A stretch of 64,000 bases of DNA from positions 1 through 64,000 of the IMG/VR virus record IMGVR_UViG_3300027782_000025; one strand, written 5' to 3'. Shown here in pieces: positions 1 to 64,000 of this stretch. The notes under the pieces were generated by a model. The model saw only the letters and a program-made list of their open reading frames with translations, had not been told where the DNA came from and ran no database searches. A program made the translations under genes and the position numbers. Positions within the stretch are counted from its first letter, which is position 1. The number at the start of each line of letters is the position of its first letter.

Positions 1-63
1 CCATATGTATACCTCAAAAAAGAACGAACGGTGCATTAAACTGAAAGTAAATTGAACCAACGT

Positions 64-155
64 GCGGAAGGGTATATTCGATCGGGAGAGCGACCTGGGG
101 ACCCTACCCGGGTCCCCCCATATACCCTTCCGCCAATACTTAGTATATTCCCCAT
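64..155 (-). ncRNA. Candidate structured small RNA (three-way junction)
   Basis: Perfect 13-bp inverted repeat 64-76/121-133 encloses two hairpins (80-95, 97-117). It lies just downstream of a leftward promoter and has no ORF. A G-U pair forms only on the minus strand. Confidence 0.45.
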
Positions 156-160
156 ACATA

Positions 161-189
161 TATGTAACAGGGGGGATATCTCGTGTCAA
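161..189 (-). promoter_or_regulatory. Early-type promoter TTGACA-N17-TACATA (extended TG)
   Basis: Minus strand reads TTGACA cgagatatcccccctgt TACATA. Confidence 0.75.
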
Positions 190-245
190 TAGTATATGTC
201 TCGTGGGTCGTCAGTATGTCATTTGAGCACCTTCCTTTCTACCCT

Positions 246-306
246 ACTGTAACAGACCATAGCCCAGCCTGCAATTATTGCAGCTGACCACCCGCTCTGC
301 TACAGG
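246..306. promoter_or_regulatory. Back-to-back divergent promoter pair
   Basis: Palindromic core CTGCAA-TTA-TTGCAG (269-283) gives TTGCAG-N17-TACAGG on + and TTGCAG-N17-TACAGT on -. Confidence 0.7.
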
Positions 307-394
307 GAGAGGCGAGGGTGGTAGGGACCGGTGGTCCGGCCGCTCGGCTGGTTCGGTCCTGATGCCCTTGCGACACACACTGGAGGTTCTGATT

Positions 395-589
395 ATGAGC
401 GATTCTTCTTCCGCTTCTTCTGTTACAGGTGACTTGCGTAGCGAGGCTGATTTGCCTGTGGGCATCGAGGTCACCAAGAACACGAAGGGCTACAATTGGA
501 CGATCAAGATCAAGGCTGTGGATGAGCTGGGTCTTGTAGATCGGCTGGAGGAGCTGGATCGCCAGCTTCGGGTGCGGTTCAAGGACTAA
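395..589 (+). CDS. Hypothetical early protein (64 aa)
   Basis: ATG 395 after ACACACACTGGAGG leader and promoter. Confidence 0.75.
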   Translation: MSDSSSASSVTGDLRSEADLPVGIEVTKNTKGYNWTIKIKAVDELGLVDRLEELDRQLRVRFKD

Positions 590-599
590 GCGGGCCTCT

Positions 600-644
600 G
601 GCCCTGAGCCTTGGTGGCTTGGGGCCTCTTTTCTTCTTTTTTTT
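600..644 (+). terminator. Intrinsic terminator
   Basis: 11-bp stem GGCCCTGAGCC/GGCTTGGGGCC followed by a long T tract. Confidence 0.8.
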
Positions 645-819
645 GGGAGGGTCTTATAATGGTTGAGTTGTACTTGTGGTGTGGTTTGGTGGCTGTGACT
701 TATGGTGCGGTTGTTACGCTGATTAATTCTAAGCCTTATTAGGCGTTGCGTTTGGAGTGGGTGTTTGTTACAGTTTTTTGTGGTTTTGGTTTTTATTTCT
801 TACACTGGAGGTTTTTATT

Positions 820-1017
820 ATGTGTGATTCATGTTGTCGGGATGTTGAAGCTCGGATTTTGTTTGATGATGAGGGTGTTGTGGCTGGGGTTTTTTGTGAT
901 GATTGCTCGCCGTCGCTTGAGGCGGCTTATGATTTGGAGCTTGCTCCGGTGATGGTTTCTGGGCGTGGGCGGATCTCGAAACGGGCTGCTGCTCGGAAGA
1001 GGGATCGGGCTGCGTAG
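820..1017 (+). CDS. Small Cys-containing protein with basic tail
   Basis: SD GGAGG, ATG 820; CxxC twice. Confidence 0.7.
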   Translation: MCDSCCRDVEARILFDDEGVVAGVFCDDCSPSLEAAYDLELAPVMVSGRGRISKRAAARKRDRAA

Positions 1018-1112
1018 GGTATCGGTTTCCTGCGAGGAAAGTGGGGTTGCTGGGTGACCCCCCGTTTGTTACAGGCTTTTGGGTTTTAAACACACTTTTT
1101 AGGAGAGACGAA

Positions 1113-1292
1113 ATGATGATGTTTGCAATGTTTGGCGTTTCGGTATTATTGGGCTGTGCTGGCTATGTCGCTGCTATCAATGCAAGCCAGATCGACATAA
1201 GCCTCGCCTTTTTCATCTCCTTCTTGGCCACAGCTGGACAAATCGTGACCGCCTTTATGGCTGGACTCTGCGTGGACCCTCCACGCAACTAG
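1113..1292 (+). CDS. Small membrane protein (2 TM)
   Basis: AGGAGAG SD; two hydrophobic segments. Confidence 0.7.
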   Translation: MMMFAMFGVSVLLGCAGYVAAINASQIDISLAFFISFLATAGQIVTAFMAGLCVDPPRN

Positions 1293-1301
1293 ATTTCAGG
1301 T

Positions 1302-1354
1302 GATCGGTCTCCTGTGTGGGAGAGGGTGAGGAGATTGCTCCGCCCTCTCTTTTT
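1302..1354 (+). terminator. Repeated GATCGGTCTCCTGTGTGGG + hairpin terminator, copy 1
   Basis: Stem GAGAGGG/CCCTCTC, then T tract; homologous to 1879, 3941, 6897. Confidence 0.7.
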
Positions 1355-1424
1355 AATATTGACAAAATCGTTACACTCTGCTACAGGATTTTGGGTTCGA
1401 AACACACTTTTTAGGAGAGTAAGA

Positions 1425-1844
1425 ATGTTGAGCAAAGATTTCATTACAGCTGGTAACGCGATCTTCACCGTCGAAAACAACAAGGGTGAGCACTTCACCT
1501 TCAAGGTCGAAAAGAAGAAGGCGGAGAAGAACTATCCGGACGCTTGGTTCGTCCGAGCCATGGTCGGGACAGATAACACCGAGCACTACGCTTACCTCGG
1601 ACTCCTCGATGCTGAATACGGCAAAGTAAAGATGACCAGAGCTTCGAAATTCACCGAAGACCAAACCCAAACCAAGGTGGTTCGCTGGGCGTTGGACAAA
1701 ATCTGGACGAACGGAAGCCTGCCTGAGGGCTACAAGATCCGCCACAATGGGCACTGCAGCCGTTGCAAGCGGGTCTTGACCAATCCCGAATCTCTCGATA
1801 CCGGAATCGGGCCAGAGTGCGCCAAGATTCTGGCGGGAGAATAA
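1425..1844 (+). CDS. DUF6011-like zinc-finger protein
   Basis: C-terminal CSRCKRVLTNPESLDTGIGPEC matches the remembered CxxCxRxLTxxxSxxxGIGPxC pattern; SD AGGAGAG. Confidence 0.7.
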   Translation: MLSKDFITAGNAIFTVENNKGEHFTFKVEKKKAEKNYPDAWFVRAMVGTDNTEHYAYLGLLDAEYGKVKMTRASKFTEDQTQTKVVRWALDKIWTNGSLPEGYKIRHNGHCSRCKRVLTNPESLDTGIGPECAKILAGE

Positions 1845-1878
1845 AACACGCCCTGAGGGCTTTCCTCAGGGCTTCAAG

Positions 1879-1931
1879 TCGGTCTCCTGTGTGGGAACGG
1901 GCTGGTGGTTAAATCACCGGCCCGTTCTTTT
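1879..1931 (+). terminator. Repeated terminator element, copy 2
   Basis: TCGGTCTCCTGTGTGGG then a different 13-bp stem and T tract. Confidence 0.7.
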
Positions 1932-2048
1932 ATATCCATGGGATTTACAGCGGAGCCCCCGCTTGTTACAGAGAAGAGGCGGGGGGAGGCGGAGGCGACC
2001 AGTGTGGTGGCCGCGCTCCCCCCGCGAGACACACACGGAGAGTTTGCT

Positions 2049-2363
2049 ATGGGTAAGGTAATGAGGTCGGATGTGGTGAAGTTCAAGTCTTGGCTCAGTG
2101 AGCGCGTCGCGTGCCCTGAGGCCTCCGGTCACTTCGAGATCTGGGAATATGAGCCCTTCTGCGAAGTCCGGGACGAGTGGGACGACTTCGGCGAGCGAAA
2201 GCTCGTGTGGCAGATGAAGAGCTCGGACTACCTCTGCGAGGACGAGATCGACCCGAAGGCCAAGGATATCGCGCGTCTCCTGAAGGCCGTCAAAGACGAG
2301 TTCAAGCTGGTGGCGGCGAAGGACGACGAGCACACGTTCTACGCGGCTCGTCTCCCCCGATAA
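2049..2363 (+). CDS. Hypothetical, probable paralog of 5612-6058
   Basis: ACACACACGGAG leader; shares DVxxFKxWL..C and DD...VWQ motifs. Confidence 0.75.
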   Translation: MGKVMRSDVVKFKSWLSERVACPEASGHFEIWEYEPFCEVRDEWDDFGERKLVWQMKSSDYLCEDEIDPKAKDIARLLKAVKDEFKLVAAKDDEHTFYAARLPR

Positions 2364-2464
2364 TCCCTGGGGGTTGCGCCAGGGCTCCGGCTCTGGCGCT
2401 CTTCCCTTTTGTTTGTTACAGTGGTTTGCGGTTTTTTCCTTTTTTTCACACTGGAGGGTTTGCT

Positions 2465-2716
2465 ATGAGGACTTCTGAACTGGTTGACTTGTCTTTTGCT
2501 GAAATGGCTGATAAGCTTGTTGTGAAGTTTGGCCCTGCGCGGCCGAGCGAGAAGCTGATGAAGAAGGCGATCGTCTGGAGCGGGACTCACTTGAACGGTC
2601 TGTTCCTTGCGCACTATCACTTGAACGTGAAGTGCTTTGAGGACTCGGTGATGTGGCGCGAGCTGCTGCTCGAGGAGCTCAGGGCTGCCGCGGACAGGCG
2701 GTACGGGCAGGGATAA
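2465..2716 (+). CDS. Hypothetical early protein
   Basis: SD GGAGG after promoter 2414. Confidence 0.7.
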   Translation: MRTSELVDLSFAEMADKLVVKFGPARPSEKLMKKAIVWSGTHLNGLFLAHYHLNVKCFEDSVMWRELLLEELRAAADRRYGQG

Positions 2717-2823
2717 TACGGTTTCCAGAGAGGAAAACGCGGGGTTGCCGGTGGCGGCCCCGCTTGTTACAGAGAAAAGTGGAAGCCACAGTGGCGACCA
2801 AGAAACACACAAAGGAGAGAAAA

Positions 2824-3258
2824 ATGGCAGAAATGAATCTTGACCTTTTCCGTTTTAACAGCACTGAAGCCAGTTTGTCTTTTAGTTCGTTTCACGAGAA
2901 AAACTGCGAATTCGGTGGTGCAGAGTCTGGTGTAGGTGAGAATCGATGGTCTTATAACATCGAAAAAGACGGTTCGACAAATTACAAAGATGACTTTTTT
3001 GATAATGATCGATGCGGCGGAGGACCAGATGAATATAGTGACTCTTTAAGTGAACCTAGTCCAGTTCCTACAAAAGAAGATGCGATAAAAGAAATAGAGA
3101 GTTTAATCGAAGGCAAAAGAAAGACATTGGCCGATTTGGAAGCCTTCTTAACAGCTTTCCAGACTGCCCCAGGACCTTACACAGACTTGGGTGACTACTG
3201 GAAGTTCGAAGCTAGCGAGGACGAGGACGAGGACGAAGACGAAGACGAAGACGAATAG
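2824..3258 (+). CDS. Very acidic protein with (ED)n tail
   Basis: SD AGGAGAG; GARGAC hexamer repeat encodes EDEDEDEDEDEDE. Confidence 0.75.
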   Translation: MAEMNLDLFRFNSTEASLSFSSFHEKNCEFGGAESGVGENRWSYNIEKDGSTNYKDDFFDNDRCGGGPDEYSDSLSEPSPVPTKEDAIKEIESLIEGKRKTLADLEAFLTAFQTAPGPYTDLGDYWKFEASEDEDEDEDEDEDE

Positions 3259-3363
3259 TCCGGTTTCCAGAGAGGAAAGCGGGGTTGCCGCTGGTGACCC
3301 CGTTTGTTACAGAGAAAAGTGGAAGCCGCTGTGGTGACCACAGAACACACACGGAGAAAAGAA

Positions 3364-3600
3364 ATGTTTACAGCGCGAATCAGCGATGGGAAGACGTCAG
3401 GAAAACTGTTCAGCGGCAAGCAAGCCGTTAACATAATGAAAAAGGCGGCGATCGACGCCAAAAAGGGCAAGGGCGCTTTTCGCTTGGAGCTGAGCGAGAA
3501 CAACAGGCTTTGCGTGGTGGCCTTCGGCAAAACGGCAGTTGAAGCCGCGTCATATGGTGCGGCGATCCACAGAAAGGAAGTCAGGGAGGGCAGGCGCTAG
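3364..3600 (+). CDS. Hypothetical basic early protein
   Basis: Cassette promoter and ACACACGGAG leader. Confidence 0.75.
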   Translation: MFTARISDGKTSGKLFSGKQAVNIMKKAAIDAKKGKGAFRLELSENNRLCVVAFGKTAVEAASYGAAIHRKEVREGRR

Positions 3601-3688
3601 TCGACCGGAAAGGCCGGGGGTTGACAAAACGACCCCCGCTTGTTACAGGGTGATGGGTTCGGAAATCACACTTTCAAGGAGAGACGAA

Positions 3689-3931
3689 ATGACGACAAAA
3701 GAATGCCAGACAGTGAGACGACAAAGGGTCGAGTTCCAAATCGCCTTGGCCGGTAATTGTGACCAATGGGTTCCAGCCTGTGGCGGGACCGAGTTGCCTT
3801 TCCGATCAAGGTCTGGACGATCTTTGCACTACATGTACAACCCCCAGCAAAAACGCCACGCTTACCTTGACACCGCGACGGACGTGATTCTCACTGATCA
3901 AGAGGCGGACGCGTTCATGGAGCGTGTTTAA
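3689..3931 (+). CDS. Hypothetical phage protein (WVPACGGTE motif)
   Basis: SD AAGGAGAG, promoter 3621-3649. Confidence 0.75.
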   Translation: MTTKECQTVRRQRVEFQIALAGNCDQWVPACGGTELPFRSRSGRSLHYMYNPQQKRHAYLDTATDVILTDQEADAFMERV

Positions 3932-3940
3932 TTTTTAGGT

Positions 3941-3992
3941 GATCGGTCTCCTGTGTGGGGGAGGGTGAGGAGTTTGCTCCGCCCTCCCTTTT
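3941..3992 (+). terminator. Repeated terminator element, copy 3
   Basis: Stem GGGAGGG/CCCTCCC, T tract. Confidence 0.7.
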
Positions 3993-4115
3993 AAAAACAA
4001 AAGGCGCCTATTGCGCCGCGGGCCTCTGTCTGCTACAGAGGAGAGGCGGGGGAGACGAGGGCGGCCAGTGTGGCGGCCCCGGCCCCACCCGCAACACACA
4101 CAAAGGAGAGAAGAT

Positions 4116-4394
4116 ATGAGAATTGAAAGCGTGGTGGTCATCATTTGGGACGAAGTTGGAGAAAAGGCTTCGACCTTCCACGAAGCAGCCGACGGGACAG
4201 GGTTAGTCTTAGACCGCGACCTGACAACGGAAGAGCTAAACAATAACATAGAACTGAAGCTGTTCGGAAAAGACATCTCGTCTTGGCGAGCGACAGGGTA
4301 CATGGAGATCAACGACGTGACCATCATCACGTCGAAATCTGACCGCGGGCATCTGAGCACGACTCAGATCGTCTGGCTCGGGGCCGCTGAATAG
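4116..4394 (+). CDS. Hypothetical early protein
   Basis: SD AAGGAGAG. Confidence 0.7.
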   Translation: MRIESVVVIIWDEVGEKASTFHEAADGTGLVLDRDLTTEELNNNIELKLFGKDISSWRATGYMEINDVTIITSKSDRGHLSTTQIVWLGAAE

Positions 4395-4486
4395 TCGGTT
4401 TCCAAGGGAGGAAAGCGGGGTTGCGCAAACGACCCCCTTTTGTTACAAGATTCTGGGTTTGATAATCACACACAAAGGAGAAAGAG

Positions 4487-4720
4487 ATGTTAACACACGA
4501 GCTAGCTAAGCTGCTTCTTGAAGGCCCAGACGTCGAGATATCCGTCATGGCCGCGCCAGGGGTTACGAACTACATCCAAGGAATAACCTCGTTTTTGGCT
4601 GGCTCTTACCCTGCACCGTCTTGGGACGATGACGCAGGATCGATGAGAGATGTGGTTGTCCTGTTGGCTACCAGAGAAACCCTAAACGAAGACGAAGCTC
4701 TCGTCTTTTCAAAGAGCTAG
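4487..4720 (+). CDS. Hypothetical early protein
   Basis: Cassette promoter, SD AAGGAG. Confidence 0.7.
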   Translation: MLTHELAKLLLEGPDVEISVMAAPGVTNYIQGITSFLAGSYPAPSWDDDAGSMRDVVVLLATRETLNEDEALVFSKS

Positions 4721-4791
4721 CCTGATTGACAAACCGGCTCCCGTCTGCTACAATTTATCGGGGTTTCAAACACACTTTTTAGGAGATAGAA

Positions 4792-5022
4792 ATGGCTGTA
4801 AAATTCCCAGAAGTAAGCGTCAAATTAGTAGGAGAAGACGGAAACGCCTTCTCTATCCTCGGAAGGGTCAAAAAAGCTATGCGTCGAGCCAAGATCGAAA
4901 AAGACCAAATCGACGCCTACATGAACGACGCCATGAGCGGCGACTATAACCACCTCCTGCATGTGACTATGGAGACAGTATCCTGCGACACCGATGAAGA
5001 CGAAGAGTACGACGAGGAATAG
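4792..5022 (+). CDS. Conserved-type small phage protein (GxDGNAF...SGDY motif)
   Basis: Near-consensus promoter TTGACA-N17-TACAAT; motif recalled from phage hypotheticals. Confidence 0.75.
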   Translation: MAVKFPEVSVKLVGEDGNAFSILGRVKKAMRRAKIEKDQIDAYMNDAMSGDYNHLLHVTMETVSCDTDEDEEYDEE

Positions 5023-5117
5023 TTAGGTTTCCAACGAGGAAATGGGGTTGCGCAAGCCACCCCAGTTTGTTACAAGATTTTGGGTTTGATAAACACACTT
5101 TTTAAAGGAGCTTCAAA

Positions 5118-5510
5118 ATGGGATTAGACATGTGGGCCTTCGCAGTACCAAAAGACGCGGTAAAAATAGCCGCCACCGACGTCAAATTCGACGACGAGAC
5201 CGAAAAAGCGCAAGAGGAATTAGCCTGCTGGCGCAAACACCATGATCTACATGGATGGATGGAAAAACTCTACAACGAAAAAGGAGGAAAAGCGCTAAGC
5301 TTCAACTGCGTCACCGTCCAGCTCGAAGAAGAAGATCTGAACCGCCTCGAAGAAGACGTAAAAAGCAACCAGCTACCCCAAACCTCAGGGTTCTTCTTCG
5401 GCAACAACCCGCCCAATGACGACACCATCGAAGAAGACCTAGAGTTCGTCGAAAAAGCAAGAGAAGCGATCAAAGAAGGAAAAGTCGTCTACTACAACTC
5501 TTGGTGGTAA
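5118..5510 (+). CDS. Conserved-type phage protein (MGLDM...WRKH...GFFFG)
   Basis: Cassette promoter, SD AAGGAG; function unknown. Confidence 0.8.
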   Translation: MGLDMWAFAVPKDAVKIAATDVKFDDETEKAQEELACWRKHHDLHGWMEKLYNEKGGKALSFNCVTVQLEEEDLNRLEEDVKSNQLPQTSGFFFGNNPPNDDTIEEDLEFVEKAREAIKEGKVVYYNSWW

Positions 5511-5611
5511 CGCGGCCGACAATCTAACCAAAATAACGAACGGGATTGCGAACAGCGACCCCGTTCGTTACAGTATATCGGGATTCAAAACACTTTTCTA
5601 AAGGAAAACCG

Positions 5612-6058
5612 ATGAAAAAAGCACAAGTGACCAAAGCCGACGTCCTCAGATTCAAAGAATGGCTCGAAACCAAAATGACCTGCGAAAGAACCAACGTCGA
5701 CACCCGACACTATCCCGCCTTCCAAGAAATCCTTGAAGAATACGACGACAAGCCACCGGTTTGGCAAATCAAAAAGCCAAAGTCCTACAAATCAGCACAT
5801 AATTACCAAACCGGCGGAACACACGAACTAGGTCAAGGCGAAAGCTACGTCGACATCTGCGGCGAAAAATACATCCAAAACGATAAAGAAAATTTTGATA
5901 GCGACGACCCAAGGCGTAAAAACACCAAGCTGCTGTTCCAAAAGACCGCCAAGCTCACCGACCTCGCCTTCAGCTATTACTACTTGCCGCCTGAGCACAC
6001 CGTCCTAGAGGAATACCCACGCGTCTTCGTTAAGCCTTGGAACCGGAAAGAACGGTAA
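5612..6058 (+). CDS. Hypothetical, probable paralog of 2049-2363
   Basis: SD AAGGA; shared N-terminal motif. Confidence 0.75.
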   Translation: MKKAQVTKADVLRFKEWLETKMTCERTNVDTRHYPAFQEILEEYDDKPPVWQIKKPKSYKSAHNYQTGGTHELGQGESYVDICGEKYIQNDKENFDSDDPRRKNTKLLFQKTAKLTDLAFSYYYLPPEHTVLEEYPRVFVKPWNRKER

Positions 6059-6078
6059 ATAACCAAAAGGAGTAACAA

Positions 6079-6318
6079 ATGGACCCAAAGCTAATCAAAA
6101 CTGCGTTCAAAGCCTTCAAAAAAAGGCTAAAACTAACCCAACTGGTCGAAGATTCAAAGGTCAGCACAAGGCAAATGACCGGGGGAAGCACCAACGACAT
6201 CATCGCCATCCAACCCCCGGTTGACTTCCCCCCAGATGTCTGGAGAGAATTGGTGAAACAGGGGAAGCTAAAACAAGCCGGGGGAGGACTATTAGAATTG
6301 GTCCCCCAGAACCGGTAG
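6079..6318 (+). CDS. Small protein resembling a Planctomycetota-type hypothetical family
   Basis: AFKAFKKRLKLT...IIAIQPP..FPPDVWRELVKQGKL; family recalled from memory, unverified. Confidence 0.65.
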   Translation: MDPKLIKTAFKAFKKRLKLTQLVEDSKVSTRQMTGGSTNDIIAIQPPVDFPPDVWRELVKQGKLKQAGGGLLELVPQNR

Positions 6319-6362
6319 ATAGTATTGTAAGTCTAGTGTTGTTTTAAATCCAGGAGCAGAAA

Positions 6363-6632
6363 ATGCGAATTTATCAGTTAGTAGACGGCGACAAGACCTT
6401 TCACTTCTTCAGGACGAAAGCAGAAGCTAAACAGGCTAAATCCGCTCTCGTCACAATTTACCGGGATTTGGACGCGGAAGAAAAAGCTCAGAAGCTCGAG
6501 ATTCTCAAAGACCAGCCCACTGAAGTAGAAGTACCGACCAACAAGGATAAATTCCTGGTTTGGTTGACTGACTACACCAAAAAGGTCCGCGTTTGTGCTA
6601 CCCCTTGTCAGGCTCAATCGACACTGGGATAA
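6363..6632 (+). CDS. Hypothetical protein
   Basis: SD AGGAG. Confidence 0.7.
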   Translation: MRIYQLVDGDKTFHFFRTKAEAKQAKSALVTIYRDLDAEEKAQKLEILKDQPTEVEVPTNKDKFLVWLTDYTKKVRVCATPCQAQSTLG

Positions 6633-6696
6633 TTGCCAAGGGCTTTCTCCTTGTTACAGGGTTTTGGGTTCGAAACACTAGCCAAGGAGATTTGAA

Positions 6697-6882
6697 ATGT
6701 ACAAGATAATCAGATTCTCAGCGATTGGCATGTCGAAGGTTATCAAGACTGTTGATACTCTTGAGGAGGCTCGGGCACATTGCGAAGACCCTGAGACTAG
6801 CTCTCGGACTTGCACTTCTGACGAGGGTTTGGAACTGACATCGAGTATTGGCTCTTGGTTTGATGGTTACACCGAGTGCTAA
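6697..6882 (+). CDS. Hypothetical early protein
   Basis: Promoter 6633-6660, SD AAGGAG. Confidence 0.7.
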   Translation: MYKIIRFSAIGMSKVIKTVDTLEEARAHCEDPETSSRTCTSDEGLELTSSIGSWFDGYTEC

Positions 6883-6896
6883 ACAATTTTTAGGGG

Positions 6897-6949
6897 ATCG
6901 GTCTCCTGTGTGGGGGAAGGTGAGGAGTTTGCTCCGCCTTCCCTTTTTT
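6897..6949 (+). terminator. Repeated terminator element, copy 4
   Basis: Stem GGGAAGG/CCTTCCC (compensatory change vs copy 3), T tract. Confidence 0.7.
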
Positions 6950-7033
6950 CATATATATTGCGTCCGTGGCTCCGCTTGTTACAAGGGAGCATGGAAGGCC
7001 ACTGTGGCCTCCCGAAACACACGGAGCGACGAC

Positions 7034-7231
7034 ATGTTTTACGTTTTCAACCGAGCAGGCGACGCCGGCTATCACGAGATAAAGAACGAAAAAGGTGAGG
7101 TCATAGCGGACGCCTATGATACCGAGGAACAAGCCAGAGGTACGTTGGAAGCTCTGGGCCTTCCCTCTGACGATCTCGAGATCGTCTACGACCAAGCACA
7201 GTGGGACAACATCGGCTTGGAATATCGCTAG
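7034..7231 (+). CDS. Hypothetical acidic early protein
   Basis: ACACACGGAG leader. Confidence 0.7.
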   Translation: MFYVFNRAGDAGYHEIKNEKGEVIADAYDTEEQARGTLEALGLPSDDLEIVYDQAQWDNIGLEYR

Positions 7232-7331
7232 ACGACGGCGGCGGCGGGGTTGCACCAGCGGCCCCTGTCTGCTACAAAGAGGAAGCGGAGGCCGACGTGG
7301 CAACCGCAAAACACACACACGGAGAAAAGAA

Positions 7332-7658
7332 ATGAAGATCAAAGAGCTAATCTACAGAGACACGCAGAACTCCATTCTCTGCGACGAACGAAGCGAGCTA
7401 TTGGCGCTGTTCAGCGTCGAGCATGATGGGCACCAAGGTCATCTCCTTTATGAGGCGACCATCGACAGGCACAACACCGACTCTGAGTGCTATTGCGACA
7501 TCGAAAGCGTAACAAAGGACACGATTGCTTACGACGGTGCCATCGTCGACGCGCTCAACATCGACGTCTGGAAAATGGTGCCGAAATACACCAAAGACAC
7601 CGCCACCGACGACGAAGTATGGAAAAAGCTCGGTAAGCTCTGGGTCAGTCCAATATAG
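7332..7658 (+). CDS. Hypothetical, paralog of 12711-13085
   Basis: Shared LxALFSVxHxGxxGxxLYEAT and YxCDIxSxT motifs. Confidence 0.75.
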   Translation: MKIKELIYRDTQNSILCDERSELLALFSVEHDGHQGHLLYEATIDRHNTDSECYCDIESVTKDTIAYDGAIVDALNIDVWKMVPKYTKDTATDDEVWKKLGKLWVSPI

Positions 7659-7751
7659 TCCGGTTTCCAAGGAGGAAAGCGGGGTTGCCTCTGGTGGCCC
7701 CGTTTGTTACAAAGTATTAGGGAATTAACACGCACCTCAAGGAGAGACAAA

Positions 7752-8156
7752 ATGAATGATTTAACTGTTCTTATCAAAGCCGGCTATGTCGCCACAGAGG
7801 CTTCCACCTCATTCGCTATGTATCACTTCCTCAACCAAAGTGGTGAAAAAGTAATAATCAAGCAAGAACAAGACGCTAACGAAAATCAAGACTGGGTAGT
7901 CACAATCGACGGTAGTCAGCAACGCGGAGAAGAATGGTTTACCAAGTATTGTGAAGAAGTCGACGAAGACAAAGAAGAAGACGCATGCGAGGCATCTGAA
8001 AATGATGTTTTATTCTGGCTTGAATGTTTTGTTTTCTTCGGTTCGCAGGATGGGGAAACCACTATCGATTTCTCGACTTTCGCTTGGGCCAAGGGGATCG
8101 CTGAAAGAAGGCAAGCCCAAGACAATGATATCTTCTCTACCGTCAGTATAGTTTAA
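7752..8156 (+). CDS. Hypothetical, tandem duplicate A
   Basis: MNDLTVLIKAG...; high similarity to 8182-8580. Confidence 0.8.
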   Translation: MNDLTVLIKAGYVATEASTSFAMYHFLNQSGEKVIIKQEQDANENQDWVVTIDGSQQRGEEWFTKYCEEVDEDKEEDACEASENDVLFWLECFVFFGSQDGETTIDFSTFAWAKGIAERRQAQDNDIFSTVSIV

Positions 8157-8181
8157 TACCACACTTTCAAGGAGAAACGAA

Positions 8182-8580
8182 ATGAATGATTTAACTGTTC
8201 TTATCAAAGCCGGTCAAATCTGCCTGCCCGCAGCACTTGGCTGCCCCACAGTCAGTATATTCCACTTCCTCAACCAAGATGGCGAAAAAGTAATAATCAA
8301 GCTAGGCGGAGACATAGATTATTACGAAAAACCGGTCTGGACAGTCACAATCGACGGTAGTCAGCAACGCGGAGAAGCATGGTTACAAAAGTATTGCTGC
8401 ATGGGTTATAAACCCTGGCTCGACTGCAGTGATGTTTTATTCTGGCTTGAATGTTTCGTTTTTTTCGGTTCAAAGGACGAAGACTCTACTATCGATTTTT
8501 CGACTTTCGTCTGGGCTAAGGGGATCGCTGAAAGAAGACAAAACATAGAAAATGAAATCTTCGACATCAGTATAGTTTAA
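8182..8580 (+). CDS. Hypothetical, tandem duplicate B
   Basis: About 430-bp tandem duplication including the leader. Confidence 0.8.
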   Translation: MNDLTVLIKAGQICLPAALGCPTVSIFHFLNQDGEKVIIKLGGDIDYYEKPVWTVTIDGSQQRGEAWLQKYCCMGYKPWLDCSDVLFWLECFVFFGSKDEDSTIDFSTFVWAKGIAERRQNIENEIFDISIV

Positions 8581-8605
8581 TACCACATTTTCAAGGAGAA
8601 ACGAA

Positions 8606-9166
8606 ATGAAAAAACGACAATCTTGGACAAGAAAACACGCGGCTGTCCTCGCAGAATGCTTCTTCGGTGACGAAGCCGCGATGCTAAAAGCCGCGCTAGA
8701 ATTCGAACAAAACGGAGAATACTGGTTTCCGCCAGAAGGAGGAATCCGCGACATGTTCAAATACATCATCGGCAGTGCGTTAAGATCCACATTCTGGACC
8801 AAAACAATACTGCATCTCGATAAAGACAGACGCATTGAAAGCCGCATAAATCTAAAAGACGTTACCGATATCAGCAAAATCACTGAGAAACTAAAGCTGT
8901 CTCGGTCAGTCCCACTCTATAAGGGCAACGAACTTGTCGGATACGCGATAAGTGCGAGAGATCATGATTTCCTGCAAAAAATCCTTGAATACGCGAAAAG
9001 CACACTGCCAATAGAAGAACCCCGAAGCGTGGCCAGAGTAAAATACCAACGACTAAAAACCGGCTTACCCGGCCTCAGGGGGGTTACGCCGCCGCCTCGG
9101 CCTGTTACAGTGATAAGAGAGGGGGCCGCAGTGGCGCCCGCAGGATACACACGGAGATCAAAATGA
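8606..9166 (+). CDS. Hypothetical protein
   Basis: SD AAGGAG; 3' end runs through the next promoter cassette. Confidence 0.7.
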   Translation: MKKRQSWTRKHAAVLAECFFGDEAAMLKAALEFEQNGEYWFPPEGGIRDMFKYIIGSALRSTFWTKTILHLDKDRRIESRINLKDVTDISKITEKLKLSRSVPLYKGNELVGYAISARDHDFLQKILEYAKSTLPIEEPRSVARVKYQRLKTGLPGLRGVTPPPRPVTVIREGAAVAPAGYTRRSK

Positions 9167-9732
9167 AAGACCAAAAGAAATTCTGGATGTACGATCTAGG
9201 TGTAGTTGGCCAAGAAATTAAAATACTCCTCCCGTACAACGACGAGGACGAGGAGAACGTGGATGAAGAAGAGGGCGTGGGAGCACACCAAAACATCAAA
9301 GACAACCTAGCACAGCTTGGGCCGATCAACATACGAAACGGGATTGTTTTCGAAGGTTCTGAAGATCTACAGTCAACAATGGTGAAAAACGAACTTTGGA
9401 CCGGAAGGGTCACGGCAGCAGAATCCACACACTACGCGGGTGACAATATAGATGAAACGGATTTCGAATTCTGGATAGATCCGGAGGACCTTCCTAAGCT
9501 CTTGGAAATAAGTACAGCCTTAGCCAAACAATATTCTGAAGAGCTCGAAAGAGTCTACAGAAACTACGCAAGATCGAAAGGACGAACAATCGAAGAATTA
9601 GATAAAGAAGACAAAGAGAAAGAAGGGTGTGAGCAGCCACTTGGCTGGGACGGACCACATCGAGAACGAGCTAACTCTACAAAATTTGCCATTGGGTCTG
9701 CGGCCGGCGGGATTCATGTCGGAAAGCTATAA
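9163..9732 (+). CDS. Hypothetical acidic protein
   Basis: ACACACGGAG leader. Confidence 0.75.
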   Translation: MKDQKKFWMYDLGVVGQEIKILLPYNDEDEENVDEEEGVGAHQNIKDNLAQLGPINIRNGIVFEGSEDLQSTMVKNELWTGRVTAAESTHYAGDNIDETDFEFWIDPEDLPKLLEISTALAKQYSEELERVYRNYARSKGRTIEELDKEDKEKEGCEQPLGWDGPHRERANSTKFAIGSAAGGIHVGKL

Positions 9733-9811
9733 AATGAACTGGGGGGTTGCACAAGCAGCCCCCGTTTGTTACAACATTTCGGATTTGAAACACACTTTTA
9801 GGAGAACCGAA

Positions 9812-9961
9812 ATGAAGATCAAAGCAACCGTCTCCGGCCAGTTCAACACGCACCGACCATCAACCGGCCATAAAAGCCTGAGCGGAACGGTCCTAAGAGA
9901 CCGAAGGCTCCGTCGGCTTTCAACAAGGGCAGCCCAGCGAAAAGCTGCCCTCAGCGACTAG
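9812..9961 (+). CDS. Small basic peptide (49 aa)
   Basis: Cassette promoter, SD AGGAG; Arg-rich C-terminus. Confidence 0.65.
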   Translation: MKIKATVSGQFNTHRPSTGHKSLSGTVLRDRRLRRLSTRAAQRKAALSD

Positions 9962-10497
9962 TCCATATAATCATTGGGACTTCTGTCATTATGGCCATCA
10001 TCGGCTTCATGGCTGTCTCTTAGCGCGTCATCGAATGCTGTGGTTCCTGAGGGGTTTATTGGTTGTTCGTGGATTATGCTCATCCCTACTTTGTCCATTA
10101 GGTCTTTGCCTTCCATCGATGTCGTTATGATGTCTATGTATTCCCCGGTTTCTGGGTCTTGGCGCTGGAAGTTATTTATCCCTTTGAAGTCATCGAATTC
10201 TACCGTATGTGACTCTCCACCGTCTTCATCGTAGTCGCCTTCGACTTTAGTGTCTACTACAAGCGTTCCACTGTAGAGCACGCCGTCTTTTTCGAATTCT
10301 TCGAAGGTATATTCGAAATTACCATAGTATTGTCTTGGACTTCCTAGGCCCTGGCCGGTCTGCATTGACGCCCCTGGCTGTTGTTCTGGTTGTTGTTCAG
10401 GCCTTACTTGTCCTGGCATATTGATTTCATCTACGTTTTCAGTGATGAATGACGCGATTTGATTTACATCATATTCTGGTCTGTTGATATTCTTCAT
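9958..10497 (-). CDS. Acidic hypothetical protein
   Basis: SD AAGGAG; stop overlaps the opposing stop in CTAG 9958-9961; N-terminal ..IASFITE/N leader-like motif. Confidence 0.75.
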   Translation of the reverse strand: MKNINRPEYDVNQIASFITENVDEINMPGQVRPEQQPEQQPGASMQTGQGLGSPRQYYGNFEYTFEEFEKDGVLYSGTLVVDTKVEGDYDEDGGESHTVEFDDFKGINNFQRQDPETGEYIDIITTSMEGKDLMDKVGMSIIHEQPINPSGTTAFDDALRDSHEADDGHNDRSPNDYMD

Positions 10498-10527
10498 CTG
10501 TTTTCTCCTTTAAATTTTATTTTTCAT

Positions 10528-10599
10528 TGGGACGGGTGGGGATCGAACCCACTTCCTTAGTGTTATGAGCACTCTGCTCGGCCGTTGAGCTTCCGTCCC
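10528..10599 (-). tRNA. tRNA with CAT anticodon (elongator Met or Ile2), atypical, no encoded CCA
   Basis: Acceptor GGGACGG/CCGTCCC, D stem GCTC/GAGC, anticodon loop CTCATAA, T arm GTGGG-TTCGATC-CCCAC, discriminator A. Confidence 0.85.
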
Positions 10600-10611
10600 T
10601 CTAGCCAATAT

Positions 10612-10836
10612 CTACGCCAAAATCTTTTCAGCACTGATCAGCCTGCTCACTTGGTAGACAAGCTCGTCATCCACCGTACATCCCCTTTCGTAAACATCTA
10701 GGGAATCAGCTAGATCTCTGTCCTTAAACTTCTTTATAGCAAACCAGTGAGCCTCAGGCACGGTTTTGAAAGGTCCATATGTTCTCGGGACCACAGCCTG
10801 GCCCCCACAGCCGAATTCTACTACTATGAACATCAT
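10612..10836 (-). CDS. Hypothetical, paralog of 11602-11793
   Basis: SD AAGGAG; shared RT(Y/F)GPFxT..EAH and LVYQV/PVYQV motifs. Confidence 0.75.
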   Translation of the reverse strand: MMFIVVEFGCGGQAVVPRTYGPFKTVPEAHWFAIKKFKDRDLADSLDVYERGCTVDDELVYQVSRLISAEKILA

Positions 10837-10903
10837 TATCTCCTTGAAAAAGTGTCCGAAACCCCCAAAATACTGTGACAGACCAGAGCCGAAAATGCAA
10901 TGG

Positions 10904-11191
10904 TCATATCCTATAGAAATGGTATGACCAATCGAAACCACGGTCCCACCAGAAACCATGTTCCTTTGCCACTTTGTTCAGCCTATCAACATCCATATCA
11001 TCCTTACCAGCTGGGATATATCCATTTAATAATTCATAAAGCGGCCCCTCACATATCAGTGTAAAGGTTGAACCGTTTCCGACCTTTTCGTTTCGGTCTG
11101 CCCATTCTTCTTTGCTATAGATCTTGGTGTCTTCATATTTCTCGGCAAGACCATTTAAAACTTCGAGCATTTTTCCTTCATCGTAAGGCAT
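10904..11191 (-). CDS. Hypothetical early protein
   Basis: Cassette promoter 11230-11258 on -, SD AAGGAG. Confidence 0.75.
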   Translation of the reverse strand: MPYDEGKMLEVLNGLAEKYEDTKIYSKEEWADRNEKVGNGSTFTLICEGPLYELLNGYIPAGKDDMDVDRLNKVAKEHGFWWDRGFDWSYHFYRI

Positions 11192-11269
11192 TAGTTCTTC
11201 TCCTTGAAAAAGTGTTAAATCTCCGAGACCCTGTAACAAAATGGGGTTGCTGCGTCAACCCCTTAGGAA

Positions 11270-11440
11270 TTAGATCTCAGTGTACGCGACACTGGCCTTC
11301 TTTCCAAACATCGCCTGAGCCGTTTTCTCGGCTTGGTTTTGGCCGGTAGACCGAATGTAAAAATTCGCGACTTCAACACCTTTTTCGTCATAAACGATAA
11401 AAACTTTGGTGCCTTTACCGACGAACTTGATTTCACTCAT
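11270..11440 (-). CDS. Small hypothetical protein (56 aa, not in ORF track)
   Basis: MSEIKFVGKGTKVFIVYDEKG...AYTEI; CACACTTTTAGGAGA leader and promoter 11481-11509. Confidence 0.75.
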   Translation of the reverse strand: MSEIKFVGKGTKVFIVYDEKGVEVANFYIRSTGQNQAEKTAQAMFGKKASVAYTEI

Positions 11441-11480
11441 TTTTTCTTCTCCTAAAAGTGTGATTTTCTAACCCCAAAAC

Positions 11481-11551
11481 CCTGTAGCAAGCCGAGAAGC
11501 CTTTGTAAACAGTGTTTGAGGGTTTACAGGCGGGCGCCGGCTTGTTACAGG
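11481..11551. promoter_or_regulatory. Divergent promoter pair
   Basis: TTTACA-N17-TACAGG on both strands, -35 boxes 13 bp apart. Confidence 0.75.
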
Positions 11552-11601
11552 GAGAGGAGCGGGGACCGCAGTGGTGACCGCGAAACACACGGAGTAGAAA
11601 A

Positions 11602-11793
11602 ATGTTTACAGTTGTGCAGTTTGAGTGCGGCGAGACGGTTGTGGCGACCAGGACCTTTGGCCCCTTCGGGACCACTATTGAGGCCCACGTTTACGCACAG
11701 AACGTGTTCCCCGGCCTGAGCGTCGACGAGTACGGCAGAGGCGTGACTGAGGACGGAGACCCCGTCTACCAAGTGACACCACTGTCCAAGTAG
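11602..11793 (+). CDS. Hypothetical, paralog of 10612-10836
   Basis: ACACACGGAG leader. Confidence 0.75.
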   Translation: MFTVVQFECGETVVATRTFGPFGTTIEAHVYAQNVFPGLSVDEYGRGVTEDGDPVYQVTPLSK

Positions 11794-11871
11794 TTCCTAG
11801 GGGTTGCGTGAGCGACCCCCGTCTGTTACAAGGTTTTGGGTTCGAAACACACTTTCTTAAGGAGAGAAAAG

Positions 11872-12297
11872 ATGAGCTATGAATCGATGAGTGAAGCGGA
11901 GAAGTTAAAAATCTGGATCGCTGGCGTGAATGGAGAGAATAAGATGACCATCAGTGATTTTGACTATGAGCCGGGCGGGAAGTGGGACTGCGGGCATTTG
12001 AATTTCACTGCCACTACGCCTTTTGGCGACTTAGAATGGGAGGAAGTTATCCCAGGGCCACGCCATAGCGGCGACTCAGCGTCAGTTACAGTCACGTTGG
12101 ACGGGGATGACGTATCAGATTTATTCTGTGACCTAGACTTTGAAGCGCCACGCGAGGAAGGGCGCTGGGCAGACGAATTTAGAGAGGACGACGGGGTTTT
12201 GGATCAGCTCTTTGTCTACCTTGAGGCCATCAAAGATCAGCTGGTGGCGTTTAAAAAGGAGAAAAACGAGAGTCCTAGCGACGATAGAGACGAGTAA
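11872..12297 (+). CDS. Acidic hypothetical protein
   Basis: SD AAGGAGAG. Confidence 0.75.
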   Translation: MSYESMSEAEKLKIWIAGVNGENKMTISDFDYEPGGKWDCGHLNFTATTPFGDLEWEEVIPGPRHSGDSASVTVTLDGDDVSDLFCDLDFEAPREEGRWADEFREDDGVLDQLFVYLEAIKDQLVAFKKEKNESPSDDRDE

Positions 12298-12390
12298 TCG
12301 GTTTCCAAGGAGGAAAGCTGGGGGTTGCCCCAGCAGCCCCGTCTGTTACAAAGTATTGGGTTCGGAAATCACACTTTTAGGAGAAGAAAA

Positions 12391-12666
12391 ATGACAACTG
12401 AAGAATCGATCTACGTGGACATTATCGAAGACAAAGTCCCACCGACCAGCGTTCTTGTTACGAATGCCCCGATTGAAGCCAATATTAAGGAGCACAAAGA
12501 AATCGGCTCCCTTTGCCCCTACCAACGCGACACCTTGCGTTTTGTCAGCATCCTCAACGTCCATGACCGGATAGCTCAAGCTAAAGCGTGGAGGGAAGCG
12601 AATTACACCGTTCAAGGGCTGGTTCCGAACCTCCTTGAAACCGCCCGGAATTACGCCAAGAGCTAA
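12391..12666 (+). CDS. Hypothetical early protein
   Basis: Cassette promoter, SD AGGAG. Confidence 0.7.
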   Translation: MTTEESIYVDIIEDKVPPTSVLVTNAPIEANIKEHKEIGSLCPYQRDTLRFVSILNVHDRIAQAKAWREANYTVQGLVPNLLETARNYAKS

Positions 12667-12710
12667 CTTCCCTAGGGGTTTCGTAAACACACTTTTAAAG
12701 GAGAATCGAA

Positions 12711-13085
12711 ATGATAATTAAAAAGCTGATCTTCAGTAAATCGCAAACGTCTATCTTAAACGCATGGAGCCGTCAGCTCCAAGCATTATTCAGTGTCTCG
12801 CATGAAGGTGAAGAAGGCTATTTCCTCTACGAGGCGACATTTTACCGACAGTTTCCGACAAAAGATTCATCAATATTCGCTGACGATGACGACGATGTCG
12901 AGTACTTTTGCGACATCAAAAGTATTCTCACGGAAGACGACCTCATGTATGATGAGGACGAAATCTTTAGCGTCTTAAACGACTTTAATTATGGCGGCGC
13001 GTTCCATATGGAGCCAGAGCACAAAGAAATTACGCCATCAATCAAAGAGATAATCGAGGGTCTGTACAAGAAACCAATAATATAA
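12711..13085 (+). CDS. Hypothetical, paralog of 7332-7658
   Basis: SD AAGGAG; shared motifs. Confidence 0.75.
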   Translation: MIIKKLIFSKSQTSILNAWSRQLQALFSVSHEGEEGYFLYEATFYRQFPTKDSSIFADDDDDVEYFCDIKSILTEDDLMYDEDEIFSVLNDFNYGGAFHMEPEHKEITPSIKEIIEGLYKKPII

Positions 13086-13179
13086 TCCGGTTTCCAACGA
13101 GGAAAGCGGGTGGGGTTTACTCCTCCACTCGCCTTTGTTACAGGGTTTTGGGGTTTTAGCATTTTTTCAAGGAGAAAAA

Positions 13180-13860
13180 ATGGAAAATAGCTTCTTTGGT
13201 GACAAAAGAGTCCTTTTAAAATTTGATAAAAGAGACCAAGAATTCGAGAAATGGTTACTGAATTGTGAAGATCAAGCAAATACCATAGCATATATTAATG
13301 GGGTAATCGATGGAAGATGGCCAGAAGCAGAGCCGATCTTAATGAAAACAGAATACGCCGTAGGATATGCAGATAAATTCATTAAAGGAAGATGGCTTGA
13401 AGCCGAGCCATATATAATGAAAAACCCAATATTGGCCTATTGTTACGCTGAAGAAGTTATAAAAGGAAGATGGCTAGAAGCCGAACAAACCATAATGACA
13501 GATCCAGAATGCACCATCGCCTATGCTTTAGAAATCATCAAAGGAAGATGGATAGAAGCAGAACCTTTTATAAAGACTTCCCCAGCATGTGCCGCGGCGT
13601 ACGCTATCGGTATCACCAAGATGAGATGGGAAGACACACAGCTTGAATTGCGTATACTTGAATGTACGACAGAGTTAAACTACATCAGAAATCCTTCATC
13701 TGACTATTGGCAACATTCATGGGGAACCGGTGTTACTAAATACGTTTATGCCAGAATGGTTGCTAAAACATCTTGGAAAAAGCTGTATGCCGAAGTTAAA
13801 GCCACGCATGCCGAGATCACATGTTACGATAACATTAATCTCGTCGGTGTCGAAGAGTAG
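13180..13860 (+). CDS. 26-aa repeat (GRWxEAEPxI) solenoid protein
   Basis: Repeats with 78-bp period; ends DNINLVGVEE like the modules of 39607-44634. Confidence 0.85.
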   Translation: MENSFFGDKRVLLKFDKRDQEFEKWLLNCEDQANTIAYINGVIDGRWPEAEPILMKTEYAVGYADKFIKGRWLEAEPYIMKNPILAYCYAEEVIKGRWLEAEQTIMTDPECTIAYALEIIKGRWIEAEPFIKTSPACAAAYAIGITKMRWEDTQLELRILECTTELNYIRNPSSDYWQHSWGTGVTKYVYARMVAKTSWKKLYAEVKATHAEITCYDNINLVGVEE

Positions 13861-13925
13861 CTATTTCCACTCGGTTTCCATTTGTTACAGGGTTTTGGGT
13901 TTTAACACTTTTTTCAAGGAGAAAA

Positions 13926-15053
13926 ATGATGAATACTGTAGTAATGCAATCGGCCAGCCTCTACTTCAAAGACAATGTAAGTGACAAAGTCTACAACGTC
14001 ACCCTCGAAGAAGCAGATGGTGGATACATCGTCAACTGCTCATGGGGTAGACGAGGCGGAGCCTTACAAAGTGCCACGCAAACCAAATCCCCAGTATCCA
14101 TCGACAAAGCCATCGCCATCTACCATAAAAAACTATCCGAAAAAACCTCTAAAGGATACATGCCCACCTCCGACACCGGCAGAACACTCGGCAACTCCAT
14201 AACCGTGCCCGACACCGATAAACCATTCGAACCAATCTGTAACCTACTAAACCCTATAAACGAATACCAACTCAAACAACTGCTAATAGACGACTCTTGG
14301 ATCATGCAAGAAAAAATGGACGGCGTGCGCATGATCCTCACGCGCAAAGGCGACAGCATCACCGCAGTCAGCCGAACAGGACGCGAAGCCACAATCCCCC
14401 AAGAAGTACACGACACCCTCATCAAGACCTCAGTCCAGAACTACATCATCGACGGAGAACTAGTCGGCGACGTCTACCACGTATTCGACCTCCTAAGACT
14501 CCAAGCAATGGACTTCGCGGCCAAGAATACCTTCGAAGAAAGATATGAAGCACTCGTCGAACTACTCAACGGCATCGACGACACCAACGTCAAAGTCGTG
14601 AAGACCCACTCAGGCTACGACAAAACCCAGGCCTTCGAAGACCTTAAATCCGCCGAAGGCGTGGTGTTCAAGCACAAAAACGCGTTCTATAAGGCTGGTA
14701 GACCATCAAGCGGTGGCGGATACTTGAAATACAAGTTCTACAAAAGCTGCAGCGCTCTGGTCACCGGGATAAATGACAAAAGGTCTATAGCCCTGAGTTT
14801 AATCGAAGACATGCCAGAGCACGGTAGCGAATATGTCGTCGGTAGAAGGCTCATATCAGTAGGGAACTGCACCATCCCCGTGAATTATGACTTCCCACAA
14901 AATGGTGACATCGTTGAGATTAAATACCTCTATGCTCGGAAGCCTAGCAACGCGCTCTACCAGCCGAGCTACCTTGGTAAAAGGACGGACATCCAGCTTA
15001 AGGATGTCCTATTGTCGCAGCTCATCTATAAGGTGGGTGAGGAAGAGGAATAG
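13926..15053 (+). CDS. WGR domain + ATP-dependent DNA ligase
   Basis: SDKVY...WGRRG...K..EK..KGY (WGR); QEKMDGVR (KxDG), DGEL, FDLL, EGVVFK motifs; C-terminal OB fold. Confidence 0.85.
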   Translation: MMNTVVMQSASLYFKDNVSDKVYNVTLEEADGGYIVNCSWGRRGGALQSATQTKSPVSIDKAIAIYHKKLSEKTSKGYMPTSDTGRTLGNSITVPDTDKPFEPICNLLNPINEYQLKQLLIDDSWIMQEKMDGVRMILTRKGDSITAVSRTGREATIPQEVHDTLIKTSVQNYIIDGELVGDVYHVFDLLRLQAMDFAAKNTFEERYEALVELLNGIDDTNVKVVKTHSGYDKTQAFEDLKSAEGVVFKHKNAFYKAGRPSSGGGYLKYKFYKSCSALVTGINDKRSIALSLIEDMPEHGSEYVVGRRLISVGNCTIPVNYDFPQNGDIVEIKYLYARKPSNALYQPSYLGKRTDIQLKDVLLSQLIYKVGEEEE

Positions 15054-15154
15054 TACCATTTCCAACGAGGAAAGCATGGGGTGGGGGGATTTACTCTTCC
15101 GCCCCTTTTTGCTACAACGTATTGGGTTAATAACACTTTTCAAGGAGAAAAACG

Positions 15155-15367
15155 ATGAGATTCAATGTAACAGCCGAAAATGCCGAACGCCTAAGGCCAG
15201 ACGAAGTAAAAGCAATACTCGAGAACCTAATCGAAACCGCCTGCACTCATTTCGAAGACGTGCTAGACTCAGACTCGGACCACGACCCCGAGTGGAAAGA
15301 ATACGCTCGGAACTCCCTCGACATAAAATTCACAATCGAAATCGCCCAGAATCAAGGAGAAATATAA
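15155..15367 (+). CDS. Hypothetical early protein
   Basis: Cassette promoter, SD AAGGAG. Confidence 0.7.
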   Translation: MRFNVTAENAERLRPDEVKAILENLIETACTHFEDVLDSDSDHDPEWKEYARNSLDIKFTIEIAQNQGEI

Positions 15368-15570
15368 TGAAATACAAAATCCTAATCGACGACAACGTAA
15401 CCGACCTAATGGAAAAAGTCAACACCCACCTCGAAGACAAATGGGAAATAATAGGCTCCCACACTGTGGCCATCCGCAAAACACAAAACCGATACTCAGG
15501 CGAACGACTTATGGACTGCTATAGCCAGCTAGAATATACGCAAACAGTCATCAAACATATTGACGATTGA
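15367..15570 (+). CDS. Hypothetical (possibly DUF1737-like)
   Basis: TAATG coupling; YKIL...LxxxVNxxLxxxWxxxG pattern. Confidence 0.55.
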   Translation: MKYKILIDDNVTDLMEKVNTHLEDKWEIIGSHTVAIRKTQNRYSGERLMDCYSQLEYTQTVIKHIDD

Positions 15571-15632
15571 CAAAGCCCATTAAACCTGCTACAATAAAAC
15601 CAGATTTCACCATTTAACCAAGGAGCATAAGC

Positions 15633-15911
15633 ATGAAAAAGAAAACCGAAAAGAAACCAGAAGTAATGATCGTCTGGGCCTCAACCAAAGAACACCTTGA
15701 CAAAGGAGAAATCCACGTCCTCGACTCCTACGTCGGCCCCCGAAAATACCTAAAAGACGAACTCGATCCCAGACTAACCATGGGAAGCGACCAAAAACTC
15801 CCATTCGCCCAAACGTGGCAAGAAGCCGTTTTCTTCATGGGTGAAAACCTAGGCAAACCAGTACAACTCCTCACCTCCGTTGGCAAACGCGTCGGCCTCC
15901 TCGAAGACTAA
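15633..15911 (+). CDS. Hypothetical protein
   Basis: Promoter TTGACA-N17-TACAAT, SD AAGGAG. Confidence 0.7.
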   Translation: MKKKTEKKPEVMIVWASTKEHLDKGEIHVLDSYVGPRKYLKDELDPRLTMGSDQKLPFAQTWQEAVFFMGENLGKPVQLLTSVGKRVGLLED

Positions 15912-15920
15912 GGAAAAAAC

Positions 15921-16337
15921 ATGGACCCACTAAGAACCTGTACATGCTGCGATAAAGAGCTACCCCCGGCCTCCTTCCCAAGAGAAGTCGGGGACTGCGA
16001 AGAATGCTGCGCCAAACGCTTCCTAATAGATATGTTCGAAAGCCCAAAAAGCGAACAACACTTCTGGAAATTCCGCGCGTGGAGCACAACAGCCTACGAC
16101 ACCAAAAGCCTACTCGAAGAAGAATCCGAATACTTCCACATAGAAGTCATGCAAAAAAATCTCCGCATCACCCTAGGCATCAAGAAAAAGACTAATTCAG
16201 AAGACGAATATCTAATCTGGGTAGGTGACAAACAATTATTAGTAAAAGCCACCCCTATGACCCCCGAGACAATCGAACTCGGTGAAGACAGTGGCAAAGT
16301 AATAAGTATCCACGAAGCAAAAGACCGATTAGAATAA
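15921..16337 (+). CDS. Hypothetical with N-terminal Cys finger
   Basis: CTCC...CEEC; SD AAGGA. Confidence 0.7.
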   Translation: MDPLRTCTCCDKELPPASFPREVGDCEECCAKRFLIDMFESPKSEQHFWKFRAWSTTAYDTKSLLEEESEYFHIEVMQKNLRITLGIKKKTNSEDEYLIWVGDKQLLVKATPMTPETIELGEDSGKVISIHEAKDRLE

Positions 16338-16417
16338 TTCACATCCATAGAATTTACACCTTGACCATTACCTGCTACAAAGTATTGGGTTTTTAACACT
16401 TGTTCAAGGAAACTAAG

Positions 16418-17173
16418 ATGAATGCTGAAATGCTACGAGCATCGGCTACTCCGAGTAAAGCTTGCAGATATGCCATTGACAATGTTACAAAACGATGGAG
16501 AAGAAAAAAAGCTTTAGAACCAATAATAATGACAAGCGCATTCTGTGCTATGGATTACGCTTGCCATGTGATTGAAGGTCGTTGGCCAGAAGCCGAACCT
16601 ATTATAATAACAAATCCATATGCTGCCTTAGAATACGCTATAAACGTTATCAAAGGTAGATGGCCGATAGGCGAACCAATTATATTAACGGACCCTGCGC
16701 GATCAGTATTATATGCTGAATACGTCATCCGTGGCCGCTGGTTAGATGCCGAACCGAGCATTATGACGTTAGAACCATGCCGTGGTGAACATATTCAACG
16801 CTATGCCAAGGAAGTAATGAAAGGAAGATGGCTAGAGGCAGAATCCAACCTATCAAAAGACGCAGAATATTCTTATATCTATGCCAGAGAAGTAATAAAA
16901 GGCCGCTTCCACGAGGCAGAGCCTACCATAAAGGCAAACACACGATATGCTTATCAATACGCAAGAGACTGCATCAGAGGAAGATGGGAAGACCCTTTGG
17001 TGGAATTAAGAATCCTAGAATACGGCAGCTTTAGCATTCGCGGCCGCCCATCAGAATACGCGCTTGAAATCGCAAAAATGTCACCAGACTCACTAAGAGC
17101 AGAACTCGAAATATACCTCGCAGATTTCTTGCCGAACGATAATGACGACCTTACCGACACCAAATCAGAATAA
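16418..17173 (+). CDS. 26-aa repeat solenoid protein
   Basis: About 7 GRWxxAEPxI repeats; cap RWEDPxVELRILE..YA..IAKMS and tail DDLTDTKSE. Confidence 0.85.
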   Translation: MNAEMLRASATPSKACRYAIDNVTKRWRRKKALEPIIMTSAFCAMDYACHVIEGRWPEAEPIIITNPYAALEYAINVIKGRWPIGEPIILTDPARSVLYAEYVIRGRWLDAEPSIMTLEPCRGEHIQRYAKEVMKGRWLEAESNLSKDAEYSYIYAREVIKGRFHEAEPTIKANTRYAYQYARDCIRGRWEDPLVELRILEYGSFSIRGRPSEYALEIAKMSPDSLRAELEIYLADFLPNDNDDLTDTKSE

Positions 17174-17185
17174 AAGGAGTAAGTC

Positions 17186-17497
17186 ATGCTAAACTGGCTC
17201 AGAGAAAAATGGACCGTCAAACAAACACCCTGCAGTGGAGCCACCCCCAACTGCCACATAATATCCGCCGCCACCGGCAAAATCATCTTCAAGGATAACC
17301 GGTACGGCCGGTCTCTAGAAAGCGCCACCCTCATGAGCGCCGCCCCAGAACTCTACGAGGCCGCAGAAAACGCATACTGTGACCTCCTAAATATCCTCTC
17401 AAGCATTGACCCAGAAAAGAAAAGCCTAGCTTGGGAGACCATAGACCAACTACAGAACGCGCTCAAAAAAGCTACCAGCTACCACAACGAGGAATAA
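17186..17497 (+). CDS. Phage hypothetical (LxSAAPELYEA family)
   Basis: SD AAGGAG; AAP(E/D)L motif also in 32721-33086. Confidence 0.7.
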   Translation: MLNWLREKWTVKQTPCSGATPNCHIISAATGKIIFKDNRYGRSLESATLMSAAPELYEAAENAYCDLLNILSSIDPEKKSLAWETIDQLQNALKKATSYHNEE

Positions 17498-18153
17498 TGG
17501 CTAAAAAGCAACCACCAAGGCCAAGACACCCCGATGTCGACAAAGCCTGGGAACAACACCATAAGCTATTAAAATATTGGGCCTCTAAATGTAAAAGAAT
17601 ATTCGGCGGCCATGTAAACACATATCTATCCGAACTTTATATAAAGCTCAACAACGACCTATGGCTGTTCGACCCATCAAGAGGAGTAAAGTTCTCAACC
17701 TATTTCTCTACCCAAATACTTGGATACCTATACCGCATCGTCAGACTAGAATCAGAAGCCGAAATGGCCACTTGGGCCGGCACCTATTCAAAAAGCAAAA
17801 CCAGCTTCAAATGCAAAGTATTCAGCGAACAATGCTGCAACATAGATCGACAAGAGTTTAAAGACAAAAGAGATTACTACAACTGGGTGCACGATATGAT
17901 AGAAGAAATCGGTGGAAGAGAAGAAGCATGGTACTGGCTCACCTTCAACATAAGCGCCAGATCGATAGATATAATCCACCGCCGATTCGTCCTAGGGCAC
18001 ACCCTAGAAGAAATCGGCCGGCATTATAATGTGACTAGAGAAAGAATAAGACAATTAGAGTTTTTAGCGATGGCCACAATCAAAGAACGATTCGGTAACA
18101 ATAAAAAAATCGAAACACTAATCAAAAGATATGGCTTAAAATTTAAAGATTAA
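17497..18153 (+). CDS. RNA polymerase sigma-70 family factor
   Basis: Region 2 FDPSRGVKFSTY; region 4 TLEEIGRHYNVTRERIRQLE. Confidence 0.9.
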   Translation: MAKKQPPRPRHPDVDKAWEQHHKLLKYWASKCKRIFGGHVNTYLSELYIKLNNDLWLFDPSRGVKFSTYFSTQILGYLYRIVRLESEAEMATWAGTYSKSKTSFKCKVFSEQCCNIDRQEFKDKRDYYNWVHDMIEEIGGREEAWYWLTFNISARSIDIIHRRFVLGHTLEEIGRHYNVTRERIRQLEFLAMATIKERFGNNKKIETLIKRYGLKFKD

Positions 18154-18365
18154 TAAGGATAGCCCCAGTGCGGAACCAACACATCACAAACCCTAATCAT
18201 ATGCTCAGCAGGAATACAACGCGCCACCAACTGCCGGTCCTGTGACGTCCGATAAGACGCCACATCCTTCAACCCCTCCTCCTTCGACTCATAAATAATC
18301 TCATTAATCGGCGCCCAAGTATCACCCTTCTTACTCGACTTCTTCAATTTAACAAGTCTAAACAT
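18150..18365 (-). CDS. Hypothetical protein
   Basis: ATG overlaps the upstream TAA. Confidence 0.65.
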   Translation of the reverse strand: MFRLVKLKKSSKKGDTWAPINEIIYESKEEGLKDVASYRTSQDRQLVARCIPAEHMIRVCDVLVPHWGYPY

Positions 18366-18799
18366 TACCAACTCCCTTTAAAAGAAGCGCCAAGGTTCAC
18401 CTTATTAACCACATGAGGGTCCTGCGGCAACACATCAGTATTAACATTAGTCTCAATAGATCTAGTGCAACCGCAAAATAAACACAAAACTAAACACACT
18501 AGTAAAGCTTTACATTTCTCCCAAAGGAAATAACTGAGCCCAGAAGGCATATAACCATGCTTTAACCACAGCCTACCCTGCTCGCGCCGATTCTCAAGGA
18601 ATTTAACCCTTAAGTATCTCTTAACAATCCCACCACCACAATCAACACTGGCGATCGTAGTAGCCCCGCCAAGATCCAAACTCGGCGGGGCTACAGTTAC
18701 CATGATTTCTCTATGATCAACACCCTCTTTGATCAGCTTTATAATCATCTCTTCGATAAAATAATCAGCTGACTCTTCTGGCAACATTTCTTCTAACAT
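18365..18799 (-). CDS. Hypothetical with internal hydrophobic/lipobox-like segment
   Basis: SD GGAGG; LLVCLVLCLFCGC. Confidence 0.65.
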   Translation of the reverse strand: MLEEMLPEESADYFIEEMIIKLIKEGVDHREIMVTVAPPSLDLGGATTIASVDCGGGIVKRYLRVKFLENRREQGRLWLKHGYMPSGLSYFLWEKCKALLVCLVLCLFCGCTRSIETNVNTDVLPQDPHVVNKVNLGASFKGSW

Positions 18800-18825
18800 A
18801 ATTCCTCCATGAAATATATGATTAA

Positions 18826-19125
18826 TTAATCCTCGTCATGCTCCCCATCTTCTTCGACTTCATCCAAAAAATCATCATCAACTGGCTTCATCTTAGCTAC
18901 CCGATCCCAAGCGTCAAGGATCTGATCGGGAATGCCAGCGACCTCTTTTGGATCACCCTTATCCAGCAGCATAGCTGCCAATAGGATATCAAGCGACGCC
19001 CCCATCATACCGATAGCCCCCATGATTTTCTGGGGCGGCTCTTCGCAATACTTCTGAATCTCAGCCAAAGCATTATGCATCGCATTGTGAACCGGAATCA
19101 ACTGACTAACTCTTCTATCGCTCAT
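18826..19125 (-). CDS. Hypothetical acidic-tail protein
   Basis: Promoter TTGACA-N17-TACAGG at 19164-19192 (-), SD AAGGAG. Confidence 0.75.
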   Translation of the reverse strand: MSDRRVSQLIPVHNAMHNALAEIQKYCEEPPQKIMGAIGMMGASLDILLAAMLLDKGDPKEVAGIPDQILDAWDRVAKMKPVDDDFLDEVEEDGEHDED

Positions 19126-19188
19126 TTTCGTCTCCTTAGAAAGATTTATCATCACCACAAAAGCCTGTAACAGACTATAGATAATTTG

Positions 19189-19890
19189 TCAATCCAATAA
19201 TTTCAATAATAAACTAACAAGCGCCTCTGACTCAACCACCGAAAACCACCGGGAAAAAGTATCTGTCTCGCGGTGGCACTGAGCCCAACGCTCACAGCGC
19301 CCCCGTAATTTAATTTCCGCTAAATCTTTGTCTGACACCAGAGTTAAACACGCGCTCCCGCGCAGTGTAGAGCCCGGGGACCTAGCGGTGATCGCCAAAA
19401 CAGAATTATTCGGCGGCATGATGACCTCAACCAAATCCGGGAGCAAATCAAACGTCCCGTGCCTATTAATCACCGGGTGACTTCCCCCGGCAGTAAGCTC
19501 CAGATCAAGCAGATACTCTATGGGATAATCCCGCAGCAGCTGGTTGACACCGGCAAGCGCCGGGTTACACGCCTCCTCCATATCCACCCAGGCTATAACA
19601 ACGTCCCGTTTAGGTGGTTGTCCCTGAAGACTATTTTGTATGATCTGGTTATTGAGACTTACCAGGTTAAGAAGGCTAGCGTTGTTGTCTAGGCAATTCT
19701 CTGATTTCTTATTAACCACATCGTGGTGCGCAGTGATAGCTAGCGCGGGCCCTGGCTCTCGGCCTTTGATAAACGAGTATAGATTAAAGTATTTGTCAAG
19801 ATATGGTTTGATGGTGCCGACGCCGGAAATAAGATCGTTGATGGCGTTGAGCTTCTCTAAACCGTGGACGCCGATTATTTTATTATAAAT
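19189..19890 (-). CDS. M28/M20-like zinc peptidase, start codon uncertain (ATT proposed)
   Basis: Frame open 19923 to 19189: AITAHHDVV..CLDNNAS..AWVDMEE..LDLELTAGG. The first GTG (19719) lies after the HxD motif. Confidence 0.65.
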   Translation of the reverse strand: MYNKIIGVHGLEKLNAINDLISGVGTIKPYLDKYFNLYSFIKGREPGPALAITAHHDVVNKKSENCLDNNASLLNLVSLNNQIIQNSLQGQPPKRDVVIAWVDMEEACNPALAGVNQLLRDYPIEYLLDLELTAGGSHPVINRHGTFDLLPDLVEVIMPPNNSVLAITARSPGSTLRGSACLTLVSDKDLAEIKLRGRCERWAQCHRETDTFSRWFSVVESEALVSLLLKLLD

Positions 19891-19923
19891 ATTTAAATCC
19901 CCTAAGGATTTAATACTTTTGAA

Positions 19924-20289
19924 TTATTTCTTTTTGCGCTTCGGTAATTGGATTTCGATCAATTGAATTATGGCTAAGAGCCCGGAGATAGCGTCGCGTA
20001 TCTTGTCGCCTCGAGAGATTTCTACTGGTTTCTTTTCTTTCCCCCTTTTCTTAGCGCTATTAACATATATCTTGTGTTTAAACACCGGGACTGCGCGGCC
20101 ACGCTGATTCAGCCTAGTGGTGCCGTCCGAGTAAATCTCACCGTTAGACAGCAGCCGGTGCCTGATGGTTTTAACACTAGCCGGCTTACTATCCTCCATA
20201 TGTCGAAGCAATTCATCATCAGTCAGTCCTAGGGCGCTGTTCTTAAACGCTCCCAATACTTTCTTTGAGGCGTCATTGTCTCTTGGCAT
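19924..20289 (-). CDS. Winged-HTH-like DNA-binding protein
   Basis: GLTDDEL...RHRL...GEIYSDG..R..RGR pattern, similar to 51755-52252. Confidence 0.6.
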   Translation of the reverse strand: MPRDNDASKKVLGAFKNSALGLTDDELLRHMEDSKPASVKTIRHRLLSNGEIYSDGTTRLNQRGRAVPVFKHKIYVNSAKKRGKEKKPVEISRGDKIRDAISGLLAIIQLIEIQLPKRKKK

Positions 20290-20301
20290 ACCGGGCTCCT
20301 A

Positions 20302-20330
20302 TTTACAAGATAAATACCGTTGGTTACAGA
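20302..20330 (+). promoter_or_regulatory. Promoter TTTACA-N17-TACAGA for traR-csrA operon
   Basis: Same class as the early cassettes (GG instead of TG). Confidence 0.6.
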
Positions 20331-20370
20331 AATTTCGAGAGTATTTACCGTACTAATAGGAGGATTTATA

Positions 20371-20544
20371 ATGAGAATATGCCGAGCATGTGGCCAGGAG
20401 ATTCCCGCGGGCCGTGTTGAAGCACTACCCAATGTAAAGTATTGTATAAAATGTAGCGACGCTTTTACAGCAGAGATACAGGCTGACGACGTCGTAGCTA
20501 AAGCCAGTGTAAGTGGACGGAACGGATTCGCACCCAAAGATTAA
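20371..20544 (+). CDS. TraR/DksA C4 zinc-finger protein
   Basis: CRACGQEIPAGRVEALPNVKYCIKC; SD AGGAGG. Confidence 0.85.
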   Translation: MRICRACGQEIPAGRVEALPNVKYCIKCSDAFTAEIQADDVVAKASVSGRNGFAPKD

Positions 20545-20554
20545 GGAGGACCTA

Positions 20555-20749
20555 ATGGGACTTATAGTATCACGGAAGTTAAATGAATCAATCATTATAA
20601 AAACCGATCTTGGACAGATAGAAATCATCGTTACCAACATCCACACCTCGAGAGTCAGTGTAAAGGTCGAATGCCCGCGTGAATTCCTGATTCTCAGAAA
20701 AGAATTAGACAAGACGCCGGTGCCCAAAATACAAGAACAGAAGGTATAA
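20555..20749 (+). CDS. csrA: Carbon storage regulator CsrA/RsmA homolog
   Basis: MGLIVSRKLNESIII..IEIIVTNI..SRVSVKVECPREFLILRKEL; SD AAGGAGG. Confidence 0.8.
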   Translation: MGLIVSRKLNESIIIKTDLGQIEIIVTNIHTSRVSVKVECPREFLILRKELDKTPVPKIQEQKV

Positions 20750-20751
20750 TA

Positions 20752-21660
20752 ATGAAACATGTCATCCCGTTCATCTGCTACTGGTCAGCGACAATATTAG
20801 TATTAACAGCAGTGTCACCGTTTTTAATGCTCGCCCTGATGCTGCAGCCATTCTTAGACACCGGCATAAAGAAATTATTCCCAGCTATACTAAAACATTG
20901 GACCGACTTAGTACGGGACACCAATGATCCGATCGGGGCCCTAGAACGCCAAGAACAACGCGAACGCGCAGAGGAAGAACGACTTGCGGCGCTTCCGCCG
21001 GCCAAACCCAAAGACTTCTTCAGCACCCTCGACTACATGACAAGAAAGACCTATATCGACATCGGCCGACGGTTAAGCTACCACCCCGACAACGACCCCG
21101 AGCGCTCAGACACCAAAAACCCATTCAGGCCTAGCTTTGATATGGTCGCGGACGCCGAACTACTTGAAAAGCTAAAGCACAAATGGTTATACAAAGCGCA
21201 AGAACTAATGCTCACCAACAATTTCACAAAATCAAAATGGGACGCCGACGGTTACACAAGAATAAATGATATATTCTTCGCGCCATACAGCGTGCACGGG
21301 AGCCCAGAGATACAAGTAACTAACGAAAAAGAGCACCAATGGCTGAAAGAATGCTGGTCCATCGCTTACGATAAATTAGAATACATTAAGGCGCTAATGA
21401 ACAGAGCTTACGAAAAAAACCACGCCCTGAACAAAAACCCCGAATTCGTATTCCGATATAAGACAGTAAGTAAACAACTAGCCGCATTAAACCACAAATA
21501 TGATGTCAGTATTAATGAAGTCAGATTAATGGCCAGTGAACTAATAGGAAAACGAAAAGCGGCATGCGACCCAATTAAGTTCTTCTTTGACTTCCGAGCA
21601 GCCACGCTGCAGAACGACATGTACACCTTCTTCAAGAACGCTAACAACGGGAGAAACTAA
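20752..21660 (+). CDS. Hypothetical membrane-anchored protein
   Basis: N-terminal hydrophobic segment; 302 aa. Confidence 0.7.
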   Translation: MKHVIPFICYWSATILVLTAVSPFLMLALMLQPFLDTGIKKLFPAILKHWTDLVRDTNDPIGALERQEQRERAEEERLAALPPAKPKDFFSTLDYMTRKTYIDIGRRLSYHPDNDPERSDTKNPFRPSFDMVADAELLEKLKHKWLYKAQELMLTNNFTKSKWDADGYTRINDIFFAPYSVHGSPEIQVTNEKEHQWLKECWSIAYDKLEYIKALMNRAYEKNHALNKNPEFVFRYKTVSKQLAALNHKYDVSINEVRLMASELIGKRKAACDPIKFFFDFRAATLQNDMYTFFKNANNGRN

Positions 21661-22076
21661 TGACCAAGATAACGATCAAAAACTCTGACTACCACCTCTA
21701 CGCCGACAAACGCGCCAAAACCGCGTTCAAAAAATACGCGTGCGAGCCAAAGGACCTCCTGTCCCCACTGACAGACCTAGAATTCAGAAGTCCAGACGAC
21801 CAAAAACACATCGCCGTAGAGGTCAAAATAAACAACTCAGTGGAAGGCAGCTTTCTCATACAGCCTGCACTAATCGAAACCCAAAAATGGTTCATCATGT
21901 CCTTCACCAACATCACAGAACCCCCTATAGACATAAATTCTAAGAAATATAAATTAAAACTCGCGTGCGGCCATGATGTCATTGGAGACAAGTCTGTAGA
22001 CAACAAATACATAAACCTATATCACGATTGCCAAATCTGTAAACGCGAAAAGACAAATCCGCCCGGACAAAACTAA
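21660..22076 (+). CDS. Hypothetical protein
   Basis: TAATG coupling. Confidence 0.7.
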   Translation: MTKITIKNSDYHLYADKRAKTAFKKYACEPKDLLSPLTDLEFRSPDDQKHIAVEVKINNSVEGSFLIQPALIETQKWFIMSFTNITEPPIDINSKKYKLKLACGHDVIGDKSVDNKYINLYHDCQICKREKTNPPGQN

Positions 22077-22089
22077 AACGGGGGAAGCA

Positions 22090-22620
22090 ATGAAAATACT
22101 TGACGCGCTTAAAAAATACGATCGATATAACTACTTCGACATGTTTTTTGAACAGACCGAAATACATAACCAAAGAACGGGCAAAACCCGATCATTCGAC
22201 GGCATCTACAGATTATACTATACAGCAGAACGCGACGGCGAAGACGTCGTTTGTGTGTTGTACAAAGGCGAAAACACAGACTTGCCGCCAACCATTCTAC
22301 CAATAGTCGTCAAAGAATGGACCTTTGAAGACGGTGGAGACGTAGAAAGAGAAGTAATAAACTTCATCGGCGTAGAAGGCATTAAAATCGAAGGAAAATC
22401 TGGGCAATTCGACATGGCCTGGTTCGAGAAAGTACCCAAGCGATATCCAACGACGGGAGAAGAATCCCTAGCCAAAATAGTAGCGACATCAGCGCTATAT
22501 CACCACCGTGAAACAATACTAGAAAAATTAGAAGATTTAGCTAAAATACACGAAGAAGATATGGATTATCTGATGGAAGCACAAAGAACAATCGACTACC
22601 TGCGCTACGGCACGCCCTAA
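22090..22620 (+). CDS. Hypothetical protein
   Basis: SD GGGG; operon continuation. Confidence 0.7.
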   Translation: MKILDALKKYDRYNYFDMFFEQTEIHNQRTGKTRSFDGIYRLYYTAERDGEDVVCVLYKGENTDLPPTILPIVVKEWTFEDGGDVEREVINFIGVEGIKIEGKSGQFDMAWFEKVPKRYPTTGEESLAKIVATSALYHHRETILEKLEDLAKIHEEDMDYLMEAQRTIDYLRYGTP

Positions 22621-22627
22621 CCCCACT

Positions 22628-23275
22628 CTAACCACCTCGGGAGCCAGAATAACCACCGCGCTTATCAGCAAGCACCTCACCGTCCCTAAACTTAGCATAT
22701 CCCTTAAAACCCATCCCCGATTCAAAATAACGTAGTTTAAAAGTAAGAAATGAAAAACGATTAGACATGATTTGGAGCGCCTCAACCGGGGGCGTCCAGG
22801 CAGTGTTAAAAGTGTAGAATAAACAAGCCTGATCATCAGGACCAGTCGTCTCACTGAAAATAGTAGACTCAGAAGTATCCCACTTAGTGCCCCAGTGATG
22901 GATGCGCCAGGTATACCAGGTCTTATGACCATAAAGATCATGATTTTTCTTATAGATAACAAGCGCCTCCTTGATCGCCTCCCTATTACCCTCCGGCTGC
23001 AGCGCCATAAACTTATCGAACGCGGCGACCCGGTCATCGCCCTCGAATTCATAAAGCGTCTTGATCATCGCGAACTGTTCATCTGAACCGTATACAATAT
23101 CAAAGACAATCTCCTTAGAACTCGCTTGGGCATCAGCCAGCGACGCTGGGGTGGGAACGATGTTATTGATCTTAAAAACAGAATCATCGTCCGGGCACTT
23201 AAGTGCAAGCTTAAACTCCTGGACCTTATCTGCTGGGCCAATAACTTTTAAATCACATTCGCACCAGTTAGGCAT
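22628..23275 (-). CDS. DUF1281/YubB ferredoxin-like protein
   Basis: MPNWC...WYTWRIHHWGTKW...FNTAWTPP motifs. Confidence 0.75.
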   Translation of the reverse strand: MPNWCECDLKVIGPADKVQEFKLALKCPDDDSVFKINNIVPTPASLADAQASSKEIVFDIVYGSDEQFAMIKTLYEFEGDDRVAAFDKFMALQPEGNREAIKEALVIYKKNHDLYGHKTWYTWRIHHWGTKWDTSESTIFSETTGPDDQACLFYTFNTAWTPPVEALQIMSNRFSFLTFKLRYFESGMGFKGYAKFRDGEVLADKRGGYSGSRGG

Positions 23276-23537
23276 AATCGTCCTCGCGTTCAGTTTCATT
23301 CCCCGGCGCCATGTCGTTACATATAATAGGGGTGCCCTCGCCAAGATAAACATTCTGAATATGCGCCTCGAAGAATTCTAAGGCCTCATAAATGTCTAAA
23401 CCAGACTCCAAGAGCTTTTCAATGATTTTATTCTTAGAATAAATAACCACATCATCTCTTGGATACTGATTACCGTAACCCATTATCGCTTCGTCATAAC
23501 CTTCTATATATAGCTTTTCTTCATTGTCAAGCGACAC
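23268..23537 (-). CDS. Conserved-type phage hypothetical
   Basis: GYDEAIMG..VIYS..KII..L..EALEFF...GEGTP pattern. Confidence 0.75.
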   Translation of the reverse strand: MSLDNEEKLYIEGYDEAIMGYGNQYPRDDVVIYSKNKIIEKLLESGLDIYEALEFFEAHIQNVYLGEGTPIICNDMAPGNETEREDDYA

Positions 23538-23539
23538 AT

Positions 23540-23731
23540 TTACACTGGCCTTTCTTCTTCCTTTTTCACATTATGAAGCTTCCACTCCTCATCATAATTC
23601 CATGGCTTCTCGAAAAAACGGAGTAGGTTCTTGATACCATAATCTGTGTCCCACTCCCCCGCGTCATGTAACTGACGCGCCAGAAGGCACACATTGTCCG
23701 TGCTCTCCCACCACTTTGGTTCAGACCTCAT
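23540..23731 (-). CDS. Hypothetical protein
   Basis: Operon context, SD GGAG. Confidence 0.7.
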   Translation of the reverse strand: MRSEPKWWESTDNVCLLARQLHDAGEWDTDYGIKNLLRFFEKPWNYDEEWKLHNVKKEEERPV

Positions 23732-24011
23732 TTTGATACTCCTTAAGAGAATTTTTCATCGCCAAAATACTGTTACGAAATGCAACTGTATCGTCAATCC
23801 AGTTCTCATGAACACTAAATATGCCCGCCATTCTCCTGAACTTCACCATATAACTATGAGTAAACGGGTTATAAGAAATGATCTTGCCTCGGTCAGAAGC
23901 TGCTTTCCGCAGCAAAGCCTGATTAGTGTTCTTACAGCGCAAGCACAGAGCGCCGCATCCACGCGACGTCAATGATATATATGTTGGGTTTTTTAAAAAC
24001 CATTCTTTCAT
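23721..24011 (-). CDS. Hypothetical protein
   Basis: SD GGAGG before ATG 24011. Confidence 0.65.
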   Translation of the reverse strand: MKEWFLKNPTYISLTSRGCGALCLRCKNTNQALLRKAASDRGKIISYNPFTHSYMVKFRRMAGIFSVHENWIDDTVAFRNSILAMKNSLKEYQNEV

Positions 24012-24074
24012 AAATCCTCCTGATATAGAGGCAGGGATCATCCAAGCACCCTTAGATAATCCCTGCGTCACCAA

Positions 24075-24278
24075 CTACTTGGAGTCATCCAAAATATCCA
24101 AAAGCCTCAACTCATCCTCGTGGTATGTCCGATAAACTTCTTTCCCTTCCCGATAATGATCAATGATTTTGAGAGTGATACATCTGATCCCCTCCATTGA
24201 TTCCCACGCTCGCTCCAAGACCCCAAGCCTCGGCTGGCCGTCCAGCTTGTACTCTTCAATCATATAATACTTAGCCAT
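24075..24278 (-). CDS. Hypothetical protein
   Basis: Promoter 24326-24353 (-), SD GGAGG. Confidence 0.7.
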   Translation of the reverse strand: MAKYYMIEEYKLDGQPRLGVLERAWESMEGIRCITLKIIDHYREGKEVYRTYHEDELRLLDILDDSK

Positions 24279-24349
24279 GACTAACCTCCATTGTGTTACT
24301 GAGAACCGGTCATCACCACCGATTCCCTGTAACAAACGGAGAAAGCCTG

Positions 24350-24751
24350 TCAATTGCTTGACTTCACCTTACTAGGGGTTGGGATAATCGACAATTGCGC
24401 AGGCATATATCCAATAACTAAAGAATAACCCTTGTAAGAATCATTCTTGCAATACATAACCTGACCCTTCGCAATTGCCAAAGTCGTCAATTTCACCAGC
24501 GCAAAAGCCATCTCGAACATCATATCCTCCGGCACACTGACATACTGATACTCAGCAAAATAATTGATGTCGATATCGACCAGCAATAATTTATTAAACA
24601 GATCCCTATCAACCACAGGAGCATAATCCCCGAAAAGAGACTCGCAATGATCGACATAATCATCATAAGTATCGAACCGACCCCCGTCGCCGAACATGTC
24701 ATCAATCAGATGACAATATTCCTTCAACTGCTCATCATTAACTTCAATCAT
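24350..24751 (-). CDS. Hypothetical protein
   Basis: Promoter near 24791 (-), SD GGAGG. Confidence 0.7.
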   Translation of the reverse strand: MIEVNDEQLKEYCHLIDDMFGDGGRFDTYDDYVDHCESLFGDYAPVVDRDLFNKLLLVDIDINYFAEYQYVSVPEDMMFEMAFALVKLTTLAIAKGQVMYCKNDSYKGYSLVIGYMPAQLSIIPTPSKVKSSN

Positions 24752-24816
24752 ACTACCTCCGGGATTAAAGGAAAAATCACCACCTAGCCCTGTAACAAAC
24801 ACCAAGACCAGCGCAA

Positions 24817-25227
24817 TTATCGCTGGTCGAAAATCTCAACCGACTTACCATTCAGCTCAATCCTCATCCGCGACTGCTTCGTCTCCTCGTCCAAAACCAC
24901 CTGAACCTTCGCCGACGGATGAATCTTAGAAATCAGATGAGCACTTATCAGATCAGGATGAATACCATCAGGCTCATCATCATTCCAGAACACAAAAGTA
25001 CTATTTTCAAAAACCACAAGATACCTAGCGTAATCATCATCTATCAAAAAGAAATAAGACCCTTGCAACTCAACACTAGAAACTTGGTAAAAAATATCGA
25101 CCGGGTCAAGATACCCAACAGTCACAGCCCTGGCAAACTTGCCAATGCCGCCGTGCGGCCTCACCAATGGCAAAGTCCCGGCGTCCAACATCTGCTTGTA
25201 CTTCAGAACAATTTCTGAGTCCGTCAT
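24817..25227 (-). CDS. Hypothetical protein
   Basis: Promoter 25247-25274 (-), SD AGGAGG. Confidence 0.7.
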   Translation of the reverse strand: MTDSEIVLKYKQMLDAGTLPLVRPHGGIGKFARAVTVGYLDPVDIFYQVSSVELQGSYFFLIDDDYARYLVVFENSTFVFWNDDEPDGIHPDLISAHLISKIHPSAKVQVVLDEETKQSRMRIELNGKSVEIFDQR

Positions 25228-25386
25228 TCCTTAACCTCCTCAACACCCTGTAACAAACCAAAAAACGATTGCAATCCCCGGATTCCCTCATAATACATCG
25301 AACGTATTAAATAGGAAGCGAAACATTTACAAACCATATAGACCTTGCTACAGACTGTCGTGGTTACACTAACAAAGGAGGTTCAG

Positions 25387-26571
25387 ATGTTATCGGACAG
25401 TATCATCAGCAAGTTCAAGGTCGACCCGAGAGACTACCAGCGAAGGATCGTTCGGCAAGCCCTCGACATGTTCACCGGCAAGTACATCAGCCGAAGCGGA
25501 GCCAGCAACCCGCCATTCAAAAGCGTGATGGTTGAATCACCCACAGGCTCAGGCAAGACAGTCATCGGATTCCTCACCGCCAGCGCCCTCAGCGAAGAGC
25601 TAGGCATCGACCCCGATGACCTCGCAGTCGCTTGGATCGCCATGCGAAGGAACCTGCTCACCCAAGCCGAAAGAGAGAACATCTCCAAAGGCTTTAATAT
25701 CAAGAATATCCACTTCACCAGCATGTTTAACAAGCTCCCCGATGAGCTAGTTGCCCTCAAGAAAGCTGGCAAGAAGATCCTCTTCGTGGTTGACGAGTGC
25801 CATCACGACACCGCCAGCTCGATGGTCCACCTGCATAACTTGCTCGTGCCCGACTTTGTCCTCGGCCTAAGCGCCACCCCTTACAGGACCGACAAAGCGA
25901 ACTTGTGCTTCGAGAAGGTGATCAAGGACTGTGGGATCCACCAGCTAATCGCTGCAGGATACCTAAGCCCCTACGACCACTTCACGATCACAGATTGGAA
26001 GCCAGAGACAGTCGTCGAGCGGTTCACAGCTGAGCCAGAACGATGGGGCAAAAGCGTGATGTTCTTCAAGAATCTCGAAGAATGCTTCGTCACCAAGGCC
26101 CTACTCGACGCTCAAGGATACAAGTCCGAGGTCGTCACAGGTGCCAGCGATGCCGAGCAGCAGATCGATGATTTCCAAGAAGGAAAGGTGAATATCCTCA
26201 TCAACTGCATGAAGCTCACCGAGGGCTTCGATTGCCCCGACATCAAGACAGTGTGGGTCCGTGACTCAGGCAAAGGCACCACGACACAGATGGCTGGGCG
26301 CGTCTTCCGCATCCATCCCGACCTACCTGTGAAGCAGGTGGTGCAGTCCAAGGTCACCCGATGGCCCTGCCTCAAGACCGCCATGCCGAAGATCCAGTAC
26401 AGCTACGAGAATGGCGAGTGGATGAGTTTGACCATCAATCCCAAGATCGATGAGATGACCCACAACTCCCGACGAGCCATCGCTTCGGCCGTGGTCGACA
26501 TCCCAGTTTACATTCTGAATAAGCAGGCGAAAGGCAGAAGAAAGCCAAGTGCTACGGAGCGTGTAATATAG
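25387..26571 (+). CDS. Superfamily 2 (DExH) helicase
   Basis: SPTGSGKT, VVDECHH, GLSATP, LTEGFD, QMAGRVFR. Confidence 0.9.
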   Translation: MLSDSIISKFKVDPRDYQRRIVRQALDMFTGKYISRSGASNPPFKSVMVESPTGSGKTVIGFLTASALSEELGIDPDDLAVAWIAMRRNLLTQAERENISKGFNIKNIHFTSMFNKLPDELVALKKAGKKILFVVDECHHDTASSMVHLHNLLVPDFVLGLSATPYRTDKANLCFEKVIKDCGIHQLIAAGYLSPYDHFTITDWKPETVVERFTAEPERWGKSVMFFKNLEECFVTKALLDAQGYKSEVVTGASDAEQQIDDFQEGKVNILINCMKLTEGFDCPDIKTVWVRDSGKGTTTQMAGRVFRIHPDLPVKQVVQSKVTRWPCLKTAMPKIQYSYENGEWMSLTINPKIDEMTHNSRRAIASAVVDIPVYILNKQAKGRRKPSATERVI

Positions 26572-26687
26572 GTCTTACCTCCCCCATAGTATCTAAGGAA
26601 TTATGGGGGAGTATTGCAAAAGTAGAAAAGTCTGTTACAAGGATATGTGGTTTTAATAACAATGGTTTCCTTCGAAAGGGGAATAAG

Positions 26688-27851
26688 ATGAAGATTGATT
26701 ACCGAAATGCGTCGATTAAAGATCTGAAATGCGTGTCTACTGTGGACAAGCACCGCAACAAGGTCACCGGCATCGAGGTCGATGGCGAAGTGATCAAGCC
26801 GACCGAACGCTTCTGGACGAGCGTCTGCTCACGATTCGGCTTTAACCCCAGCGTGTTCAAATACTTCGAGCACGAAGAAGTGTTCACCCGCATCTCCGAG
26901 AAGCAGCATGGTGGCCAGCTCGGCCTCACGATCGAGCGGAACGATGATGGCCTCAACAGGCTCCTAGGTGTGTCCAGCCCATCCAAGCCAGTCGCTCGCC
27001 ACGAGCAGCTGATCAGCACGCTTGACAAGTTCAAGGCAGAAGGTATCACCTACTCCAATGGGGTGATCTCTAGCCAGCACACCCCACGTGTGAACAACGG
27101 CTTCATCACCGCTGGCGATGCCTTCTCCGCCAAGTTCTTCCTTAACACCCCGATCGACGGCTATGGCGCCCCATCGATCTACCTCGGGCTTCTCCGCCAA
27201 GTGTGTGCAAATGGCATGGTCGCCCTCAGCAAAGCATTCCGCTCCGACCTCTCCCTCGGGAAGGGCGAAGACAACGTGATGCCAGCGATCATCCGAGCAC
27301 TCGACAGCTTCAACAACGACGAAGGCTACGCTGCACTCCAGCAGCGCGTCGAATCGTCCACAAAGTCTTGGGCCTCGATGTACGAAGCGAACAGCCTTCA
27401 CCAGCTGCTCTACAAGACCTTCGCACAGAACAGCCTCAAGTCCATCGAGACCGACGTGCCCCCCGAAGGCACCAAGCTCCACGAGCTGTTCCCCTCAGGA
27501 GTTGAACTCGAGTCCTATCGCAAGATCGGCAACCCGCTGTTCAAGGCCTTCCACACGATGACCGGAGACGCAGGAATGCTCTACGGCCTGTCGAATCTCG
27601 ACGCTCTCTCCAGCAAGAGACAGCGAGCATTGCCAGTGAAGTGCTCAGCTTACGATCTCATCAACTTCGCCACAGAAGTCGCCACCCACTATGCAAATGG
27701 TGATGGTGCCCGCAAGCTGAACGGCTGGGTTGGTGATATGATCGCCAACGAGTTCGACATGGAGAACACGATGGACGAGAACAAGGACTTCACCGACACC
27801 TTCCTCAGATCACAGATGAACATGATCACAGACAAGGTCGGAGCGAACTAA
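26688..27851 (+). CDS. DUF932-like phage protein
   Basis: LLRQVCANGM motif; own promoter 26614-26641. Confidence 0.6.
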   Translation: MKIDYRNASIKDLKCVSTVDKHRNKVTGIEVDGEVIKPTERFWTSVCSRFGFNPSVFKYFEHEEVFTRISEKQHGGQLGLTIERNDDGLNRLLGVSSPSKPVARHEQLISTLDKFKAEGITYSNGVISSQHTPRVNNGFITAGDAFSAKFFLNTPIDGYGAPSIYLGLLRQVCANGMVALSKAFRSDLSLGKGEDNVMPAIIRALDSFNNDEGYAALQQRVESSTKSWASMYEANSLHQLLYKTFAQNSLKSIETDVPPEGTKLHELFPSGVELESYRKIGNPLFKAFHTMTGDAGMLYGLSNLDALSSKRQRALPVKCSAYDLINFATEVATHYANGDGARKLNGWVGDMIANEFDMENTMDENKDFTDTFLRSQMNMITDKVGAN

Positions 27852-27986
27852 CCACTAGTAAGTTCCCCCAGATGAAATACTCTGGGGGGATTTATTATAT
27901 CCACCCATTGCCTCGGTGGAAAGCCTATTGCGCAGAACATATAACCCTGCTACAGAACAAAACAACCCACAACCAAGGAGCTAAGT

Positions 27987-28487
27987 ATGGACAGCAAAAA
28001 AGACATAAGAGAAGACATCATCAGCAACATCCGACACAACGACCCACTCGCTGGGCCGATGGTCCTCATCCCTGGCAAAGTATTCAGTAAACTACTCAAC
28101 CCAGGCCAGTCGACCGAACCCGAAACCACAAAGGAAGGCTACATCTTCCCATGGTCCCTAGATGAAAACACCATAAAATTCATCTTTGAGAACAACGGCG
28201 ATGTCATAGCTGTCGATAGCATCGTGCCAGAAGAAATCCTAGTAGTCAAAAAACACCTACTCGATTACGACAACTCCGGGCACACCCATGAAGTCATCGA
28301 AATCAGAAGCGGCACGGCCAAAGGCACCCGTTACCTCCGCCACGACGAGCCCACGCTCGAAGAGTACATGAGCCAGCGCCTCAAGGCAACGCGTAAAGGC
28401 ATAAGCGAACTCATAAAAGAAAACCTCTACGGGGATTTCTGCACAGACACCCGCGCCGAATACCTAGAAATCATCAACAGAAAATAA
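27987..28487 (+). CDS. Hypothetical protein
   Basis: Promoter 27928-27956, SD AAGGAG. Confidence 0.75.
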   Translation: MDSKKDIREDIISNIRHNDPLAGPMVLIPGKVFSKLLNPGQSTEPETTKEGYIFPWSLDENTIKFIFENNGDVIAVDSIVPEEILVVKKHLLDYDNSGHTHEVIEIRSGTAKGTRYLRHDEPTLEEYMSQRLKATRKGISELIKENLYGDFCTDTRAEYLEIINRK

Positions 28488-28519
28488 GTAACTAACCTAT
28501 ACCATAAAGGAGAATACAC

Positions 28520-29227
28520 ATGAAAGCAACTGAACCAGCTAAAGAGCAAACCTGCGTCGTCTTCAGCTACATCCCATTCGTCGACCTCAGCGAAATAAAC
28601 CAATATATGGGAAAACTAAATGAAAACACCACCGACAAAGACAAACTAACAGCAACCATCGAAAAAAGCATCATGGACGCGCAAGACAAAATGCCACTCT
28701 CAAGAGGAGTACTATGGTGCAACGACAACGAAAGCAACACCACCGCCGCCATGATCATCCTCGAACACAGCGCCAAAGAACTACAGGAACACATGCTAAC
28801 TTGGGCCGACGGTAAATCAACAAGATTCTCATGGTTCATCGAAAGAGAACATAATAACTATACATCCCCATCAAAATACTCCCTAGGAATAATAGCTGAC
28901 CCCCAACAAAGCATCGACAGATTCAAAATCGCACATGAAATCTTCAACGCCAAACCAGAACTCCCAGACGACAACAGCTACAAAGTATACAGCGTACCCA
29001 TCATTTCCACTCAGGAAACCGACACCTCCGTCATCGAACTAAACCAAGCGCTAAACAAAAACCTCTACACCGACGTACAGACACTAAGTATCGGCTTCGT
29101 CAACATCGAAGACATACTCAACGACGACGGGGAATTAGATCGAGATAAATTTAATAAATTAGTCGACACCTACGGATGGATGGTCCTAGAAAAAATAGCC
29201 AACGTTAAACTTAAAGAAGAAGAATAA
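28520..29227 (+). CDS. Hypothetical protein
   Basis: SD AAGGAG. Confidence 0.75.
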   Translation: MKATEPAKEQTCVVFSYIPFVDLSEINQYMGKLNENTTDKDKLTATIEKSIMDAQDKMPLSRGVLWCNDNESNTTAAMIILEHSAKELQEHMLTWADGKSTRFSWFIEREHNNYTSPSKYSLGIIADPQQSIDRFKIAHEIFNAKPELPDDNSYKVYSVPIISTQETDTSVIELNQALNKNLYTDVQTLSIGFVNIEDILNDDGELDRDKFNKLVDTYGWMVLEKIANVKLKEEE

Positions 29228-29286
29228 TGTATCAATTTATTACCTTTTACCGTAGAATAAATCCCGACTCCCCACCCGCGTCCCCA

Positions 29287-29364
29287 ATGCTCTTACTCGG
29301 CATATTCTTATTCGTATTGACACTTATAATCATAGCCGTTTGGATTTGTAGAGACGATAATTAA
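29287..29364 (+). CDS. Possible 25-aa membrane peptide
   Basis: MLLLGIFLFVLTLIIIAVWICRDDN; no clear SD. Confidence 0.3.
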   Translation: MLLLGIFLFVLTLIIIAVWICRDDN

Positions 29365-29963
29365 CCCCATTGCTCAGCCATCGCCGCCGCGATCCCATCA
29401 TAGGTCTTAGACCTCAACTTCCACCGATCCTTCGACGGTGGCAAATAATGCATCCTATTCCTCTCCCGGTGCGGCAACGCCATCATCTCCGCCTTCACAT
29501 TATTAGTCCCCACCAGCGCCGGCAGGCCCTTCAACCATAAACAAGTCGCCTTCTGCTCAGTGTGACCAAACATCCAAGGCTGAATCACCTGCGCATAACT
29601 AACCCCCACTAAAACCCGCGCATACTTATGCATAATAGGGTTCTCAACACAAACCCTCTTAACATCCGCGTGATACAACAATTTAAAGAATTCCGCCGCC
29701 TCCGCCAACCGATCCCAGCGCGAAGGATCCTTATGAAGCCAACACACACCCGCGTTCGTCATATACGTGCACGGTGGATGCGCGACCATCAGGTCCCAGG
29801 TTTGAGCCCCTGGCCCGTTGATAAGGTGCATCACATCCCCCATTATATGATTAGGAGACCCATCATCCGCGGGAAGTAAATCACAAGACCAAGCATCATG
29901 CCCCTTAGACGCGAAGGCACGCCGGACCGTTCCACTGTATTCGCACGCGACAAGTACACGCAT
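29361..29963 (-). CDS. DNA cytosine methyltransferase-like protein
   Basis: VLVACEYSG (SAM motif I variant), WDLMVAHPPC (catalytic PC), VCVENP. Confidence 0.75.
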   Translation of the reverse strand: MRVLVACEYSGTVRRAFASKGHDAWSCDLLPADDGSPNHIMGDVMHLINGPGAQTWDLMVAHPPCTYMTNAGVCWLHKDPSRWDRLAEAAEFFKLLYHADVKRVCVENPIMHKYARVLVGVSYAQVIQPWMFGHTEQKATCLWLKGLPALVGTNNVKAEMMALPHRERNRMHYLPPSKDRWKLRSKTYDGIAAAMAEQWG

Positions 29964-30004
29964 AATTTTAGCCCTTTAAAAAAACAATACATATATATAC
30001 AAAA

Positions 30005-30040
30005 ATTCCCTCGGCAACAGCATCGCCGAGGGAATAAAAT
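30005..30040. terminator. 11-bp hairpin flanked by A tracts (terminator on -)
   Basis: ATTCCCTCGGC/GCCGAGGGAAT. Confidence 0.6.
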
Positions 30041-30050
30041 TAATAATTAA

Positions 30051-30329
30051 TTATAATAAATCAACAGTCAGCATTTCCTTATCCAGCTTCAGGAAATATG
30101 AAAACTCAATCCTATGGGTAGGCACAAGTCTATCAGGATCAGTAACTGTCCACACATTAACCCGCCAATGATCACCAAACACATTATGAGCGTCAGTCTG
30201 ATAATGATTATCAGGATAGGTCCCAGACTGCCGCATCAACCTATGGACAGCGCTAGTAACATGGTCAAGGTTAGATTTCTCGGACTTTGGCTTCTTAACC
30301 ACAGTTTCACCCGCCTTAATTGTTTTCAT
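30051..30329 (-). CDS. Hypothetical protein
   Basis: Promoter 30377-30404 (-), SD GGAGG. Confidence 0.7.
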   Translation of the reverse strand: MKTIKAGETVVKKPKSEKSNLDHVTSAVHRLMRQSGTYPDNHYQTDAHNVFGDHWRVNVWTVTDPDRLVPTHRIEFSYFLKLDKEMLTVDLL

Positions 30330-30532
30330 CACCAAATGCCTCCCATAATTAAAGGAACATGTTAATCACATGATACTTTGTAACAAGGAATAGAGCACCA
30401 GCAATATTGTAGGGGAAAAGCGCCCACCTAAACAGGGGCCGACCAACACGACCAGCCCCACACCCTTCCCCCAAAAAATCTTTGAACAATAAACGAACCA
30501 ACCAATAGATTAATTACAAGTATTAAAAAAGT

Positions 30533-31147
30533 ATGAACCATACACTAATAATCATAATCGCTCTGGCCGCCCAAGACCCACGCAACGCTCCATGCGTCAA
30601 CGGTAACTGCCCAATACAAAACAATAACCAAAATAACCAACAAATAAACCTCCCACTCCGGGCACGGGACGACACCATCGGCGCCAGCCGGCTCGATTTC
30701 AAGTATATTGACCAACAAGTTCACAGCCTCAGAACCTGCATAAGCACCGGGAGTAAAACCCCCCTAGAATATGCACTAACATGCAAAGACGCCAGACTCC
30801 GCGCCGCCGCCAACCTAGTCGCCACCGACTACGGGACAGAATTCCTGCCAGACCTGATCAAAAACATCACCGACGAAGACATAGCCGTCCAACAAACCGC
30901 ACGCCAAAGCCTGGTACGCCTAGCCAGAAAAGCCTACAACATAACCACCCCCGTCCAAACCATGACCGGGCCCAAAGAACCAATCGACTTCGGACCAATG
31001 GCAACAGACAACAGCACCCAGGCTAGCACATCACAAACAATGTGGGAACTATGGCACCGTGCCCTAAAACCTGAAAACATAGCCAACATAAACAAACCCA
31101 AAGACCTACAGGTAAATATAAAGGGAGTAGAACCCAAACCCAAATAA
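30533..31147 (+). CDS. Secreted protein with CxNGNCP motif and HEAT-like segment
   Basis: Hydrophobic N-terminus; PCVNGNCP; LIKNITDED.AVQQTARQSL. Confidence 0.65.
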   Translation: MNHTLIIIIALAAQDPRNAPCVNGNCPIQNNNQNNQQINLPLRARDDTIGASRLDFKYIDQQVHSLRTCISTGSKTPLEYALTCKDARLRAAANLVATDYGTEFLPDLIKNITDEDIAVQQTARQSLVRLARKAYNITTPVQTMTGPKEPIDFGPMATDNSTQASTSQTMWELWHRALKPENIANINKPKDLQVNIKGVEPKPK

Positions 31148-31158
31148 AGGAAAGAAAC

Positions 31159-31431
31159 ATGAAAAAGACTCTAACCGCCCTCCTGGCCATCACCCTTCTC
31201 CTCAGCGCAACCAATATCGCCGACGCACGCGAAAGAAAATTCACGCCGATTAAAAACCTCCTTGAAAAACGAAAAGAATCCAACCGCGGCCTAATAAACA
31301 GAGCCCTGACCAGGATAGAAACTAGAAGAAATAAAATAAATTATGTAGAAATGGACGCCCAAACCACCATCAGGCTCACCAGCAAAAGTTGCGCCAACGG
31401 GAACTGCCCAATCCCAACCTACGACTTCTAA
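31159..31431 (+). CDS. Small secreted protein with CxNGNCP motif
   Basis: Signal peptide MKKTLTALLAITLLLSATNIADA; SCANGNCP. Confidence 0.7.
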   Translation: MKKTLTALLAITLLLSATNIADARERKFTPIKNLLEKRKESNRGLINRALTRIETRRNKINYVEMDAQTTIRLTSKSCANGNCPIPTYDF

Positions 31432-31484
31432 CGCATTTCCTTCTAGGAAACCATTAAATAAACCATCAATAAATAAATCCCCAA

Positions 31485-32231
31485 ATGACACCAATCACCA
31501 CCACCGTCGAACTAGACACAAGCACAGCCGCCAACCTGGGGACCAACGGCGGCTACAGACAACACCCAACCATAAACAACCAAACCAACACAAGCGCAAC
31601 CTACCCAGCCAAAATAATAAGCACAAGCAACACCGGCACCATAATCCAAACAATCCGCGCCATAACCATCACCGCCTACCCAACATACAACCCAAACAAC
31701 AACAACCCAACCCAAAACATTCTAAGCGCCACCAACCCAACAAACCCGACCCAACCAACAAACCCCACCAACCCCACCAACCCCACAGAGCCCCAAGCAA
31801 CTGACATAAGCATATCAACCAGCATCATCCTAACCTTCGACGCCATCTCCAAAACCATCTACACCCTAAACCAACCCAGCGGCCCAGATATAAGCCCATA
31901 CCTCCAAATGCAAATCTGTAACTGGACCGGTTACCTAAATGCCACCCCAAAAGGAACAACCAACATAATACCCTACAACGGCGCCCTCGCCGGAGAAAAT
32001 AAAACGACCACCCCAAACCTAAAAAACACTACCATCACCTTTACCACGACAAACACAGCCAAAACCACAAACGGCATCACCGCCATCTGGTTCTACAAAG
32101 GACAACCCATCAACAAAGAAACACACGACCTATTAACCAGCCAAGGATATAACATACCCCTCCTAGGGAATACCGGATACGCTCAAAGTAACATCAACCT
32201 ACTCCTCACCCTCTCCGGACCCACCTCCTAA
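31485..32231 (+). CDS. T/N/P-rich low-complexity protein
   Basis: 248-aa ORF in extremely A/C-rich DNA; TNP repeats. Composition lowers stop frequency, so it could be spurious. Confidence 0.5.
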   Translation: MTPITTTVELDTSTAANLGTNGGYRQHPTINNQTNTSATYPAKIISTSNTGTIIQTIRAITITAYPTYNPNNNNPTQNILSATNPTNPTQPTNPTNPTNPTEPQATDISISTSIILTFDAISKTIYTLNQPSGPDISPYLQMQICNWTGYLNATPKGTTNIIPYNGALAGENKTTTPNLKNTTITFTTTNTAKTTNGITAIWFYKGQPINKETHDLLTSQGYNIPLLGNTGYAQSNINLLLTLSGPTS

Positions 32232-32720
32232 AAAGACCCGTTTCCTCCTAGGAAACCATTCACCTCCCCATAATCCCTTGTAACAAAATGCGCCCCAAGT
32301 TGCAATTGCACCACACCCATTTGCAATTGCAAAAAGAACCCCAACGCACAAAAAAGTCCAAAAAAAAAACCAAAGACATAGCCTAAAAAAGAAGGAAAAA
32401 AGACGAAAATTGCAAGCATGCGTAAATTGCGTCGCGTAAAAAAGAGAAAAAAGAGAAATAGTGGACTGACTCAACACTCTGCTTCTCGCCCATTTCTAAA
32501 TTTTCATCTTCTTTTCTTATTTCCCAAACGTTTTTTTCGAAATAATTTATAGTGGGCGTTCAACGAACGATATCCTTTTTTTTCTTTTTTACCAATGATC
32601 CGGATGTATAGTTTTTATGGTTTCTTTTTTTTGGGTTTTTATGGGGTTTTTATAGTCCGAGTCTTTTGATTTATGTATTAGTGATATTCGGGCTATTATT
32701 AGTAAAGTTAGGGGGGATTA
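32232..32720. other. Non-coding region with strand-skew inversion, candidate replication origin
   Basis: A/C-rich + strand to the left, T/G-rich to the right; two TGCAATTGCA palindromes 21 bp apart. Confidence 0.45.
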
Positions 32721-33086
32721 ATGAGTTATTCTTCTGGCCCTTGGGAGGTTACTACTTCTCTTGATCCAACGGTCTGTTTTTCTATAAAAAGCGATGGTGA
32801 TTTGATTGCTCAGATCGTAAAGACTGGTTCTCCTATGAGACCTAAAGAATCTATTGGTAATCCTAATTGGTTTATTGATAATGATCTTGATAATGTGACG
32901 GCTTTGGCTAATGTTAATCTTATAGCGGCGGCTCCGGATTTGCTTAGGGCGCTGGAGCTCTCTTTAGGAGCTTTGATGATGGCTTATCCTAAGTATAAGC
33001 ATGATAGGGTTAGGCAGAGTGAAGCTATCATTTTAGCTCGCGCTGTTATCGCCAAGGCGACAGGGTTAGATTTAATCGTTCCTTGA
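32721..33086 (+). CDS. Phage hypothetical (GPW...NLIAAAPDLL family)
   Basis: MSYSSGPWEV...ANVNLIAAAPDLLRAL. Confidence 0.75.
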   Translation: MSYSSGPWEVTTSLDPTVCFSIKSDGDLIAQIVKTGSPMRPKESIGNPNWFIDNDLDNVTALANVNLIAAAPDLLRALELSLGALMMAYPKYKHDRVRQSEAIILARAVIAKATGLDLIVP

Positions 33087-33282
33087 TTTTATTAGTTAAA
33101 ATTTATTTTATGAGCTATTTTTATTATTCTTTTTGTTCGATTATTTTTATCGTTTTTGTTACGTTTGGAGTTTAATTGTGTCTAATGAATATTATGTGAT
33201 GTTTCTTGTTATTTCTTTGATTTTTATGATTCAGGTGGGTGTTCCTATTATTATTGATTATTTTTATGGTGTTGATGAGGAT

Positions 33283-33846
33283 TTATAATGGTATTTGGAC
33301 GGCCCATGAGCTGTCTTTAAACGCTTTTACGTTTTTTTCTCCGAATATTTCATCTACGGCTTGTTTTACTCCGCTGTGGTAGTCATGTCCGCTTATTATT
33401 CCTCCGGCTTTTACTTTTTCTTTCCAGTTCTTTATGTCGTTTTTTACTGATCGGTAGTCGTGGTCTGCATCTATATATATTAGATGGTAGGAGCGGTTTG
33501 GTGTTTCTTTTGCAAGTTGGTTTGAGTTTACTTTTCTTTCTATGATGTTCGGGTTTCTTTTTTTCGTTTCTAGGAAGTCTTTGTATACTGTCTGGGCTCT
33601 TTGTGGTGGTTTTATAAATTCTTCCCAGATGTCGCAGCAGGTTATTTCTCCTACGTATTGGGCTATGAGTTCTGCTGATGCTCCTGCGTATGATCCTATT
33701 TCTAGAGCTGTCCAGGTTTTGTCTATTTTAAAGTGGTCTAGTAGGTCTTTTAGGCCGTGTAGTCTGTTGATGGCTGGCATTTGGGCGTTATAGTATTCGT
33801 CTGAGTGGTTTTCTGTTATTCTGTATCTGGCTAGGATGTGTTCCAT
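33283..33846 (-). CDS. Class I SAM methyltransferase (Methyltransf_24-like)
   Basis: LEIGSYAGAS; IYIDADHDY; GGIISGHDY. Confidence 0.85.
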   Translation of the reverse strand: MEHILARYRITENHSDEYYNAQMPAINRLHGLKDLLDHFKIDKTWTALEIGSYAGASAELIAQYVGEITCCDIWEEFIKPPQRAQTVYKDFLETKKRNPNIIERKVNSNQLAKETPNRSYHLIYIDADHDYRSVKNDIKNWKEKVKAGGIISGHDYHSGVKQAVDEIFGEKNVKAFKDSSWAVQIPL

Positions 33847-33967
33847 TTTCTTTCCTTTTTTTGGCGTTTTCTTTATATACTTTTTGTTTTTTTTTGTCTT
33901 GGCGGGCTTTTGGGTTAGCTTTTGCACTCTGATGCAAGGGAGATATCTTCATTGGGCTTGAATGTTA

Positions 33968-34597
33968 TTATTTAGCCGTGATATGTGTTATTTTTATTAG
34001 GCAATTGTTGCTTTTGTTTTTGGAAAGCGGCCAATTTATTATTTCATAATTTAAGTCTATAGTTTCTCTTAGTATATCTAGTCCTTTAATATACTTTGTA
34101 ATTGTGATGTGGTTATTATGTATGTCTTCGATATAATAAACGCCGTTTTTGTTTAATTTATCTAAGGAGGAGGTTAGGAATGATATGTTGGCTTCTGAAT
34201 TGTGTTCTCCGTCGTCTATGATGAGGTCGAAGGTTATATTTTTTAGTGATTCTTGGTTCCACATTTCTTCGATGGATATTTTATCTCTCTGGTCGACGTA
34301 GAATGTTTTTATTCTTTCTTCGTCTTTTAATATAGTTTCATCGATGTCTGCGCCATAGATGGTGGCGTTGGGGAAGTATTCTCTCCAGCCTCTTAGTGAT
34401 GCGCTTGGTGTCCCTCCTTGCCCCATGTTAGCCGGTATTTTTGGATTGGTTGTGCCTATTCCCAGTTCGAATACGTTTTTTATTTCGAGCTTTTGGTCAT
34501 TAAATTGTTTAAAGTATTCTATTGTATAATTATGTATACCGTTTCCTTTATCGCTACCGTTTTTTGTCATTATTTTGCATAGGGGTGTTACATCCAT
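33968..34597 (-). CDS. Class I SAM methyltransferase-like protein
   Basis: GSDKG...HNYT; FELGIG; WREYFPNA.IYGADID; DLIIDDG.H. Confidence 0.8.
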   Translation of the reverse strand: MDVTPLCKIMTKNGSDKGNGIHNYTIEYFKQFNDQKLEIKNVFELGIGTTNPKIPANMGQGGTPSASLRGWREYFPNATIYGADIDETILKDEERIKTFYVDQRDKISIEEMWNQESLKNITFDLIIDDGEHNSEANISFLTSSLDKLNKNGVYYIEDIHNNHITITKYIKGLDILRETIDLNYEIINWPLSKNKSNNCLIKITHITAK

Positions 34598-34838
34598 TGT
34601 TTTTTTCTTTCTTAAAGTCGAGGTGATTAACCTGCGCCATGGCGGTGCCGGTTTATCTATTTTTTTTTGATTCTACGTTGGACGCAAGGATGATATATGT
34701 GGTGGCCTTGCAGCATACGGGGTCTTATTTATTAAAAATGTTAGTGTCTGTCGGACATTTATAAAAATTGATTATTTTAAAATAATTGACTTAAATATAT
34801 AATGTTTATAAGATTAATTTTTTAGGGCTAAAATCACT

Positions 34839-35516
34839 ATGATCGATGAAAATTTCAAAATTAATCCGTGCGATCCCGATGATTTTACGAGATGTTCTTT
34901 ATGTTTTGATATAGGGGCACATATAGGTAATTGGTCTTTGCAAAATATAAATAATTTTAATAAAATAATTGCGTTAGAGCCATCTACTAAGACTTTTGAT
35001 ATATTAGTGAAAAATTGTGCTAAACACAACATCATTTGTTTAAATTATGCTATAAGTAATGATATTAGAGAACAGATCGATTTTTATGAAGCCGATGAGG
35101 CTTCTGATATATCTTCGATAAATAAGAACTGGTTATGCTCGAAAGAATCAAGATTTTTTGGTCTTAAACACTCTTTAACCACCTGTAAATCTACCACCTT
35201 AGATAGGCTTGTAGAATTGTATGGAACACCTGATCTTATTAAAATTGATGTAGAGGGAGCAGAAGATTTAGTAATTCTATCTTTATCAAAGAAGGTTAAG
35301 ACTCTTTGCTTTGAATGGGCGCGAGAATCTAATTCTGTCACCACACAATGTATTGATCATCTTCTAAGCATCGGATTTACTAAATTTTATGTTCAGTTTG
35401 AGGATAAATATAGCTATGTTCCAAATGAAGAAGAATATACGGATGATTTAAATATTATTGAGTATTTGCTCACCAAAGAATTAAAATGTGATTGGGGTAT
35501 GGTTTGGGCTATTTGA
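34839..35516 (+). CDS. FkbM-family methyltransferase
   Basis: FDIGAHIG; ALEP; TTLD; IKIDVEGAE. Confidence 0.9.
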   Translation: MIDENFKINPCDPDDFTRCSLCFDIGAHIGNWSLQNINNFNKIIALEPSTKTFDILVKNCAKHNIICLNYAISNDIREQIDFYEADEASDISSINKNWLCSKESRFFGLKHSLTTCKSTTLDRLVELYGTPDLIKIDVEGAEDLVILSLSKKVKTLCFEWARESNSVTTQCIDHLLSIGFTKFYVQFEDKYSYVPNEEEYTDDLNIIEYLLTKELKCDWGMVWAI

Positions 35517-35600
35517 ATTTTTAAAAACAATTCTTCTATAATAAATGAAGGTATTTATAATAAGTATTTCCATTAATCATTTTCTTCTAAAGGATAATAT

Positions 35601-36224
35601 ATGCTTCTTGATTTTATAGGATTAATAAAAAAGTATGATATGAAAATAAGAGGAGTGATACATGTCGGGTCACACCATGGGCAAGAAAATAATCTTTATA
35701 ATTTAATTAATGTTAAAAATAGGATTTTTTTTGAGCCTCTAGATTCTAATTTTTCTGTTTTAAAAAATAATATAGAGCCAACACACACCTTGGTCAAAAA
35801 AGCATTGGGAAATGATAATAAAAAGGTGAACATGTATGTGGAGAAGCAGAATTCTGGAATGTCAAGTTCGATCTTAAAACCGAAGTTACACATTACACAA
35901 TATCCGCATATTGTCTTCGATGAAACAGAAGTAGTCGAAATGATAAAATTAGATTCCTTTGAAAAAGATTTAACTGAATTTAATCTTATGGTAATCGATG
36001 TTCAAGGATATGAGCTCGAAGTCTTTAAAGGTGCTCAGAATTCACTAAAAAATATCGATTATATTATTTCGGAGATAAATAGAGATGAACTTTATGAAAA
36101 CTGTGCTAGGATCGATCAGCTCGTAGAATTTTTGAGTATTTATGGGTTCGAGTTGGTAGAGAGTAATTGGGCTGGAGGCACATGGGGAGATGGGCTATTT
36201 ATTAAAAGAGGCAAAAGCTTATGA
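35601..36224 (+). CDS. FkbM-family methyltransferase
   Basis: VIHVGSHHGQE; FFEP; IDVQGYELEVFKG. Confidence 0.9.
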   Translation: MLLDFIGLIKKYDMKIRGVIHVGSHHGQENNLYNLINVKNRIFFEPLDSNFSVLKNNIEPTHTLVKKALGNDNKKVNMYVEKQNSGMSSSILKPKLHITQYPHIVFDETEVVEMIKLDSFEKDLTEFNLMVIDVQGYELEVFKGAQNSLKNIDYIISEINRDELYENCARIDQLVEFLSIYGFELVESNWAGGTWGDGLFIKRGKSL

Positions 36225-37009
36225 TAACCGTTAATAATTTTGGCCCATCTGGTCGATTAGGTAATCAAATTTTTCAATTCGCATTGTTGTTCGGTTTACA
36301 TAAATTACATGGATATGAGATACATCTTCCTTTAAATAATGGATGTGAATTTTGGAAATGTTTCGATATAAAAAATATAAAATTATATGATTATCTTATA
36401 AGAGATGACGTCAATACTTTTAAAGAAACATTGGGTTATAACAATTACGATGATTGTGTTTTACAGCAACCGGATAATACTGAATTTTATGGTTATTTTC
36501 AATCATATCTTTATTTTGACAGGTATAGATCCGAATTAATCGACTGCTTAAATTTTCATAATGATATAATCGAAAAAAGCGATAATATATTGTCAGGTTT
36601 TAAAGGCCCACTTATAAGCATTCACGTTAGAAGAGGTGATTATATAGATCACCCGCAATGGGGAGATCTAATTAAAGAAGGATATTATGAAAAAGCTATA
36701 GAAGATATAAATGATAGCGAAGAGGTTTTAGTGTTTTCAGATGATATCGATTTTATTAAAGATTATTTTAAAACTAATAAAAATTTTAATATTATTGACG
36801 AAGATGAATACGTTTCTTTGTGCATGATGACCAAGTGCGAAAGACATATTATCGCGAATAGTAGCTTCTCATGGATGGGTGCTTATTTAAGTGGAAAGGA
36901 CAATGTCACTTGCCCAGAAACTTGGTTACCCTCTTTATTTCCGAAACCAAATGATATTCAAAAAGACATAACAAAACAATGTTGGAATAAAATAAAGTCT
37001 TTTATTTAA
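36221..37009 (+). CDS. Alpha-1,2-fucosyltransferase-like (GT11)
   Basis: GRLGNQIFQ; SIHVRRGDY; IIANSSFSWMGAYL. Confidence 0.9.
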   Translation: MITVNNFGPSGRLGNQIFQFALLFGLHKLHGYEIHLPLNNGCEFWKCFDIKNIKLYDYLIRDDVNTFKETLGYNNYDDCVLQQPDNTEFYGYFQSYLYFDRYRSELIDCLNFHNDIIEKSDNILSGFKGPLISIHVRRGDYIDHPQWGDLIKEGYYEKAIEDINDSEEVLVFSDDIDFIKDYFKTNKNFNIIDEDEYVSLCMMTKCERHIIANSSFSWMGAYLSGKDNVTCPETWLPSLFPKPNDIQKDITKQCWNKIKSFI

Positions 37010-37244
37010 ATAACCATCCCACATAGGTCTCTCAAATATTCGGGCCGCGGTTGAATTTGTTAAAGTCAGGTTATTAGAGCCGTGGCAGAGCGTTGTAATA
37101 TTTTAATTGTTATGAAAGACTAATAACTAGCGTGACGGGTTTTTTTAACTTGTTGGCATACTGAATTAGAAAGAAACAGCAAAAATTCTAACTTGAGCCG
37201 TTGTCACACTTTATTATTACTGACGCTGTTCGTCTTCGTTGTCT

Positions 37245-37790
37245 TTATTTTGAAGCGGCTGGTCCAATGCCCATCCTTGCCATTTTTGCTGCAGAGTCTG
37301 CGTATGGGTCTTTAGTGCCAATGTTTTTCTTTACTGGCCCCTTGTCCTGTTGAAAGTCAGATCCCTTGCGCTGTAGAGCGCGTTGGTTTTGCCATATCTT
37401 ATTTCCATCCGGTAGTGTGCGAGTTCTTGGCTTTGGCTTGCCGTCGACATAAGGCATCGGATCGTGACCAACTGTTAGCTTTGGTGCCCCTGGTTTTCTA
37501 GGTGCTAGTCGATACGCTTTATTTTTACTTCTTAAACTAGATGGATCTAAAACTTCTAGGAGATGTAATAATCTGTCTATGCTTTCTTCGACTGGTTCTT
37601 TTTTGGCGAAGGGATTCCCTTCTTTTTCTTCTTTTTTGGCGAATGGGTTTTCTTTAGGAGTTTTAGCTTTTTTGCGTAAAAACTCTGGTTTTGCTCCCAT
37701 AGCGTCGCCGGTTTCTTTTTGCTTTTTGGTCGGCGTCTCGAGATCTTCGTTCATTAGTCTTGATACACTATCGATATTATATGCTGACAT
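37245..37790 (-). CDS. Lys-rich protein with Glu-flanked SIDRL spacer (putative head protein)
   Basis: N-terminus ..RLMNE; internal PVEE-SIDRLLHLLE. Confidence 0.7.
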   Translation of the reverse strand: MSAYNIDSVSRLMNEDLETPTKKQKETGDAMGAKPEFLRKKAKTPKENPFAKKEEKEGNPFAKKEPVEESIDRLLHLLEVLDPSSLRSKNKAYRLAPRKPGAPKLTVGHDPMPYVDGKPKPRTRTLPDGNKIWQNQRALQRKGSDFQQDKGPVKKNIGTKDPYADSAAKMARMGIGPAASK

Positions 37791-37838
37791 TTTATTCTCC
37801 TATATTATTATCTTTTATTAAAATTAATAAATTAAATA

Positions 37839-38981
37839 TCAATATTCTGCGTAGTCTCTGAGCTTGTCATAGAGTTTAGCGAGGAATCTGGAATGGTCGA
37901 TTACTTTTTTAAATCTCTGCTTTTCGGATTCAGTATTACCAGCTTTGCTTAAGGTGTTTTTGAGCTTATCCTCTGTTTGACCAAGAAAGGCTATTTCTGT
38001 AAGGATTTCTTCGAAATTAGATAAGTTACGGATGAAGTCGTATAGGTCACCTAGATATTCTCGCTGTACATTCGTGTTCTTATATTTTAGATATAATTTA
38101 TCTAATGAGCCTATATCTAGTTTAGATTTAATGACCATTAGGATGTTTTTAGCTTGTGTGATTATAGCAGATTGTAGTCTACCTAATTTAAGACTATGCT
38201 CTCTGGCTTTTTTGGCTGCTTCTGGTCTAAACTTATTAACTAATTGCCCAAAATAACCTGGTTTTTTATAATAGCCTGTGTCTTTCTCAGAGGTTATCTC
38301 TATGTTTTTATATTTCCTATTAGTTAAAAGTCTTAAAGCTTTCTCCTCACTATCGGCTTCGATGTGTCCGTGTTTGCGTATGCCGGTATTAGGATCATTA
38401 GCTATATATTCATATGTTTCTTCGGTTATTGGCTTTTTATTTTTCTTTTTGTGTTCGAGAGCTATAAATTCTTTTAAGCCTCTTATTAGACTACTGACAT
38501 CTGGTTCGATTTTAAGAAAGAGATCTTTACAGTTAGCTTTTAGAGTGGGCAGAACTTTGGCTAAGAAATATTTCGATAAAGCCGCAGGGTCTGTAACGTC
38601 AGCGTTGGCTGGGCGCTTTAGTCTCTGTTCATTAGATTTAATGATGTATTTGTTACGCTTGGTGTCAAATGTCGCTATTTTTATAGGTAGTGCGGCGCTA
38701 GGAAGTTTACTTAAGAAGCTAGGTGACTTTTTTAAATCTAGACCCAGATTAACATGGCGATAGTGGTAATCTATTACCACATTTACATATTTTTGGTTTT
38801 TTCTAGACTGCACGATCTGAGATACAGGGCCAATTTGTTTAGTCTGGCCGTTCCTATCTGTAAAACTGATTTGGTTTTTCGCCGGTATAAATGAGTATAC
38901 TTCATCTGCGGATCGGTCTTTAAGAGGTATAACCTGCTGGGTGCTTCCCACCACTTCATTTATAAGCTGATATAATCTCAT
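37839..38981 (-). CDS. Hypothetical with MRLYQLINE leader (putative head protein)
   Basis: 380 aa; leader class shared with other zone-3 genes. Confidence 0.75.
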   Translation of the reverse strand: MRLYQLINEVVGSTQQVIPLKDRSADEVYSFIPAKNQISFTDRNGQTKQIGPVSQIVQSRKNQKYVNVVIDYHYRHVNLGLDLKKSPSFLSKLPSAALPIKIATFDTKRNKYIIKSNEQRLKRPANADVTDPAALSKYFLAKVLPTLKANCKDLFLKIEPDVSSLIRGLKEFIALEHKKKNKKPITEETYEYIANDPNTGIRKHGHIEADSEEKALRLLTNRKYKNIEITSEKDTGYYKKPGYFGQLVNKFRPEAAKKAREHSLKLGRLQSAIITQAKNILMVIKSKLDIGSLDKLYLKYKNTNVQREYLGDLYDFIRNLSNFEEILTEIAFLGQTEDKLKNTLSKAGNTESEKQRFKKVIDHSRFLAKLYDKLRDYAEY

Positions 38982-39006
38982 ACTTTAATTTTGATCATGC
39001 CGTTGG

Positions 39007-39564
39007 TTAGACTATTGTTTTTTGTATGAATTCTAATTTATTATAATAGCATAAGTATTTGCCAATAGCTAGAACTGGTCCTCTTTTAGCGCATTCTTCG
39101 GCATATAAACCATCTTGAGAATATGTCTCTAGTCTTCTAACGCCTTTTGCATATTTATATTTCACCATAAAGCTGGCTGTGTCTATGTGTTCTACTTTAG
39201 GTGTTGCGGTCGCCTTTAGTCTACTACGTCCGCTTTGATCCAGCTGTCCCCAAGTTACGACAGCGAAGTCATCTAATGCGAGAGCGAATTCTACCGATTG
39301 AAACCATTTTTCGTGAATAATATTATCGTCATCTAAGACATATAGCCAGTCTTCATTTTTAAATGGGAAGTTATCATATACATGATTTATAGCCTTTGTG
39401 CCAGCAATTCCATTTTTACTACACATTAGGGTAGTTGTGTTAGGATACCTTGGGACTCCCTCTGGATTATCATGGCATATTATCCAATGTGCTTGTTTTG
39501 GTATGGAGTTATACATCTCAGGTAGGTTATATGATCTTGAGCATGGTGTGATTATATAGAGCAT
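39007..39564 (-). CDS. Glycosyltransferase family 2-like
   Basis: IITPCSR; WLYVLDDDN; IDTASF..DG. Confidence 0.7.
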   Translation of the reverse strand: MLYIITPCSRSYNLPEMYNSIPKQAHWIICHDNPEGVPRYPNTTTLMCSKNGIAGTKAINHVYDNFPFKNEDWLYVLDDDNIIHEKWFQSVEFALALDDFAVVTWGQLDQSGRSRLKATATPKVEHIDTASFMVKYKYAKGVRRLETYSQDGLYAEECAKRGPVLAIGKYLCYYNKLEFIQKTIV

Positions 39565-39606
39565 AAGGACTCGATGTTCTTGGCGTATTTGTTATGTTAT
39601 ATATAC

Positions 39607-42600
39607 TTATTCTTCGTCTATGTCGGATAAGTTAATGTCGTCGTCTGCGGTGGTATCTTTGAAATTTTTAAGATGCTCTCTTGCGGCTATGGCTTCACCT
39701 CTGAGGCGTCTTCGTAAATCATATTGAATGTTTTTTTGTTTTTTATGTTCTGGCGCTGGCCACTCGTGTTCCCAAGCGTCTTTTAGCGAGTTTTCATAAT
39801 CTTTATTAAGTTTTTTTTCTTCATCATGAAACGCTCCTATTAATAAACTCTTAATGGAGCTGGGTATGGTTCGATCATCTAATATCTCTTTTGGCGGATA
39901 GGGTTCTTTATATGAAAATAAATCTGCTCCGATTTTGAAGTTTTCGGCTCCTTTTTCCTTATATTCGTCCGCTTTTGCTTTGAGCGCTATAATAGATTGC
40001 TGAAACTTGGGTGGGTAGCTTCCAAAAAATCTGGCTCTTATTTTATTTATCGCTTTATCTAGCCAATTGCTGATAGGGTAATATTCTTTAAATTCCCTTC
40101 TACGCCCCCAATAGTCTTTTCTACTAGCTTCATATATAAGTGGCATTAATCTGTCTATAGCTTCGTCGGTAGTATCTGTCAAATTAATATCATCGTGTGG
40201 CACTATATCCTTTATCTTTAACTCGATTTCAGCTAAAAGATCTTCCCTAGTCATAACCGCCACATGTTCGGCATACGGCATTTCCCAAGGAGCGTTTAAG
40301 ATTAATAACTCGGTTTTAGGATCTTCCCATCTACCGTTATCATATCTGGGATTGTCTTTATCGAACGGCTTGATTACATCTTCAGCATAGTAGTATGCAT
40401 ATTCAGGGTCCTGTTTAATGGCCATTTCTCCTTCTGGCCATCTTCTTTTTAAAACATACTGGGCATAAAATAATGATGATTTTGCATCCGTAGAGATGAT
40501 TGGTTCAGCTTGCTTCCAAGGTCTATCAAGGACGTAATTCGCATAGAGGTAGGAAGCATAGGGGTGAGTTAGTATCTTAGGTTCAGCTTTGGGCCATCTT
40601 TTTTTTATAACGAATCTTGCCGTGGTGTAACATTCAAGAGCGTCTCGGCGGTTAATATCATAATCTTCTGGATCGACTTTATTCTCAGCTATAAGCGGCA
40701 TAAATCTATCGATCGCTTCTTCTGCGGTTCCAGACAGATCGGTCTCGTCATTTTTTATGAAAAACTGAGATGTTGATTTTACTTCATCTAAGAAGTCTTT
40801 AAATGGTATTTTTACTAGTCTATCAGCGTAAACTTTTGCGCGCCCCAGGTCTTTAATTATTATTGGTTCTGCTATATACCACCTTTCACCTAGTACAAAT
40901 TGAGCATAAAGCGATGCTACATGCGGATCTTTAATAATGGTACGCTCGGCCTCAGGACATCTCATTTTATTGACATTATCCTTATCTAAACTCCTAAAAT
41001 AAACATAATTAAATGCATTAATAGGACTCATCCTTTCAAAATCTGGTAGCTCTTCAGCATTCTCCATAATAAGTGGCATTAATCTATCGATCGCTTCTTC
41101 GGTTGTGTCAGTAAGATTCCTGTTTTCGTCTGGGAACATTTGACCCATTCTTATATCGACATCAGCTTGAATAACCTCTAGTGGCATGTGCGCAACATAT
41201 TGGGCGTAAAAGTAGGCATACTTTGGATCTTGCAATATGAATGGCTCAGCATCTTCCCACCTTAATTTATCCCTCTGGCCTGATTTACTATAGATATCTC
41301 TGGCATAAATATAAGCCCACTTTGGACTTTTCATAATATATTCTTCAGCATTAATGAATCTTTTCTTTCGATCGGCTTTTCTAATCGGCTCATGGTTTAA
41401 GACATTCTTAGCGTACGCTGAAGCATATTCTGGGTCATGTTTTATGATTTCTTCTGCGTCACTTAACCATTGTTCACACTTGCCATCTTGGTCCATTTTT
41501 AGAATGAAATTATATGCATAATTATAACATTCTTGTGGTGTCAGCTTTTTAGGATCTGGCAGAAGCCCTTCGATAATGAGCGGCACCAGTCTGTCGATTG
41601 ACTCATCAATACCAGTTAAGTCTTTGTCTTCTTGTGGGTGTAAGTCTCTTCGAATAGCTTCGACTTCTGCTAAAAATTGCTCATACGGCATCTGTGCTAT
41701 ATTTCTAGCATACCTTTCGGCCCAGCGTTTATCTCGTATTATGTAAGGTTCGGCCTCTGGCCACCTTATACCGAGGTTTTTACGTCTGTTTATTACATAA
41801 TCGACATATTCGTAAACATATTCTGGTGATGTTATTATATATGGCTCTGCCTCTGGCCACCTTTTGCCAAGATTTTTGCGTTTGTTGATAACATAATCAG
41901 CATATCTGCAAGCATATTCTGGTGATGTCTTTATAGATGGCTCTGCCTCTGGCCACCTTATACCGAGTCCTTTCTCTTTGTTGATAACATAAACGGCATA
42001 TTTGCAAGCATATTCAGGTGATGTCTTTATAGATGGTTCGGCCTCTGGCCACCTTTTACCGAGGTTTTTACCTTTGTTAATGGCATCTAACGTATAAAAG
42101 AAAGCATATCTTGGGTCTTTCATTATATATGGTTCGGCCTCTGGCCACCTCTTACCGCGGTTTTTACCTTTGTTCATATAACGGTAGATTTCATACTGAG
42201 TCATTTTGCTTGGGTCTGGCTCTTTTTTGTTTTCGCTGATAAGTGGCATCAGTTTATCGATCGACTCTTCGACGGTGTTGGATAAATCCAAATCATCCCC
42301 GCTAGTTAATTCCGATATCTTCATCTCTGCGTCTGCCTTAAGATCTTCAATTGACATTTTGGCTACCTCTGTACAATAAGCATATAGGTAATAACCATAA
42401 TCATCAACATCATCATCTTCGAAATGCTCTATTATTCGTAATTCGACCATTGGAGCTAATCTGATTTTACTTATATCGGTGGCATAGGACAGGGCAAATC
42501 GAAGATCCTTTCCTCCTAAAATAAGCGGTTCAGCAGCTTTCCAAGTGCCCTTTATAACGTTCTTAGCATAATTGAACGCCCAGTATTGATCTGTTAATAT

Positions 42601-44634
42601 TATGGGTTCGGCTTCGACCCATTCACCTTCTATGATGTATTGAGCATACTTATAAGCATACTCAGGTGATTTTAGGATTTCGCTTTCCTGCTTGGGTGTA
42701 AGTCCTTCTTCTTTAGCATTCTTCTTATCTAATGCTATATGAAAGAGCGCCATTGCGCGACGATTATCTTCACTACTTTCCACGATTATCTGCGTGGTGC
42801 TTTTTAATCCTTCTTCGGTGGTTTTAGATAGATCTAGATCATCAGCTGCATTCAGACCATTTAACTTTCTTTCTATATCCGATTTTAAAGCTTCTATCGA
42901 CATCTCAGCAACATTATTGGCGTAGAGTTCGCATATTTCGCTTTCTTTTTCTGAGTCATTTTCGGGTATGACAGGGTCGTGGTCTTCTAAGATTCTTGAC
43001 TCAGTCTCTATATCCCATCTTCCATTATCGTGATCATAGTCAGCTTGGTTAGAGGGTTTTATGATATAACGTGCATATAAATAAGCGATATAGGTATTGT
43101 TCTTTATAACGTTTTCGGCTGTCTTCCATCGCCTACCTAGGACATCTTTGGCATATGCATAGGCCCAGTATGGTTCAGACATAATCGTAGGCTCGGCTTC
43201 CTCCCATCTTTTGCCTAGGCATTTGCCATCATTAATAACATCGCGAGCATAATAGTAGGCTGCCCCCGGGTCTCGCATCATAACTGCTTCAGCCTTGGGG
43301 TCTGGCTCATAGTCTTCGCCATGTAGTTGTTTAGTCTTGTAATCGGTTATGGCATAAGTATAAACCGTAGTTGGTGTCATAGTTGAATAATCGCGTTCGA
43401 CTACAGCCTCAACAATGAGCGGCAATAAATTATCAATGGCTTCTTCAATAGTGTCTTTTAAGTCGATTGAGTCATGATAATGAAGATCGTTTAATTTATT
43501 TTCGATATCTTCACGTAATTCATCTTCTGAAGTCTTTGCCACGTGCTCTGCATAGTATTTTGCCGAACCACTATTAATTATACCTAGCTCTATTTCGGGA
43601 CTCTTCCAACGTTCCATTAATATGTCTCTAGCGTATCCATACGCTAGATGTGGATCAACCACTATGAATGGTTCAGCTTCTAACCATCTACCTCTATCGT
43701 AATCTGGATTTTCTTTATCATACGGCCGTATTACAAGCAAGGCATAATAATAGAGGTAATCTCTATCGTTATGTTCAATGCCTATATTTTTTAGAATATA
43801 TGGTTCGGCTTCAGGCCATCGACGTTTAAGATGATCTATGGCATAATGCACCATTACTCGAGCGCTGCTAGTTCTAACGTCTGGTTCGGGGTGTTTAAGG
43901 TTCGGATCCCACTTTGATTCTTCAACCACGTTCGTAAAATCTATGTCTTGGCCTGTATGTAGCACCTCTAGACGATAGTTTACTTCATCGTTTAATTCTT
44001 TGATCGTAAGCTCCGGTGCAACTGTGCGAGCATAAAGGGAGCCATAGATACTATCCAGAATTCTTCTCTCAGTCTGCGGATTATCATATCTTTTAGGATG
44101 TTTAAGATCCATACAATATAACGTGGCTATATAAGGATCATTAGAGATTACTGCCTCGGCATCTTCAGCATGTGGACCATCCCACTGATGCTCAAGGGCG
44201 CTTTTAGCATATTCGTAAGCCCAGTCTGGTCTAGAGGCCATAACTCGTTCTATCAAAGGCCACTTGCCCTTAACCAATTTAGCGTAATGTAGAGCAAGAT
44301 TTGGATCGGTACTAATCTTATCTTCGGCATAACGCCCTATTTCACTGTCAGGCCAAGGACCATCTAAGACATTTATTGCATAATACGCTGCAGCCTTAGG
44401 GTCTTCTTTAATGACGACTTCACCGTTAGGCCATTCTCGATAAAGGCGATTTTGCGCAAATAAATAGCAATTAAATGGCGTCCAATAAGGATCATTAGGC
44501 ACAGGGTCTTTATGTGATTTGGGTCGGTTTTGAAACGATGGCTCTGAGATATTCCGATTTTCTATAAGCATATGTTTTATAGCATCGATAGAAATTAGAA
44601 GATCGATACCGACTTGGTGCTTTTTATTACTCAT
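39607..44634 (-). CDS. 1675-aa multi-module 26-aa-repeat solenoid protein (putative polyprotein)
   Basis: Eight RWPEAEP-repeat modules plus one unrelated C-terminal domain, each ending in an acidic DxxxTxEE-like tail. Confidence 0.85.
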   Translation of the reverse strand: MSNKKHQVGIDLLISIDAIKHMLIENRNISEPSFQNRPKSHKDPVPNDPYWTPFNCYLFAQNRLYREWPNGEVVIKEDPKAAAYYAINVLDGPWPDSEIGRYAEDKISTDPNLALHYAKLVKGKWPLIERVMASRPDWAYEYAKSALEHQWDGPHAEDAEAVISNDPYIATLYCMDLKHPKRYDNPQTERRILDSIYGSLYARTVAPELTIKELNDEVNYRLEVLHTGQDIDFTNVVEESKWDPNLKHPEPDVRTSSARVMVHYAIDHLKRRWPEAEPYILKNIGIEHNDRDYLYYYALLVIRPYDKENPDYDRGRWLEAEPFIVVDPHLAYGYARDILMERWKSPEIELGIINSGSAKYYAEHVAKTSEDELREDIENKLNDLHYHDSIDLKDTIEEAIDNLLPLIVEAVVERDYSTMTPTTVYTYAITDYKTKQLHGEDYEPDPKAEAVMMRDPGAAYYYARDVINDGKCLGKRWEEAEPTIMSEPYWAYAYAKDVLGRRWKTAENVIKNNTYIAYLYARYIIKPSNQADYDHDNGRWDIETESRILEDHDPVIPENDSEKESEICELYANNVAEMSIEALKSDIERKLNGLNAADDLDLSKTTEEGLKSTTQIIVESSEDNRRAMALFHIALDKKNAKEEGLTPKQESEILKSPEYAYKYAQYIIEGEWVEAEPIILTDQYWAFNYAKNVIKGTWKAAEPLILGGKDLRFALSYATDISKIRLAPMVELRIIEHFEDDDVDDYGYYLYAYCTEVAKMSIEDLKADAEMKISELTSGDDLDLSNTVEESIDKLMPLISENKKEPDPSKMTQYEIYRYMNKGKNRGKRWPEAEPYIMKDPRYAFFYTLDAINKGKNLGKRWPEAEPSIKTSPEYACKYAVYVINKEKGLGIRWPEAEPSIKTSPEYACRYADYVINKRKNLGKRWPEAEPYIITSPEYVYEYVDYVINRRKNLGIRWPEAEPYIIRDKRWAERYARNIAQMPYEQFLAEVEAIRRDLHPQEDKDLTGIDESIDRLVPLIIEGLLPDPKKLTPQECYNYAYNFILKMDQDGKCEQWLSDAEEIIKHDPEYASAYAKNVLNHEPIRKADRKKRFINAEEYIMKSPKWAYIYARDIYSKSGQRDKLRWEDAEPFILQDPKYAYFYAQYVAHMPLEVIQADVDIRMGQMFPDENRNLTDTTEEAIDRLMPLIMENAEELPDFERMSPINAFNYVYFRSLDKDNVNKMRCPEAERTIIKDPHVASLYAQFVLGERWYIAEPIIIKDLGRAKVYADRLVKIPFKDFLDEVKSTSQFFIKNDETDLSGTAEEAIDRFMPLIAENKVDPEDYDINRRDALECYTTARFVIKKRWPKAEPKILTHPYASYLYANYVLDRPWKQAEPIISTDAKSSLFYAQYVLKRRWPEGEMAIKQDPEYAYYYAEDVIKPFDKDNPRYDNGRWEDPKTELLILNAPWEMPYAEHVAVMTREDLLAEIELKIKDIVPHDDINLTDTTDEAIDRLMPLIYEASRKDYWGRRREFKEYYPISNWLDKAINKIRARFFGSYPPKFQQSIIALKAKADEYKEKGAENFKIGADLFSYKEPYPPKEILDDRTIPSSIKSLLIGAFHDEEKKLNKDYENSLKDAWEHEWPAPEHKKQKNIQYDLRRRLRGEAIAAREHLKNFKDTTADDDINLSDIDEE
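41740..42175 (-). repeat. Five 96-bp tandem coding repeats
   Basis: CTCTGGCC at 41755, 41851, 41947, 42043, 42139. Confidence 0.9.
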
Positions 44635-44716
44635 AAAGATATTGCCGTGCTACATAATATTAATATATTATATATTTTAATAACATACGGATTAAAACGA
44701 TCTGTAGTGATTATAT

Positions 44717-45556
44717 TTATTTTGGCGAGACGATGATAGGATAATCTGCTTCTTCCTCAGCCATAAAAAGATCAGTCTTTAGTCTAAAATTTATCTCCGC
44801 TTGCTTGCCGAATTCTCTCCAAACATCGCTACGACAGACACATTTAATCGTGTTAGCAAGATCATCTATGGAAGACTCGATTATACTGCCTGACAAATTA
44901 TTCAGCTGACTTATCTCGCTGATAACTGTCCTAGAGTTAATAATGGGATAGAACATTCTTACTTGCTCTTGTCTATTATAAGGCTCAAAAGCGTGAAGAT
45001 TGAGGATAGTTTTACTATCTTGGATGTACTTATCTAACTCAAAAGAACCATAAATCCATTGTAACTTAATATCATTATAAAGGCTTTTTTGAAGACTGTG
45101 AAATATCTTAAATCTGCGTTCATTCATATACCCATAGAATAGAACATCGAAATATGGCTCGTTTTTCATTTCGATTTTTTGTAAAGTATTAGTATGCAAG
45201 ATAGGAACTAAACGATTAACCTTGATACCGTTTTCTGCGAGAAAAGCACTATTTAAAAAATCAAAATCCCAGATCTCGTCCGCACCGTCTATATTGGATA
45301 TAGTCTTTTTTACTTCGTGCCAGTTGCTTCCTGCCATCAATTGTTCTAACTGATATACTATGATCTTCTGACCGGGGAATTTCTTTTTGATTTCTTTCAC
45401 TGACTCAAGTATGTATGTTCCGAGTAGAAATGTAGTATTTTCATGCTTTGGATTATCGAAATGTTCCAGCATCATACTTGTTACGTGACTAAAGAATTGA
45501 TTTAATTCATGAATTTTTATGAATTGACCAGAAATTACTTTAGCCGTCGTCGTCAT
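44717..45556 (-). CDS. Glycosyltransferase-like protein
   Basis: FDVLFYGYMNERR...ILNLHA..EQVR...VISE resembles GT-B C-terminal lobes. Confidence 0.5.
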   Translation of the reverse strand: MTTTAKVISGQFIKIHELNQFFSHVTSMMLEHFDNPKHENTTFLLGTYILESVKEIKKKFPGQKIIVYQLEQLMAGSNWHEVKKTISNIDGADEIWDFDFLNSAFLAENGIKVNRLVPILHTNTLQKIEMKNEPYFDVLFYGYMNERRFKIFHSLQKSLYNDIKLQWIYGSFELDKYIQDSKTILNLHAFEPYNRQEQVRMFYPIINSRTVISEISQLNNLSGSIIESSIDDLANTIKCVCRSDVWREFGKQAEINFRLKTDLFMAEEEADYPIIVSPK

Positions 45557-45578
45557 AAATAGATGCCTTAATGTTTTT

Positions 45579-46901
45579 TCAACCTACACCCAATGGCCCT
45601 ATATCTCTAATATACATCTTATATCTGGATGGGTCTACTGCCTTTAGTATGCCTTCTATTTCTAGCCATCGATGCCCCAAAACATCAGTACAAAACATAT
45701 TTATGATAGGAATATTATTAAGAGCCGTTTCAATATCGAAATCATATATTACCTTCTCCCTGATCTCGTCTGATGTCATTTTTTCGAAGCTTGTTAGAAA
45801 GTAAGGATATTTGCTAATTATTAAGATGTTAGTAACCGGATCATCCCATAGTTTTCCGAAATGTCTTGCGTAATTCATTGCTTCGTGAATACTAGACTGT
45901 ATGATTTGCTCGGCCGCTGGCCAAGGGCGCTCTAAAACATTCCTTGCGTATTCACTAGCGAGGTAATCGACTCTAAGAATGGCCGGTTCGCCTTTTGGCC
46001 ATGGCGCCTTGAGTATCTGATTTGCATAGACATAGCTACTATCAGCATGTCTTGATATTGCATTTTCAGCCTCTGGCCAGCTTTCGTAGCCTTTATCTCT
46101 AGCGAAAATAACTAAATCCGCTGGTTTAATAACTTTCGAATCTACCAGGTCATCAATTTGTTTCGATGATAATCTGCTTAAATCTGATGTTTCATAATAA
46201 TGTCGCCAGTTCTTCTCGTCTTGGTCAGATTCGCCCTCAAGTAAAAAACTTCTCAATTCGCTGTTGATCTGGGCCATATTACTCAAGAATATTTTAGCAT
46301 ATGAACTGCAGTTAGTAGTTTTATGGTCTTGTATATCTTTCTTAGCCTTAGATATTATCTGGTGATCGACGATAGCGCCGTTTTTTCTTCCTGTCCATCT
46401 CTTCCTTAAAATCTTCAGAGCATAGAGGGCGGCAGTTTCGGGATCTGACCCTATTATGCTTTCGCCTAATTCCCATTCTTCCTTAAGAATCGTCATAACA
46501 TATGCTAAAGCGCCCTGTGGTGTTTCGATGATAATTGATTCCGCTGTTCTCCATCTCCCTGATTTATTATGGCTATTGCTTTCGATTATTATAGAAGCAT
46601 AATCGATTAGATTTTTAGGGTCCCGTCGTTCCAGTAGTTCTCTTTCACCAGCCGGCCATCTCTCCCCAATTATATCAGCATAGTCGATTATCTGTTTTAA
46701 AGACATCTCAGCAGGATCTGGTTCACCACTCTTCTCTTCTAGCATAGATATATTCATCGCCTCTGTAAAAAATCCGGCGGCATCATAAAACGAACGCTTG
46801 GCATTTACCGAAACGCTTACTTCTTCTAACAGACGCATACTATCCATACCCAACGGCATTTTTTTAAAGCGGCCAGTATTATGATTTTGCGGGTTTTTCA
46901 T
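45579..46901 (-). CDS. 26-aa repeat solenoid protein, two modules (start uncertain, possibly 46838 MRLLEE)
   Basis: RWPAGE, RWRTAES, WPEAE, WPKGEP, WPAAE repeats. Confidence 0.8.
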   Translation of the reverse strand: MKNPQNHNTGRFKKMPLGMDSMRLLEEVSVSVNAKRSFYDAAGFFTEAMNISMLEEKSGEPDPAEMSLKQIIDYADIIGERWPAGERELLERRDPKNLIDYASIIIESNSHNKSGRWRTAESIIIETPQGALAYVMTILKEEWELGESIIGSDPETAALYALKILRKRWTGRKNGAIVDHQIISKAKKDIQDHKTTNCSSYAKIFLSNMAQINSELRSFLLEGESDQDEKNWRHYYETSDLSRLSSKQIDDLVDSKVIKPADLVIFARDKGYESWPEAENAISRHADSSYVYANQILKAPWPKGEPAILRVDYLASEYARNVLERPWPAAEQIIQSSIHEAMNYARHFGKLWDDPVTNILIISKYPYFLTSFEKMTSDEIREKVIYDFDIETALNNIPIINMFCTDVLGHRWLEIEGILKAVDPSRYKMYIRDIGPLGVG

Positions 46902-46984
46902 GCGTTTGTCGGTAAAGATTTTATGCCTTATACTTTATATTTACAGAAATACATAATTTTGATACAGTGGGTAAAGGAGGATTT

Positions 46985-47461
46985 ATGAACATTTTCGTGT
47001 TAGATTTAGACCCTAAGAAGGCGGCTTTATATCATTTTGATAAACATGTCACTAAGATGGTGCTTGAGACAAGCCAAATGCTCTGTACGGCATTGCATTC
47101 ACATTCCAGTTTACCTGATATACCGTATAAACCGGCTCATCCAAAGCATCCCTGCACTATCTGGGCTGCGTCTTGCAGATGTAATTATCAATGGTTATGT
47201 GATTTAGGTCACGCTTTGTCTGAAGAATATACTCATAGATATGGGAAAATCCACAAATGTGCCTCTGTGATTAATTATTGTGCTTCCCACTTGAATTCTA
47301 TAACCGAAGGTGCTTTAACGCAATTCGCCCAAGCCATGCCAGATGAGTATAAACATAACAATCCGGTTGAAGCCTATCGAAATTTTTATCGTCATGGCAA
47401 GGCCTACTTCTCACATGTCTGGACAAGACGCGATAGACCTAACTGGTGGGAAACCGCTTAA
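46985..47461 (+). CDS. Pyrimidine-dimer DNA glycosylase / endonuclease V-like
   Basis: MNIFVLD...DKHVTKMVLE..QML; HPKHPCTIW; EY..RYGK.H; QAMPDEYK..VEAYR. Confidence 0.8.
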   Translation: MNIFVLDLDPKKAALYHFDKHVTKMVLETSQMLCTALHSHSSLPDIPYKPAHPKHPCTIWAASCRCNYQWLCDLGHALSEEYTHRYGKIHKCASVINYCASHLNSITEGALTQFAQAMPDEYKHNNPVEAYRNFYRHGKAYFSHVWTRRDRPNWWETA

Positions 47462-47504
47462 AAAAAATATATTTATATATCGTTTTGCGAATGGAGCCAC
47501 AGAG

Positions 47505-48986
47505 ATGCGTTTATTATCGATTCTAGAGGGTATTTGGCCCCATAACATTAAATTACACGGTCCTTATTCAGAGCCGGTGAATGTTTATCTGGCTCTTGAC
47601 GGTGTTCTTTCGGAGCCTGATTGGGGCGAAATGGCACACAGATATAAGACCGATAAAAACCTTAAAGCATTCTATGCTAGGGTTATAAAAAACCAGAAAT
47701 TGATCGATACAGCTGCTAACTTAATTAAAAGCGTTAATTCGCAGGACACCGGCAAAAAAGGTAACTTATACATTGCCGCCTATTCGATACCTAGGGATTT
47801 AAGAATTAACCCTACTGTGCTTCAGCAAGCGATCATTGATTGGGCGCACGATAATTATCCTCAGATACCTCAGGCTAATATCCTGTTTAGTAAACCAAAG
47901 GGTGTAGGCGCGAGCGATATATTAGTCGATAGAAATATCGATAATATTAGAGGATGGCAAGAATCGCAGGGTGTTGGTATTCTATACGATGCTAATAAAC
48001 CTACCTTCGCCATTCGGAGCCTTAAAGCTCCCCCAGGTCCGATGTCAGCCAAAATAGATGTCGAAAAAGAAGGGATGTTTACTACTGATTTTTCTCGTGA
48101 AGATCGAAAATTATCTCAAACAGGCCAATTCCAGATAAAAGACGAAGAAGACGGTGTTCTTAGAAACTATCGCGTCTTTATTGATAAAATCGCGCTAAGG
48201 ACTGAGAGCGGTGAATCTAAGAAGATGTCAGTATTTTCACCTTATTCTACTGATAACAAAGCTGAACAATATCTGTTCGGCTTATTAAAGAAAGAGAAAG
48301 ATCCTAATCCTTCGAGCCCTGACCCAGAACACGCTGAATATGCTCTAAATGAATTTGTAGAAAGAGCCGCTGTATGCCTTTCAGATAATTTCTTGAAAAA
48401 AGCAGGGCCATTTGGTTCGATCCACATTCCGGCTTCTGGGTCAGAAGTGGCGATTAATTTCGCTTCTGTGCTCCAGGACGAATTAGGCATTCCTAGTGAC
48501 AGCATTTATGTGTGGACTAAAAATAAAGACCCACAAAGCGTCATCGTTAATCAAGAAGGCGTTAAACAAGTTGCATATGGTAACTTAGTAAGAGACTTTA
48601 AACTTACTTCAAACACCCGTTCAAAGAAAGAAGTTAAAAGCGATAACGAAAGACTAGTCTTTGATGCTCTACGAAGCGGTGCGATTACTAATGATCAGCT
48701 TGAGGAATATCTAAATAAAATAAATATGTCATGGAAAAAGCAAGCTACTGAGTGGGTTTTAGGTAATAAGGCCACGAAAAATCTTGATCCACATATAAGA
48801 CGCGGTAATTTATTGAATCTATATGTTCCGCCAGCGAATCTAGATGTCGAGTCGCTTGCGGGTACTAAGGTCTTACTAGCAGATGACGTCGTTACATTTG
48901 GGATGACCCTTATTAATATCGCCACAAGTCTACTCAAGGCTGGCGCTGAAGATATCACAGCTGCCACAATTTACAAGTTCATGTAG
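47505..48986 (+). CDS. Protein with MRLLSILE leader and C-terminal phosphoribosyltransferase domain
   Basis: VLLADDVVTFGMTL..IA..L..AGA PRPP-binding loop; SD GGAG before ATG 47505. Confidence 0.75.
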   Translation: MRLLSILEGIWPHNIKLHGPYSEPVNVYLALDGVLSEPDWGEMAHRYKTDKNLKAFYARVIKNQKLIDTAANLIKSVNSQDTGKKGNLYIAAYSIPRDLRINPTVLQQAIIDWAHDNYPQIPQANILFSKPKGVGASDILVDRNIDNIRGWQESQGVGILYDANKPTFAIRSLKAPPGPMSAKIDVEKEGMFTTDFSREDRKLSQTGQFQIKDEEDGVLRNYRVFIDKIALRTESGESKKMSVFSPYSTDNKAEQYLFGLLKKEKDPNPSSPDPEHAEYALNEFVERAAVCLSDNFLKKAGPFGSIHIPASGSEVAINFASVLQDELGIPSDSIYVWTKNKDPQSVIVNQEGVKQVAYGNLVRDFKLTSNTRSKKEVKSDNERLVFDALRSGAITNDQLEEYLNKINMSWKKQATEWVLGNKATKNLDPHIRRGNLLNLYVPPANLDVESLAGTKVLLADDVVTFGMTLINIATSLLKAGAEDITAATIYKFM

Positions 48987-49447
48987 AATATAAACGTTCT
49001 ACTTAAAAATTCGATCGTTTTTTCACATATACCTGGAGAGGTCTTCTCAGAATTCCCAGCTATATTAAGAACTTTTATGTCTTTGTCTTTAATCCATTGG
49101 GCCAGTTCTTCTGGCATTATGTCAAGTTCAAAAGGATTTATATCCATATATGGCTTGCCGGCCAGCATGATCTCCTTGTATGTCAGTTTTTCGCCTGGAG
49201 AATTCCATTTGGTCGAAAACCTAACAGTACCATCTGAAGTCTGCACATTTGCTTTAGTGCGTGGTGGATAGTTAGGGCTGTTGTGTTCTCTCATCCCGTA
49301 GACAGAAGCGAATTCAGATCGATAGCCGTCGTGAGCTAAAAAACCTGAAGGCATATAGCCTCCAGTAATAAAGCCAGCAGCCTTAGCAGCTATAAGACCT
49401 GCTCTATCTGCACCTGTTTGCCCGCCTGAAATAACTTTTTTAAGCAT
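48971..49447 (-). CDS. SLOG-superfamily (YpsA / putative Mo-carrier-like) protein
   Basis: KVISGGQTGADRAGL; YPPRTKANV; VLNIAGN. Confidence 0.85.
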   Translation of the reverse strand: MLKKVISGGQTGADRAGLIAAKAAGFITGGYMPSGFLAHDGYRSEFASVYGMREHNSPNYPPRTKANVQTSDGTVRFSTKWNSPGEKLTYKEIMLAGKPYMDINPFELDIMPEELAQWIKDKDIKVLNIAGNSEKTSPGICEKTIEFLSRTFIFYMNL

Positions 49448-49448
49448 C

Positions 49449-49730
49449 TTATACCCCATTATTAAGATTACGTTCTTTACATAGCCAGACCTTGTCGACA
49501 TTATTTAACACATATAACCCAGGAGAGCCATATTTCTCGCATGTTCCCACATAGGATTTATCGTTCTTTTTATTATGCACATAGCCTTTACGTGTTAACC
49601 TGTGAATCGCTTTCCTGATTGCAGCGAGGTCGTAAATGTCGGTTCTAGCAGCTAGTTCTTTAAATCCGTAACCATGTAAATCATCCATCACGTCTATTAA
49701 CGCCAATTCTACTTCATCCAGCTCTTCCAT
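49449..49730 (-). CDS. Small HTH-like protein
   Basis: FKELAART...IRKAIHRLTRKGYV. Confidence 0.55.
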   Translation of the reverse strand: MEELDEVELALIDVMDDLHGYGFKELAARTDIYDLAAIRKAIHRLTRKGYVHNKKNDKSYVGTCEKYGSPGLYVLNNVDKVWLCKERNLNNGV

Positions 49731-49759
49731 TATCTGTCTACTTTCTAAATCATACCGCT

Positions 49760-49830
49760 AAAATAAACTGACTGGCGCAAGGATTGTTCACACTACCTCA
49801 ACGAGAGATAGTGCCAGTGCGCCAGCCATG
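49760..49830 (-). ncRNA. Structured leader/attenuator or sRNA
   Basis: 11-bp + 9-bp stacked stems followed by UUUAUUUU, just after promoter 49835-49863. Confidence 0.4.
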
Positions 49831-49865
49831 ACCCTTTGTAACAGATTAAATATCCGGTTGCAATT

Positions 49866-50600
49866 CTATCTAGAACCATACATGAAATGATAAGCTGTCA
49901 TATCTTCGATTTCATTTAAGTTATGGGTATCGAATTCTGTGATACTACGAAAGAATGGCGGATCCATTTTCGCTAAACAGGCCACACCACGCTGACACTT
50001 TGCGATAAATTCCGTTTTAGTCTTACATAAATAATGATTAATCTGGGCAATGTCTGCAGGACCGTCTGGGTTATAAGGCCCATTAAACAGCTTTTTATTA
50101 GTATCTCCGATAACACAATTTGGATTGTGAATATCCATGATTGCATCCCTTGATAGTCTTAGATTTAATATCGATTTTATATGCTGATCCACATGAGCAC
50201 CACGCTTTGTAAATCTCTTGATCGTACTGTAGTCTATGATCTTCCCTTTGTGCCCATTGTCCCCAAAAAGGTACCAATTTATACCTAAAGCCGGTAGATC
50301 TTCATATTCCTTTAAAAAATCACCGATATTATTGTGTTTTTTTAAAACCATGAATTCATCAACATCGAGAAATGCCGCCCAATCGAAATTATTTCGATTG
50401 TTATCTAGAAAAAGATTATAACAAATGGTTTGCTTACACTGTCCATTGGCTGTGAGAAATCTTGCTTTTTCGTTCTTAGTCTTAGATTCCCAATCATTTT
50501 GGTAAACAAAGATTTCATCGAAACCTAATTTTTTATGATAATCGATCCATTCATCAATATAATTGTCTTCATTTTTTGCAATGCAGACTAATGCGATCAT
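49866..50600 (-). CDS. Glycosyltransferase family 92/2-like
   Basis: CIAKNEDNYIDEWIDYH..LGFD; WAAFLDVDEF. Confidence 0.8.
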   Translation of the reverse strand: MIALVCIAKNEDNYIDEWIDYHKKLGFDEIFVYQNDWESKTKNEKARFLTANGQCKQTICYNLFLDNNRNNFDWAAFLDVDEFMVLKKHNNIGDFLKEYEDLPALGINWYLFGDNGHKGKIIDYSTIKRFTKRGAHVDQHIKSILNLRLSRDAIMDIHNPNCVIGDTNKKLFNGPYNPDGPADIAQINHYLCKTKTEFIAKCQRGVACLAKMDPPFFRSITEFDTHNLNEIEDMTAYHFMYGSR

Positions 50601-50616
50601 AGTGCGCCTTTAAAAA

Positions 50617-50646
50617 TGATCACGCCACTTACACTGGCGTGATAGG
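50617..50646. terminator. Intergenic hairpin
   Basis: ATCACGCCA/TGGCGTGAT between radical SAM and GT genes. Confidence 0.45.
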
Positions 50647-50654
50647 ATCATCGA

Positions 50655-51614
50655 CTAGACACCTATTTCATCTCCGTATGCTTTAGCTACCATCTGTTGA
50701 CCCGATCTCATATCAAGCCAGACTTTGCGTTCGTGGTCGCTCCAGATAGGTAATTGATTAGGAGCTAAATGTGCTACTTTAATTCTAGCATCCTGCCATC
50801 TCTTGTAATAGGCCTCCTTCCACGCGAGATAGTCAGCCTTTACTAGCATTGTAGCCTCGATCTTAGGCCAATCAAGCTCAGGGATCTCAAGGCAAGCCCT
50901 ACGGAATGCCTCAAAAGATTCCTTATAAGGCTGCATCGGATCAACAAAGTATTCATCAACCCCTATCTCAGCAAGCTTGGTAGCGAATTCTTCTATTAAA
51001 TCTTCACTCATCCCTGGCATTATTGGGCTAACATTGACATGCGTCCTGATACCCGCAGCCTTGAGCTGCTTAATAACTTCCCACCTTCTTTCTGTCGTAG
51101 GACTAAATGGCTCGATAGCCCTCAGAAGCTTAGCTGGGAAGGGTGTGATTGTAAAATGTACTCTAGCTTGCGGGAGTCTTTTAATTAATTCGATGTCTTG
51201 GAGAACGAGAGGTGATCTGGTGAAAATGCCTACTTTTTTGAAACGTGGGACTCCGTCGGCCAAAATAGCCTCCAACGCGGATCTGGTAATCCGATATTTT
51301 AATTCGGCTGGCTGGTAGGGGTCAGTCATTGTGCCGATTACTAGCCTTGCATCTTGAATAAATATCGTTGTATTTGCATCTAACCTAACGTAGCCTTTCG
51401 AAATCTCCTTAGGGAGCTTTTCAGAAACGTGCGCTCGCACTCTTACGAAATCACCCCATTCTCGATCTTCATCTTTCACGAAGAATCTTACATAACAGTA
51501 AGTGCAACCAAATTTACAACCAACGTAGGTGTTTAGACATACGTCGTAGTTTTTAAAACCGCTCTTCGTTAGGAGCTTTGATCTTGTGGCGACAGTCATC
51601 AGTTCTTTGGCCAT
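50655..51614 (-). CDS. Radical SAM protein, spore-photoproduct-lyase-like family
   Basis: GCKFGCTYCY (CxxxCxxC); GTMTDPYQPAE; FTRSPLV..D; promoter at 51659-51687 (-). Confidence 0.85.
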   Translation of the reverse strand: MAKELMTVATRSKLLTKSGFKNYDVCLNTYVGCKFGCTYCYVRFFVKDEDREWGDFVRVRAHVSEKLPKEISKGYVRLDANTTIFIQDARLVIGTMTDPYQPAELKYRITRSALEAILADGVPRFKKVGIFTRSPLVLQDIELIKRLPQARVHFTITPFPAKLLRAIEPFSPTTERRWEVIKQLKAAGIRTHVNVSPIMPGMSEDLIEEFATKLAEIGVDEYFVDPMQPYKESFEAFRRACLEIPELDWPKIEATMLVKADYLAWKEAYYKRWQDARIKVAHLAPNQLPIWSDHERKVWLDMRSGQQMVAKAYGDEIGV

Positions 51615-51754
51615 TGCATTTCTCCATGATTAGTGATAGTCCCAGTACGACACTAATACATGTAGCAAATATGCTAATCTTTGTAAATTATGTGGCTGAG
51701 TAAAGATCGCCCAAAATCTACTCAGCCACAGCACCTCCGAGGAGATGAAAAGAA

Positions 51755-52252
51755 TTACTCGTTAGAACCAAGTAAAAAATTAAAAGGATGAGATAATATG
51801 CTTTCCACCTCTTGGGCTGCAGACAAAAGACTATCACGATTAGTAATCGGGACGATTGTGTCTACAAGGTCAGGATATTTATTATAAATCTTGCTAAGCC
51901 ATTCTAATTTGGCGCCTAGATTGGAAGTATTACTAGTCTGAGCAATAGGTTCTAAATTATTGCCTTGAGCCTTAAATGCATTTGTTCTCGGCTTTCGCTC
52001 TAAACCTTGAGCTTGATCGTCTGCGATCTTCCAAGTCTTGACGATACGACCGTAACGACTCCTTGAACCTGCAGGTATTATTTTACCATCACGATAAAGC
52101 TTGTATCGACTCTGTGTCCCTTTTTGAACATCGACACCAATTCGGCGACAGATTTCGTTATCGCTCAATCCTGGCGTGTTAGTAAGACTTTCTAAAACGC
52201 GCGTGCTGATACTGCTACTCTGACGGTTATGAGACTTTTGAAGTGAAGCCAT
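51755..52252 (-). CDS. Winged-HTH-like protein
   Basis: PGLSDNEICRRIG...RYKL..DGKI..AGSR..YGR..KTW. Confidence 0.6.
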   Translation of the reverse strand: MASLQKSHNRQSSSISTRVLESLTNTPGLSDNEICRRIGVDVQKGTQSRYKLYRDGKIIPAGSRSRYGRIVKTWKIADDQAQGLERKPRTNAFKAQGNNLEPIAQTSNTSNLGAKLEWLSKIYNKYPDLVDTIVPITNRDSLLSAAQEVESILSHPFNFLLGSNE

Positions 52253-52319
52253 TATTGCCTCCTAAGCTTGGTTATGGTTATCGAAGCTAAGAATACAATA
52301 CATGGATAATTTATCCGAT

Positions 52320-53390
52320 TTATTCTTGCTCAAGATCTGAAAGGTCAAGACCATCATCTTTGAGAAGCTCTGATACTATGAAATTATTGTTTTCTATGAA
52401 AGATTCTAAATCTTCAAAGCCAGCCAATACCGTCGCATAAAATTTAAGCTGACTTCTAGCATGACCACTTAATTCTTTAAGCTTTATCATCTCGCGTTCT
52501 AATGCCGGATCGTCCCAAAAATAAGTCGTCAACGAGCCAACAGCATAATTAAGAGCTTGTCTAGTGTCTGTCTTAATTATACCCTCAGCCTCTCTCCAAC
52601 GCTCTTCTAGAATCTCGTTAGCATAATCTACACAGCATTCGGCATTTTTTAATTCTAAGAGTGCGTCTTCGCCATCAGGCCAAGAGCCTTTAACATGAAT
52701 ACAATATTCACATATCGCTCTAGGGTTTGTTAAGATAACTGGTTCGCCTTCTGGCCAAGGCTCACCCATGATGTCTTTAGCGTATAAATAGCAAGCATAC
52801 GCACTTTTTAGCACATATGGTTTAGCTAATTCGAATATCTCATCCCTATATTCAGGACTTACTTTATATGAATTAAGGAATTGTACAACTTGTATCGGCC
52901 TCCATAATTTAAATTCGGGTATCTCGTAAGGCCCGACCCACGCTTCAATGATTGATCTCTTTTCCATGAGCGAATCTATAGCGTTTTCGAGTTTTTCGTT
53001 TAACATTGAATCAAGACCATCGCTTGATAACAGATCCTCGATCTTTAAATTAAATGATTTACAATAAATAGGTGCCCAAACCATAGATTCGGCTATGGTT
53101 TTATTGGCTCTCTGGTTTTTCCAGCGTTCGTGCATTATATCCTGAGCATACCTAACAGCAGAGGTCGGGTCTTTAGCTATAGTGTCTTCTGCATCAGGCC
53201 ATCTTATAGGAATACCGTGGTTATTTTTATTTATTACATTTTTGGCATACAGATATGATAAGTAAGGGTCAGTTTTAATTATATTTTCATTTTCGAAAAT
53301 CCTAAGACCTGTTAAAACAGCTGATTTATAACATTCCGCCGGCGATTTTATTTTTTGGGTAATGCTCTTTTTAACAGCATGATTAAGCAT
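52320..53390 (-). CDS. 26-aa repeat solenoid protein, two modules
   Basis: RWPDAE/WPEGEP/RWREAE repeats; internal LENAIDSLMEKRSIIE; tail DLSDLEQE. Confidence 0.8.
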   Translation of the reverse strand: MLNHAVKKSITQKIKSPAECYKSAVLTGLRIFENENIIKTDPYLSYLYAKNVINKNNHGIPIRWPDAEDTIAKDPTSAVRYAQDIMHERWKNQRANKTIAESMVWAPIYCKSFNLKIEDLLSSDGLDSMLNEKLENAIDSLMEKRSIIEAWVGPYEIPEFKLWRPIQVVQFLNSYKVSPEYRDEIFELAKPYVLKSAYACYLYAKDIMGEPWPEGEPVILTNPRAICEYCIHVKGSWPDGEDALLELKNAECCVDYANEILEERWREAEGIIKTDTRQALNYAVGSLTTYFWDDPALEREMIKLKELSGHARSQLKFYATVLAGFEDLESFIENNNFIVSELLKDDGLDLSDLEQE

Positions 53391-53405
53391 TAAATATCTC
53401 TATTA

Positions 53406-55127
53406 TTACACGTAGGAAGCTTCTTGAGCGCCTAAGGTCGGCACATCTATCTTGAGATCCTGTAACTTTTTTATAACATCAGCATATAACAATTGACCTT
53501 TTTTCTTAGGATCATTTTGATCGACTATAGTCGAGAGTGCCTGCCATATTTCTAGAGGTACCAATTCGACCATCTTGGCTGTGAACTTATTAAATCTTAT
53601 CAGCGTTACTAAAGAACGAATATCGCCGCACAAGCATACCACCACCCTTGGATCGCCCATAATATCTTCGGCCCCAGCACCAGAGCTTAAAAACTGAACC
53701 ATTGGCGCAGGGAAGGTTTTTCTATCTGACACAGGCCTTCTTAGCCCTAAAAATAGTTCCTTGGTCGCTGTTTTGCCTATAACCAGATGGCCCGCTGCGT
53801 GGTAAATGACTGAGCCGTATATCGTTGGTTTTCTCACAAATAGGCTAACGATTTCTTTTGTACTATCAGAGATCTCTAATTCGGAGTCACTAGCTAATCC
53901 GTAGCCGCTAGCTGAACCGGTACCAGCCAAATAGAGTTCGGATAAGCCTAATATTTGCAAGGTTTGCATTAAAGATGAGGTATCGAAATCTGCGCCAGCA
54001 TCGTTTAATTTGTATTTCACTTCGTTCCTTGCATTGTCGATAAGAGGTTTAACTGCTATAGAGATAAATTTAGGATTCCTAGCGAGTTGAAGGCTATCGA
54101 CTATTTGTGATCTTAACTGTGGATTATTTGTTACCTGTTCAACACCACCAAACCTGACTATCCCAGCGATATTTTCAGCTTGAACTTCCTGATAGTTTTT
54201 GATGTAACCTATCGTTTCATCCTGAGTAGCGCCCTCTGGTGGGCTATAAGATAACATCGTCTTAGCCGCCATCATCGCAGTCAAAAACATCTTATTAATG
54301 TTCGTATCCACTTTATTTCCGACCTCTGCGCCAGAGCGATCCATGAACTGCTCGTCTTTCCCCTTCACTACTGTTTGGTAGGTAGCCACTTTATCCTTAA
54401 ACATTGTATAGATAGAATCATTTTTAAGATAATTCTCAGCTCTGCTGCCGTTAGGATAATCAGTCCTAGTGCACCATTTCGACCCCATACCAGCCTCTGC
54501 TAAAGACGTGATTACGGTTTCTGGTTCTAAGCCAAAATTTTTAGCCAAGTCCAATCGAGGATACATGTAGACCTCATACCCATTTTGGTCTAGCATCTTT
54601 ACAGCACCGCTTGTGACAATGGGATTGAAAGCTGTGGCCTTCTTATTTCTTAACTTGTCCATAAGATTTTGGGAGGCAATCAGTGCGCTTCTTATATCAT
54701 GTTTAAGTAAGTCTGTAGGTACTTCGGGAAAATTCTTTTTTAGTTGGTCTTTTCGTCCTGGATTACTAAAAAATTGGATAAGTTCGACCATACTTGCTGT
54801 ATCTTCAGGCAGTTTAATCTGTGGATTATCGCTTGGCATATTCCGGAATCCGTCGATAGCGATTTTACCATCATTGAATTGTGCTGATATCCACGGCTTT
54901 TTTAGGAATTCGGTACCGACCACCCACTTTTTCGTCGGTGTCGGATCACAGTCAGATATAATTTTTACCAATTCTGCTGCCTTACCCAGGTCTTGTGATT
55001 CAATACCAGATGATTTAGGATCAATCGATGGCATCTTATCTCCGCACATAAACTGTATTCTTTTTGGGTCTAGTTTCGATAAGACTTTTTGGATATCAGT
55101 ATTTTCGAGAATTAAGGATAACTTCAT
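53406..55127 (-). CDS. Hypothetical with MKLSLILE leader (putative head protein)
   Basis: 573 aa; GSKWCTR motif. Confidence 0.75.
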   Translation of the reverse strand: MKLSLILENTDIQKVLSKLDPKRIQFMCGDKMPSIDPKSSGIESQDLGKAAELVKIISDCDPTPTKKWVVGTEFLKKPWISAQFNDGKIAIDGFRNMPSDNPQIKLPEDTASMVELIQFFSNPGRKDQLKKNFPEVPTDLLKHDIRSALIASQNLMDKLRNKKATAFNPIVTSGAVKMLDQNGYEVYMYPRLDLAKNFGLEPETVITSLAEAGMGSKWCTRTDYPNGSRAENYLKNDSIYTMFKDKVATYQTVVKGKDEQFMDRSGAEVGNKVDTNINKMFLTAMMAAKTMLSYSPPEGATQDETIGYIKNYQEVQAENIAGIVRFGGVEQVTNNPQLRSQIVDSLQLARNPKFISIAVKPLIDNARNEVKYKLNDAGADFDTSSLMQTLQILGLSELYLAGTGSASGYGLASDSELEISDSTKEIVSLFVRKPTIYGSVIYHAAGHLVIGKTATKELFLGLRRPVSDRKTFPAPMVQFLSSGAGAEDIMGDPRVVVCLCGDIRSLVTLIRFNKFTAKMVELVPLEIWQALSTIVDQNDPKKKGQLLYADVIKKLQDLKIDVPTLGAQEASYV

Positions 55128-55283
55128 ACGATATTTTCTCATATCTGGCAAGTATTATATTTTTATATTTTATTAAAATCATGATACATATCTAATGATA
55201 AAAAGACACCAGTTATGTAGCTAATAGAGCCGTGCCAAATATAAAATATGTACCAATAACTTATTAAGAACAATTTTAAAAGC

Positions 55284-56195
55284 GTGACTAAAATGAATAA
55301 AAATTCCGAATACCTTCACCATGTACACGGCGCATCTGCGAACGAAGCGAGTATACTTATAGACGCTCATGAAGCGATCGAATCAAACCAAAAACTTTCA
55401 AAAAGCGACGAAAGCTTATTGGCCATACTTTTAACAAGCTTTAGAAATAGCCATCTAATTTTCGAATATATGGATATATTTTATGGCGATTCGCCGTGGC
55501 CGGCTTTAGAAACGGCAATCACTGAATGGCTAATAACTGGGTATAATTATACAAAAAAAGACGCATTCTATAATTTAATTAAGCCTTACCATGATAGAGT
55601 TAATAATATAGATTGGCTAATAGATAATCTTAAAAGTAGCGCCACGTCTGACAAAGGAGCCGTAAAACCTTTATCTATTATTCTTCATATGGTTAAATAT
55701 TCGCCAATATCTTCCAAAAACATTGAAAATAGTCTATCTAGTTGGTTCACTCCTTATATAGAAGAAGCAGCTATAACAGTAACACAAATATTTGGACCAG
55801 AAAGCATAACAACCATAACACATCTATGGGATACGATCGATGCTGGTAGGGATCAGAAGCTTACTGGTGCTTCAATGATTTTCGACTGGGCTGTAACTAA
55901 AAAGCTATACTATTTTCAAGGAAATAGACTTTATAACGCTGGATTTAAAATAAATTTTATTGATGCTTGTAACTTATATCTAAAAAGCAAAGCACGATAT
56001 GAAAAAATGTTTTCTATGTTTGATTTCGACGATTTTCTAGAAGATACAAGCCTCATAATACCATATTGTGAAAGAGTCCTTGAGGGACGTTTCTACGATA
56101 TCGAAGAATATTTAAAAACGATGAATTATACACTTTATAAACAATATCTTCAAAGCGTTCCACAGTTCGCAAATTATTGGAAAAGTCATATGTAA
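55284..56195 (+). CDS. Hypothetical protein
   Basis: 303-aa ORF. Confidence 0.7.
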   Translation: MTKMNKNSEYLHHVHGASANEASILIDAHEAIESNQKLSKSDESLLAILLTSFRNSHLIFEYMDIFYGDSPWPALETAITEWLITGYNYTKKDAFYNLIKPYHDRVNNIDWLIDNLKSSATSDKGAVKPLSIILHMVKYSPISSKNIENSLSSWFTPYIEEAAITVTQIFGPESITTITHLWDTIDAGRDQKLTGASMIFDWAVTKKLYYFQGNRLYNAGFKINFIDACNLYLKSKARYEKMFSMFDFDDFLEDTSLIIPYCERVLEGRFYDIEEYLKTMNYTLYKQYLQSVPQFANYWKSHM

Positions 56196-56290
56196 ATGAC
56201 AGCACATTTTGCTCGATCTTCAACCATTTATGCAAAAAATGTCAAAGTATTAGGAAAGTATATAATTTATATTAACATATGGAGATAGTA

Positions 56291-56824
56291 ATGGCAACGA
56301 CTTACTGGATGGGCGATGTTGAGGTTCAGGGGTATGTGCAAAAAGTCATGAGCACCTGGCATCAGATGTTTATCACAGCCGAAGTCAAAATTGGTGTGAT
56401 AATGTGCGCCTCTGATAAAGAAGACGTTCCAGCATTAAAGCATGGTGGCTACCCTGCACTAGCCACGATAAAGGTCGTGCCTCTTAAGGACCGAATTTCT
56501 AAAAATTATGACGCAGAAATGATGATCGACGCTAACTTCTGGAAATCGACATCAGAAGACCGCCGACTTGCTTTGATAGACCATGAATTATGCCATCTTC
56601 GTCTTAAAGAGCCAAAGGCCGGCCAAGCCAATGTTAAAACAGTCGGTGATCTGGACATCTTATATGATGATATTGGCAGGCCAGTATTAAAATTAGTCGG
56701 TGGTGATTGGAATGTCGGCGATGGATTTGAAGAGGTGGTTAGAAGGCACGGCGATATTGCGATCGAAGTGACTTCTGTTAAATCGATTGGTGATAGGTTA
56801 AAGTTAATTAACAAAGGATCATAA
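56291..56824 (+). CDS. Putative phage metallopeptidase
   Basis: ALIDHELCHL (HExxH); SD GGAG. Confidence 0.75.
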   Translation: MATTYWMGDVEVQGYVQKVMSTWHQMFITAEVKIGVIMCASDKEDVPALKHGGYPALATIKVVPLKDRISKNYDAEMMIDANFWKSTSEDRRLALIDHELCHLRLKEPKAGQANVKTVGDLDILYDDIGRPVLKLVGGDWNVGDGFEEVVRRHGDIAIEVTSVKSIGDRLKLINKGS

Positions 56825-56825
56825 T

Positions 56826-57077
56826 ATGGCCACTGCAGACAGAATTATTACAAATGGTGACAGGCTGACAATACTATTATTTAATGATCCGAATGCGTCA
56901 CCACTGCTTGAGATTATAAGCACCAATAATCCTATCGAGGACAGGGTGTTAGATATAGATAGCGCTCTAATATTAGATCTATTATCAGATGACGAAATAG
57001 ATTGGCTATTGAAAAGGAATAAAACTCTAAAATCATGGAATAAGGCGGTTAGGGAAAATGCTAGAGCTTCTGTCTGA
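56826..57077 (+). CDS. Hypothetical protein
   Basis: Coupled, SD AGGA. Confidence 0.65.
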   Translation: MATADRIITNGDRLTILLFNDPNASPLLEIISTNNPIEDRVLDIDSALILDLLSDDEIDWLLKRNKTLKSWNKAVRENARASV

Positions 57078-57243
57078 TTTTTCAAAGAGAATTTTTAAAC
57101 GCAAGAAACCTGAGTCATATAAATCACGTGCGTATGACTGCATAGAGGTCTTAAATATTATCATCGACGGAGATGATGAAATTATCGCTCAAAAGCTTTT
57201 ACCGATTAAAAGGTTATTACTCGATCTCACAAGGGATAAATAA
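57058..57243 (+). CDS. Hypothetical protein
   Basis: SD AGGG. Confidence 0.55.
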   Translation: MLELLSDFSKRIFKRKKPESYKSRAYDCIEVLNIIIDGDDEIIAQKLLPIKRLLLDLTRDK

Positions 57244-57409
57244 CTTATTAAAACACTAGAAATGATAAAAATATTTATGAATATAATGAATTTTTCCTTC
57301 ATATTAACACATATAACTATTTTTTGCATTGTGCTACTTATTGTGATTGGCTTAAGTCCTGTTTTACAATTAATGTGCTATTCTAATTCTAAAAGAAAGA
57401 AGTATATCA

Positions 57410-58147
57410 ATGTTATCTATTGCCTCGCTTCGTGAAAGCTTTATCGAGGACGGTTACGTTAAGATTTCATTAGCAGATTTCATGCCAAATCTTGATAATG
57501 TTATAGAAGAAGTAGGTCTTGACGGCGGCCAAGACAAATGGAAGAAATATGATTCTGTTATGGAATTGAGTTGTAATAAATATATCTTGGTTTTGCTAGA
57601 ATCTCTCTATAATAGAGCGCCATTCCCTTTCCAAACGCTTAACTTTATAAAGGGTCCACACTTTGGTGTGCATAGCGATGAGTGGCATTTCGGAACTATG
57701 CCGGCTGGTTTTATGTGCGGTGTTTGGGTGGCTCTAGAAGATGTCACTATGGACAATGGGCCCCTGTATTATTATAAAGGATCGCACAAGCTTCCGCCTG
57801 TTAGCCCGGCAGAGGTCGGATTAGCTCTCAGCGATAATAATGATTCTTGGGCGGAAAATGTTACTAAGTATAGCCAATATCTAGACAAAATGCTATCCAG
57901 TTTTGAGCTTCAGAAGGATATCTTTCTTGCTAAAAAGGGCGAAGCGATTATTTGGGCTTCAAATCTGATCCATGGCTCAATTATGGCCAAAGAAAACACC
58001 ACTAGATTATCCCAAGTAACACATTATCTTTTTGATGGATGTGCTTACTATACTCCCGGTAACTCTAATATGTCTGATATTAAACACCGACAGCCATTTG
58101 AAATGCGTGATGCCGCCAACAGCAAAGACCTTTTTAGCTTCATCTAA
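57410..58147 (+). CDS. PhyH-like 2OG-Fe(II) dioxygenase
   Basis: HSD; GVWVALED..DNGPL.YY.GSH; IIW..NLIHG. Confidence 0.85.
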   Translation: MLSIASLRESFIEDGYVKISLADFMPNLDNVIEEVGLDGGQDKWKKYDSVMELSCNKYILVLLESLYNRAPFPFQTLNFIKGPHFGVHSDEWHFGTMPAGFMCGVWVALEDVTMDNGPLYYYKGSHKLPPVSPAEVGLALSDNNDSWAENVTKYSQYLDKMLSSFELQKDIFLAKKGEAIIWASNLIHGSIMAKENTTRLSQVTHYLFDGCAYYTPGNSNMSDIKHRQPFEMRDAANSKDLFSFI

Positions 58148-58153
58148 GACTTA

Positions 58154-59584
<1,431 letters not shown>

Positions 59585-59666
59585 TAAACACCCCAGTATT
59601 ATATAAGTATCTTTTATCGTCCCTCAAATATAAAACACTTACAACACAGATCTTAGGAGCTTAACG

Positions 59667-60572
59667 ATGCCGGTGCTACCAGTTGATACGCACCGGCATC
59701 TCTGACTTGGTGGTAGCCTCCCTGTCAAAACCATCAGTCGCCACACTGGCTTAAGTTTAACTGAGATTTATAAAAGACACACAATTATACAACCGGTATC
59801 ATACGAAGCATTTTTTAAAAAGTTCGATATCCTTTATAGTATCGAATGGGATGAAGATAAATTATACAACTCGATTTTAGATGTCACATCAGAGATTAAA
59901 GCCGACGCCTGCAGCGGAGCCTTATTATCCGTCTCTATAGATAAATATTACTTGTCCGGTATGGATATAAAACAGATATTAAAAACTCTACAACAAGCTA
60001 GGAGCGATGCTTATGCTCCAATCGACTATTTATTATCATTAAGATATGATTGCTCACCAGCGATGGCTAAAATTCTTAGCGACCACATAGAACAATACGA
60101 TGATATCTTCGAAATATTTAAAGGAATAGACTTGGTCGGTAACGAAAAAGAAATGTTAAAGAATGATCTTACAGGATTCATAGAGCCATGGCGTAACAAA
60201 GATAAAATCATTAGAGCACACGTCGGTGAATATGGTGATGAAGAACATATAGGATATGCTGTAAAAACGCTAAAAATAAATAGGATCGCTCATGGTATCT
60301 GCGTAAATGATCCGAATCTTATTAGTGAGATAAAGGATAAAAACATACCTCTAGATATCTGTATATCTAGTAATTTTCTAACCAGTAATGTAAAGAAATT
60401 ATTGGACCATCCACTTAAGAGATTAATAAAGCATGGGCTTCGGATTACATTAGGAACTGATGACCCAACTGTCTTCAACACTGACATGGGCAAGGAATTA
60501 AGATACTGTAAATTATTACTTGGTGATGGTTTTGACGATTTTTATCTGAGAATATGCAATGAAACTTATTAG
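59667..60572 (+). CDS. add: Adenosine deaminase interrupted by an in-frame TGA (recoded or pseudogene)
   Basis: SD AGGAG, DTHRHL*LGGS; downstream AHVGE, RIAHG, ICISSN, GTDDP motifs in the same frame; TGA at 59703-59705. Confidence 0.8.
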
Positions 60573-60741
60573 TATCATCGAAGGTCATTGGGAAGTCCCG
60601 CCGATGGATTATCCTAACTCGCTAGCGCCGACAAAGAAACGCGGTCGGCTCAGCTTTTTAGTAAACCCAGACGACCGCGTTAATTTTTTCAAGAAAAAGA
60701 AAAAGCCTAAATTTCACCCTGAGACTGGCTTTCATCGGTAA
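60559..60741 (+). CDS. Small basic protein with MKLISIIE leader
   Basis: 60 aa; overlaps the add stop. Confidence 0.6.
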   Translation: MKLISIIEGHWEVPPMDYPNSLAPTKKRGRLSFLVNPDDRVNFFKKKKKPKFHPETGFHR

Positions 60742-62155
60742 ATACTGCAAGCTCTTTTCCTAGCTGAGCAATTTGTTTAGTCGAATCCGTGCTATACTCT
60801 TGGTTGGCTTTAACATTTGCTTCTAGGCCTGCTTGAATCTGGTCTGTGTGTTTCTGTAGTTCACCTAAGGTAGCGATAGCATCCTCGCGTTGCTTGTTTT
60901 GTTCTTCCTGTTTTCCTTCATTAGCTTTCTGAATGTCCTTCATGAGCTCTTCGGGGCTAGCATCAGCATTGGAAGTGATATCCTCGCCAGCGACTGCTGA
61001 GGCAGATTGCGATTTAGGGTCGACTGCGGATCCGCCAGCCAGATTTTGCTGTGAAGCGCCTGCCGCTGGGACCGCGCCGGCAGTTCCGGCCGCGCCTGGC
61101 ATAGCTTCCTCTGAAATTATTGACATACCTTCAGCTAATATTCGCTTTAATACGCCCACGCACGGCACAAAATGGTCAAGAAATAAATTTCTAAATGATT
61201 CGACAGCATTTACTTTACTGGCATAAAGACGTCTTTGAAAGGATTCAGACAATGAACGCGCTCTAGCTGGCTTAATATAACGCCTATTCTCGAGGAAATG
61301 ATTGAAGATAGCAGAGCGAATCTGGGCAGGACCAACCATCGATTTTAAATTTCGTAAAGATTCCAATATCATAATATGAAGATCTGGTCTTGCCATTATA
61401 ACGGCAGTTATGCCCTCAGATATTAATGAATCAGTCTCAAATAAATCCTCTGTAAGTCTATCGATAGAATCTTCAAGTACACCCTTATTTTTTAAATTAG
61501 ATGAACGACCGCTTTTAACATTACCTTTTCGCTTTTTCCTTTTTGAACCTTTTCTAAATAAATCTGGGAATCCAGTTTCAATTGGTATGCCCAAGATTTG
61601 GGAGATATCAGCTGCTAATGAGATACTAGGATTTCGGCCACCTGGATCTGCACCACCAGAGCTAGCTTTGGGTTTACGCAAATTTCTACTGACAGTGGAA
61701 GGATCAACATTAGCAAGTGCCGCTAACTCAGTTACAGTCATATCTTTTCGATCCATAGCCATCTCTAAGTTAGATCTGTCAACTGTATCTGAATTAATCT
61801 TAGAAAATATGCCTTCATTTTCTTTAGTATTATTTTTCTTCTTTTTCTTCTTTTTTTTCTTTTTACCCATGCCTGAGGCTTCGAAGCCACCCATACCTAA
61901 ACCTTCATTGTCTTCTTCCATGTTCATCTCTGCGTCACCCACCACTGGCCTCTCATTTTTAAAGATGAATTCAAGGATTGCAGCTCGCTCGCTTTTAAAG
62001 AATGATTTTATATCCATAGACTCGACCATATAAAAATTTTTACCATTTATTTGGCTACGGCTTAAAACGACACCTTGACGGCTAATTACGCGGCCGTCTT
62101 TAGTTAATAATGCGCCAGTTATACCAGCCGGAAGTGCTACATATTTATTTAACAT
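60707..62155 (-). CDS. Multi-segment protein with XRE-type HTH, poly-Lys tract and SIDRL spacer
   Basis: LEMAM..KDMTVTELAALANVDPSTVSR..RNPSISLAADISQILG; K10 run; ED-SIDRLTEDLFE. Confidence 0.75.
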   Translation of the reverse strand: MLNKYVALPAGITGALLTKDGRVISRQGVVLSRSQINGKNFYMVESMDIKSFFKSERAAILEFIFKNERPVVGDAEMNMEEDNEGLGMGGFEASGMGKKKKKKKKKKNNTKENEGIFSKINSDTVDRSNLEMAMDRKDMTVTELAALANVDPSTVSRNLRKPKASSGGADPGGRNPSISLAADISQILGIPIETGFPDLFRKGSKRKKRKGNVKSGRSSNLKNKGVLEDSIDRLTEDLFETDSLISEGITAVIMARPDLHIMILESLRNLKSMVGPAQIRSAIFNHFLENRRYIKPARARSLSESFQRRLYASKVNAVESFRNLFLDHFVPCVGVLKRILAEGMSIISEEAMPGAAGTAGAVPAAGASQQNLAGGSAVDPKSQSASAVAGEDITSNADASPEELMKDIQKANEGKQEEQNKQREDAIATLGELQKHTDQIQAGLEANVKANQEYSTDSTKQIAQLGKELAVFTDESQSQGEI

Positions 62156-62213
62156 TATTAGTCCCTTATTCTTTCAAATTTACTCTATCGATATTTTAAT
62201 TTTGCAGGATACC

Positions 62214-62621
62214 ATGTTTGACAATAAATTACAGCCGATTCTAGAAGCGCTTGATAAAATAAAGAATGTCGTAATACTCTTGGCGCACAAGCGCCATATA
62301 TTGCTCGGACTTAGCAAGCACAATGATTTTAGAAAGGATAAATGGACCTTCATTGGCGGCACTATAAAAAATAGTGAAAACCCGTTCCAAGCCGCTCTTA
62401 GAGAAGCTAAAGAAGAATGTGGCTTAGAAATTAAAATTAGTAATGAGAGCAAGATAGTTGGTAATGTCATGTTTATGCTAGCTACTCCAAGATATAGCTC
62501 GCTTAAACTAAAACATAATTCTGAATTTAAAGCCATGGGCTTCTTCGATAAGGCAGGCATTAAGAGTCTTAAACTCGCGCCTAAAGTCTTGGAAACCATT
62601 AAAGAATTCCGCGTTTTTTAA
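62214..62621 (+). CDS. Nudix hydrolase
   Basis: GGTIKNSENPFQAALREAKEECGL Nudix box; alternative start 62202. Confidence 0.9.
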   Translation: MFDNKLQPILEALDKIKNVVILLAHKRHILLGLSKHNDFRKDKWTFIGGTIKNSENPFQAALREAKEECGLEIKISNESKIVGNVMFMLATPRYSSLKLKHNSEFKAMGFFDKAGIKSLKLAPKVLETIKEFRVF

Positions 62622-64000
62622 CCTACCCAAGTATCGCCGTTATAGAAGAACAATCTGGTGCCGTTGTACCAGAAATCACCAAATATCGGATCTCTTCCGA
62701 GTAAGATCTTTAATCTAGGTTCGATTTGGTTTGTGTAAACATTCGGATCATTCCCTAATTCGGTAGTATTAACAATCAGCTTACAAATACGATGAGTAAG
62801 ACTCCCAGTAGAACCGAATCTCTCGATAGCCGATATAGGAGTAATTCCTTGAATGCTTTCTAGATCGATTTGCAAGCCAAGACCTTGGTCAGCTTCAGTA
62901 ATAAATCTGTTGGTGTCTGAAGGATTTAAAGCATTTATCCGATATTTATGCAGACCTGTAAGCCCAGAGCCGGTGCTACCGCGCATTGCTTCAGATTGTC
63001 CAATGGTCGGACTATATTTTGACATGCGCGACACGCCAAAGCTGCTTATTCTTGTGGCGCCTATACTAAATACAGTAGAAAAGTTATTGGCGATCGGCAA
63101 AGTCTGAAATTGCGTGAAAAAATTATCGATTTCGGAAGTCGGAGCGTTCCAAACAGACGCCAAAGCTACATGACCACGTCCAAATTGCTGATTAAATAGT
63201 ACTTGGTCTGTACCATCAGCCATCAATAAATTATTAACAGTCTGAATTGCTACAATATCGTTATAGCTGAAATCTCTAGATAGATCTAAAACCCCAAATT
63301 CAACAGGTGTAGTGCTCGCCGCATCATCAGTTACATTATAGGTAGAAAAGTGAAATCTAAGGGTGTTTTGTGAAGCCCCAACGAGTTGTACTTTATTAAT
63401 CCAGACAGGGTAATTGAGGCCAGTAATATCACCAGTCGGCTCATCACTACCTGGAGCGATAATATTGAATTCTTTAAAGATGTTTTTAGGGATTTGAATA
63501 CCGTCTGCCGACATTCTGGTAGAACTAGAATCGAAAGGATAGTTAAATGTGTCAAGCCAAGTATCGATATTACTGTCAAGCTGTGGTATAAGGGAATAGG
63601 ATGACTCTGTAAGCATGCCAGTACCATGGGTAACAGCAATCGGACTATAGTCATCTGTAGCGGTCACACTACCACCCTGACTATCGACAATATCATAAGT
63701 CGCAGATAGCATCGAACCACCAGAGGTTAACTCAGAAGGGGCTAGCAGATCAAGGAATGCTCTGTTGACTTCAAGATCCGTATCAAGTGTTCTAAAAGTT
63801 ATGAAGCCAGTAACAGTTTGGCTTTCATTCTGATTTATAGCCTCGCCTGGTACCTCTGAATCAGGCACATATTCTAGTCTCGATATCTGATATGTAAGAT
63901 CGCTGTTGATTTGGTATTCGGCCATCAATATATATGTTTCTTCTGGTGAACCAGCTATTGAAGCGGTAAATAATGCTCTAATAGTGCCCGTGTAGCCAGC
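62618..64000 (-). CDS. Probable virion structural protein, 5'-truncated by window edge
   Basis: Frame stays open from 63928 to 64000 (AGYTGTIRALF...); S/T/D/G-rich composition. Confidence 0.6.
   Translation of the reverse strand, partial: AGYTGTIRALFTASIAGSPEETYILMAEYQINSDLTYQISRLEYVPDSEVPGEAINQNESQTVTGFITFRTLDTDLEVNRAFLDLLAPSELTSGGSMLSATYDIVDSQGGSVTATDDYSPIAVTHGTGMLTESSYSLIPQLDSNIDTWLDTFNYPFDSSSTRMSADGIQIPKNIFKEFNIIAPGSDEPTGDITGLNYPVWINKVQLVGASQNTLRFHFSTYNVTDDAASTTPVEFGVLDLSRDFSYNDIVAIQTVNNLLMADGTDQVLFNQQFGRGHVALASVWNAPTSEIDNFFTQFQTLPIANNFSTVFSIGATRISSFGVSRMSKYSPTIGQSEAMRGSTGSGLTGLHKYRINALNPSDTNRFITEADQGLGLQIDLESIQGITPISAIERFGSTGSLTHRICKLIVNTTELGNDPNVYTNQIEPRLKILLGRDPIFGDFWYNGTRLFFYNGDTWVG

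What the first reader, a model, noticed from the sequence alone, without database searches (positions are those of the whole stretch)
64..189. Promoter-driven structured sRNA candidate exposing an anti-Shine-Dalgarno loop
Seen: a leftward TTGACA-N17-TACATA promoter fires into ORF-free DNA. The RNA folds as a perfect 13-bp closing stem (GCGGAAGGGUAUA/UAUACCCUUCCGC) holding an 8-bp hairpin (loop GGGUA) and a 5-bp hairpin with loop CUCUCC. That 5-bp stem has G-U on the minus strand but A-C on the plus strand, so strand choice agrees with the promoter. CUCUCC is complementary to GGAGAG, the SD of several early genes here. Established: C-rich loops in sRNAs such as staphylococcal RNAIII and RsaE pair with SD sequences. 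Inference: a phage sRNA repressing early or host translation.
Basis: partly seen in the sequence, partly recalled or inferred. Interest (0 to 1): 0.7.

Follow-up and report, generated by a model that had tools for sequence, protein, structure and literature searches.

The report
Structured leader RNA at phage early-region border
The hairpin cluster is a real, strand-specific RNA structure made from an early phage promoter. It is the folded front part of a longer non-coding transcript in an uncultured lake jumbo phage, not a self-contained small RNA, and its proposed job of blocking ribosome-binding sites is unsupported.

Summary
Window 64-133 folds into a 70-nt three-way junction: a 14-bp perfect closing stem, an 8-bp hairpin and a 5-bp hairpin with loop CUCUCC on the minus strand. 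The leftward TTGACA-N17-TACATA site (189-161) belongs to a promoter family with 30 copies in the first 32 kb, against 0.4 expected by chance.

Related lake-metagenome contigs carry five transitions in the stems. All five give G·U on the minus strand and A·C on the plus strand. Contigs from four metatranscriptome runs cover the element. It is therefore a minus-strand RNA, not a DNA hairpin or a genome end; DNA contigs read 3.6-9.6 kb further left.

The sRNA reading is only partly supported:
- No terminator follows the structure.
- RNA contigs start upstream, near a second leftward promoter at 246-274, and run at least 210 nt past the structure through conserved non-coding DNA that holds direct-repeat arrays.
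- The two more divergent lineages keep the promoter and the outer stem. They lose the stable fold and the exposed CU-rich loop.
- No target complementarity beyond a generic 6-nt match to Shine-Dalgarno sequences was found.

Best reading: the cis-acting, structured 5' domain of an early non-coding or leader transcript. It has no Rfam family and is known only from this one phage lineage. Interest is modest.

The parts
64..133 (-). 70-nt three-way-junction RNA domain. Closing stem 64-77/120-133; hairpin 97-104/110-117 (loop 105-109); hairpin 81-85/92-96 (loop 86-91, CUCUCC in the RNA).
   Evidence: Stem substitutions in relatives preserve pairing on the minus strand only.
135..149 (-). Small 5'-proximal hairpin (AAUAU-ACUAA-GUAUU) between the predicted P1 start and the junction. 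The core ACUAAGUAUUGG is invariant in all three lineages.
161..189 (-). Leftward promoter P1: -35 TTGACA at 189-184, 17-nt spacer ending in TGT, -10 TACATA at 166-161. The start is predicted near 154. The -10 lies inside the palindrome TACATATATGTA, which is flanked by CCCC/GGGG.
   Evidence: family enrichment. Conserved in types A, B and C, while spacer bases vary in strain X6.
246..274 (-). Second leftward promoter P2 of the same family, with a predicted start near 239. It stands back to back with the rightward promoter of the first early gene.
   Evidence: RNA-library contigs end at 217 and 228, just inside this predicted start, and depth is zero over 251-300 in run X5.
278..306 (+). Rightward promoter of the first early gene (ORF 395-589). 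It marks the divergent-promoter node.
   Evidence: RNA contigs of run X5 begin at 326 and 352.
40..63 (-). Conserved 3' flank of the junction (ACGUUGGUUCAAU...). It resembles the head of the direct-repeat array further left.
1..39 (-). Strain-variable spacer. It holds a GAGG-N7-ATG that opens a non-conserved 52-55-aa ORF running off the window, and a U-run that is absent in some strains.
   Evidence: (X21 variant).

Best explanation
The element is the folded 5' domain of an early, leftward, non-coding (leader-type) transcript. It is not a stand-alone sRNA gene.

Two tandem early-class promoters, P2 (246-274) and P1 (161-189), sit on the left border of a roughly 32-kb, GC-rich early-gene island and fire outward. 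The nascent minus-strand RNA first forms a small hairpin and then the very stable 70-nt three-way junction. Transcription then continues, with no terminator, through at least 210 nt of conserved non-coding sequence that holds arrays of 9-10-bp direct repeats and an AT-rich stretch.

I take the junction to act in cis. It would be a compact co-transcriptional fold near the 5' end that stabilises or insulates the transcript, or modifies the elongating polymerase in the manner of HK022 put, so that early transcription reaches the repeat region.

Shown: the structure, the strand, promoter-family membership and conservation, presence in RNA libraries, read-through, and the lack of a conserved ORF.

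Inferred: the start sites, and the cis role itself.
For: - Fold and uniqueness.
- Strand: the five stem transitions (positions 70, 72, 100, 128, 129) all give G·U on the minus strand and A·C on the plus strand. In locus L003 the minus strand folds at -36.0 kcal/mol (z -3.3) and the plus strand at -20.9 (z -0.3).
- Covariation: the 7th pair of the closing stem changes G-C to A-U in type B, and 86.9% of alignment cells are paired against 32-57% when the partners are slid.
- Promoters: family enrichment. P1 hexamers are kept in all lineages while the spacer varies. No family promoter occurs in the 9.6 kb to the left, so P1 and P2 are the outward-facing border promoters.
- RNA: contigs from four metatranscriptome runs of three studies cover the element, at -150..228, 54-217, 7-256 and 1-118. 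A depth gap falls exactly over the divergent promoters in X5.
- No terminator after the structure.
- No conserved ORF for about 480 nt. The candidate ORF is broken in L002 and L004, and L016 and L018 differ by a 1-nt indel within it.
- The DNA is continuous to the left.
Against: - The Logan RNA contigs carry no strand and no end information. The direction of transcription and the start sites rest on promoter prediction and on the wobble pattern. That pattern gives p of about 0.03, or 0.06 if positions 128 and 129 are one event.
- In types B and C the homologous segment is no more stable than shuffled sequence (z -0.2 and -1.2). A mechanism that depends strictly on this fold is therefore not conserved across the wider lineage.
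- One stem change (position 73 in L008) breaks a pair.
- The leftward genes lack family promoters and differ between strains. It is unclear what, if anything, the transcript is a leader for.
- No experiment bears on stability or antitermination.
Confidence: 0.45

Rival explanations
1. Trans-acting early sRNA. The RNA, or a fragment processed from the longer transcript, uses the exposed CUCUCC loop to pair with GGAGAG Shine-Dalgarno sequences and damp translation of early or host mRNAs.
For: - The loop is unpaired in the dominant fold.
- The loop is invariant in all type-A strains that were found without using it as bait.
- About 8 early genes carry GGAGAG as their SD.
- In run X21 the 54-217 stretch is one of only two pieces of the first 3 kb that were recovered, which hints at a stable RNA.
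Against: - There is no terminator, and RNA contigs run on in both directions.
- The loop is not kept exposed in types B and C.
- SDs do not co-vary with the loop.
- No complementarity of 8 nt or more above chance.
- Any CU-rich loop matches any SD.
Confidence: 0.15
2. Origin-activating or primer transcript. The tandem promoters drive RNA into an adjacent replication origin made of direct-repeat iterons plus an AT-rich unwinding stretch. The junction is a folding domain of that RNA. This would work like the T7 primary origin, the T4 R-loop origins or ColE1 RNA II.
For: - Just left of the window lie two clusters of 3-5 direct repeats (TGGTCTWA in RNA sense) with a 9-10-bp period, followed by an AT-rich 100 bp.
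- The repeat array is unique in the 274-kb contig.
- GC skew changes sign sharply at this locus.
- The block is conserved while the genes to its left are swapped between strains.
- The RNA is G-rich.
Against: - The skew switch coincides with divergent transcription, which would produce it by itself.
- No initiator protein, DnaA box or antisense control RNA was identified.
- The repeats could equally be operator or partition sites.
- No replication data exist.
Confidence: 0.17
3. No selected RNA function. The perfect palindrome is a recent, lineage-specific sequence feature inside a DNA-level control region of promoters and operators, and it is transcribed only incidentally.
For: - Types B and C lack a fold better than shuffles.
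- The substitution rate in paired positions (6 of 54) is no lower than in unpaired ones (2 of 16).
- The flanks are more conserved than the interior.
Against: - All five transitions (5 of 5) are wobble-compatible on one strand only.
- There is a compensatory A-U pair in type B.
- A nested 14 + 8 + 5-bp architecture with z -5.7 is unlikely by chance.
Confidence: 0.15
4. DNA-level hairpin: a cruciform, a packaging site or a physical genome end.
For: - The element lies 63 nt from the contig end.
- Four independent assemblies stop within 5 nt of window position 1.
Against: - Seven fetched loci (L002, L003, L004, L005, L008, L009, L013) read 1.4-9.6 kb further left, and the 3,773-nt contigs of runs X2 and X3 read 3.6 kb further left.
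- The contig breaks coincide with a strain-variable, A-rich spacer.
- Most strains carry A·C mismatches on the plus strand, so a two-strand cruciform is not preserved.
Confidence: 0.03

Closest known systems
HK022 put RNAs (putL, putR): factor-independent, cis-acting antiterminator RNAs
   Same: About 70 nt. Two hairpins separated by a single unpaired base. Placed just downstream of an early sigma-70-type promoter. Put acts on the polymerase that made it; its features are taken from PMC9378689 and PMC8632103. The invariant AAGUAU near the predicted 5' end fits the weak NANNAT pause motif described for putL.
   Different: Here the two hairpins are short and are enclosed by a 14-bp closing stem, giving a three-way junction rather than a V of two long stems. 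There is no sequence similarity. No terminator was identified downstream. The fold is not conserved in types B and C. Nothing was tested functionally.
P1/P7 c4 antisense RNA (Rfam C4 family) and P4 CI RNA
   Same: A small structured RNA encoded at the head of an operon leader, with loops proposed to pair with a ribosome-binding site. The c4 role in the c4-icd-ant operon is taken from PMC8198154. The interior is variable and the scaffold is conserved.
   Different: No Rfam match even at E up to 10. No complementary target of 8 nt or more in the downstream leader or the early transcripts. No evidence of processing.
C-rich-loop sRNAs of Staphylococcus (RNAIII, RsaE)
   Same: A pyrimidine-rich hairpin loop complementary to SD sequences.
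   Different: This comparison rests on general knowledge and was not tested here. Those RNAs are discrete terminated transcripts and usually have several UCCC loops. Here there is one CUCUCC loop, no terminator, and no conservation of the loop across lineages.
Promoter-plus-origin modules (T7 primary origin with tandem promoters; T4 R-loop origins; ColE1 RNA II; P4 ori/crr octamer repeats)
   Same: Tandem promoters point into direct-repeat arrays and an AT-rich stretch, at a skew switch.
   Different: The properties of the known systems are recalled from general knowledge. Neither a replication function nor an initiator was shown here.

Membership tests
Any described RNA family (Rfam 15), including C4 antisense RNA, ribozymes, riboswitches and Y-RNA-like | Covariance-model match at or near the family's gathering score | tested here: not met
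   No hit overlaps the element in the window, in L005, or in types B and C at E up to 5-10.
tRNA / tmRNA | Cloverleaf recognised by ARAGORN | tested here: not met
   The only tRNA found is tRNA-Met at 10528-10599.
Autonomous bacterial or phage sRNA gene | Own promoter | tested here: met
   P1 at 161-189 is a member of a family enriched about 77-fold in the early island and is conserved in three lineages. No start site was mapped.
Autonomous bacterial or phage sRNA gene | Defined 3' end: an intrinsic terminator, or a discrete processed species | tested here: not met
   No terminator-like site was found on either strand. RNA contigs continue at least 210 nt past the structure. A processed species cannot be excluded with contig-level data.
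Anti-SD regulatory RNA (c4-, RNAIII- or RsaE-like) | A conserved, exposed pyrimidine loop with target complementarity that is specific or co-varies | tested here: not met
   The loop is exposed only in type A. SDs do not co-vary with it. Complementarity is not above shuffles.
Conserved structured RNA (general) | Base pairs maintained by compensatory or wobble changes in relatives, on one strand | tested here: inconclusive
   Within type A, 5 of 6 stem changes are wobble-preserving on the minus strand only. One double change (G-C to A-U) occurs in type B. The inner hairpins are rearranged in types B and C, and their folds are not better than shuffles. Only about 10 distinct sequences are available, all closely related.
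put-like processive antiterminator | Suppresses downstream terminators in cis and binds the RNA polymerase beta' zinc-binding domain | not testable with these tools
   Only position and size could be compared.
Intrinsic terminator | A GC-rich hairpin immediately followed by a U-tract | tested here: not met
   The closing stem is followed by ACGUUGGUUCAAU. The nearest U-run lies about 45 nt away and is absent in L002 and L004.
Physical genome terminus or packaging hairpin | The DNA ends at or near the element | tested here: not met
   Several assemblies are continuous across the site.

The most novel reading that the evidence does not exclude
An early-promoter-driven structured RNA of a jumbo phage that either reprograms the host polymerase without protein factors (put-like), or licenses or primes replication at the adjacent, unique direct-repeat and AT-rich locus. 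In either case it would mark the control node between the GC-rich early-gene island and the rest of the genome.
Probability: 0.15. Interest if true: 0.65.

Novelty: new member of a known kind. Interest (0 to 1): 0.35.

Why it matters
If the cis role is right, this is a compact and easily testable RNA module at the point where early transcription leaves the early-gene island of an uncultured freshwater jumbo phage of at least 275 kb. Together with the neighbouring repeat arrays it pinpoints a candidate control or origin region in a genome that has almost no annotated functions. As it stands, the element is lineage-restricted, its function is unknown, and the attractive anti-Shine-Dalgarno idea has no specific support. 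Its present value lies mainly in annotation: a real non-coding RNA domain, a defined early-promoter motif, and the clarification that this is not a genome end.

Tried and rejected
- Rfam scans of the window, of L005 and of types B and C gave nothing at the element.
- ARAGORN found no tRNA-like gene there.
- blastn of 1-3000 against the phage records gave no match.
- Exact and gapped DNA patterns found only near-identical strains: viral contigs, metagenome contigs and bacterial genomes (none).
- Homologues of the first early protein are all at 81% identity or more, so no distant relatives were available for covariation.
- A covariance model found a single copy in the 274-kb record. Relatives cannot be drawn for a virus record.
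- The left flank of related contigs is not present elsewhere in the record, so the contig is not a closed circle.
- The RNAalifold consensus over all three types was dominated by misaligned interiors and was not used.
- A search for a c4-like target found no complementarity of 8 nt or more above chance.
- The leftward 52-55-aa ORF was rejected as coding.
- A rightward antisense promoter was rejected on reading the sequence: TTGAAC-N15-TATATT at 52-78 has too short a spacer and is not listed.
- G-quadruplex potential of the G-runs was noted but is not conserved in type B.
- One literature query failed on syntax.

Full report
**Context.** The window is the first 64 kb of a 274,625-bp IMG/VR virus record. 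The record is linear and CheckV rates it about 70% complete. It comes from freshwater or lake metagenomes. The finding lies 63 nt from the contig's left end, so the first question was whether that end is real.

**Observation.**
- Positions 64-77 pair perfectly with 120-133. This 14-bp stem is the only perfect interrupted inverted repeat of 13 bp or more in the window.
- Inside it lie an 8-bp hairpin (97-104/110-117) and a 5-bp hairpin (81-85/92-96). Pair 82-95 of the latter is G·U on the minus strand and A·C on the plus strand.
- As minus-strand RNA the 70-mer folds at -45.6 kcal/mol. Its z-score is -5.7, and 78% of the ensemble is in this one structure.
- The domain is unchanged inside a 390-nt transcript model. 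That longer RNA as a whole is not unusually structured, z = -0.13.

**Promoter.**
- On the minus strand, TTGACA (189-184), a 17-nt spacer ending in TGT, and TACATA (166-161) match the motif TTGnnn-N13-15-TG[TC]TACA.
- That motif occurs 30 times in the first 32 kb against 0.39 in shuffles. It is at chance level in the other 243 kb, 5 against 4.1.
- The copies sit in front of the small early ORFs.
- A second leftward copy (P2, 246-274) stands back to back with the rightward promoter of the first early gene (278-306).
- No copy occurs in the 9.6 kb to the left of the window in related contigs. P1 and P2 are therefore the outward-facing promoters at the border of the early island.
- The island is about 50% GC, inside a 31-40% GC genome. 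GC skew flips sign at this locus.

**Not a genome end.**
- Looking up the exact product of the first early gene returned contigs from other samples. Together with the loci from the pattern scans, these continue 1.4-9.6 kb further left.
- DNA runs X2 and X3 each hold a 3,773-nt contig that reaches 3,580 nt beyond window position 1.
- Four assemblies do stop within 5 nt of position 1. The sequence just there is an A-rich spacer that varies in length and differs between strains, which is a normal cause of contig breaks.

**Strand and conservation.** Three lineages were recovered:
- Type A is window-like and has seven distinct 70-nt versions.
- Type B is L016-L023; its first early protein is 81% identical to the window's.
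- Type C is L024.

Within type A the stems carry six substitutions. Five are transitions, at positions 70, 72, 100, 128 and 129. Every one gives G·U on the minus strand and A·C on the plus strand. The sixth, at position 73 in L008, breaks a pair.

In L003 the minus strand still folds at -36.0 kcal/mol (z -3.3). Its plus strand falls to -20.9 (z -0.3). A transition in a Watson-Crick pair favours one strand or the other with equal chance. Five of five therefore gives p of about 0.03, or 0.06 if positions 128 and 129 were one event.

Type B keeps the outer seven pairs with one double change, G-C to A-U. On the ten-sequence alignment 86.9% of cells pair, against 32-57% when the partners are slid.

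The interiors of types B and C are rearranged, and their folds are no better than shuffles (z -0.2 and -1.2). Structural conservation is therefore good at population level and only partial beyond it. P1, the small 5' hairpin core and the 3' flank ACGUUGGUU are the most conserved parts.

**RNA evidence.** Contigs from four metatranscriptome runs of three studies cover the element:
- X5: from 150 nt left of the window to position 228.
- X21: 54-217 at 100% identity. This is one of only two pieces recovered from the first 3 kb.
- X25: 7-256.
- X23: 1-118 and 97-718.

In X5 the depth is zero over 251-300, where the divergent promoters lie. It resumes at 326 and 352 for the first early gene. This fits predicted starts near 239 (P2, leftward) and 313 (rightward).

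These are unstranded assemblies. They show that the sequence is present in RNA libraries and give minimum extents. They do not show ends or direction.

**What lies downstream.**
- No terminator-like site follows the structure on either strand.
- The 52-55-aa ORF that opens at window position 5 is stopped after 9 codons in L002 and L004. L016 and L018 differ by a 1-nt indel inside it. Its SD and start region is strain-variable.
- The next roughly 330 nt are conserved and non-coding.
- They hold two clusters of 3-5 direct repeats (TGGTCTWA in RNA sense) with a 9-10-bp period and a copy number that differs between strains. An AT-rich stretch of about 100 bp follows.
- This array occurs nowhere else in the record.
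- Further left, the genes differ between strains: a DUF3293-like gene, or glycosyltransferases.

**The anti-SD idea.**
- GGAGAG is indeed the SD of about eight early genes. The general SD, however, is GGAG(G/A), so any CU-rich loop would match it.
- The loop is exposed only in type A. In type B it lies half inside a stem, and in type C it pairs with the G-run.
- Type B SDs are mostly GGAGG and do not follow its loop.
- Complementary runs of 8 nt or more between the element and 32 kb of early transcripts number 22, against 28±8 for shuffled elements. There are none in the leftward leader.

**Comparison with known systems.**
- No Rfam family matches.
- In position and size the element recalls HK022 put RNA: about 70 nt, two stem-loops, just downstream of an early promoter, acting in cis (PMC9378689, PMC8632103). 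Its 14-bp closing stem makes it a three-way junction instead, and nothing was tested.
- It also recalls P1 c4, an antisense RNA encoded at the head of the operon it controls (PMC8198154). No target was found for it.
- The promoter, repeats and AT-rich layout recalls phage and plasmid origins. That comparison rests on general knowledge.

**Verdict.** The element is a real minus-strand RNA structure driven by conserved early promoters. It is best read as the structured 5' domain of a longer early non-coding or leader transcript that acts in cis (confidence 0.45). The rivals are an origin-activating transcript (0.17), a trans-acting anti-SD sRNA (0.15), no selected function (0.15) and a DNA-level hairpin (0.03). 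It is a new RNA motif of a familiar kind, known from a single uncultured phage lineage. Interest is 0.35.

Noticed in passing
L005 9433-9545 (173 to 61 nt left of window position 1); also in L002, L003, L004, L008, L009 and L016: Two clusters of 3-5 direct repeats (TWAGACCA on the plus strand) with a 9-10-bp period. Copy number differs between strains. They are separated by a GC-rich spacer and followed by an AT-rich stretch of about 100 bp. The array is unique in the 274-kb record. It could be an origin, an operator array or a partition site.
   Followed up: partly
window 395 to about 32000, against 32000-64000 and the left flank in L002, L005 and L009: A roughly 32-kb island of small early genes at about 50% GC is embedded in a 31-40% GC jumbo-phage genome. 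All copies of the TTGnnn-N14-TG[TC]TACA promoter motif lie in it. GC skew flips from about -0.3 to +0.3 at its left border. Several independent assemblies span the junction, so it is not a chimera.
   Followed up: partly
window 1 (±5 nt): Four independent metagenome assemblies end within 5 nt of the same position: two contigs of about 275 kb from one sample, plus contigs of 7.9 kb and 3.0 kb. Other contigs read through. The site is an A-rich, strain-variable spacer.
   Followed up: partly
window 151-176: The -10 element of P1 lies inside the palindrome TACATATATGTA, which is flanked by CCCC and GGGG. It is largely conserved in types B and C. It may be an operator for a dimeric regulator, or a hairpin in P2-derived RNA.
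   Followed up: no
window 10528-10599 (-) and 11230-11258 (-): A phage tRNA-Met gene lies downstream of one of the few leftward copies of the early-promoter motif.
   Followed up: no
window 1291-1353, 3930-3992, 6885-6947 and the 5' UTR repeats (e.g. 1067-1119, 1379-1431, 11824-11876): The early region is built from reused intergenic modules: a 63-nt terminator-like unit at 90-95% identity, and a shared 5' UTR (GGGTTCGAAACACAC...AGGAGAG) in front of many unrelated small ORFs.
   Followed up: no
G000 274326-274625 (right end of the record, outside the window): The record ends in a run of CCAACA/CCAACG hexamer repeats, which is probably why the assembly stopped there. The left-flank sequences of related contigs are not found anywhere in the record.
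   Followed up: partly
window 13926-15053 (+): This ORF matches the ATP-dependent DNA ligase and RNA ligase domains and has an N-terminal WGR domain. A DEAD/ResIII helicase lies at 25345-26571, and a DUF932 protein at 26688-27851.
   Followed up: no

What the first reader, a model, noticed from the sequence alone, without database searches (positions are those of the whole stretch)
746..16379. Array of single-gene cassettes bounded by a fused terminator/promoter module
Seen: about 33 promoter copies in the first 16.4 kb, about 10 more up to 32.3 kb, and only two seen beyond (49837, 51661). In many copies the -35 sits inside a GC inverted repeat, e.g. GGGGTTGACAAAACGACCCC (3617-3636), followed by G(T/C)TTGTTACA. 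The same bases could form a terminator-like hairpin with a U-rich tail for the upstream gene and the -35/extended -10 for the next. Stems covary between copies (TTG..CGA, TTG..CAG, TTG..TGG). Established: T4-type phages carry promoter-early-stem-loop (PeSL) cassettes that shuffle small genes. Inference: a distinct shuffling and co-regulation system. TGT-T-ACA is also a palindrome that one repressor could bind on every -10.
Basis: partly seen in the sequence, partly recalled or inferred. Interest (0 to 1): 0.75.

Follow-up and report, generated by a model that had tools for sequence, protein, structure and literature searches.

The report
PeSL-type promoter–terminator cassette array
The first 32 kb of this uncultured giant freshwater T4-related phage is a run of about 45 small genes, each with the same combined terminator/promoter module, and relatives show these genes are swapped at the modules; this design is already known from T4-type phages as "PeSL" cassettes.

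Summary
The 17-nt-spacer form alone gives 31 matches against 0.65 expected by chance.

The module runs from stop codon to start codon. It holds a small hairpin, a GC hairpin that often contains the -35, a short U-rich tail that carries the extended -10 (TGYTACA), and one of two conserved 5'UTR types ending in a Shine-Dalgarno.

The -35 hairpin tolerates U-A/U-G swaps and is more stable on the sense strand in 103 of 109 cases. That points to an RNA structure such as a terminator, not a DNA operator.

The contig is a 275-kb lake-metagenome phage with a T4-type capsid and portal. About 30 related metagenome contigs share blocks at 80-97% identity but differ in cassette content and order. Of 45 breakpoint clusters, 38 lie within 15 nt of an intergenic module (p about 1e-14).

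This is a PeSL-type array (Arbiol 2010; Comeau 2014) in a deep-branching T4-like megaphage, not a distinct system. Strict two-sided covariation is weak, and the palindrome/repressor idea is not supported. Promoter and terminator activity remain untested.

The parts
160..32305 (.). The whole hyperplastic early-gene array: about 75 mostly small ORFs (median 89-133 aa) and 43 promoter modules. Its GC3 is 53-57% against 34% in the rest of the contig.
163..189 (-). Promoter copy (17-nt spacer) at the left edge of the array, pointing left towards larger genes that are seen only in relative G001.
248..274 (-). Promoter copy, back-to-back with 278-304. The two -35 boxes lie in the palindrome CTGCAAT-T-ATTGCAG.
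278..304 (+). First rightward promoter copy, followed by a 90-nt structured 5'UTR (class B).
746..772 (+). Promoter copy, 17-nt spacer.
1047..1073 (+). Promoter copy with the -35 in a GC hairpin and the hp1 hairpin upstream.
1318..1356 (+). Type II terminator: a 10-14 bp GC-rich stem followed by T5, placed just before the -35 TTGACA of the next promoter. Repeated at 3957-3994 and 6913-6950.
1359..1385 (+). Promoter copy (TTGACA-17-TGCTACA) after a type II terminator.
1944..1970 (+). Promoter copy, followed by a class B 5'UTR hairpin (1971-2048, -39 kcal/mol).
2370..2420 (+). Variant module: a terminator-like hairpin (2376-2399), a T-rich tail and TGTTACA, but no -35 at the right spacing.
2745..2771 (+). 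Promoter copy, fused hairpin (-22.8 kcal/mol), hp1 upstream. This is the left repeat flanking cassette 2824-3258.
2824..3258 (+). Example cassette (144-aa acidic ORF). It is absent from G001/L046 and L060, and from contigs of runs X6 and X10. The deletion junction lies inside the roughly 105-bp module repeat.
3264..3278 (+). hp1: TTTCC-AGAGA-GGAAA, beginning a few nt after the stop codon (TAG at 3256-3258).
3277..3305 (+). hp2: a 13-bp stem (AAAGCGGGGTTGCC / GGTGACCCCGTTT) that holds the -35. The whole segment folds at -22.5 kcal/mol.
3285..3311 (+). Promoter copy: -35 TTGCCG (3285-3290), TG (3305-3306), -10 TACAGA (3308-3313).
3621..3647 (+). Promoter copy.
4011..4037 (+). Promoter copy after a type II terminator (3957-3994), followed by a class B 5'UTR.
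4421..4447 (+). Promoter copy, fused hairpin, hp1.
4726..4752 (+). Promoter copy TTGACA-17-TGCTACAAT. It also scores 11 of 12 in the generic sigma-70 scan.
5048..5074 (+). Promoter copy, hairpin with one mismatch, hp1.
5546..5572 (+). Variant promoter (CG in place of the extended -10 TG) in a GC hairpin.
6633..6658 (+). Promoter copy, 16-nt spacer.
6958..6983 (+). Promoter copy, 16-nt spacer, after a type II terminator (6913-6950).
7250..7276 (+). Promoter copy, fused hairpin, class B 5'UTR.
7685..7711 (+). Promoter copy, fused hairpin, hp1.
9084..9109 (+). Variant promoter (-35 TTACGC) lying inside the 3' end of the upstream ORF.
9747..9773 (+). Promoter copy, fused 9-bp hairpin (9742-9763) followed by GTTTGTT.
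10874..10900 (-). Variant promoter (TGTCACA).
11232..11258 (-). Promoter copy, fused hairpin, in the inverted block.
11483..11509 (-). Promoter copy, back-to-back with 11523-11549.
11523..11549 (+). Promoter copy, class B 5'UTR.
11804..11830 (+). Promoter copy, fused hairpin.
12325..12350 (+). Promoter copy, 16-nt spacer, GC hairpin, hp1.
13116..13142 (+). Promoter copy (TTTACT) with the -35 in the loop of a different GC stem (13106-13132), hp1.
13864..13889 (+). Promoter copy, 16-nt spacer, upstream of the ligase-like gene.
15090..15116 (+). Promoter copy (TTTACT) with the -35 in the loop of an 11-bp GC stem (15078-15105) followed by T5.
15567..15593 (+). Promoter copy TTGACA-17-TGCTACAAT, no hairpin.
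16353..16379 (+). Promoter copy that leads the three-gene unit ending in the sigma-factor gene.
19166..19192 (-). Promoter copy.
20302..20328 (+). Variant promoter (GGTTACA) before the DksA/TraR-like and CsrA-like genes.
24328..24353 (-). Promoter copy, 16-nt spacer.
24791..24816 (-). Promoter copy, 16-nt spacer, with the -35 in the loop of an 8-bp stem.
25249..25274 (-). Promoter copy, 16-nt spacer, back-to-back with 25326-25352.
25326..25352 (+). Promoter copy before the helicase-like gene.
26614..26639 (+). Promoter copy, 16-nt spacer.
27928..27954 (+). Promoter copy.
30379..30404 (-). Promoter copy, 16-nt spacer.
32279..32305 (-). Last promoter copy of the array. GC content drops right after it.
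49837..49863 (-). Isolated promoter copy outside the array.
51661..51687 (-). Isolated promoter copy before the radical-SAM gene.
1074..1112 (+). Example of a class A 5'UTR: GGCTTTTGGGTTTTAAACACAC-TTTTT-AGGAGAG, 39 nt from TACA to ATG.
17497..18153 (+). Phage-encoded two-domain sigma-70-family factor, with no module of its own. It is expressed from the array and is relevant to one rival explanation.

Best explanation
Window 160-32,305 is the hyperplastic early region of an uncultured freshwater megaphage with a T4-type capsid (contig 275 kb, estimated 70% complete). It is built from PeSL-type regulatory cassettes.

The module. Each small gene is preceded by a module of about 100-130 bp that starts at the upstream stop codon. 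It contains hp1 (TTTCC-ANNGA-GGAAA) and then hp2. In the commonest form hp2 reads (AAAGC)GGGG-TTGC-loop-GCRRCCCC(GTTT), so the -35 TTGC forms part of the 5' arm. A short U-rich tail follows. It also supplies the extended -10 (TG at -15/-14, then TACARR). After that comes one of two conserved 5'UTR types ending in ACACAC, an AGGAGA Shine-Dalgarno and the ATG. A second module type uses a separate canonical terminator (long GC stem plus T4-6) just before a TTGACA -35.

Inferred mechanism. Early in infection the host's primary-sigma RNA polymerase fires all of these promoters. Each transcript ends at the hairpin(s) after its stop codon, which insulates each gene. The same roughly 30 bp act as terminator RNA for the upstream gene and as promoter DNA for the next one.

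Shown by comparison. The modules are near-identical direct repeats, so homologous recombination between them, within a genome or between co-infecting relatives, deletes, inserts, replaces and reorders cassettes without disturbing neighbouring genes.
For: Motif enrichment and position. There are 31 matches against 0.65 expected. All but two lie in the first 32.3 kb, 36-52 nt (class A and short class B UTRs) upstream of a Shine-Dalgarno-led ATG.

Promoter geometry. The -35 is TTG(C/A), the spacer is 17 nt (16 in 9 copies), and TG sits exactly at the extended -10 position.

RNA-level hairpin. In 92 of 181 unique copies from the window and its relatives the -35 TTG is paired in a hairpin of -10 kcal/mol or better. 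Opposite the two T's only A or G occurs (1 unpaired cell each in the 56 four-nt-loop copies), and 94% of cells are paired against 42-58% when partners are slid. The sense strand is more stable than the antisense in 103 of 109 cases (means -17.9 and -13.0 kcal/mol; shuffles -9.4; p 3.5e-18). G-U pairs work only in RNA of that strand. Loops are often GNRA or UUCG tetraloops.

Terminator-like sites. There are 42 against 20 expected in 1-17 kb, including the fused ones at 1043, 4417, 9742, 11262(-), 13106 and 15078. Type II stems are followed by U4-6.

Shuffling. G001 matches window 1-5517 at 92-95% identity but has 3 cassette indels. One junction lies inside the roughly 105-bp repeat that flanks cassette 2824-3258. 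Contigs of three DNA runs from other studies show the same or similar junctions: 2748/2776 to 3298, 3311/3314 to 3639/3641, and 3283 to 4433. About 30 metagenome loci show blocks in different order separated by unrelated cassettes. Of 45 breakpoint clusters, 38 lie within 15 nt of an intergenic module against a null of 29% (p 1.4e-14), and two more lie at gene junctions. The junction 12680 to 13856-13881 recurs in contigs from four metagenomes. The 68 protein clusters led by a promoter include 35 found only in relatives, and 68 of 227 such ORFs have no match anywhere in the contig.

Lineage and content. Gp23 scores 262 bits and Portal_T4 216 bits. Of 55 small array proteins, 52 have no Pfam family, and no integrase or endonuclease was found.

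The published PeSL definition matches.
Against: There is no direct evidence of transcription starts or ends. The only RNA run is held as contigs that break at the repeats, and one of them (2219-2839) crosses two modules. That means either read-through or DNA in the library.

The -10 is TACARR, and T at -7 occurs in only 5 of 30 seed copies. Only 2 copies pass a generic sigma-70 scan. The host is unknown.

The U-tract after the fused hairpin is short and interrupted (GTTTGTT, or GTCTGTT in many relatives). In the best fold part of it pairs with the upstream A-tract, so termination may be partial.

Two-sided covariation is almost absent.

The relatives are short-read metagenome assemblies, and repeats of about 100 bp can cause chimeric joins.
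Confidence: 0.72

Rival explanations
1. The repeated promoter is read by the phage's own sigma factor (window 17497-18153), not by the host primary sigma. The array would then be a middle-class or self-amplifying regulon.
For: The array encodes a sigma-70-family protein with a clear region 4 (41 bits, above the 24.1 cut-off) and a weak region 2. Region 4 reads a -35. The -10 is non-canonical, with no T at -7.
Against: The sigma gene itself lies behind a copy of the same promoter (16353-16379), so it could not start its own expression. The protein matches the two-domain sigma70-ECF superfamily model over its whole length and shows no region 3. From established knowledge, the extended -10 TG is read by region 3.0, which such sigmas lack. 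The -35 TTGACA/TTGCNN with a 17-nt spacer is the primary-sigma layout.
Confidence: 0.1
2. The hairpins are not efficient terminators. They would be 3'-end stabilisers, processing sites or attenuators within longer read-through early transcripts, with the promoters adding to the flux.
For: The U-tract is short and interrupted. An RNA-library contig runs across two modules (2219-2839). hp1 has no U-tail. Arbiol et al. themselves write 'terminator/attenuator'.
Against: Type II stems have textbook terminator form, with 10-14 bp GC-rich stems plus U4-6. The fused stems reach -20 kcal/mol and have A-tract/U-tract flanks. The RNA contig may be DNA carry-over, and depth is only 2-7.
Confidence: 0.2
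3. The cassettes move by site-specific recombination at the hairpins, as integron cassettes do at attC, rather than by general homologous recombination.
For: The cassettes are single ORFs bounded by conserved imperfect inverted repeats. The PeSL authors also speculated that GGGG...CCCC might be a protein target.
Against: No integrase, recombinase or homing endonuclease was found among 65 array proteins scanned. Every cassette carries its own promoter. Homology between the two sides of a junction spans the whole module of about 105 bp. Homology ends fall at varying places: the stop codon, the -10, the 5'UTR and the ATG. The wobble pairs argue for an RNA structure rather than a DNA one.
Confidence: 0.05
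4. TGT-T-ACA is the operator of one repressor that shuts off all the early promoters.
For: The heptamer is nearly invariant and overlaps the -10. A common shut-off of early genes is biologically plausible.
Against: In 11 of the 30 seed copies the motif reads TGCTACA, which breaks the dyad. The half-sites are only 3 bp long. Every conserved base is accounted for by the extended -10 positions TG-n-TA. No flanking dyad is conserved.
Confidence: 0.04
5. The apparent shuffling is an artefact: short-read assemblers joined different strains, or different arrays, at the 100-bp repeats.
For: All relatives are metagenome contigs. Contigs of the read sets break at the modules. Identity varies between neighbouring blocks, from 82% to 97%.
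Against: The same junctions recur in contigs from different samples and studies. Junction 2826 to 3261 appears in G001/L046 and L060, and runs X6 and X10 show near-equivalent junctions. Junction 12680 to 13856-13881 appears in four metagenomes. The window's own order is reproduced at 100% identity over 14.6 kb by a contig with a different record prefix, apparently a separate assembly (L066). Also, 68 cassette ORFs do not exist anywhere in the 275-kb contig.
Confidence: 0.08

Closest known systems
PeSL (promoter-early stem-loop) cassettes of T4-type phages RB49/phi1, T4/PST and KVP40/nt-1 (Arbiol et al. 2010, PMC2839356; Comeau et al. 2014, PMC4122927)
   Same: [quoted passage not shown] Both have a sigma-70-like -35 and -10 with a 17-nt spacer, and a stem-loop, often GGGG...CCCC, that may overlap the -35. 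Both include a Shine-Dalgarno at the 3' end and cluster in hyperplastic regions of small ORFans. In both, indels and replacements between close relatives are bounded by the modules. The phage here also has a T4-type capsid and portal.
   Different: The array here is much denser and longer: 43 modules in 32 kb. The module is longer and more uniform, with an extra hairpin (hp1) right after the stop codon and two conserved 5'UTR types. For type I modules the region upstream of the -35 is G-rich rather than AT-rich. The -10 is TACARR with an invariant TG and no T at -7. The array has GC3 about 20 points above the core genome. The phage is only about 30% identical in capsid protein to cultured T4-likes. 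Promoter, terminator and mini-circle activity, which were shown for RB49, are untested here.
Rho-independent (intrinsic) terminators, including those with A-tract/U-tract flanks
   Same: Both have a GC-rich stem of 7-14 bp with a short loop (often GNRA or UUCG) followed by U-rich sequence. Here an A-tract lies upstream (GGAAAGC) and can pair with the U-tract.
   Different: In the fused type the U-tract is only GUUUGUU or GUCUGUU, and it doubles as the promoter spacer and extended -10. Efficiency is unknown.
Integron gene cassettes with attC sites
   Same: Both are arrays of single small ORFs separated by conserved hairpin-forming repeats, with cassette content that varies between relatives.
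   Different: Here every cassette has its own promoter and no integrase was found. The repeats are long direct repeats with homology across the junction, and the hairpin behaves as an RNA structure (G-U tolerant, strand-specific).
Caulobacter sigma-73 housekeeping promoter consensus TTGaCg / GCtANAWC (cited in PMC13004042)
   Same: Both have a -35 of TTGaC/TTGCNN and a longer -10 of the form G-C-T-A-N-A-W with no requirement for T at the last position. The TGCTACAA copies match 7 of 8 positions.
   Different: This is a resemblance only. The host is unknown and the phage core is 38-40% GC, unlike Caulobacter. It is a lead for finding the host, not a result.

Membership tests
PeSL regulatory cassettes (Arbiol 2010; Comeau 2014) | Intergenic sigma-70-like early promoter (-35, about 17 nt, -10) repeated many times | tested here: met
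   31 copies with a 17-nt spacer against 0.65 expected, plus 9 with a 16-nt spacer. The -35 is TTG(C/A). The -10 is TACARR with the extended TG. This is at sequence level only, and the -10 departs from TATAAT.
PeSL regulatory cassettes (Arbiol 2010; Comeau 2014) | Stable stem-loop (often polyG...polyC) next to or overlapping the promoter boxes | tested here: met
   In 92 of 181 unique copies the -35 is paired in a hairpin of -10 kcal/mol or better. Folds reach -20 to -22 kcal/mol. The paper lists overlap with the -35 as one of five subclasses.
PeSL regulatory cassettes (Arbiol 2010; Comeau 2014) | [quoted passage not shown] | tested here: not met
   Type I modules have the G-rich hp1/hp2 sequence upstream of the -35. 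Only type II modules have a short AT-rich spacer such as TTTTTAATA.
PeSL regulatory cassettes (Arbiol 2010; Comeau 2014) | Shine-Dalgarno and start codon of the downstream gene at the module's 3' end | tested here: met
   AGGAG/GGAG lies 5-9 nt before the ATG, and the ATG lies 36-52 nt (class A and short class B UTRs) after TACA.
PeSL regulatory cassettes (Arbiol 2010; Comeau 2014) | Concentrated in hyperplastic regions of small, mostly unknown genes in a T4-type genome | tested here: met
   43 of 45 window copies lie in 160-32,305. Of 55 small proteins, 52 have no Pfam family. Gp23 and Portal_T4 score above their cut-offs, though the capsid is only about 30% identical to cultured T4-likes.
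PeSL regulatory cassettes (Arbiol 2010; Comeau 2014) | Insertions, deletions and replacements between close relatives are bounded by the modules | tested here: met
   Of 45 breakpoint clusters, 38 lie at modules (p 1.4e-14), and one junction lies inside the 105-bp repeat.
PeSL regulatory cassettes (Arbiol 2010; Comeau 2014) | Promoter and terminator activity shown in vivo | not testable with these tools
   The only RNA run is held as contigs that end at the repeats, and no starts or ends were reported.
PeSL regulatory cassettes (Arbiol 2010; Comeau 2014) | Excised cassette mini-circles | not tested
   The 'goes back' joints are explained by an insertion between duplicated modules (record 5 of X10), not by circles. 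Raw reads were not available.
Intrinsic terminator | GC-rich stem-loop directly followed by a U-tract, on the strand of the upstream gene | tested here: inconclusive
   There are 42 terminator-like sites against 20 expected. Type II sites are canonical. The fused type has only 4-5 U in 8 nt. The strand asymmetry fits an RNA role.
Integron | Tyrosine-recombinase integrase next to an array of promoterless cassettes | tested here: not met
   No integrase family was found in 65 array proteins, and the cassettes carry promoters. The rest of the contig and the missing 30% of the genome were not scanned.

The most novel reading that the evidence does not exclude
The array may be more than a passive PeSL region. 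It could be a compositionally separate (GC3 55% against 34%), population-wide library of early genes shared among freshwater megaphages. Its modules would carry dedicated RNA signals: hp1 with an ANNGA loop, the class B 5' hairpin with a CNGTGG loop, and the ACACAC box. Regulators encoded in the same array (the CsrA-like protein, the DksA/TraR-like protein and the two-domain sigma) would read these signals. High recombination at the modules would drive the GC rise.
Probability: 0.12. Interest if true: 0.65.

Novelty: new member of a known kind. Interest (0 to 1): 0.4.

Why it matters
PeSL cassettes have so far been described only in cultured T4-like phages of enterobacteria, Vibrio and a few others. 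This case shows the same design, in an unusually dense and uniform form, in a deep-branching uncultured lake megaphage. Public metagenomes also give population-level evidence that the modules are the points of gene exchange: at least 68 cassette families were sampled, and half of them are absent from this genome. That supports the view that promoter-terminator linkers are a general way for large phages to keep an exchangeable set of insulated early genes. It also gives a ready marker, the module itself, for harvesting such accessory genes from metagenomes. It does not reveal a new mechanism.

Tried and rejected
1. Megablast of the array and of 40-60 kb against 50,697 phage records found nothing beyond two chance 33-39 bp hits.

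2. PHROG and Pfam scans of ten large ORFs from 37-64 kb gave almost nothing.

3. A phiKZ-type multisubunit RNA polymerase was looked for and not found; PF00562 has no match.

4. Rfam found only the tRNA-Met in 1-34 kb, and nothing at the left edge in G001.

5. Reading transcript ends from the metatranscriptome failed. The run is kept as contigs, whose ends sit at repeated 31-mers, and no start or end pile-ups were reported.

6. The promoter motif was sought in the nearest public record by capsid similarity (LR756511.1, 595 kb). It has 7 matches against 8 for the reversed control, so the motif is absent there.

7. L004/G002, hit once by the hairpin pattern, has no promoter copies and no similarity, so it is a chance match.

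8. G001's 29.5 kb to the left of the window start has no nucleotide match in the contig. The window therefore starts at an assembly break, not a genome end.

9. Strict covariation of the -35 hairpin is not supported.

10. The operator, integron and phage-sigma readings were considered and ranked low; see the rival explanations.

11. A relaxed one-mismatch promoter scan printed nothing, probably because of a fault in my script. The variants were therefore taken from the by-eye listing.

Full report
WHAT THE WINDOW IS. The window is the first 64 kb of a single 274,625-bp virus contig. The record is classed as linear, and CheckV puts completeness at 70%. Public runs that hold it are lake and freshwater metagenomes. 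It has no close relative among 50,697 deposited phage genomes. It does encode a T4-type major capsid protein (PF07068, 262 bits) and a T4-type portal (PF07230, 216 bits) further along the contig. The capsid is about 30% identical to cultured T4-like phages and 39% identical to an uncultured 595-kb phage. This is therefore a deep-branching T4-related megaphage. No phiKZ-type RNA polymerase beta subunit was found.

THE OBSERVATION. TTK-N17-TGYTACA occurs 31 times against 0.65 expected, and TTGTTACA occurs 22 times against 2.1. Nine further copies have a 16-nt spacer. Five one-base variants sit at the same place upstream of genes. Together these give 33 copies in 1-16,400, 10 in 16,400-32,305 and 2 beyond (49837-, 51661-). 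The remaining 210 kb of the contig holds only two more convincing copies. The copies lie upstream of Shine-Dalgarno-led start codons at a nearly fixed distance: 36-43 nt for one 5'UTR type and 50-90 nt for the other. About three quarters of the roughly 40 genes in the first 16.4 kb have a copy of their own.

ANATOMY OF THE MODULE. The commonest form (type I) begins at the upstream stop codon.
- hp1 (TTTCC-ANNGA-GGAAA) lies 4-5 nt after the stop, in 50 of 181 unique copies from the window and its relatives.
- hp2 follows. Its 5' arm is GGGG plus the -35 TTGC(C), and its 3' arm is GCRR/GGYGR plus CCCC. It often extends through AAAGC...GTTT to 13 bp and -20 to -22 kcal/mol.
- The tail GTTTGT or GTCTGT comes next and ends in the extended -10: TG at -15/-14, then TACARR.
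- A 5'UTR follows. Class A is RRNTTTTGGGTTYGAAACACAC-TTTTT-AGGAGA. Class B is a GC-rich 5' hairpin with a CNGTGG loop, then ACACAC-GGAGA.

Type II modules (1293-1385, 3931-4037, 6880-6983) have instead a canonical terminator: a long GC-rich stem followed by U4-6, an AT-rich spacer and a TTGACA or TTGCNN -35. Two copies (13116 and 15090) keep a hairpin around the -35 with a quite different stem sequence, TTTACT in the loop. That argues the position of the hairpin is selected, not just copied.

IS THE HAIRPIN AN RNA OR A DNA FEATURE? In 56 unique copies with a 4-nt loop, 94% of cells pair, against 42-58% when partners are slid. The variation is almost all one-sided. The 5' arm is frozen as the -35, and the base opposite each T is A or G in roughly equal shares. 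That is still informative, because U-G pairs exist only in RNA of the sense strand. In line with this, the sense strand folds better than the antisense in 103 of 109 hairpin copies (means -17.9 and -13.0 kcal/mol; shuffles -9.4; p 3.5e-18). The loops are often GNRA or UUCG. This favours a role in the upstream gene's transcript, as a terminator or 3' stabiliser, over a DNA operator or cruciform. Generic scanning finds 42 terminator-like sites against 20 expected in 1-17 kb, including six of the fused ones. The U-tract of the fused type is short, so efficiency is open.

WHICH POLYMERASE? The layout (-35 TTGACA/TTGCNN, 17 nt, TG-n-TA) is that of a primary sigma factor. The -10 lacks T at -7 in 25 of 30 seed copies, so only two copies pass a generic E. 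coli-type scan. The longer form TG(C/T)TACA(A/G) recalls the Caulobacter sigma-73 consensus GCtANAWC (PMC13004042). I treat this only as a lead to the host. The array encodes a sigma-70-family protein (17497-18153). Its region 4 scores 41 bits, and it matches the two-domain sigma70-ECF superfamily model over its whole length. That gene sits behind a copy of the same promoter. A two-domain sigma also lacks the region that reads the extended -10 TG (established knowledge). I therefore rank the host primary sigma first.

SHUFFLING. Searching public contigs for the hp1-hp2 pattern brought in G001, a 35.6-kb viral contig, and 64 metagenome loci, about 30 of which are true relatives.
- G001 matches window 1-5517 at 92-95% identity but lacks cassette 2824-3258. 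It has two extra cassettes at 3641-3696 and one at 4090-4123.
- For the first event, the single G001 module has the left flank of the window's left module and the right flank of the window's right module, with the join inside the shared repeat of about 105 bp.
- Contigs of three DNA runs from other studies show joints 2748/2776 to 3298, 3311/3314 to 3639/3641, and 3283 to 4433.
- Longer relatives (L027, L049, L054, L035, L039, L057, L032, L069) share blocks at 80-97% identity, separated by unrelated cassettes and placed in different order. In L054 the block 3279-3587 sits between 12261 and 12289. In L057 block 1023-1418 lies about 470 nt of unmatched sequence before block 12289-12680.
- Of 45 clusters of homology ends, 38 lie within 15 nt of an intergenic module where 29% is expected (p 1.4e-14), and two of the exceptions are gene-gene junctions.
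- The same junctions recur in contigs from different samples. The window's own order is reproduced at 100% identity over 14.6 kb by a contig with a different record prefix, apparently a separate assembly (L066).
- Promoter-led ORFs from all loci form 68 clusters, 35 of them absent from the window. Of 227 such ORFs, 68 have no match anywhere in the contig.
- Within the window five paralogous pairs show that duplication also occurs.
- No integrase or endonuclease was found among 65 array proteins.

COMPARISON WITH WHAT IS KNOWN. Arbiol et al. 2010 (PMC2839356) and Comeau et al. 2014 (PMC4122927) describe PeSLs in T4-type phages. These are intergenic composites of a sigma-70-like promoter and a stem-loop that terminates transcription. 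The stem-loop generally involves GGGG...CCCC. Five subclasses are defined by where the stem-loop sits, including overlap with the -35. PeSLs cluster in hyperplastic regions of ORFans and mediate indels by recombination, with crossovers mapped between the -10 and the ATG. The present array meets every sequence-level criterion except the AT-rich stretch upstream of the -35. Activity and mini-circles could not be tested. It differs in degree: 43 modules in 32 kb, a longer and more uniform module with hp1 and two UTR types, a non-canonical -10, and a strong GC island. The nearest public record by capsid similarity does not carry the motif, so the module sequence is specific to this lineage.

VERDICT. 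The terminator/promoter fusion and the shuffling hold up as far as sequence can show. The system is not distinct from PeSLs, strict covariation is weak, and the palindrome-repressor idea has no support (11 of the 30 seed copies are not palindromic). Novelty: a new member of a known kind. The main open points are direct transcript mapping, the identity of the host and its sigma preference, and the cause of the GC3 jump.

Noticed in passing
window 300-32,300 compared with the rest of the contig; also G001 (L013) across the same boundary: There is a sharp compositional island. GC3 of array genes is 53-57% against 34% elsewhere, and overall GC is 46-53% against 37-40%. The switch falls at the last module (about 32.3 kb) and, in G001, at the first one. 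The cause is unknown. Candidates are a foreign gene pool, GC-biased repair in a recombination hot region, or host-like codon use for early genes.
   Followed up: partly
window 17497-18153 (+): A phage-encoded two-domain sigma-70-family factor of 218 aa (Sigma70_r4 41 bits; TIGR02937 39.4 bits, just under its cut-off). It is the last gene of a three-gene unit behind promoter 16353-16379. It probably drives a later promoter class that I did not look for.
   Followed up: partly
window 20371-20544 (+) and 20555-20749 (+): A DksA/TraR-type C4 zinc-finger protein (57 aa) and a CsrA-like RNA-binding protein (64 aa) lie side by side in the array. They are candidate host-takeover regulators of RNA polymerase and of translation. 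CsrA binds GGA motifs, and hp1 loops (AAGGA) and the conserved Shine-Dalgarno contain GGA.
   Followed up: partly
window 10528-10599 (-): A tRNA-Met (CAT), the only tRNA on the 275-kb contig, sits inside the inverted block of the array.
   Followed up: yes
window 13926-15053 (+), 25387-26571 (+), 26688-27851 (+): The larger array genes have recognisable functions: a WGR domain plus ATP-dependent DNA/RNA ligase, an SF2 (ResIII/Helicase_C) helicase, and a DUF932 protein. One of the 55 small proteins matches a DNA methyltransferase PHROG; I did not determine which.
   Followed up: partly
window 1971-2048, 4038-4115, 305-394, 7277-7331, 11550-11601: Class B 5'UTRs carry a strong GC-rich hairpin (up to -39 kcal/mol) that would start close to the predicted transcript 5' end. 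The loop is conserved (CNGTGG) and ACACAC follows before the Shine-Dalgarno. This may be an mRNA-stabilising or regulator-binding element. It has no Rfam match.
   Followed up: partly
window 13180-13860, 16418-17173, 39607-44634 (-), 45579-46901 (-), 52320-53390 (-): Two array proteins share a domain of about 110-200 aa (27-44% identity) with each other and with three large proteins outside the array, including the 1675-aa ORF. The domain has no family match.
   Followed up: no
window 1-160; G001 (L013) 6795-11212: The window starts at an assembly break, not a genome end. In relative G001 the sequence continues leftward into a run of minus-strand genes (299, 220, 183, 357 and 377 aa) that the leftward promoters at 163 and 248 would drive. 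That 29.5 kb has no nucleotide match anywhere in the 275-kb contig.
   Followed up: partly
window 3214-3256: The acidic tail of cassette 2824-3258 (GAC/GAA repeats) attracts thousands of unrelated contigs in read mapping, with depth up to 83,898. This is a low-complexity artefact to mask in any future mapping.
   Followed up: yes
window 50655-51614 (-): A radical-SAM protein (PF04055, 60 bits) outside the array has its own copy of the array promoter (51661-51687).
   Followed up: no

What the first reader, a model, noticed from the sequence alone, without database searches (positions are those of the whole stretch)
1985..11595. Conserved 5'UTR RNA motif in a subset of early genes
Seen in at least 7 leaders: GG-NR-RCC-[pentaloop]-GGY-RR-CC followed by ACACAC(A/G)..GGAG. 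Examples: GGCGACC-AGTGT-GGTGGCC (1994), GGAAGCC-ACAGT-GGCGACC (2782), GGAAGCC-GCTGT-GGTGACC (3321), GGCGGCC-AGTGT-GGCGGCC (4060), GGAAGGCC-ACTGT-GGCCTCC (6991), GGAGGCC-GACGT-GGCAACC (7288), GGGGGCC-GCAGT-GGCGCCC (9122), GGGGACC-GCAGT-GGTGACC (11562). The loop always starts with a purine and ends GU. GCC/GGC covaries with ACC/GGT, and most copies keep a purine-rich 2x2 internal loop. Other cassettes use a different U-rich leader (TTTTGGGTT..AAACACACTTTT.AGGAG). Inference: a translational operator defining a sub-regulon.
Basis: partly seen in the sequence, partly recalled or inferred. Interest (0 to 1): 0.65.

Follow-up and report, generated by a model that had tools for sequence, protein, structure and literature searches.

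The report
5'-end hairpin leader of phage early genes
Eight early genes of an uncultured freshwater T4-like jumbo phage begin their mRNAs with a conserved GC-rich hairpin placed exactly at the predicted transcript start, most likely an ordinary 5'-end protecting and expression module rather than a translational operator.

Summary
Eight copies of GGNNNCC-N5-GGNNNCC lie at the stated places (within 2 nt), all on the sense strand, against 0 in shuffles. Each lies between a sigma70-type extended -10 promoter (TTGMNN-N17-TGYTACA) and an ACACAC-GGAG-ATG ribosome site.

Forty-two distinct copies from the window and related freshwater phage contigs keep the helix: 81% of cells pair against 33-50% when slid, with compensatory changes and G.U wobbles. 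It is therefore an RNA structure. Rfam holds nothing like it, and it occurs only in this phage clade.

The operator reading is weak:
- The stem base starts 5-7 nt after the -10 hexamer in most of about 50 distinct leaders, whatever the hairpin length. That is the predicted +1.
- The stem ends about 9-13 nt before an unpaired Shine-Dalgarno (SD) sequence.
- Orthologous genes carry the hairpin leader in one phage and the unstructured U-rich leader in another.

Best reading: a 5'-terminal stem-loop leader like that of T7 gene 10 or ompA. It is one of two interchangeable leader modules in PeSL-like (composite terminator/promoter) early cassettes. Function is inferred; no transcript start was mapped. 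It is a new member of a known kind, of moderate to low interest.

The parts
1979..2025 (+). Class A leader, long form. A 47-nt helix (GCGGGGGGAG...CUCCCCCCGC) carries the core hairpin 1994-2012 at its tip. Promoter -35 is 1944-1949, -10 is TACAGA 1967-1972, SD is 2037-2040, ATG is 2049 (104-aa ORF to 2363).
   Evidence: MFE -39.2 kcal/mol, z -3.3
2780..2800 (+). Class A leader, short form. Core is GGAAGCC-ACAGU-GGCGACC (2781-2799) with a 2x2 AA/GA loop. The -10 is 2768-2773 and ATG is 2824 (144 aa).
   Evidence: MFE -8.8, z -3.6
3320..3340 (+). Class A leader. Core is GGAAGCC-GCUGU-GGUGACC (3321-3339). Its G.U pair is G-C in orthologues L001 and L075. The -10 is 3308-3313 and ATG is 3364 (78 aa).
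4046..4092 (+). Class A leader, long form. A 47-nt helix has the core GGCGGCC-AGUGU-GGCGGCC (4060-4078) at its tip. The -10 is 4034-4039 and ATG is 4116 (92 aa).
   Evidence: MFE -32.3, z -3.2
6993..7013 (+). Class A leader, 8-bp form: GGAAGGCC-ACUGU-GGCCUCCC with one A.C mismatch. It is fully paired in relatives. The -10 is 6980-6985 and ATG is 7034 (65 aa).
7285..7307 (+). Class A leader: GCGGAGGCC-GACGU-GGCAACCGC (core 7287-7305). The -10 is 7273-7278 and ATG is 7332 (108 aa).
   Evidence: MFE -13.3, z -3.0
9119..9141 (+). Class A leader. Core is GGGGGCC-GCAGU-GGCGCCC (9121-9139) with a G.G mismatch. The -10 is 9106-9111 and ATG is 9163 (189 aa). Orthologues in L065 and L020 use a class B leader.
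11559..11581 (+). Class A leader: GCGGGGACC-GCAGU-GGUGACCGC (core 11561-11579). The -10 is 11546-11551 and ATG is 11602 (63 aa).
312..371 (+). A related but different structured 5' leader: a 60-nt helix that starts 5-6 nt after the -10 of the promoter at 298. It is followed by GACACACACUGGAGG and ATG 395. The hairpin model does not hit it.
   Evidence: MFE -39, z -2.0
1082..1112 (+). Example of the alternative class B leader (GGUUUUAAACACACUUUUUAGGAG), which is unstructured. Other copies follow the promoters at 1379, 3641, 4441, 4746, 5068, 6652, 9767, 11824, 12344, 13136, 13883, 15110 and 16373.
   Evidence: z +0.1 to +1.7

Best explanation
The motif is a 5'-terminal stem-loop. Host sigma70 RNA polymerase starts at an extended -10 promoter (TGYTACANN), and the first transcribed nucleotides form the base of the hairpin. 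At most about 0-2 nucleotides are left unpaired at the 5' end. Behind the hairpin lie an unstructured A/C-only spacer (GAAACACAC...) and an exposed GGAG ribosome site.

Inferred mechanism: a base-paired 5' end denies access to 5'-end-dependent decay enzymes (an RppH-type pyrophosphohydrolase, then RNase E/G, or RNase J). The lack of U-rich single strand removes the usual cleavage sites, and the open CA-rich spacer keeps translation initiation efficient. Class A messages would then be the long-lived, well-translated early messages. Class B messages, with an unstructured U-rich leader, would be the short-lived ones.

The hairpin leader is one of two interchangeable leader modules in composite terminator-promoter-leader cassettes. 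These cassettes resemble the PeSLs of T4-type phages and are reshuffled between genes by recombination.

Shown here: the structure, its covariation, its position relative to the promoter and the SD, its restriction to promoters, and module swapping. Inferred: the transcript start and the effect on stability.
For: - Helix is real. Eight copies against 0 expected. In 42 distinct copies 81% of cells pair against 33-50% slid. There are 38 double-change cells against 12 in shuffles. Pair 3-23 reads CG16/GC8/UA8 and pair 8-18 reads GC28/AU7/GU6. G.U pairs and sense-strand restriction show it acts as RNA.
- Anchored to the promoter. All 8 genome hits and all sense-strand hits in 22 related loci sit behind a TGYTACA or TGTTATA -10.
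- Stem base at +1. The first paired base of the outermost helix is 5-7 nt after the -10 hexamer in about 45 of 50 distinct leaders, from 19-nt to about 50-nt hairpins. The sigma70 start is normally the 7th nt after the hexamer (established knowledge).
- Open ribosome site. Class A folds have the hairpin at position 1-2 and, in 8 of 9, a free spacer and SD (z -1.0 to -3.6). Class B leaders are less structured than shuffles. The spacer contains almost only A and C.
- Known parallel. The T7 phi10 transcript starts with an 8-bp stem and pentaloop at +1, then an open spacer and SD. That stem-loop raises expression and mRNA abundance when placed upstream of an RBS (PMC6146998).
- Known mechanism. 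RppH and RNase E need single-stranded 5' ends, which explains the long-known stabilising effect of 5' structures. B. subtilis RppH needs at least 2 unpaired nucleotides (PMC3997798).
- Swapping. Orthologues swap leader class, as expected of a generic expression module.
Against: - No transcript 5' end was mapped. The only RNA data are assembled metatranscriptome contigs, which cannot show starts and may contain DNA.
- Features beyond pairing are conserved: loop position 1 is R in 42/42, position 4 is G in 39/42, position 5 is U in 37/42, and the mismatches are always purine-purine. A pure stabiliser would not need these. Part of this comes from the search pattern and from shared descent.
- The short hairpins are only moderately stable (-8.7 to -13 kcal/mol). 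Two have z near -1.
- The host and its RNases are unknown.
Confidence: 0.5

Rival explanations
1. The hairpin is the binding site of a trans-acting phage or host RNA-binding protein. It tags a subset of early mRNAs for timed translational repression or activation, or for antitermination (operator, or nut/put-like).
For: - Conserved non-Watson-Crick features: R-N-N-G-U loop, and purine-purine 2x2 or G.G mismatches at a fixed place in the stem. Such mismatches widen the major groove in known peptide-binding RNAs (established knowledge).
- Only a subset of promoters carries the hairpin.
- It is promoter-proximal, as nut and put sites are.
Against: - It does not overlap the SD or AUG and leaves them unpaired.
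- Three different stem architectures coexist, including fully paired stems.
- Loops such as ACAGC, GCUGG, GAUCC and ACUCC occur in relatives.
- Leader class swaps between orthologues.
- No RegA or RegB homologue is present.
- Class A genes are single-gene units each followed by their own terminator-promoter cassette, so no long operon needs antitermination.
Confidence: 0.2
2. The element acts during transcription. A GC-rich hairpin forming in the first 20-25 nt of nascent RNA helps promoter escape or blocks backtracking and promoter-proximal pausing, which sets promoter output rather than mRNA fate.
For: Fixed position at +1 regardless of hairpin length. The purine-rich discriminator GAGARRAG between the -10 and the stem is also conserved.
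Against: No direct evidence. Class B promoters share the same core promoter without the hairpin. The idea does not explain the co-varying change from a U-rich to an A/C-only spacer.
Confidence: 0.1
3. The element acts as double-stranded DNA. The palindrome GGnnnCC-N5-GGnnnCC at +1 to +20 is an operator for a dimeric repressor, or a recombination site for cassette shuffling.
For: The invariant positions (GG, CC, GG, CC) are symmetric as DNA. It sits where a repressor would block RNA polymerase. PeSL authors speculated that GGGG...CCCC stems may be protein targets in recombination (PMC2839356).
Against: - G.U wobbles in the stem and at the loop-closing position would be A.C mismatches on the other strand.
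- Variable positions change in a compensatory way rather than staying fixed.
- Long forms extend the helix outward with the base kept at +1.
- The model scores the sense strand 25-37 bits and the antisense strand at most about 21 bits.
Confidence: 0.06
4. The hairpin has no function of its own. It is a passenger of duplicated intergenic cassettes, and its similarity reflects recent copying.
For: The whole cassettes are repeated and shuffled. Many copies are near-identical between contigs.
Against: Pairing is kept through one-sided and two-sided changes in diverged copies, and three stem architectures all preserve a helix at the same place. The observed covariation score is far above the shuffled value and above every slid register.
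Confidence: 0.08

Closest known systems
T7 gene 10 (phi10) 5' stem-loop and other 5'-terminal stabilising hairpins (E. coli ompA leader type)
   Same: - The hairpin starts at +1: 8-bp stem and pentaloop in T7, GGGAGACC-ACAAC-GGUUUCCC.
- It is followed by an unstructured spacer and a strong SD.
- The window's 8-bp form, GGRAGGCC-RYUGU-GGYCUCCC, has the same size and even the same GGGAG start.
- Known effect: more mRNA and protein (PMC6146998). General mechanism: PMC3997798.
   Different: - It is transcribed from host-type sigma70 promoters, not by T7 RNA polymerase.
- It sits on early ORFan genes, not late structural genes.
- Most copies carry a purine-purine internal loop.
- There is no sequence kinship: T7 scores 10.6 bits against 25-37 for members.
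- The spacer is CA-rich, not AU-rich.
- Function is untested here.
PeSL cassettes (promoter-early stem-loops) of T4-type phages (PMC2839356, PMC4122927)
   Same: - It is a T4-type phage with a Gp23 capsid protein.
- Dense arrays of small ORFan genes are each flanked by a conserved composite element. The element holds a strong sigma70-like promoter, a GGGG...CCCC stem-loop between or over the -35 and -10 boxes, and ends in an SD and start codon.
- Gene and cassette combinations differ between close relatives.
   Different: - The PeSL stem-loop is the terminator in or upstream of the promoter. The hairpin studied here is an extra element downstream of the -10, inside the transcript.
- Two alternative leader modules have not been described for PeSLs in the two papers read.
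- Mini-circle formation was not tested.
Phage translational operators (T4 RegA sites, MS2 coat-protein hairpin, T4 gp32 and gp43 operators)
   Same: A short RNA element in the 5' region of several phage mRNAs. It would define a post-transcriptional regulon.
   Different: Those operators overlap the SD or AUG (established knowledge). This hairpin ends about 9-13 nt upstream of the SD and about 18-24 nt before the AUG, and leaves them free. No RegA homologue was found.
Lambda nut boxB and HK022 put antitermination RNAs
   Same: A promoter-proximal hairpin with a 5-nt loop in early transcripts.
   Different: boxB loops are purine-only GNRA-like folds next to a boxA (established knowledge). Here the loop is R-N-N-G-U with free middle positions. 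No Rfam hit appears even at E up to 1. The downstream units are single genes.

Membership tests
5'-terminal stabilising stem-loop (ompA or T7g10 type) | The stem begins at, or within about 2-4 nt of, the transcript 5' end | tested here: met
   The first paired base lies 5-7 nt after the -10 hexamer in about 45 of 50 distinct leaders. This is measured against the predicted start, not a mapped one.
5'-terminal stabilising stem-loop (ompA or T7g10 type) | It lengthens mRNA half-life by blocking 5'-end-dependent decay | not testable with these tools
   This needs half-life measurements. Only metatranscriptome contigs are available.
5'-terminal stabilising stem-loop (ompA or T7g10 type) | The effect depends on pairing, not on loop sequence | tested here: inconclusive
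   Stem pairs covary and loop positions 2-3 are free, but loop positions 1, 4 and 5 and the purine mismatches are conserved.
T7 phi10 stem-loop (sequence family) | Scores as a member of the same covariance model | tested here: not met
   10.6 bits on the sense strand against 25-37 bits for members.
PeSL cassette of T4-type phages | A sigma70-like early promoter with a G-run/C-run stem-loop between or over the -35 and -10 boxes, ending in an SD and ATG | tested here: met
   GGGGTTGC...CCCC holds the -35 and is followed by TTTGTTACA. Description in PMC2839356.
PeSL cassette of T4-type phages | Lies in a T4-type phage, next to ORFans in variable regions, with shuffling between relatives | tested here: met
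   Gp23 capsid protein, E 5e-79. Class A gene products have no Pfam or PHROG family. Leader and gene combinations differ between relatives.
PeSL cassette of T4-type phages | The studied hairpin is the PeSL stem-loop itself (a terminator or attenuator) | tested here: not met
   It lies downstream of the -10 and is followed by GAAACACAC with no U-run. The terminator-like stem is a separate element upstream.
Translational operator (RegA, MS2 coat, gp32 type) | The operator overlaps or sequesters the SD or start codon | tested here: not met
   The stem ends mostly 9-13 nt before the SD, and the SD and AUG are unpaired in nearly all folds.
Translational operator (RegA, MS2 coat, gp32 type) | A cognate repressor is encoded by the phage | tested here: inconclusive
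   There is no PF01818 (RegA) or PF10715 (RegB) match. The RegA control rang nowhere, the record is about 70% complete, and an unknown protein could serve.
nut boxB or put antitermination RNA | A GNRA-like purine pentaloop with boxA, or a two-stem put fold | tested here: not met
   The loop consensus is R-N-N-G-U. No Rfam match appears at E up to 1.
Any Rfam 15 family | A match to a curated covariance model | tested here: not met
   Only tRNA-Met at 10528-10599 is found.

The most novel reading that the evidence does not exclude
The hairpin, with its fixed purine-purine mismatch and R-N-N-G-U loop, is a recognition tag read by an unknown phage or host factor. It may work together with the four 3'-UTR 'anti-leader' boxes (GGUCUCCUGUGUGGG) that can pair with the CACAC-GGAGA ribosome sites. 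On this reading the two leader classes are two separately timed post-transcriptional regulons of early genes in an uncultured jumbo phage.
Probability: 0.15. Interest if true: 0.65.

Novelty: new member of a known kind. Interest (0 to 1): 0.35.

Why it matters
The result gives a clean, covariation-supported RNA element that Rfam lacks. It also gives a full parts list (promoter, terminator, two leader types, ribosome site) for the early-gene cassettes of a widespread but uncultured freshwater T4-like jumbo phage clade. If the two leader types set different mRNA lifetimes, a phage could tune early gene dosage by swapping small modules. The hairpin, CA spacer and SD would then be a compact natural expression part. 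The finding does not open a new kind of mechanism unless a specific binding factor exists.

Tried and rejected
- Rfam, at gathering threshold and at E up to 1: only a tRNA.
- Near-identity and protein searches of the phage collection with the early region, one large ORF and the ligase: no relatives.
- Pattern scan of GTDB genomes: 10 single hits, all chance. None has a promoter or a helix.
- The hairpin model on the closest capsid relative, the 595-kb uncultured phage LR756511.1: nothing.
- Pfam and PHROGs on the nine genes behind structured leaders: nothing significant.
- RegB and RegA homologues: none.
- Class B as a second 5' hairpin (GUUUUG-GGUU-CGAAAC): rejected. Most variants do not fold, and from the predicted +1 they are less structured than shuffles.
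- GC content of class A against class B genes: no difference (0.52 against 0.49, p 0.17).
- Metatranscriptome data: run X5 holds contigs identical to 2219-7244.

Full report
Context. The window is the first 64 kb of a 274,625-bp virus record with 40% GC. The phage encodes a Gp23-type major capsid protein (E 5e-79). Its best relative is an uncultured 595-kb phage at 39% identity, and classical T4-likes are at about 30%. It is therefore a distant, uncultured T4-type jumbo phage. DNA runs and contigs holding it are all from freshwater or lake metagenomes.

Promoters and leaders. The first 32 kb or so is a dense array of small genes. About 40 of them lie behind a promoter of one design, TTGMNN, a 16-17 nt spacer that includes TG, then TACANN. 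The scan tool itself calls two of them TTGACA-17-TACAAT with an extended TG. Between the -10 and the ATG there are two main leader types.

Checking the observation. GGNNNCCNNNGTGGNNNCC occurs at seven sense-strand sites, against zero in 100 shuffles. An eighth copy with 8-nt arms lies at 6993-7013. In all eight the loop is R-N-N-G-U and the hairpin is followed by an A/C-rich stretch (ACACAC), GGAG and ATG. Four copies have a 2x2 purine internal loop, three a single G.G and one an A.C, so 'most' should read 'half'. A covariance model built from 42 copies finds exactly these eight sites in the whole genome, all on the + strand.

Is the hairpin an RNA structure? A pattern scan found one IMG/VR contig and about 25 related metagenome contigs with the same promoters and leaders. 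Forty-two distinct hairpins were aligned without gaps.
- For the 10-pair helix, 81% of cells pair, against 33-50% in slid registers.
- Thirty-eight cells have changes on both sides, against 12 in shuffles.
- The covariation score is 0.274 against 0.148 in shuffles, and 0 of 500 shuffles reach it.
- Pair 3-23 reads CG16/GC8/UA8. Pair 8-18 reads GC28/AU7/GU6.
- The central position is purine-purine in 33 of 42.
- G.U wobbles, the one-strand restriction and orthologous G.U-to-G-C changes (3321 against L001 and L075) show selection on the RNA, not on a DNA palindrome.
Two caveats apply. The copies are related by descent, and the retrieval pattern fixed GG, CC and GUGG. Copies found only by their promoter do show other loops, such as ACAGC, GCUGG, GAUCC and ACUCC, and fully paired 8-bp stems.

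Where the hairpin sits. Every hit of the model in the genome, and every sense-strand hit in 22 related loci, lies behind a -10 box. The first paired base of the outermost helix is 5, 6 or 7 nt after the -10 hexamer in about 45 of 50 distinct leaders. This holds for 19-nt hairpins and for helices of about 50 nt that carry the same core at the tip (1979-2025 and 4046-4092). Sigma70 polymerase normally starts at about the 7th nucleotide after the hexamer, so the stem base coincides with +1. On the other side the stem ends mostly 9-13 nt before GGAG (range 2-23). The spacer is almost purely A and C.

Folds. Folded from the predicted +1, class A leaders place the hairpin at nucleotides 1-2. The spacer, SD and start region stay open in nearly all of them (8 of 9 minimum-energy folds). 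MFE is -8.7 to -39 kcal/mol and z is -1.0 to -3.6. Class B leaders have MFE of 0 to -3.7 and z of +0.1 to +1.7, so they are less structured than shuffles.

What this argues.
- The geometry is that of a 5'-terminal stem-loop leader. The best-known phage example was checked here: the T7 phi10 transcript, whose start is annotated at 22904, begins GGGAGACC-ACAAC-GGUUUCCC. That is an 8-bp stem and pentaloop at +1, followed by an open spacer and SD. It is used to raise mRNA abundance and expression (PMC6146998).
- RppH and RNase E need single-stranded 5' ends, which explains the stabilising effect of 5' structure (PMC3997798).
- T7's hairpin is not a sequence relative. It scores 10.6 bits against 25-37 bits for members. 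This is 'works like', not 'is a member of'.
- The operator reading fits poorly. The element does not overlap or sequester the ribosome site, its fine structure comes in three forms, and no RegA or RegB homologue is present.

Leader class is not tied to gene identity.
- Gene 9163 has a class A leader here, but class B leaders in L065 (85% amino-acid identity) and in L020.
- Gene 4116 has the long A form here, a short A form in L001 and a B leader in L064 and L076.
- The window's class B gene 6697 has class A orthologues.
- Eight of 15 orthologue clusters that contain a class A leader also contain class B.

Cassette context. After each stop codon come a GGTTTCC-N5-GGAAA hairpin, then a GGGGTTGC...CCCC hairpin that contains the -35 box, then a T-run that runs into TGYTACA. 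This is the layout of the PeSLs of T4-type phages, composite terminator/promoter cassettes that flank ORFans and mediate modular shuffling (PMC2839356, PMC4122927). The hairpin studied here is an additional transcribed component not described in those papers. Class A gene products have no Pfam or PHROG family and do not differ in GC from class B genes.

Verdict. It is confined to this phage clade: it is absent from GTDB genomes and from the nearest capsid relative. The most likely function is 5'-end protection combined with an open, CA-rich ribosome site (confidence 0.5). It is one of two swappable leader modules. A specific binding factor remains possible (0.2), because of the conserved loop ends and purine mismatches. 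Nothing was measured at the RNA level: the metatranscriptome contigs that match cannot show ends. This is a new member of a known kind.

Noticed in passing
window 1306-1320, 1881-1895, 3945-3959, 6900-6914 (+): The box GGTCTCCTGTGTGGG occurs four times, against 0.04 expected. Each copy lies directly 5' of a strong intrinsic terminator. It is complementary to the leader and SD sequence CACAC(A)GGAGAC (duplex -14 to -17 kcal/mol). Read on the minus strand, terminator plus box look like a class-A-type leader without a promoter or ORF. It may be a 3'-UTR anti-SD element or a relic of an inverted cassette.
   Followed up: partly
window, e.g. 2720-2773, 3262-3313, 4398-4449, 5026-5076, 7662-7713, 9742-9775, 12300-12352: The intergenic cassettes have a fixed order: stop codon, GGTTTCC-N5-GGAAA hairpin (18 hits against 0.4 expected), a GGGGTTGC...CCCC hairpin that holds the -35 box, then TTTGTTACA holding the extended -10. 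This is a composite terminator/promoter like the PeSLs of T4-type phages.
   Followed up: partly
window 1082-1112 and 13 other leaders (see parts): Class B leaders (RTWTTGGGTTYGRAA-CACAC-U-run-AGGAG) are conserved in sequence. They are less structured than dinucleotide shuffles (z +0.1 to +1.7), as if selected to be open.
   Followed up: partly
window 312-371 (+): A third structured leader: a 60-nt helix at the first promoter of the genome (298). It is conserved in L001 and L022 and is not hit by the hairpin model.
   Followed up: partly
window 7752-8156 and 8182-8580 (+): Two tandem paralogous genes with identical 5' ends (MNDLTVLIKAG...). The second gene, and the next one at 8606, have only the 3' half of a class B leader (CCACACTTTCAAGGAG) and no promoter.
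   Followed up: no
window 10528-10599 (-): A tRNA-Met (anticodon CAT) gene inside the early region, among minus-strand genes that have class B leaders.
   Followed up: no
window 62271-62483 (+): A NUDIX hydrolase domain in a 180-aa open frame (E 5.7e-11). Whether it acts on RNA 5' ends is unknown.
   Followed up: no
window 13926-15053 (+): An ATP-dependent DNA/RNA ligase with an N-terminal WGR domain, behind a class B leader.
   Followed up: no
window 3216-3255 (+): An Asp/Glu codon repeat at the end of gene 2824-3258 attracts many unrelated contigs. It gives a false depth spike in all four runs.
   Followed up: no
G000:C1:110386-111636 (-), outside the window: A Gp23-type major capsid protein. 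The nearest relative is the uncultured 595-kb phage LR756511.1 (39% identity), and T4-likes are at about 30%.
   Followed up: partly
G000:C1 about 202008 onward (+), outside the window: A tandem repeat of ACTCCGACAGCT, coding a Pro/Thr/Ala-rich stretch if read in frame, seen in the promoter listing.
   Followed up: no
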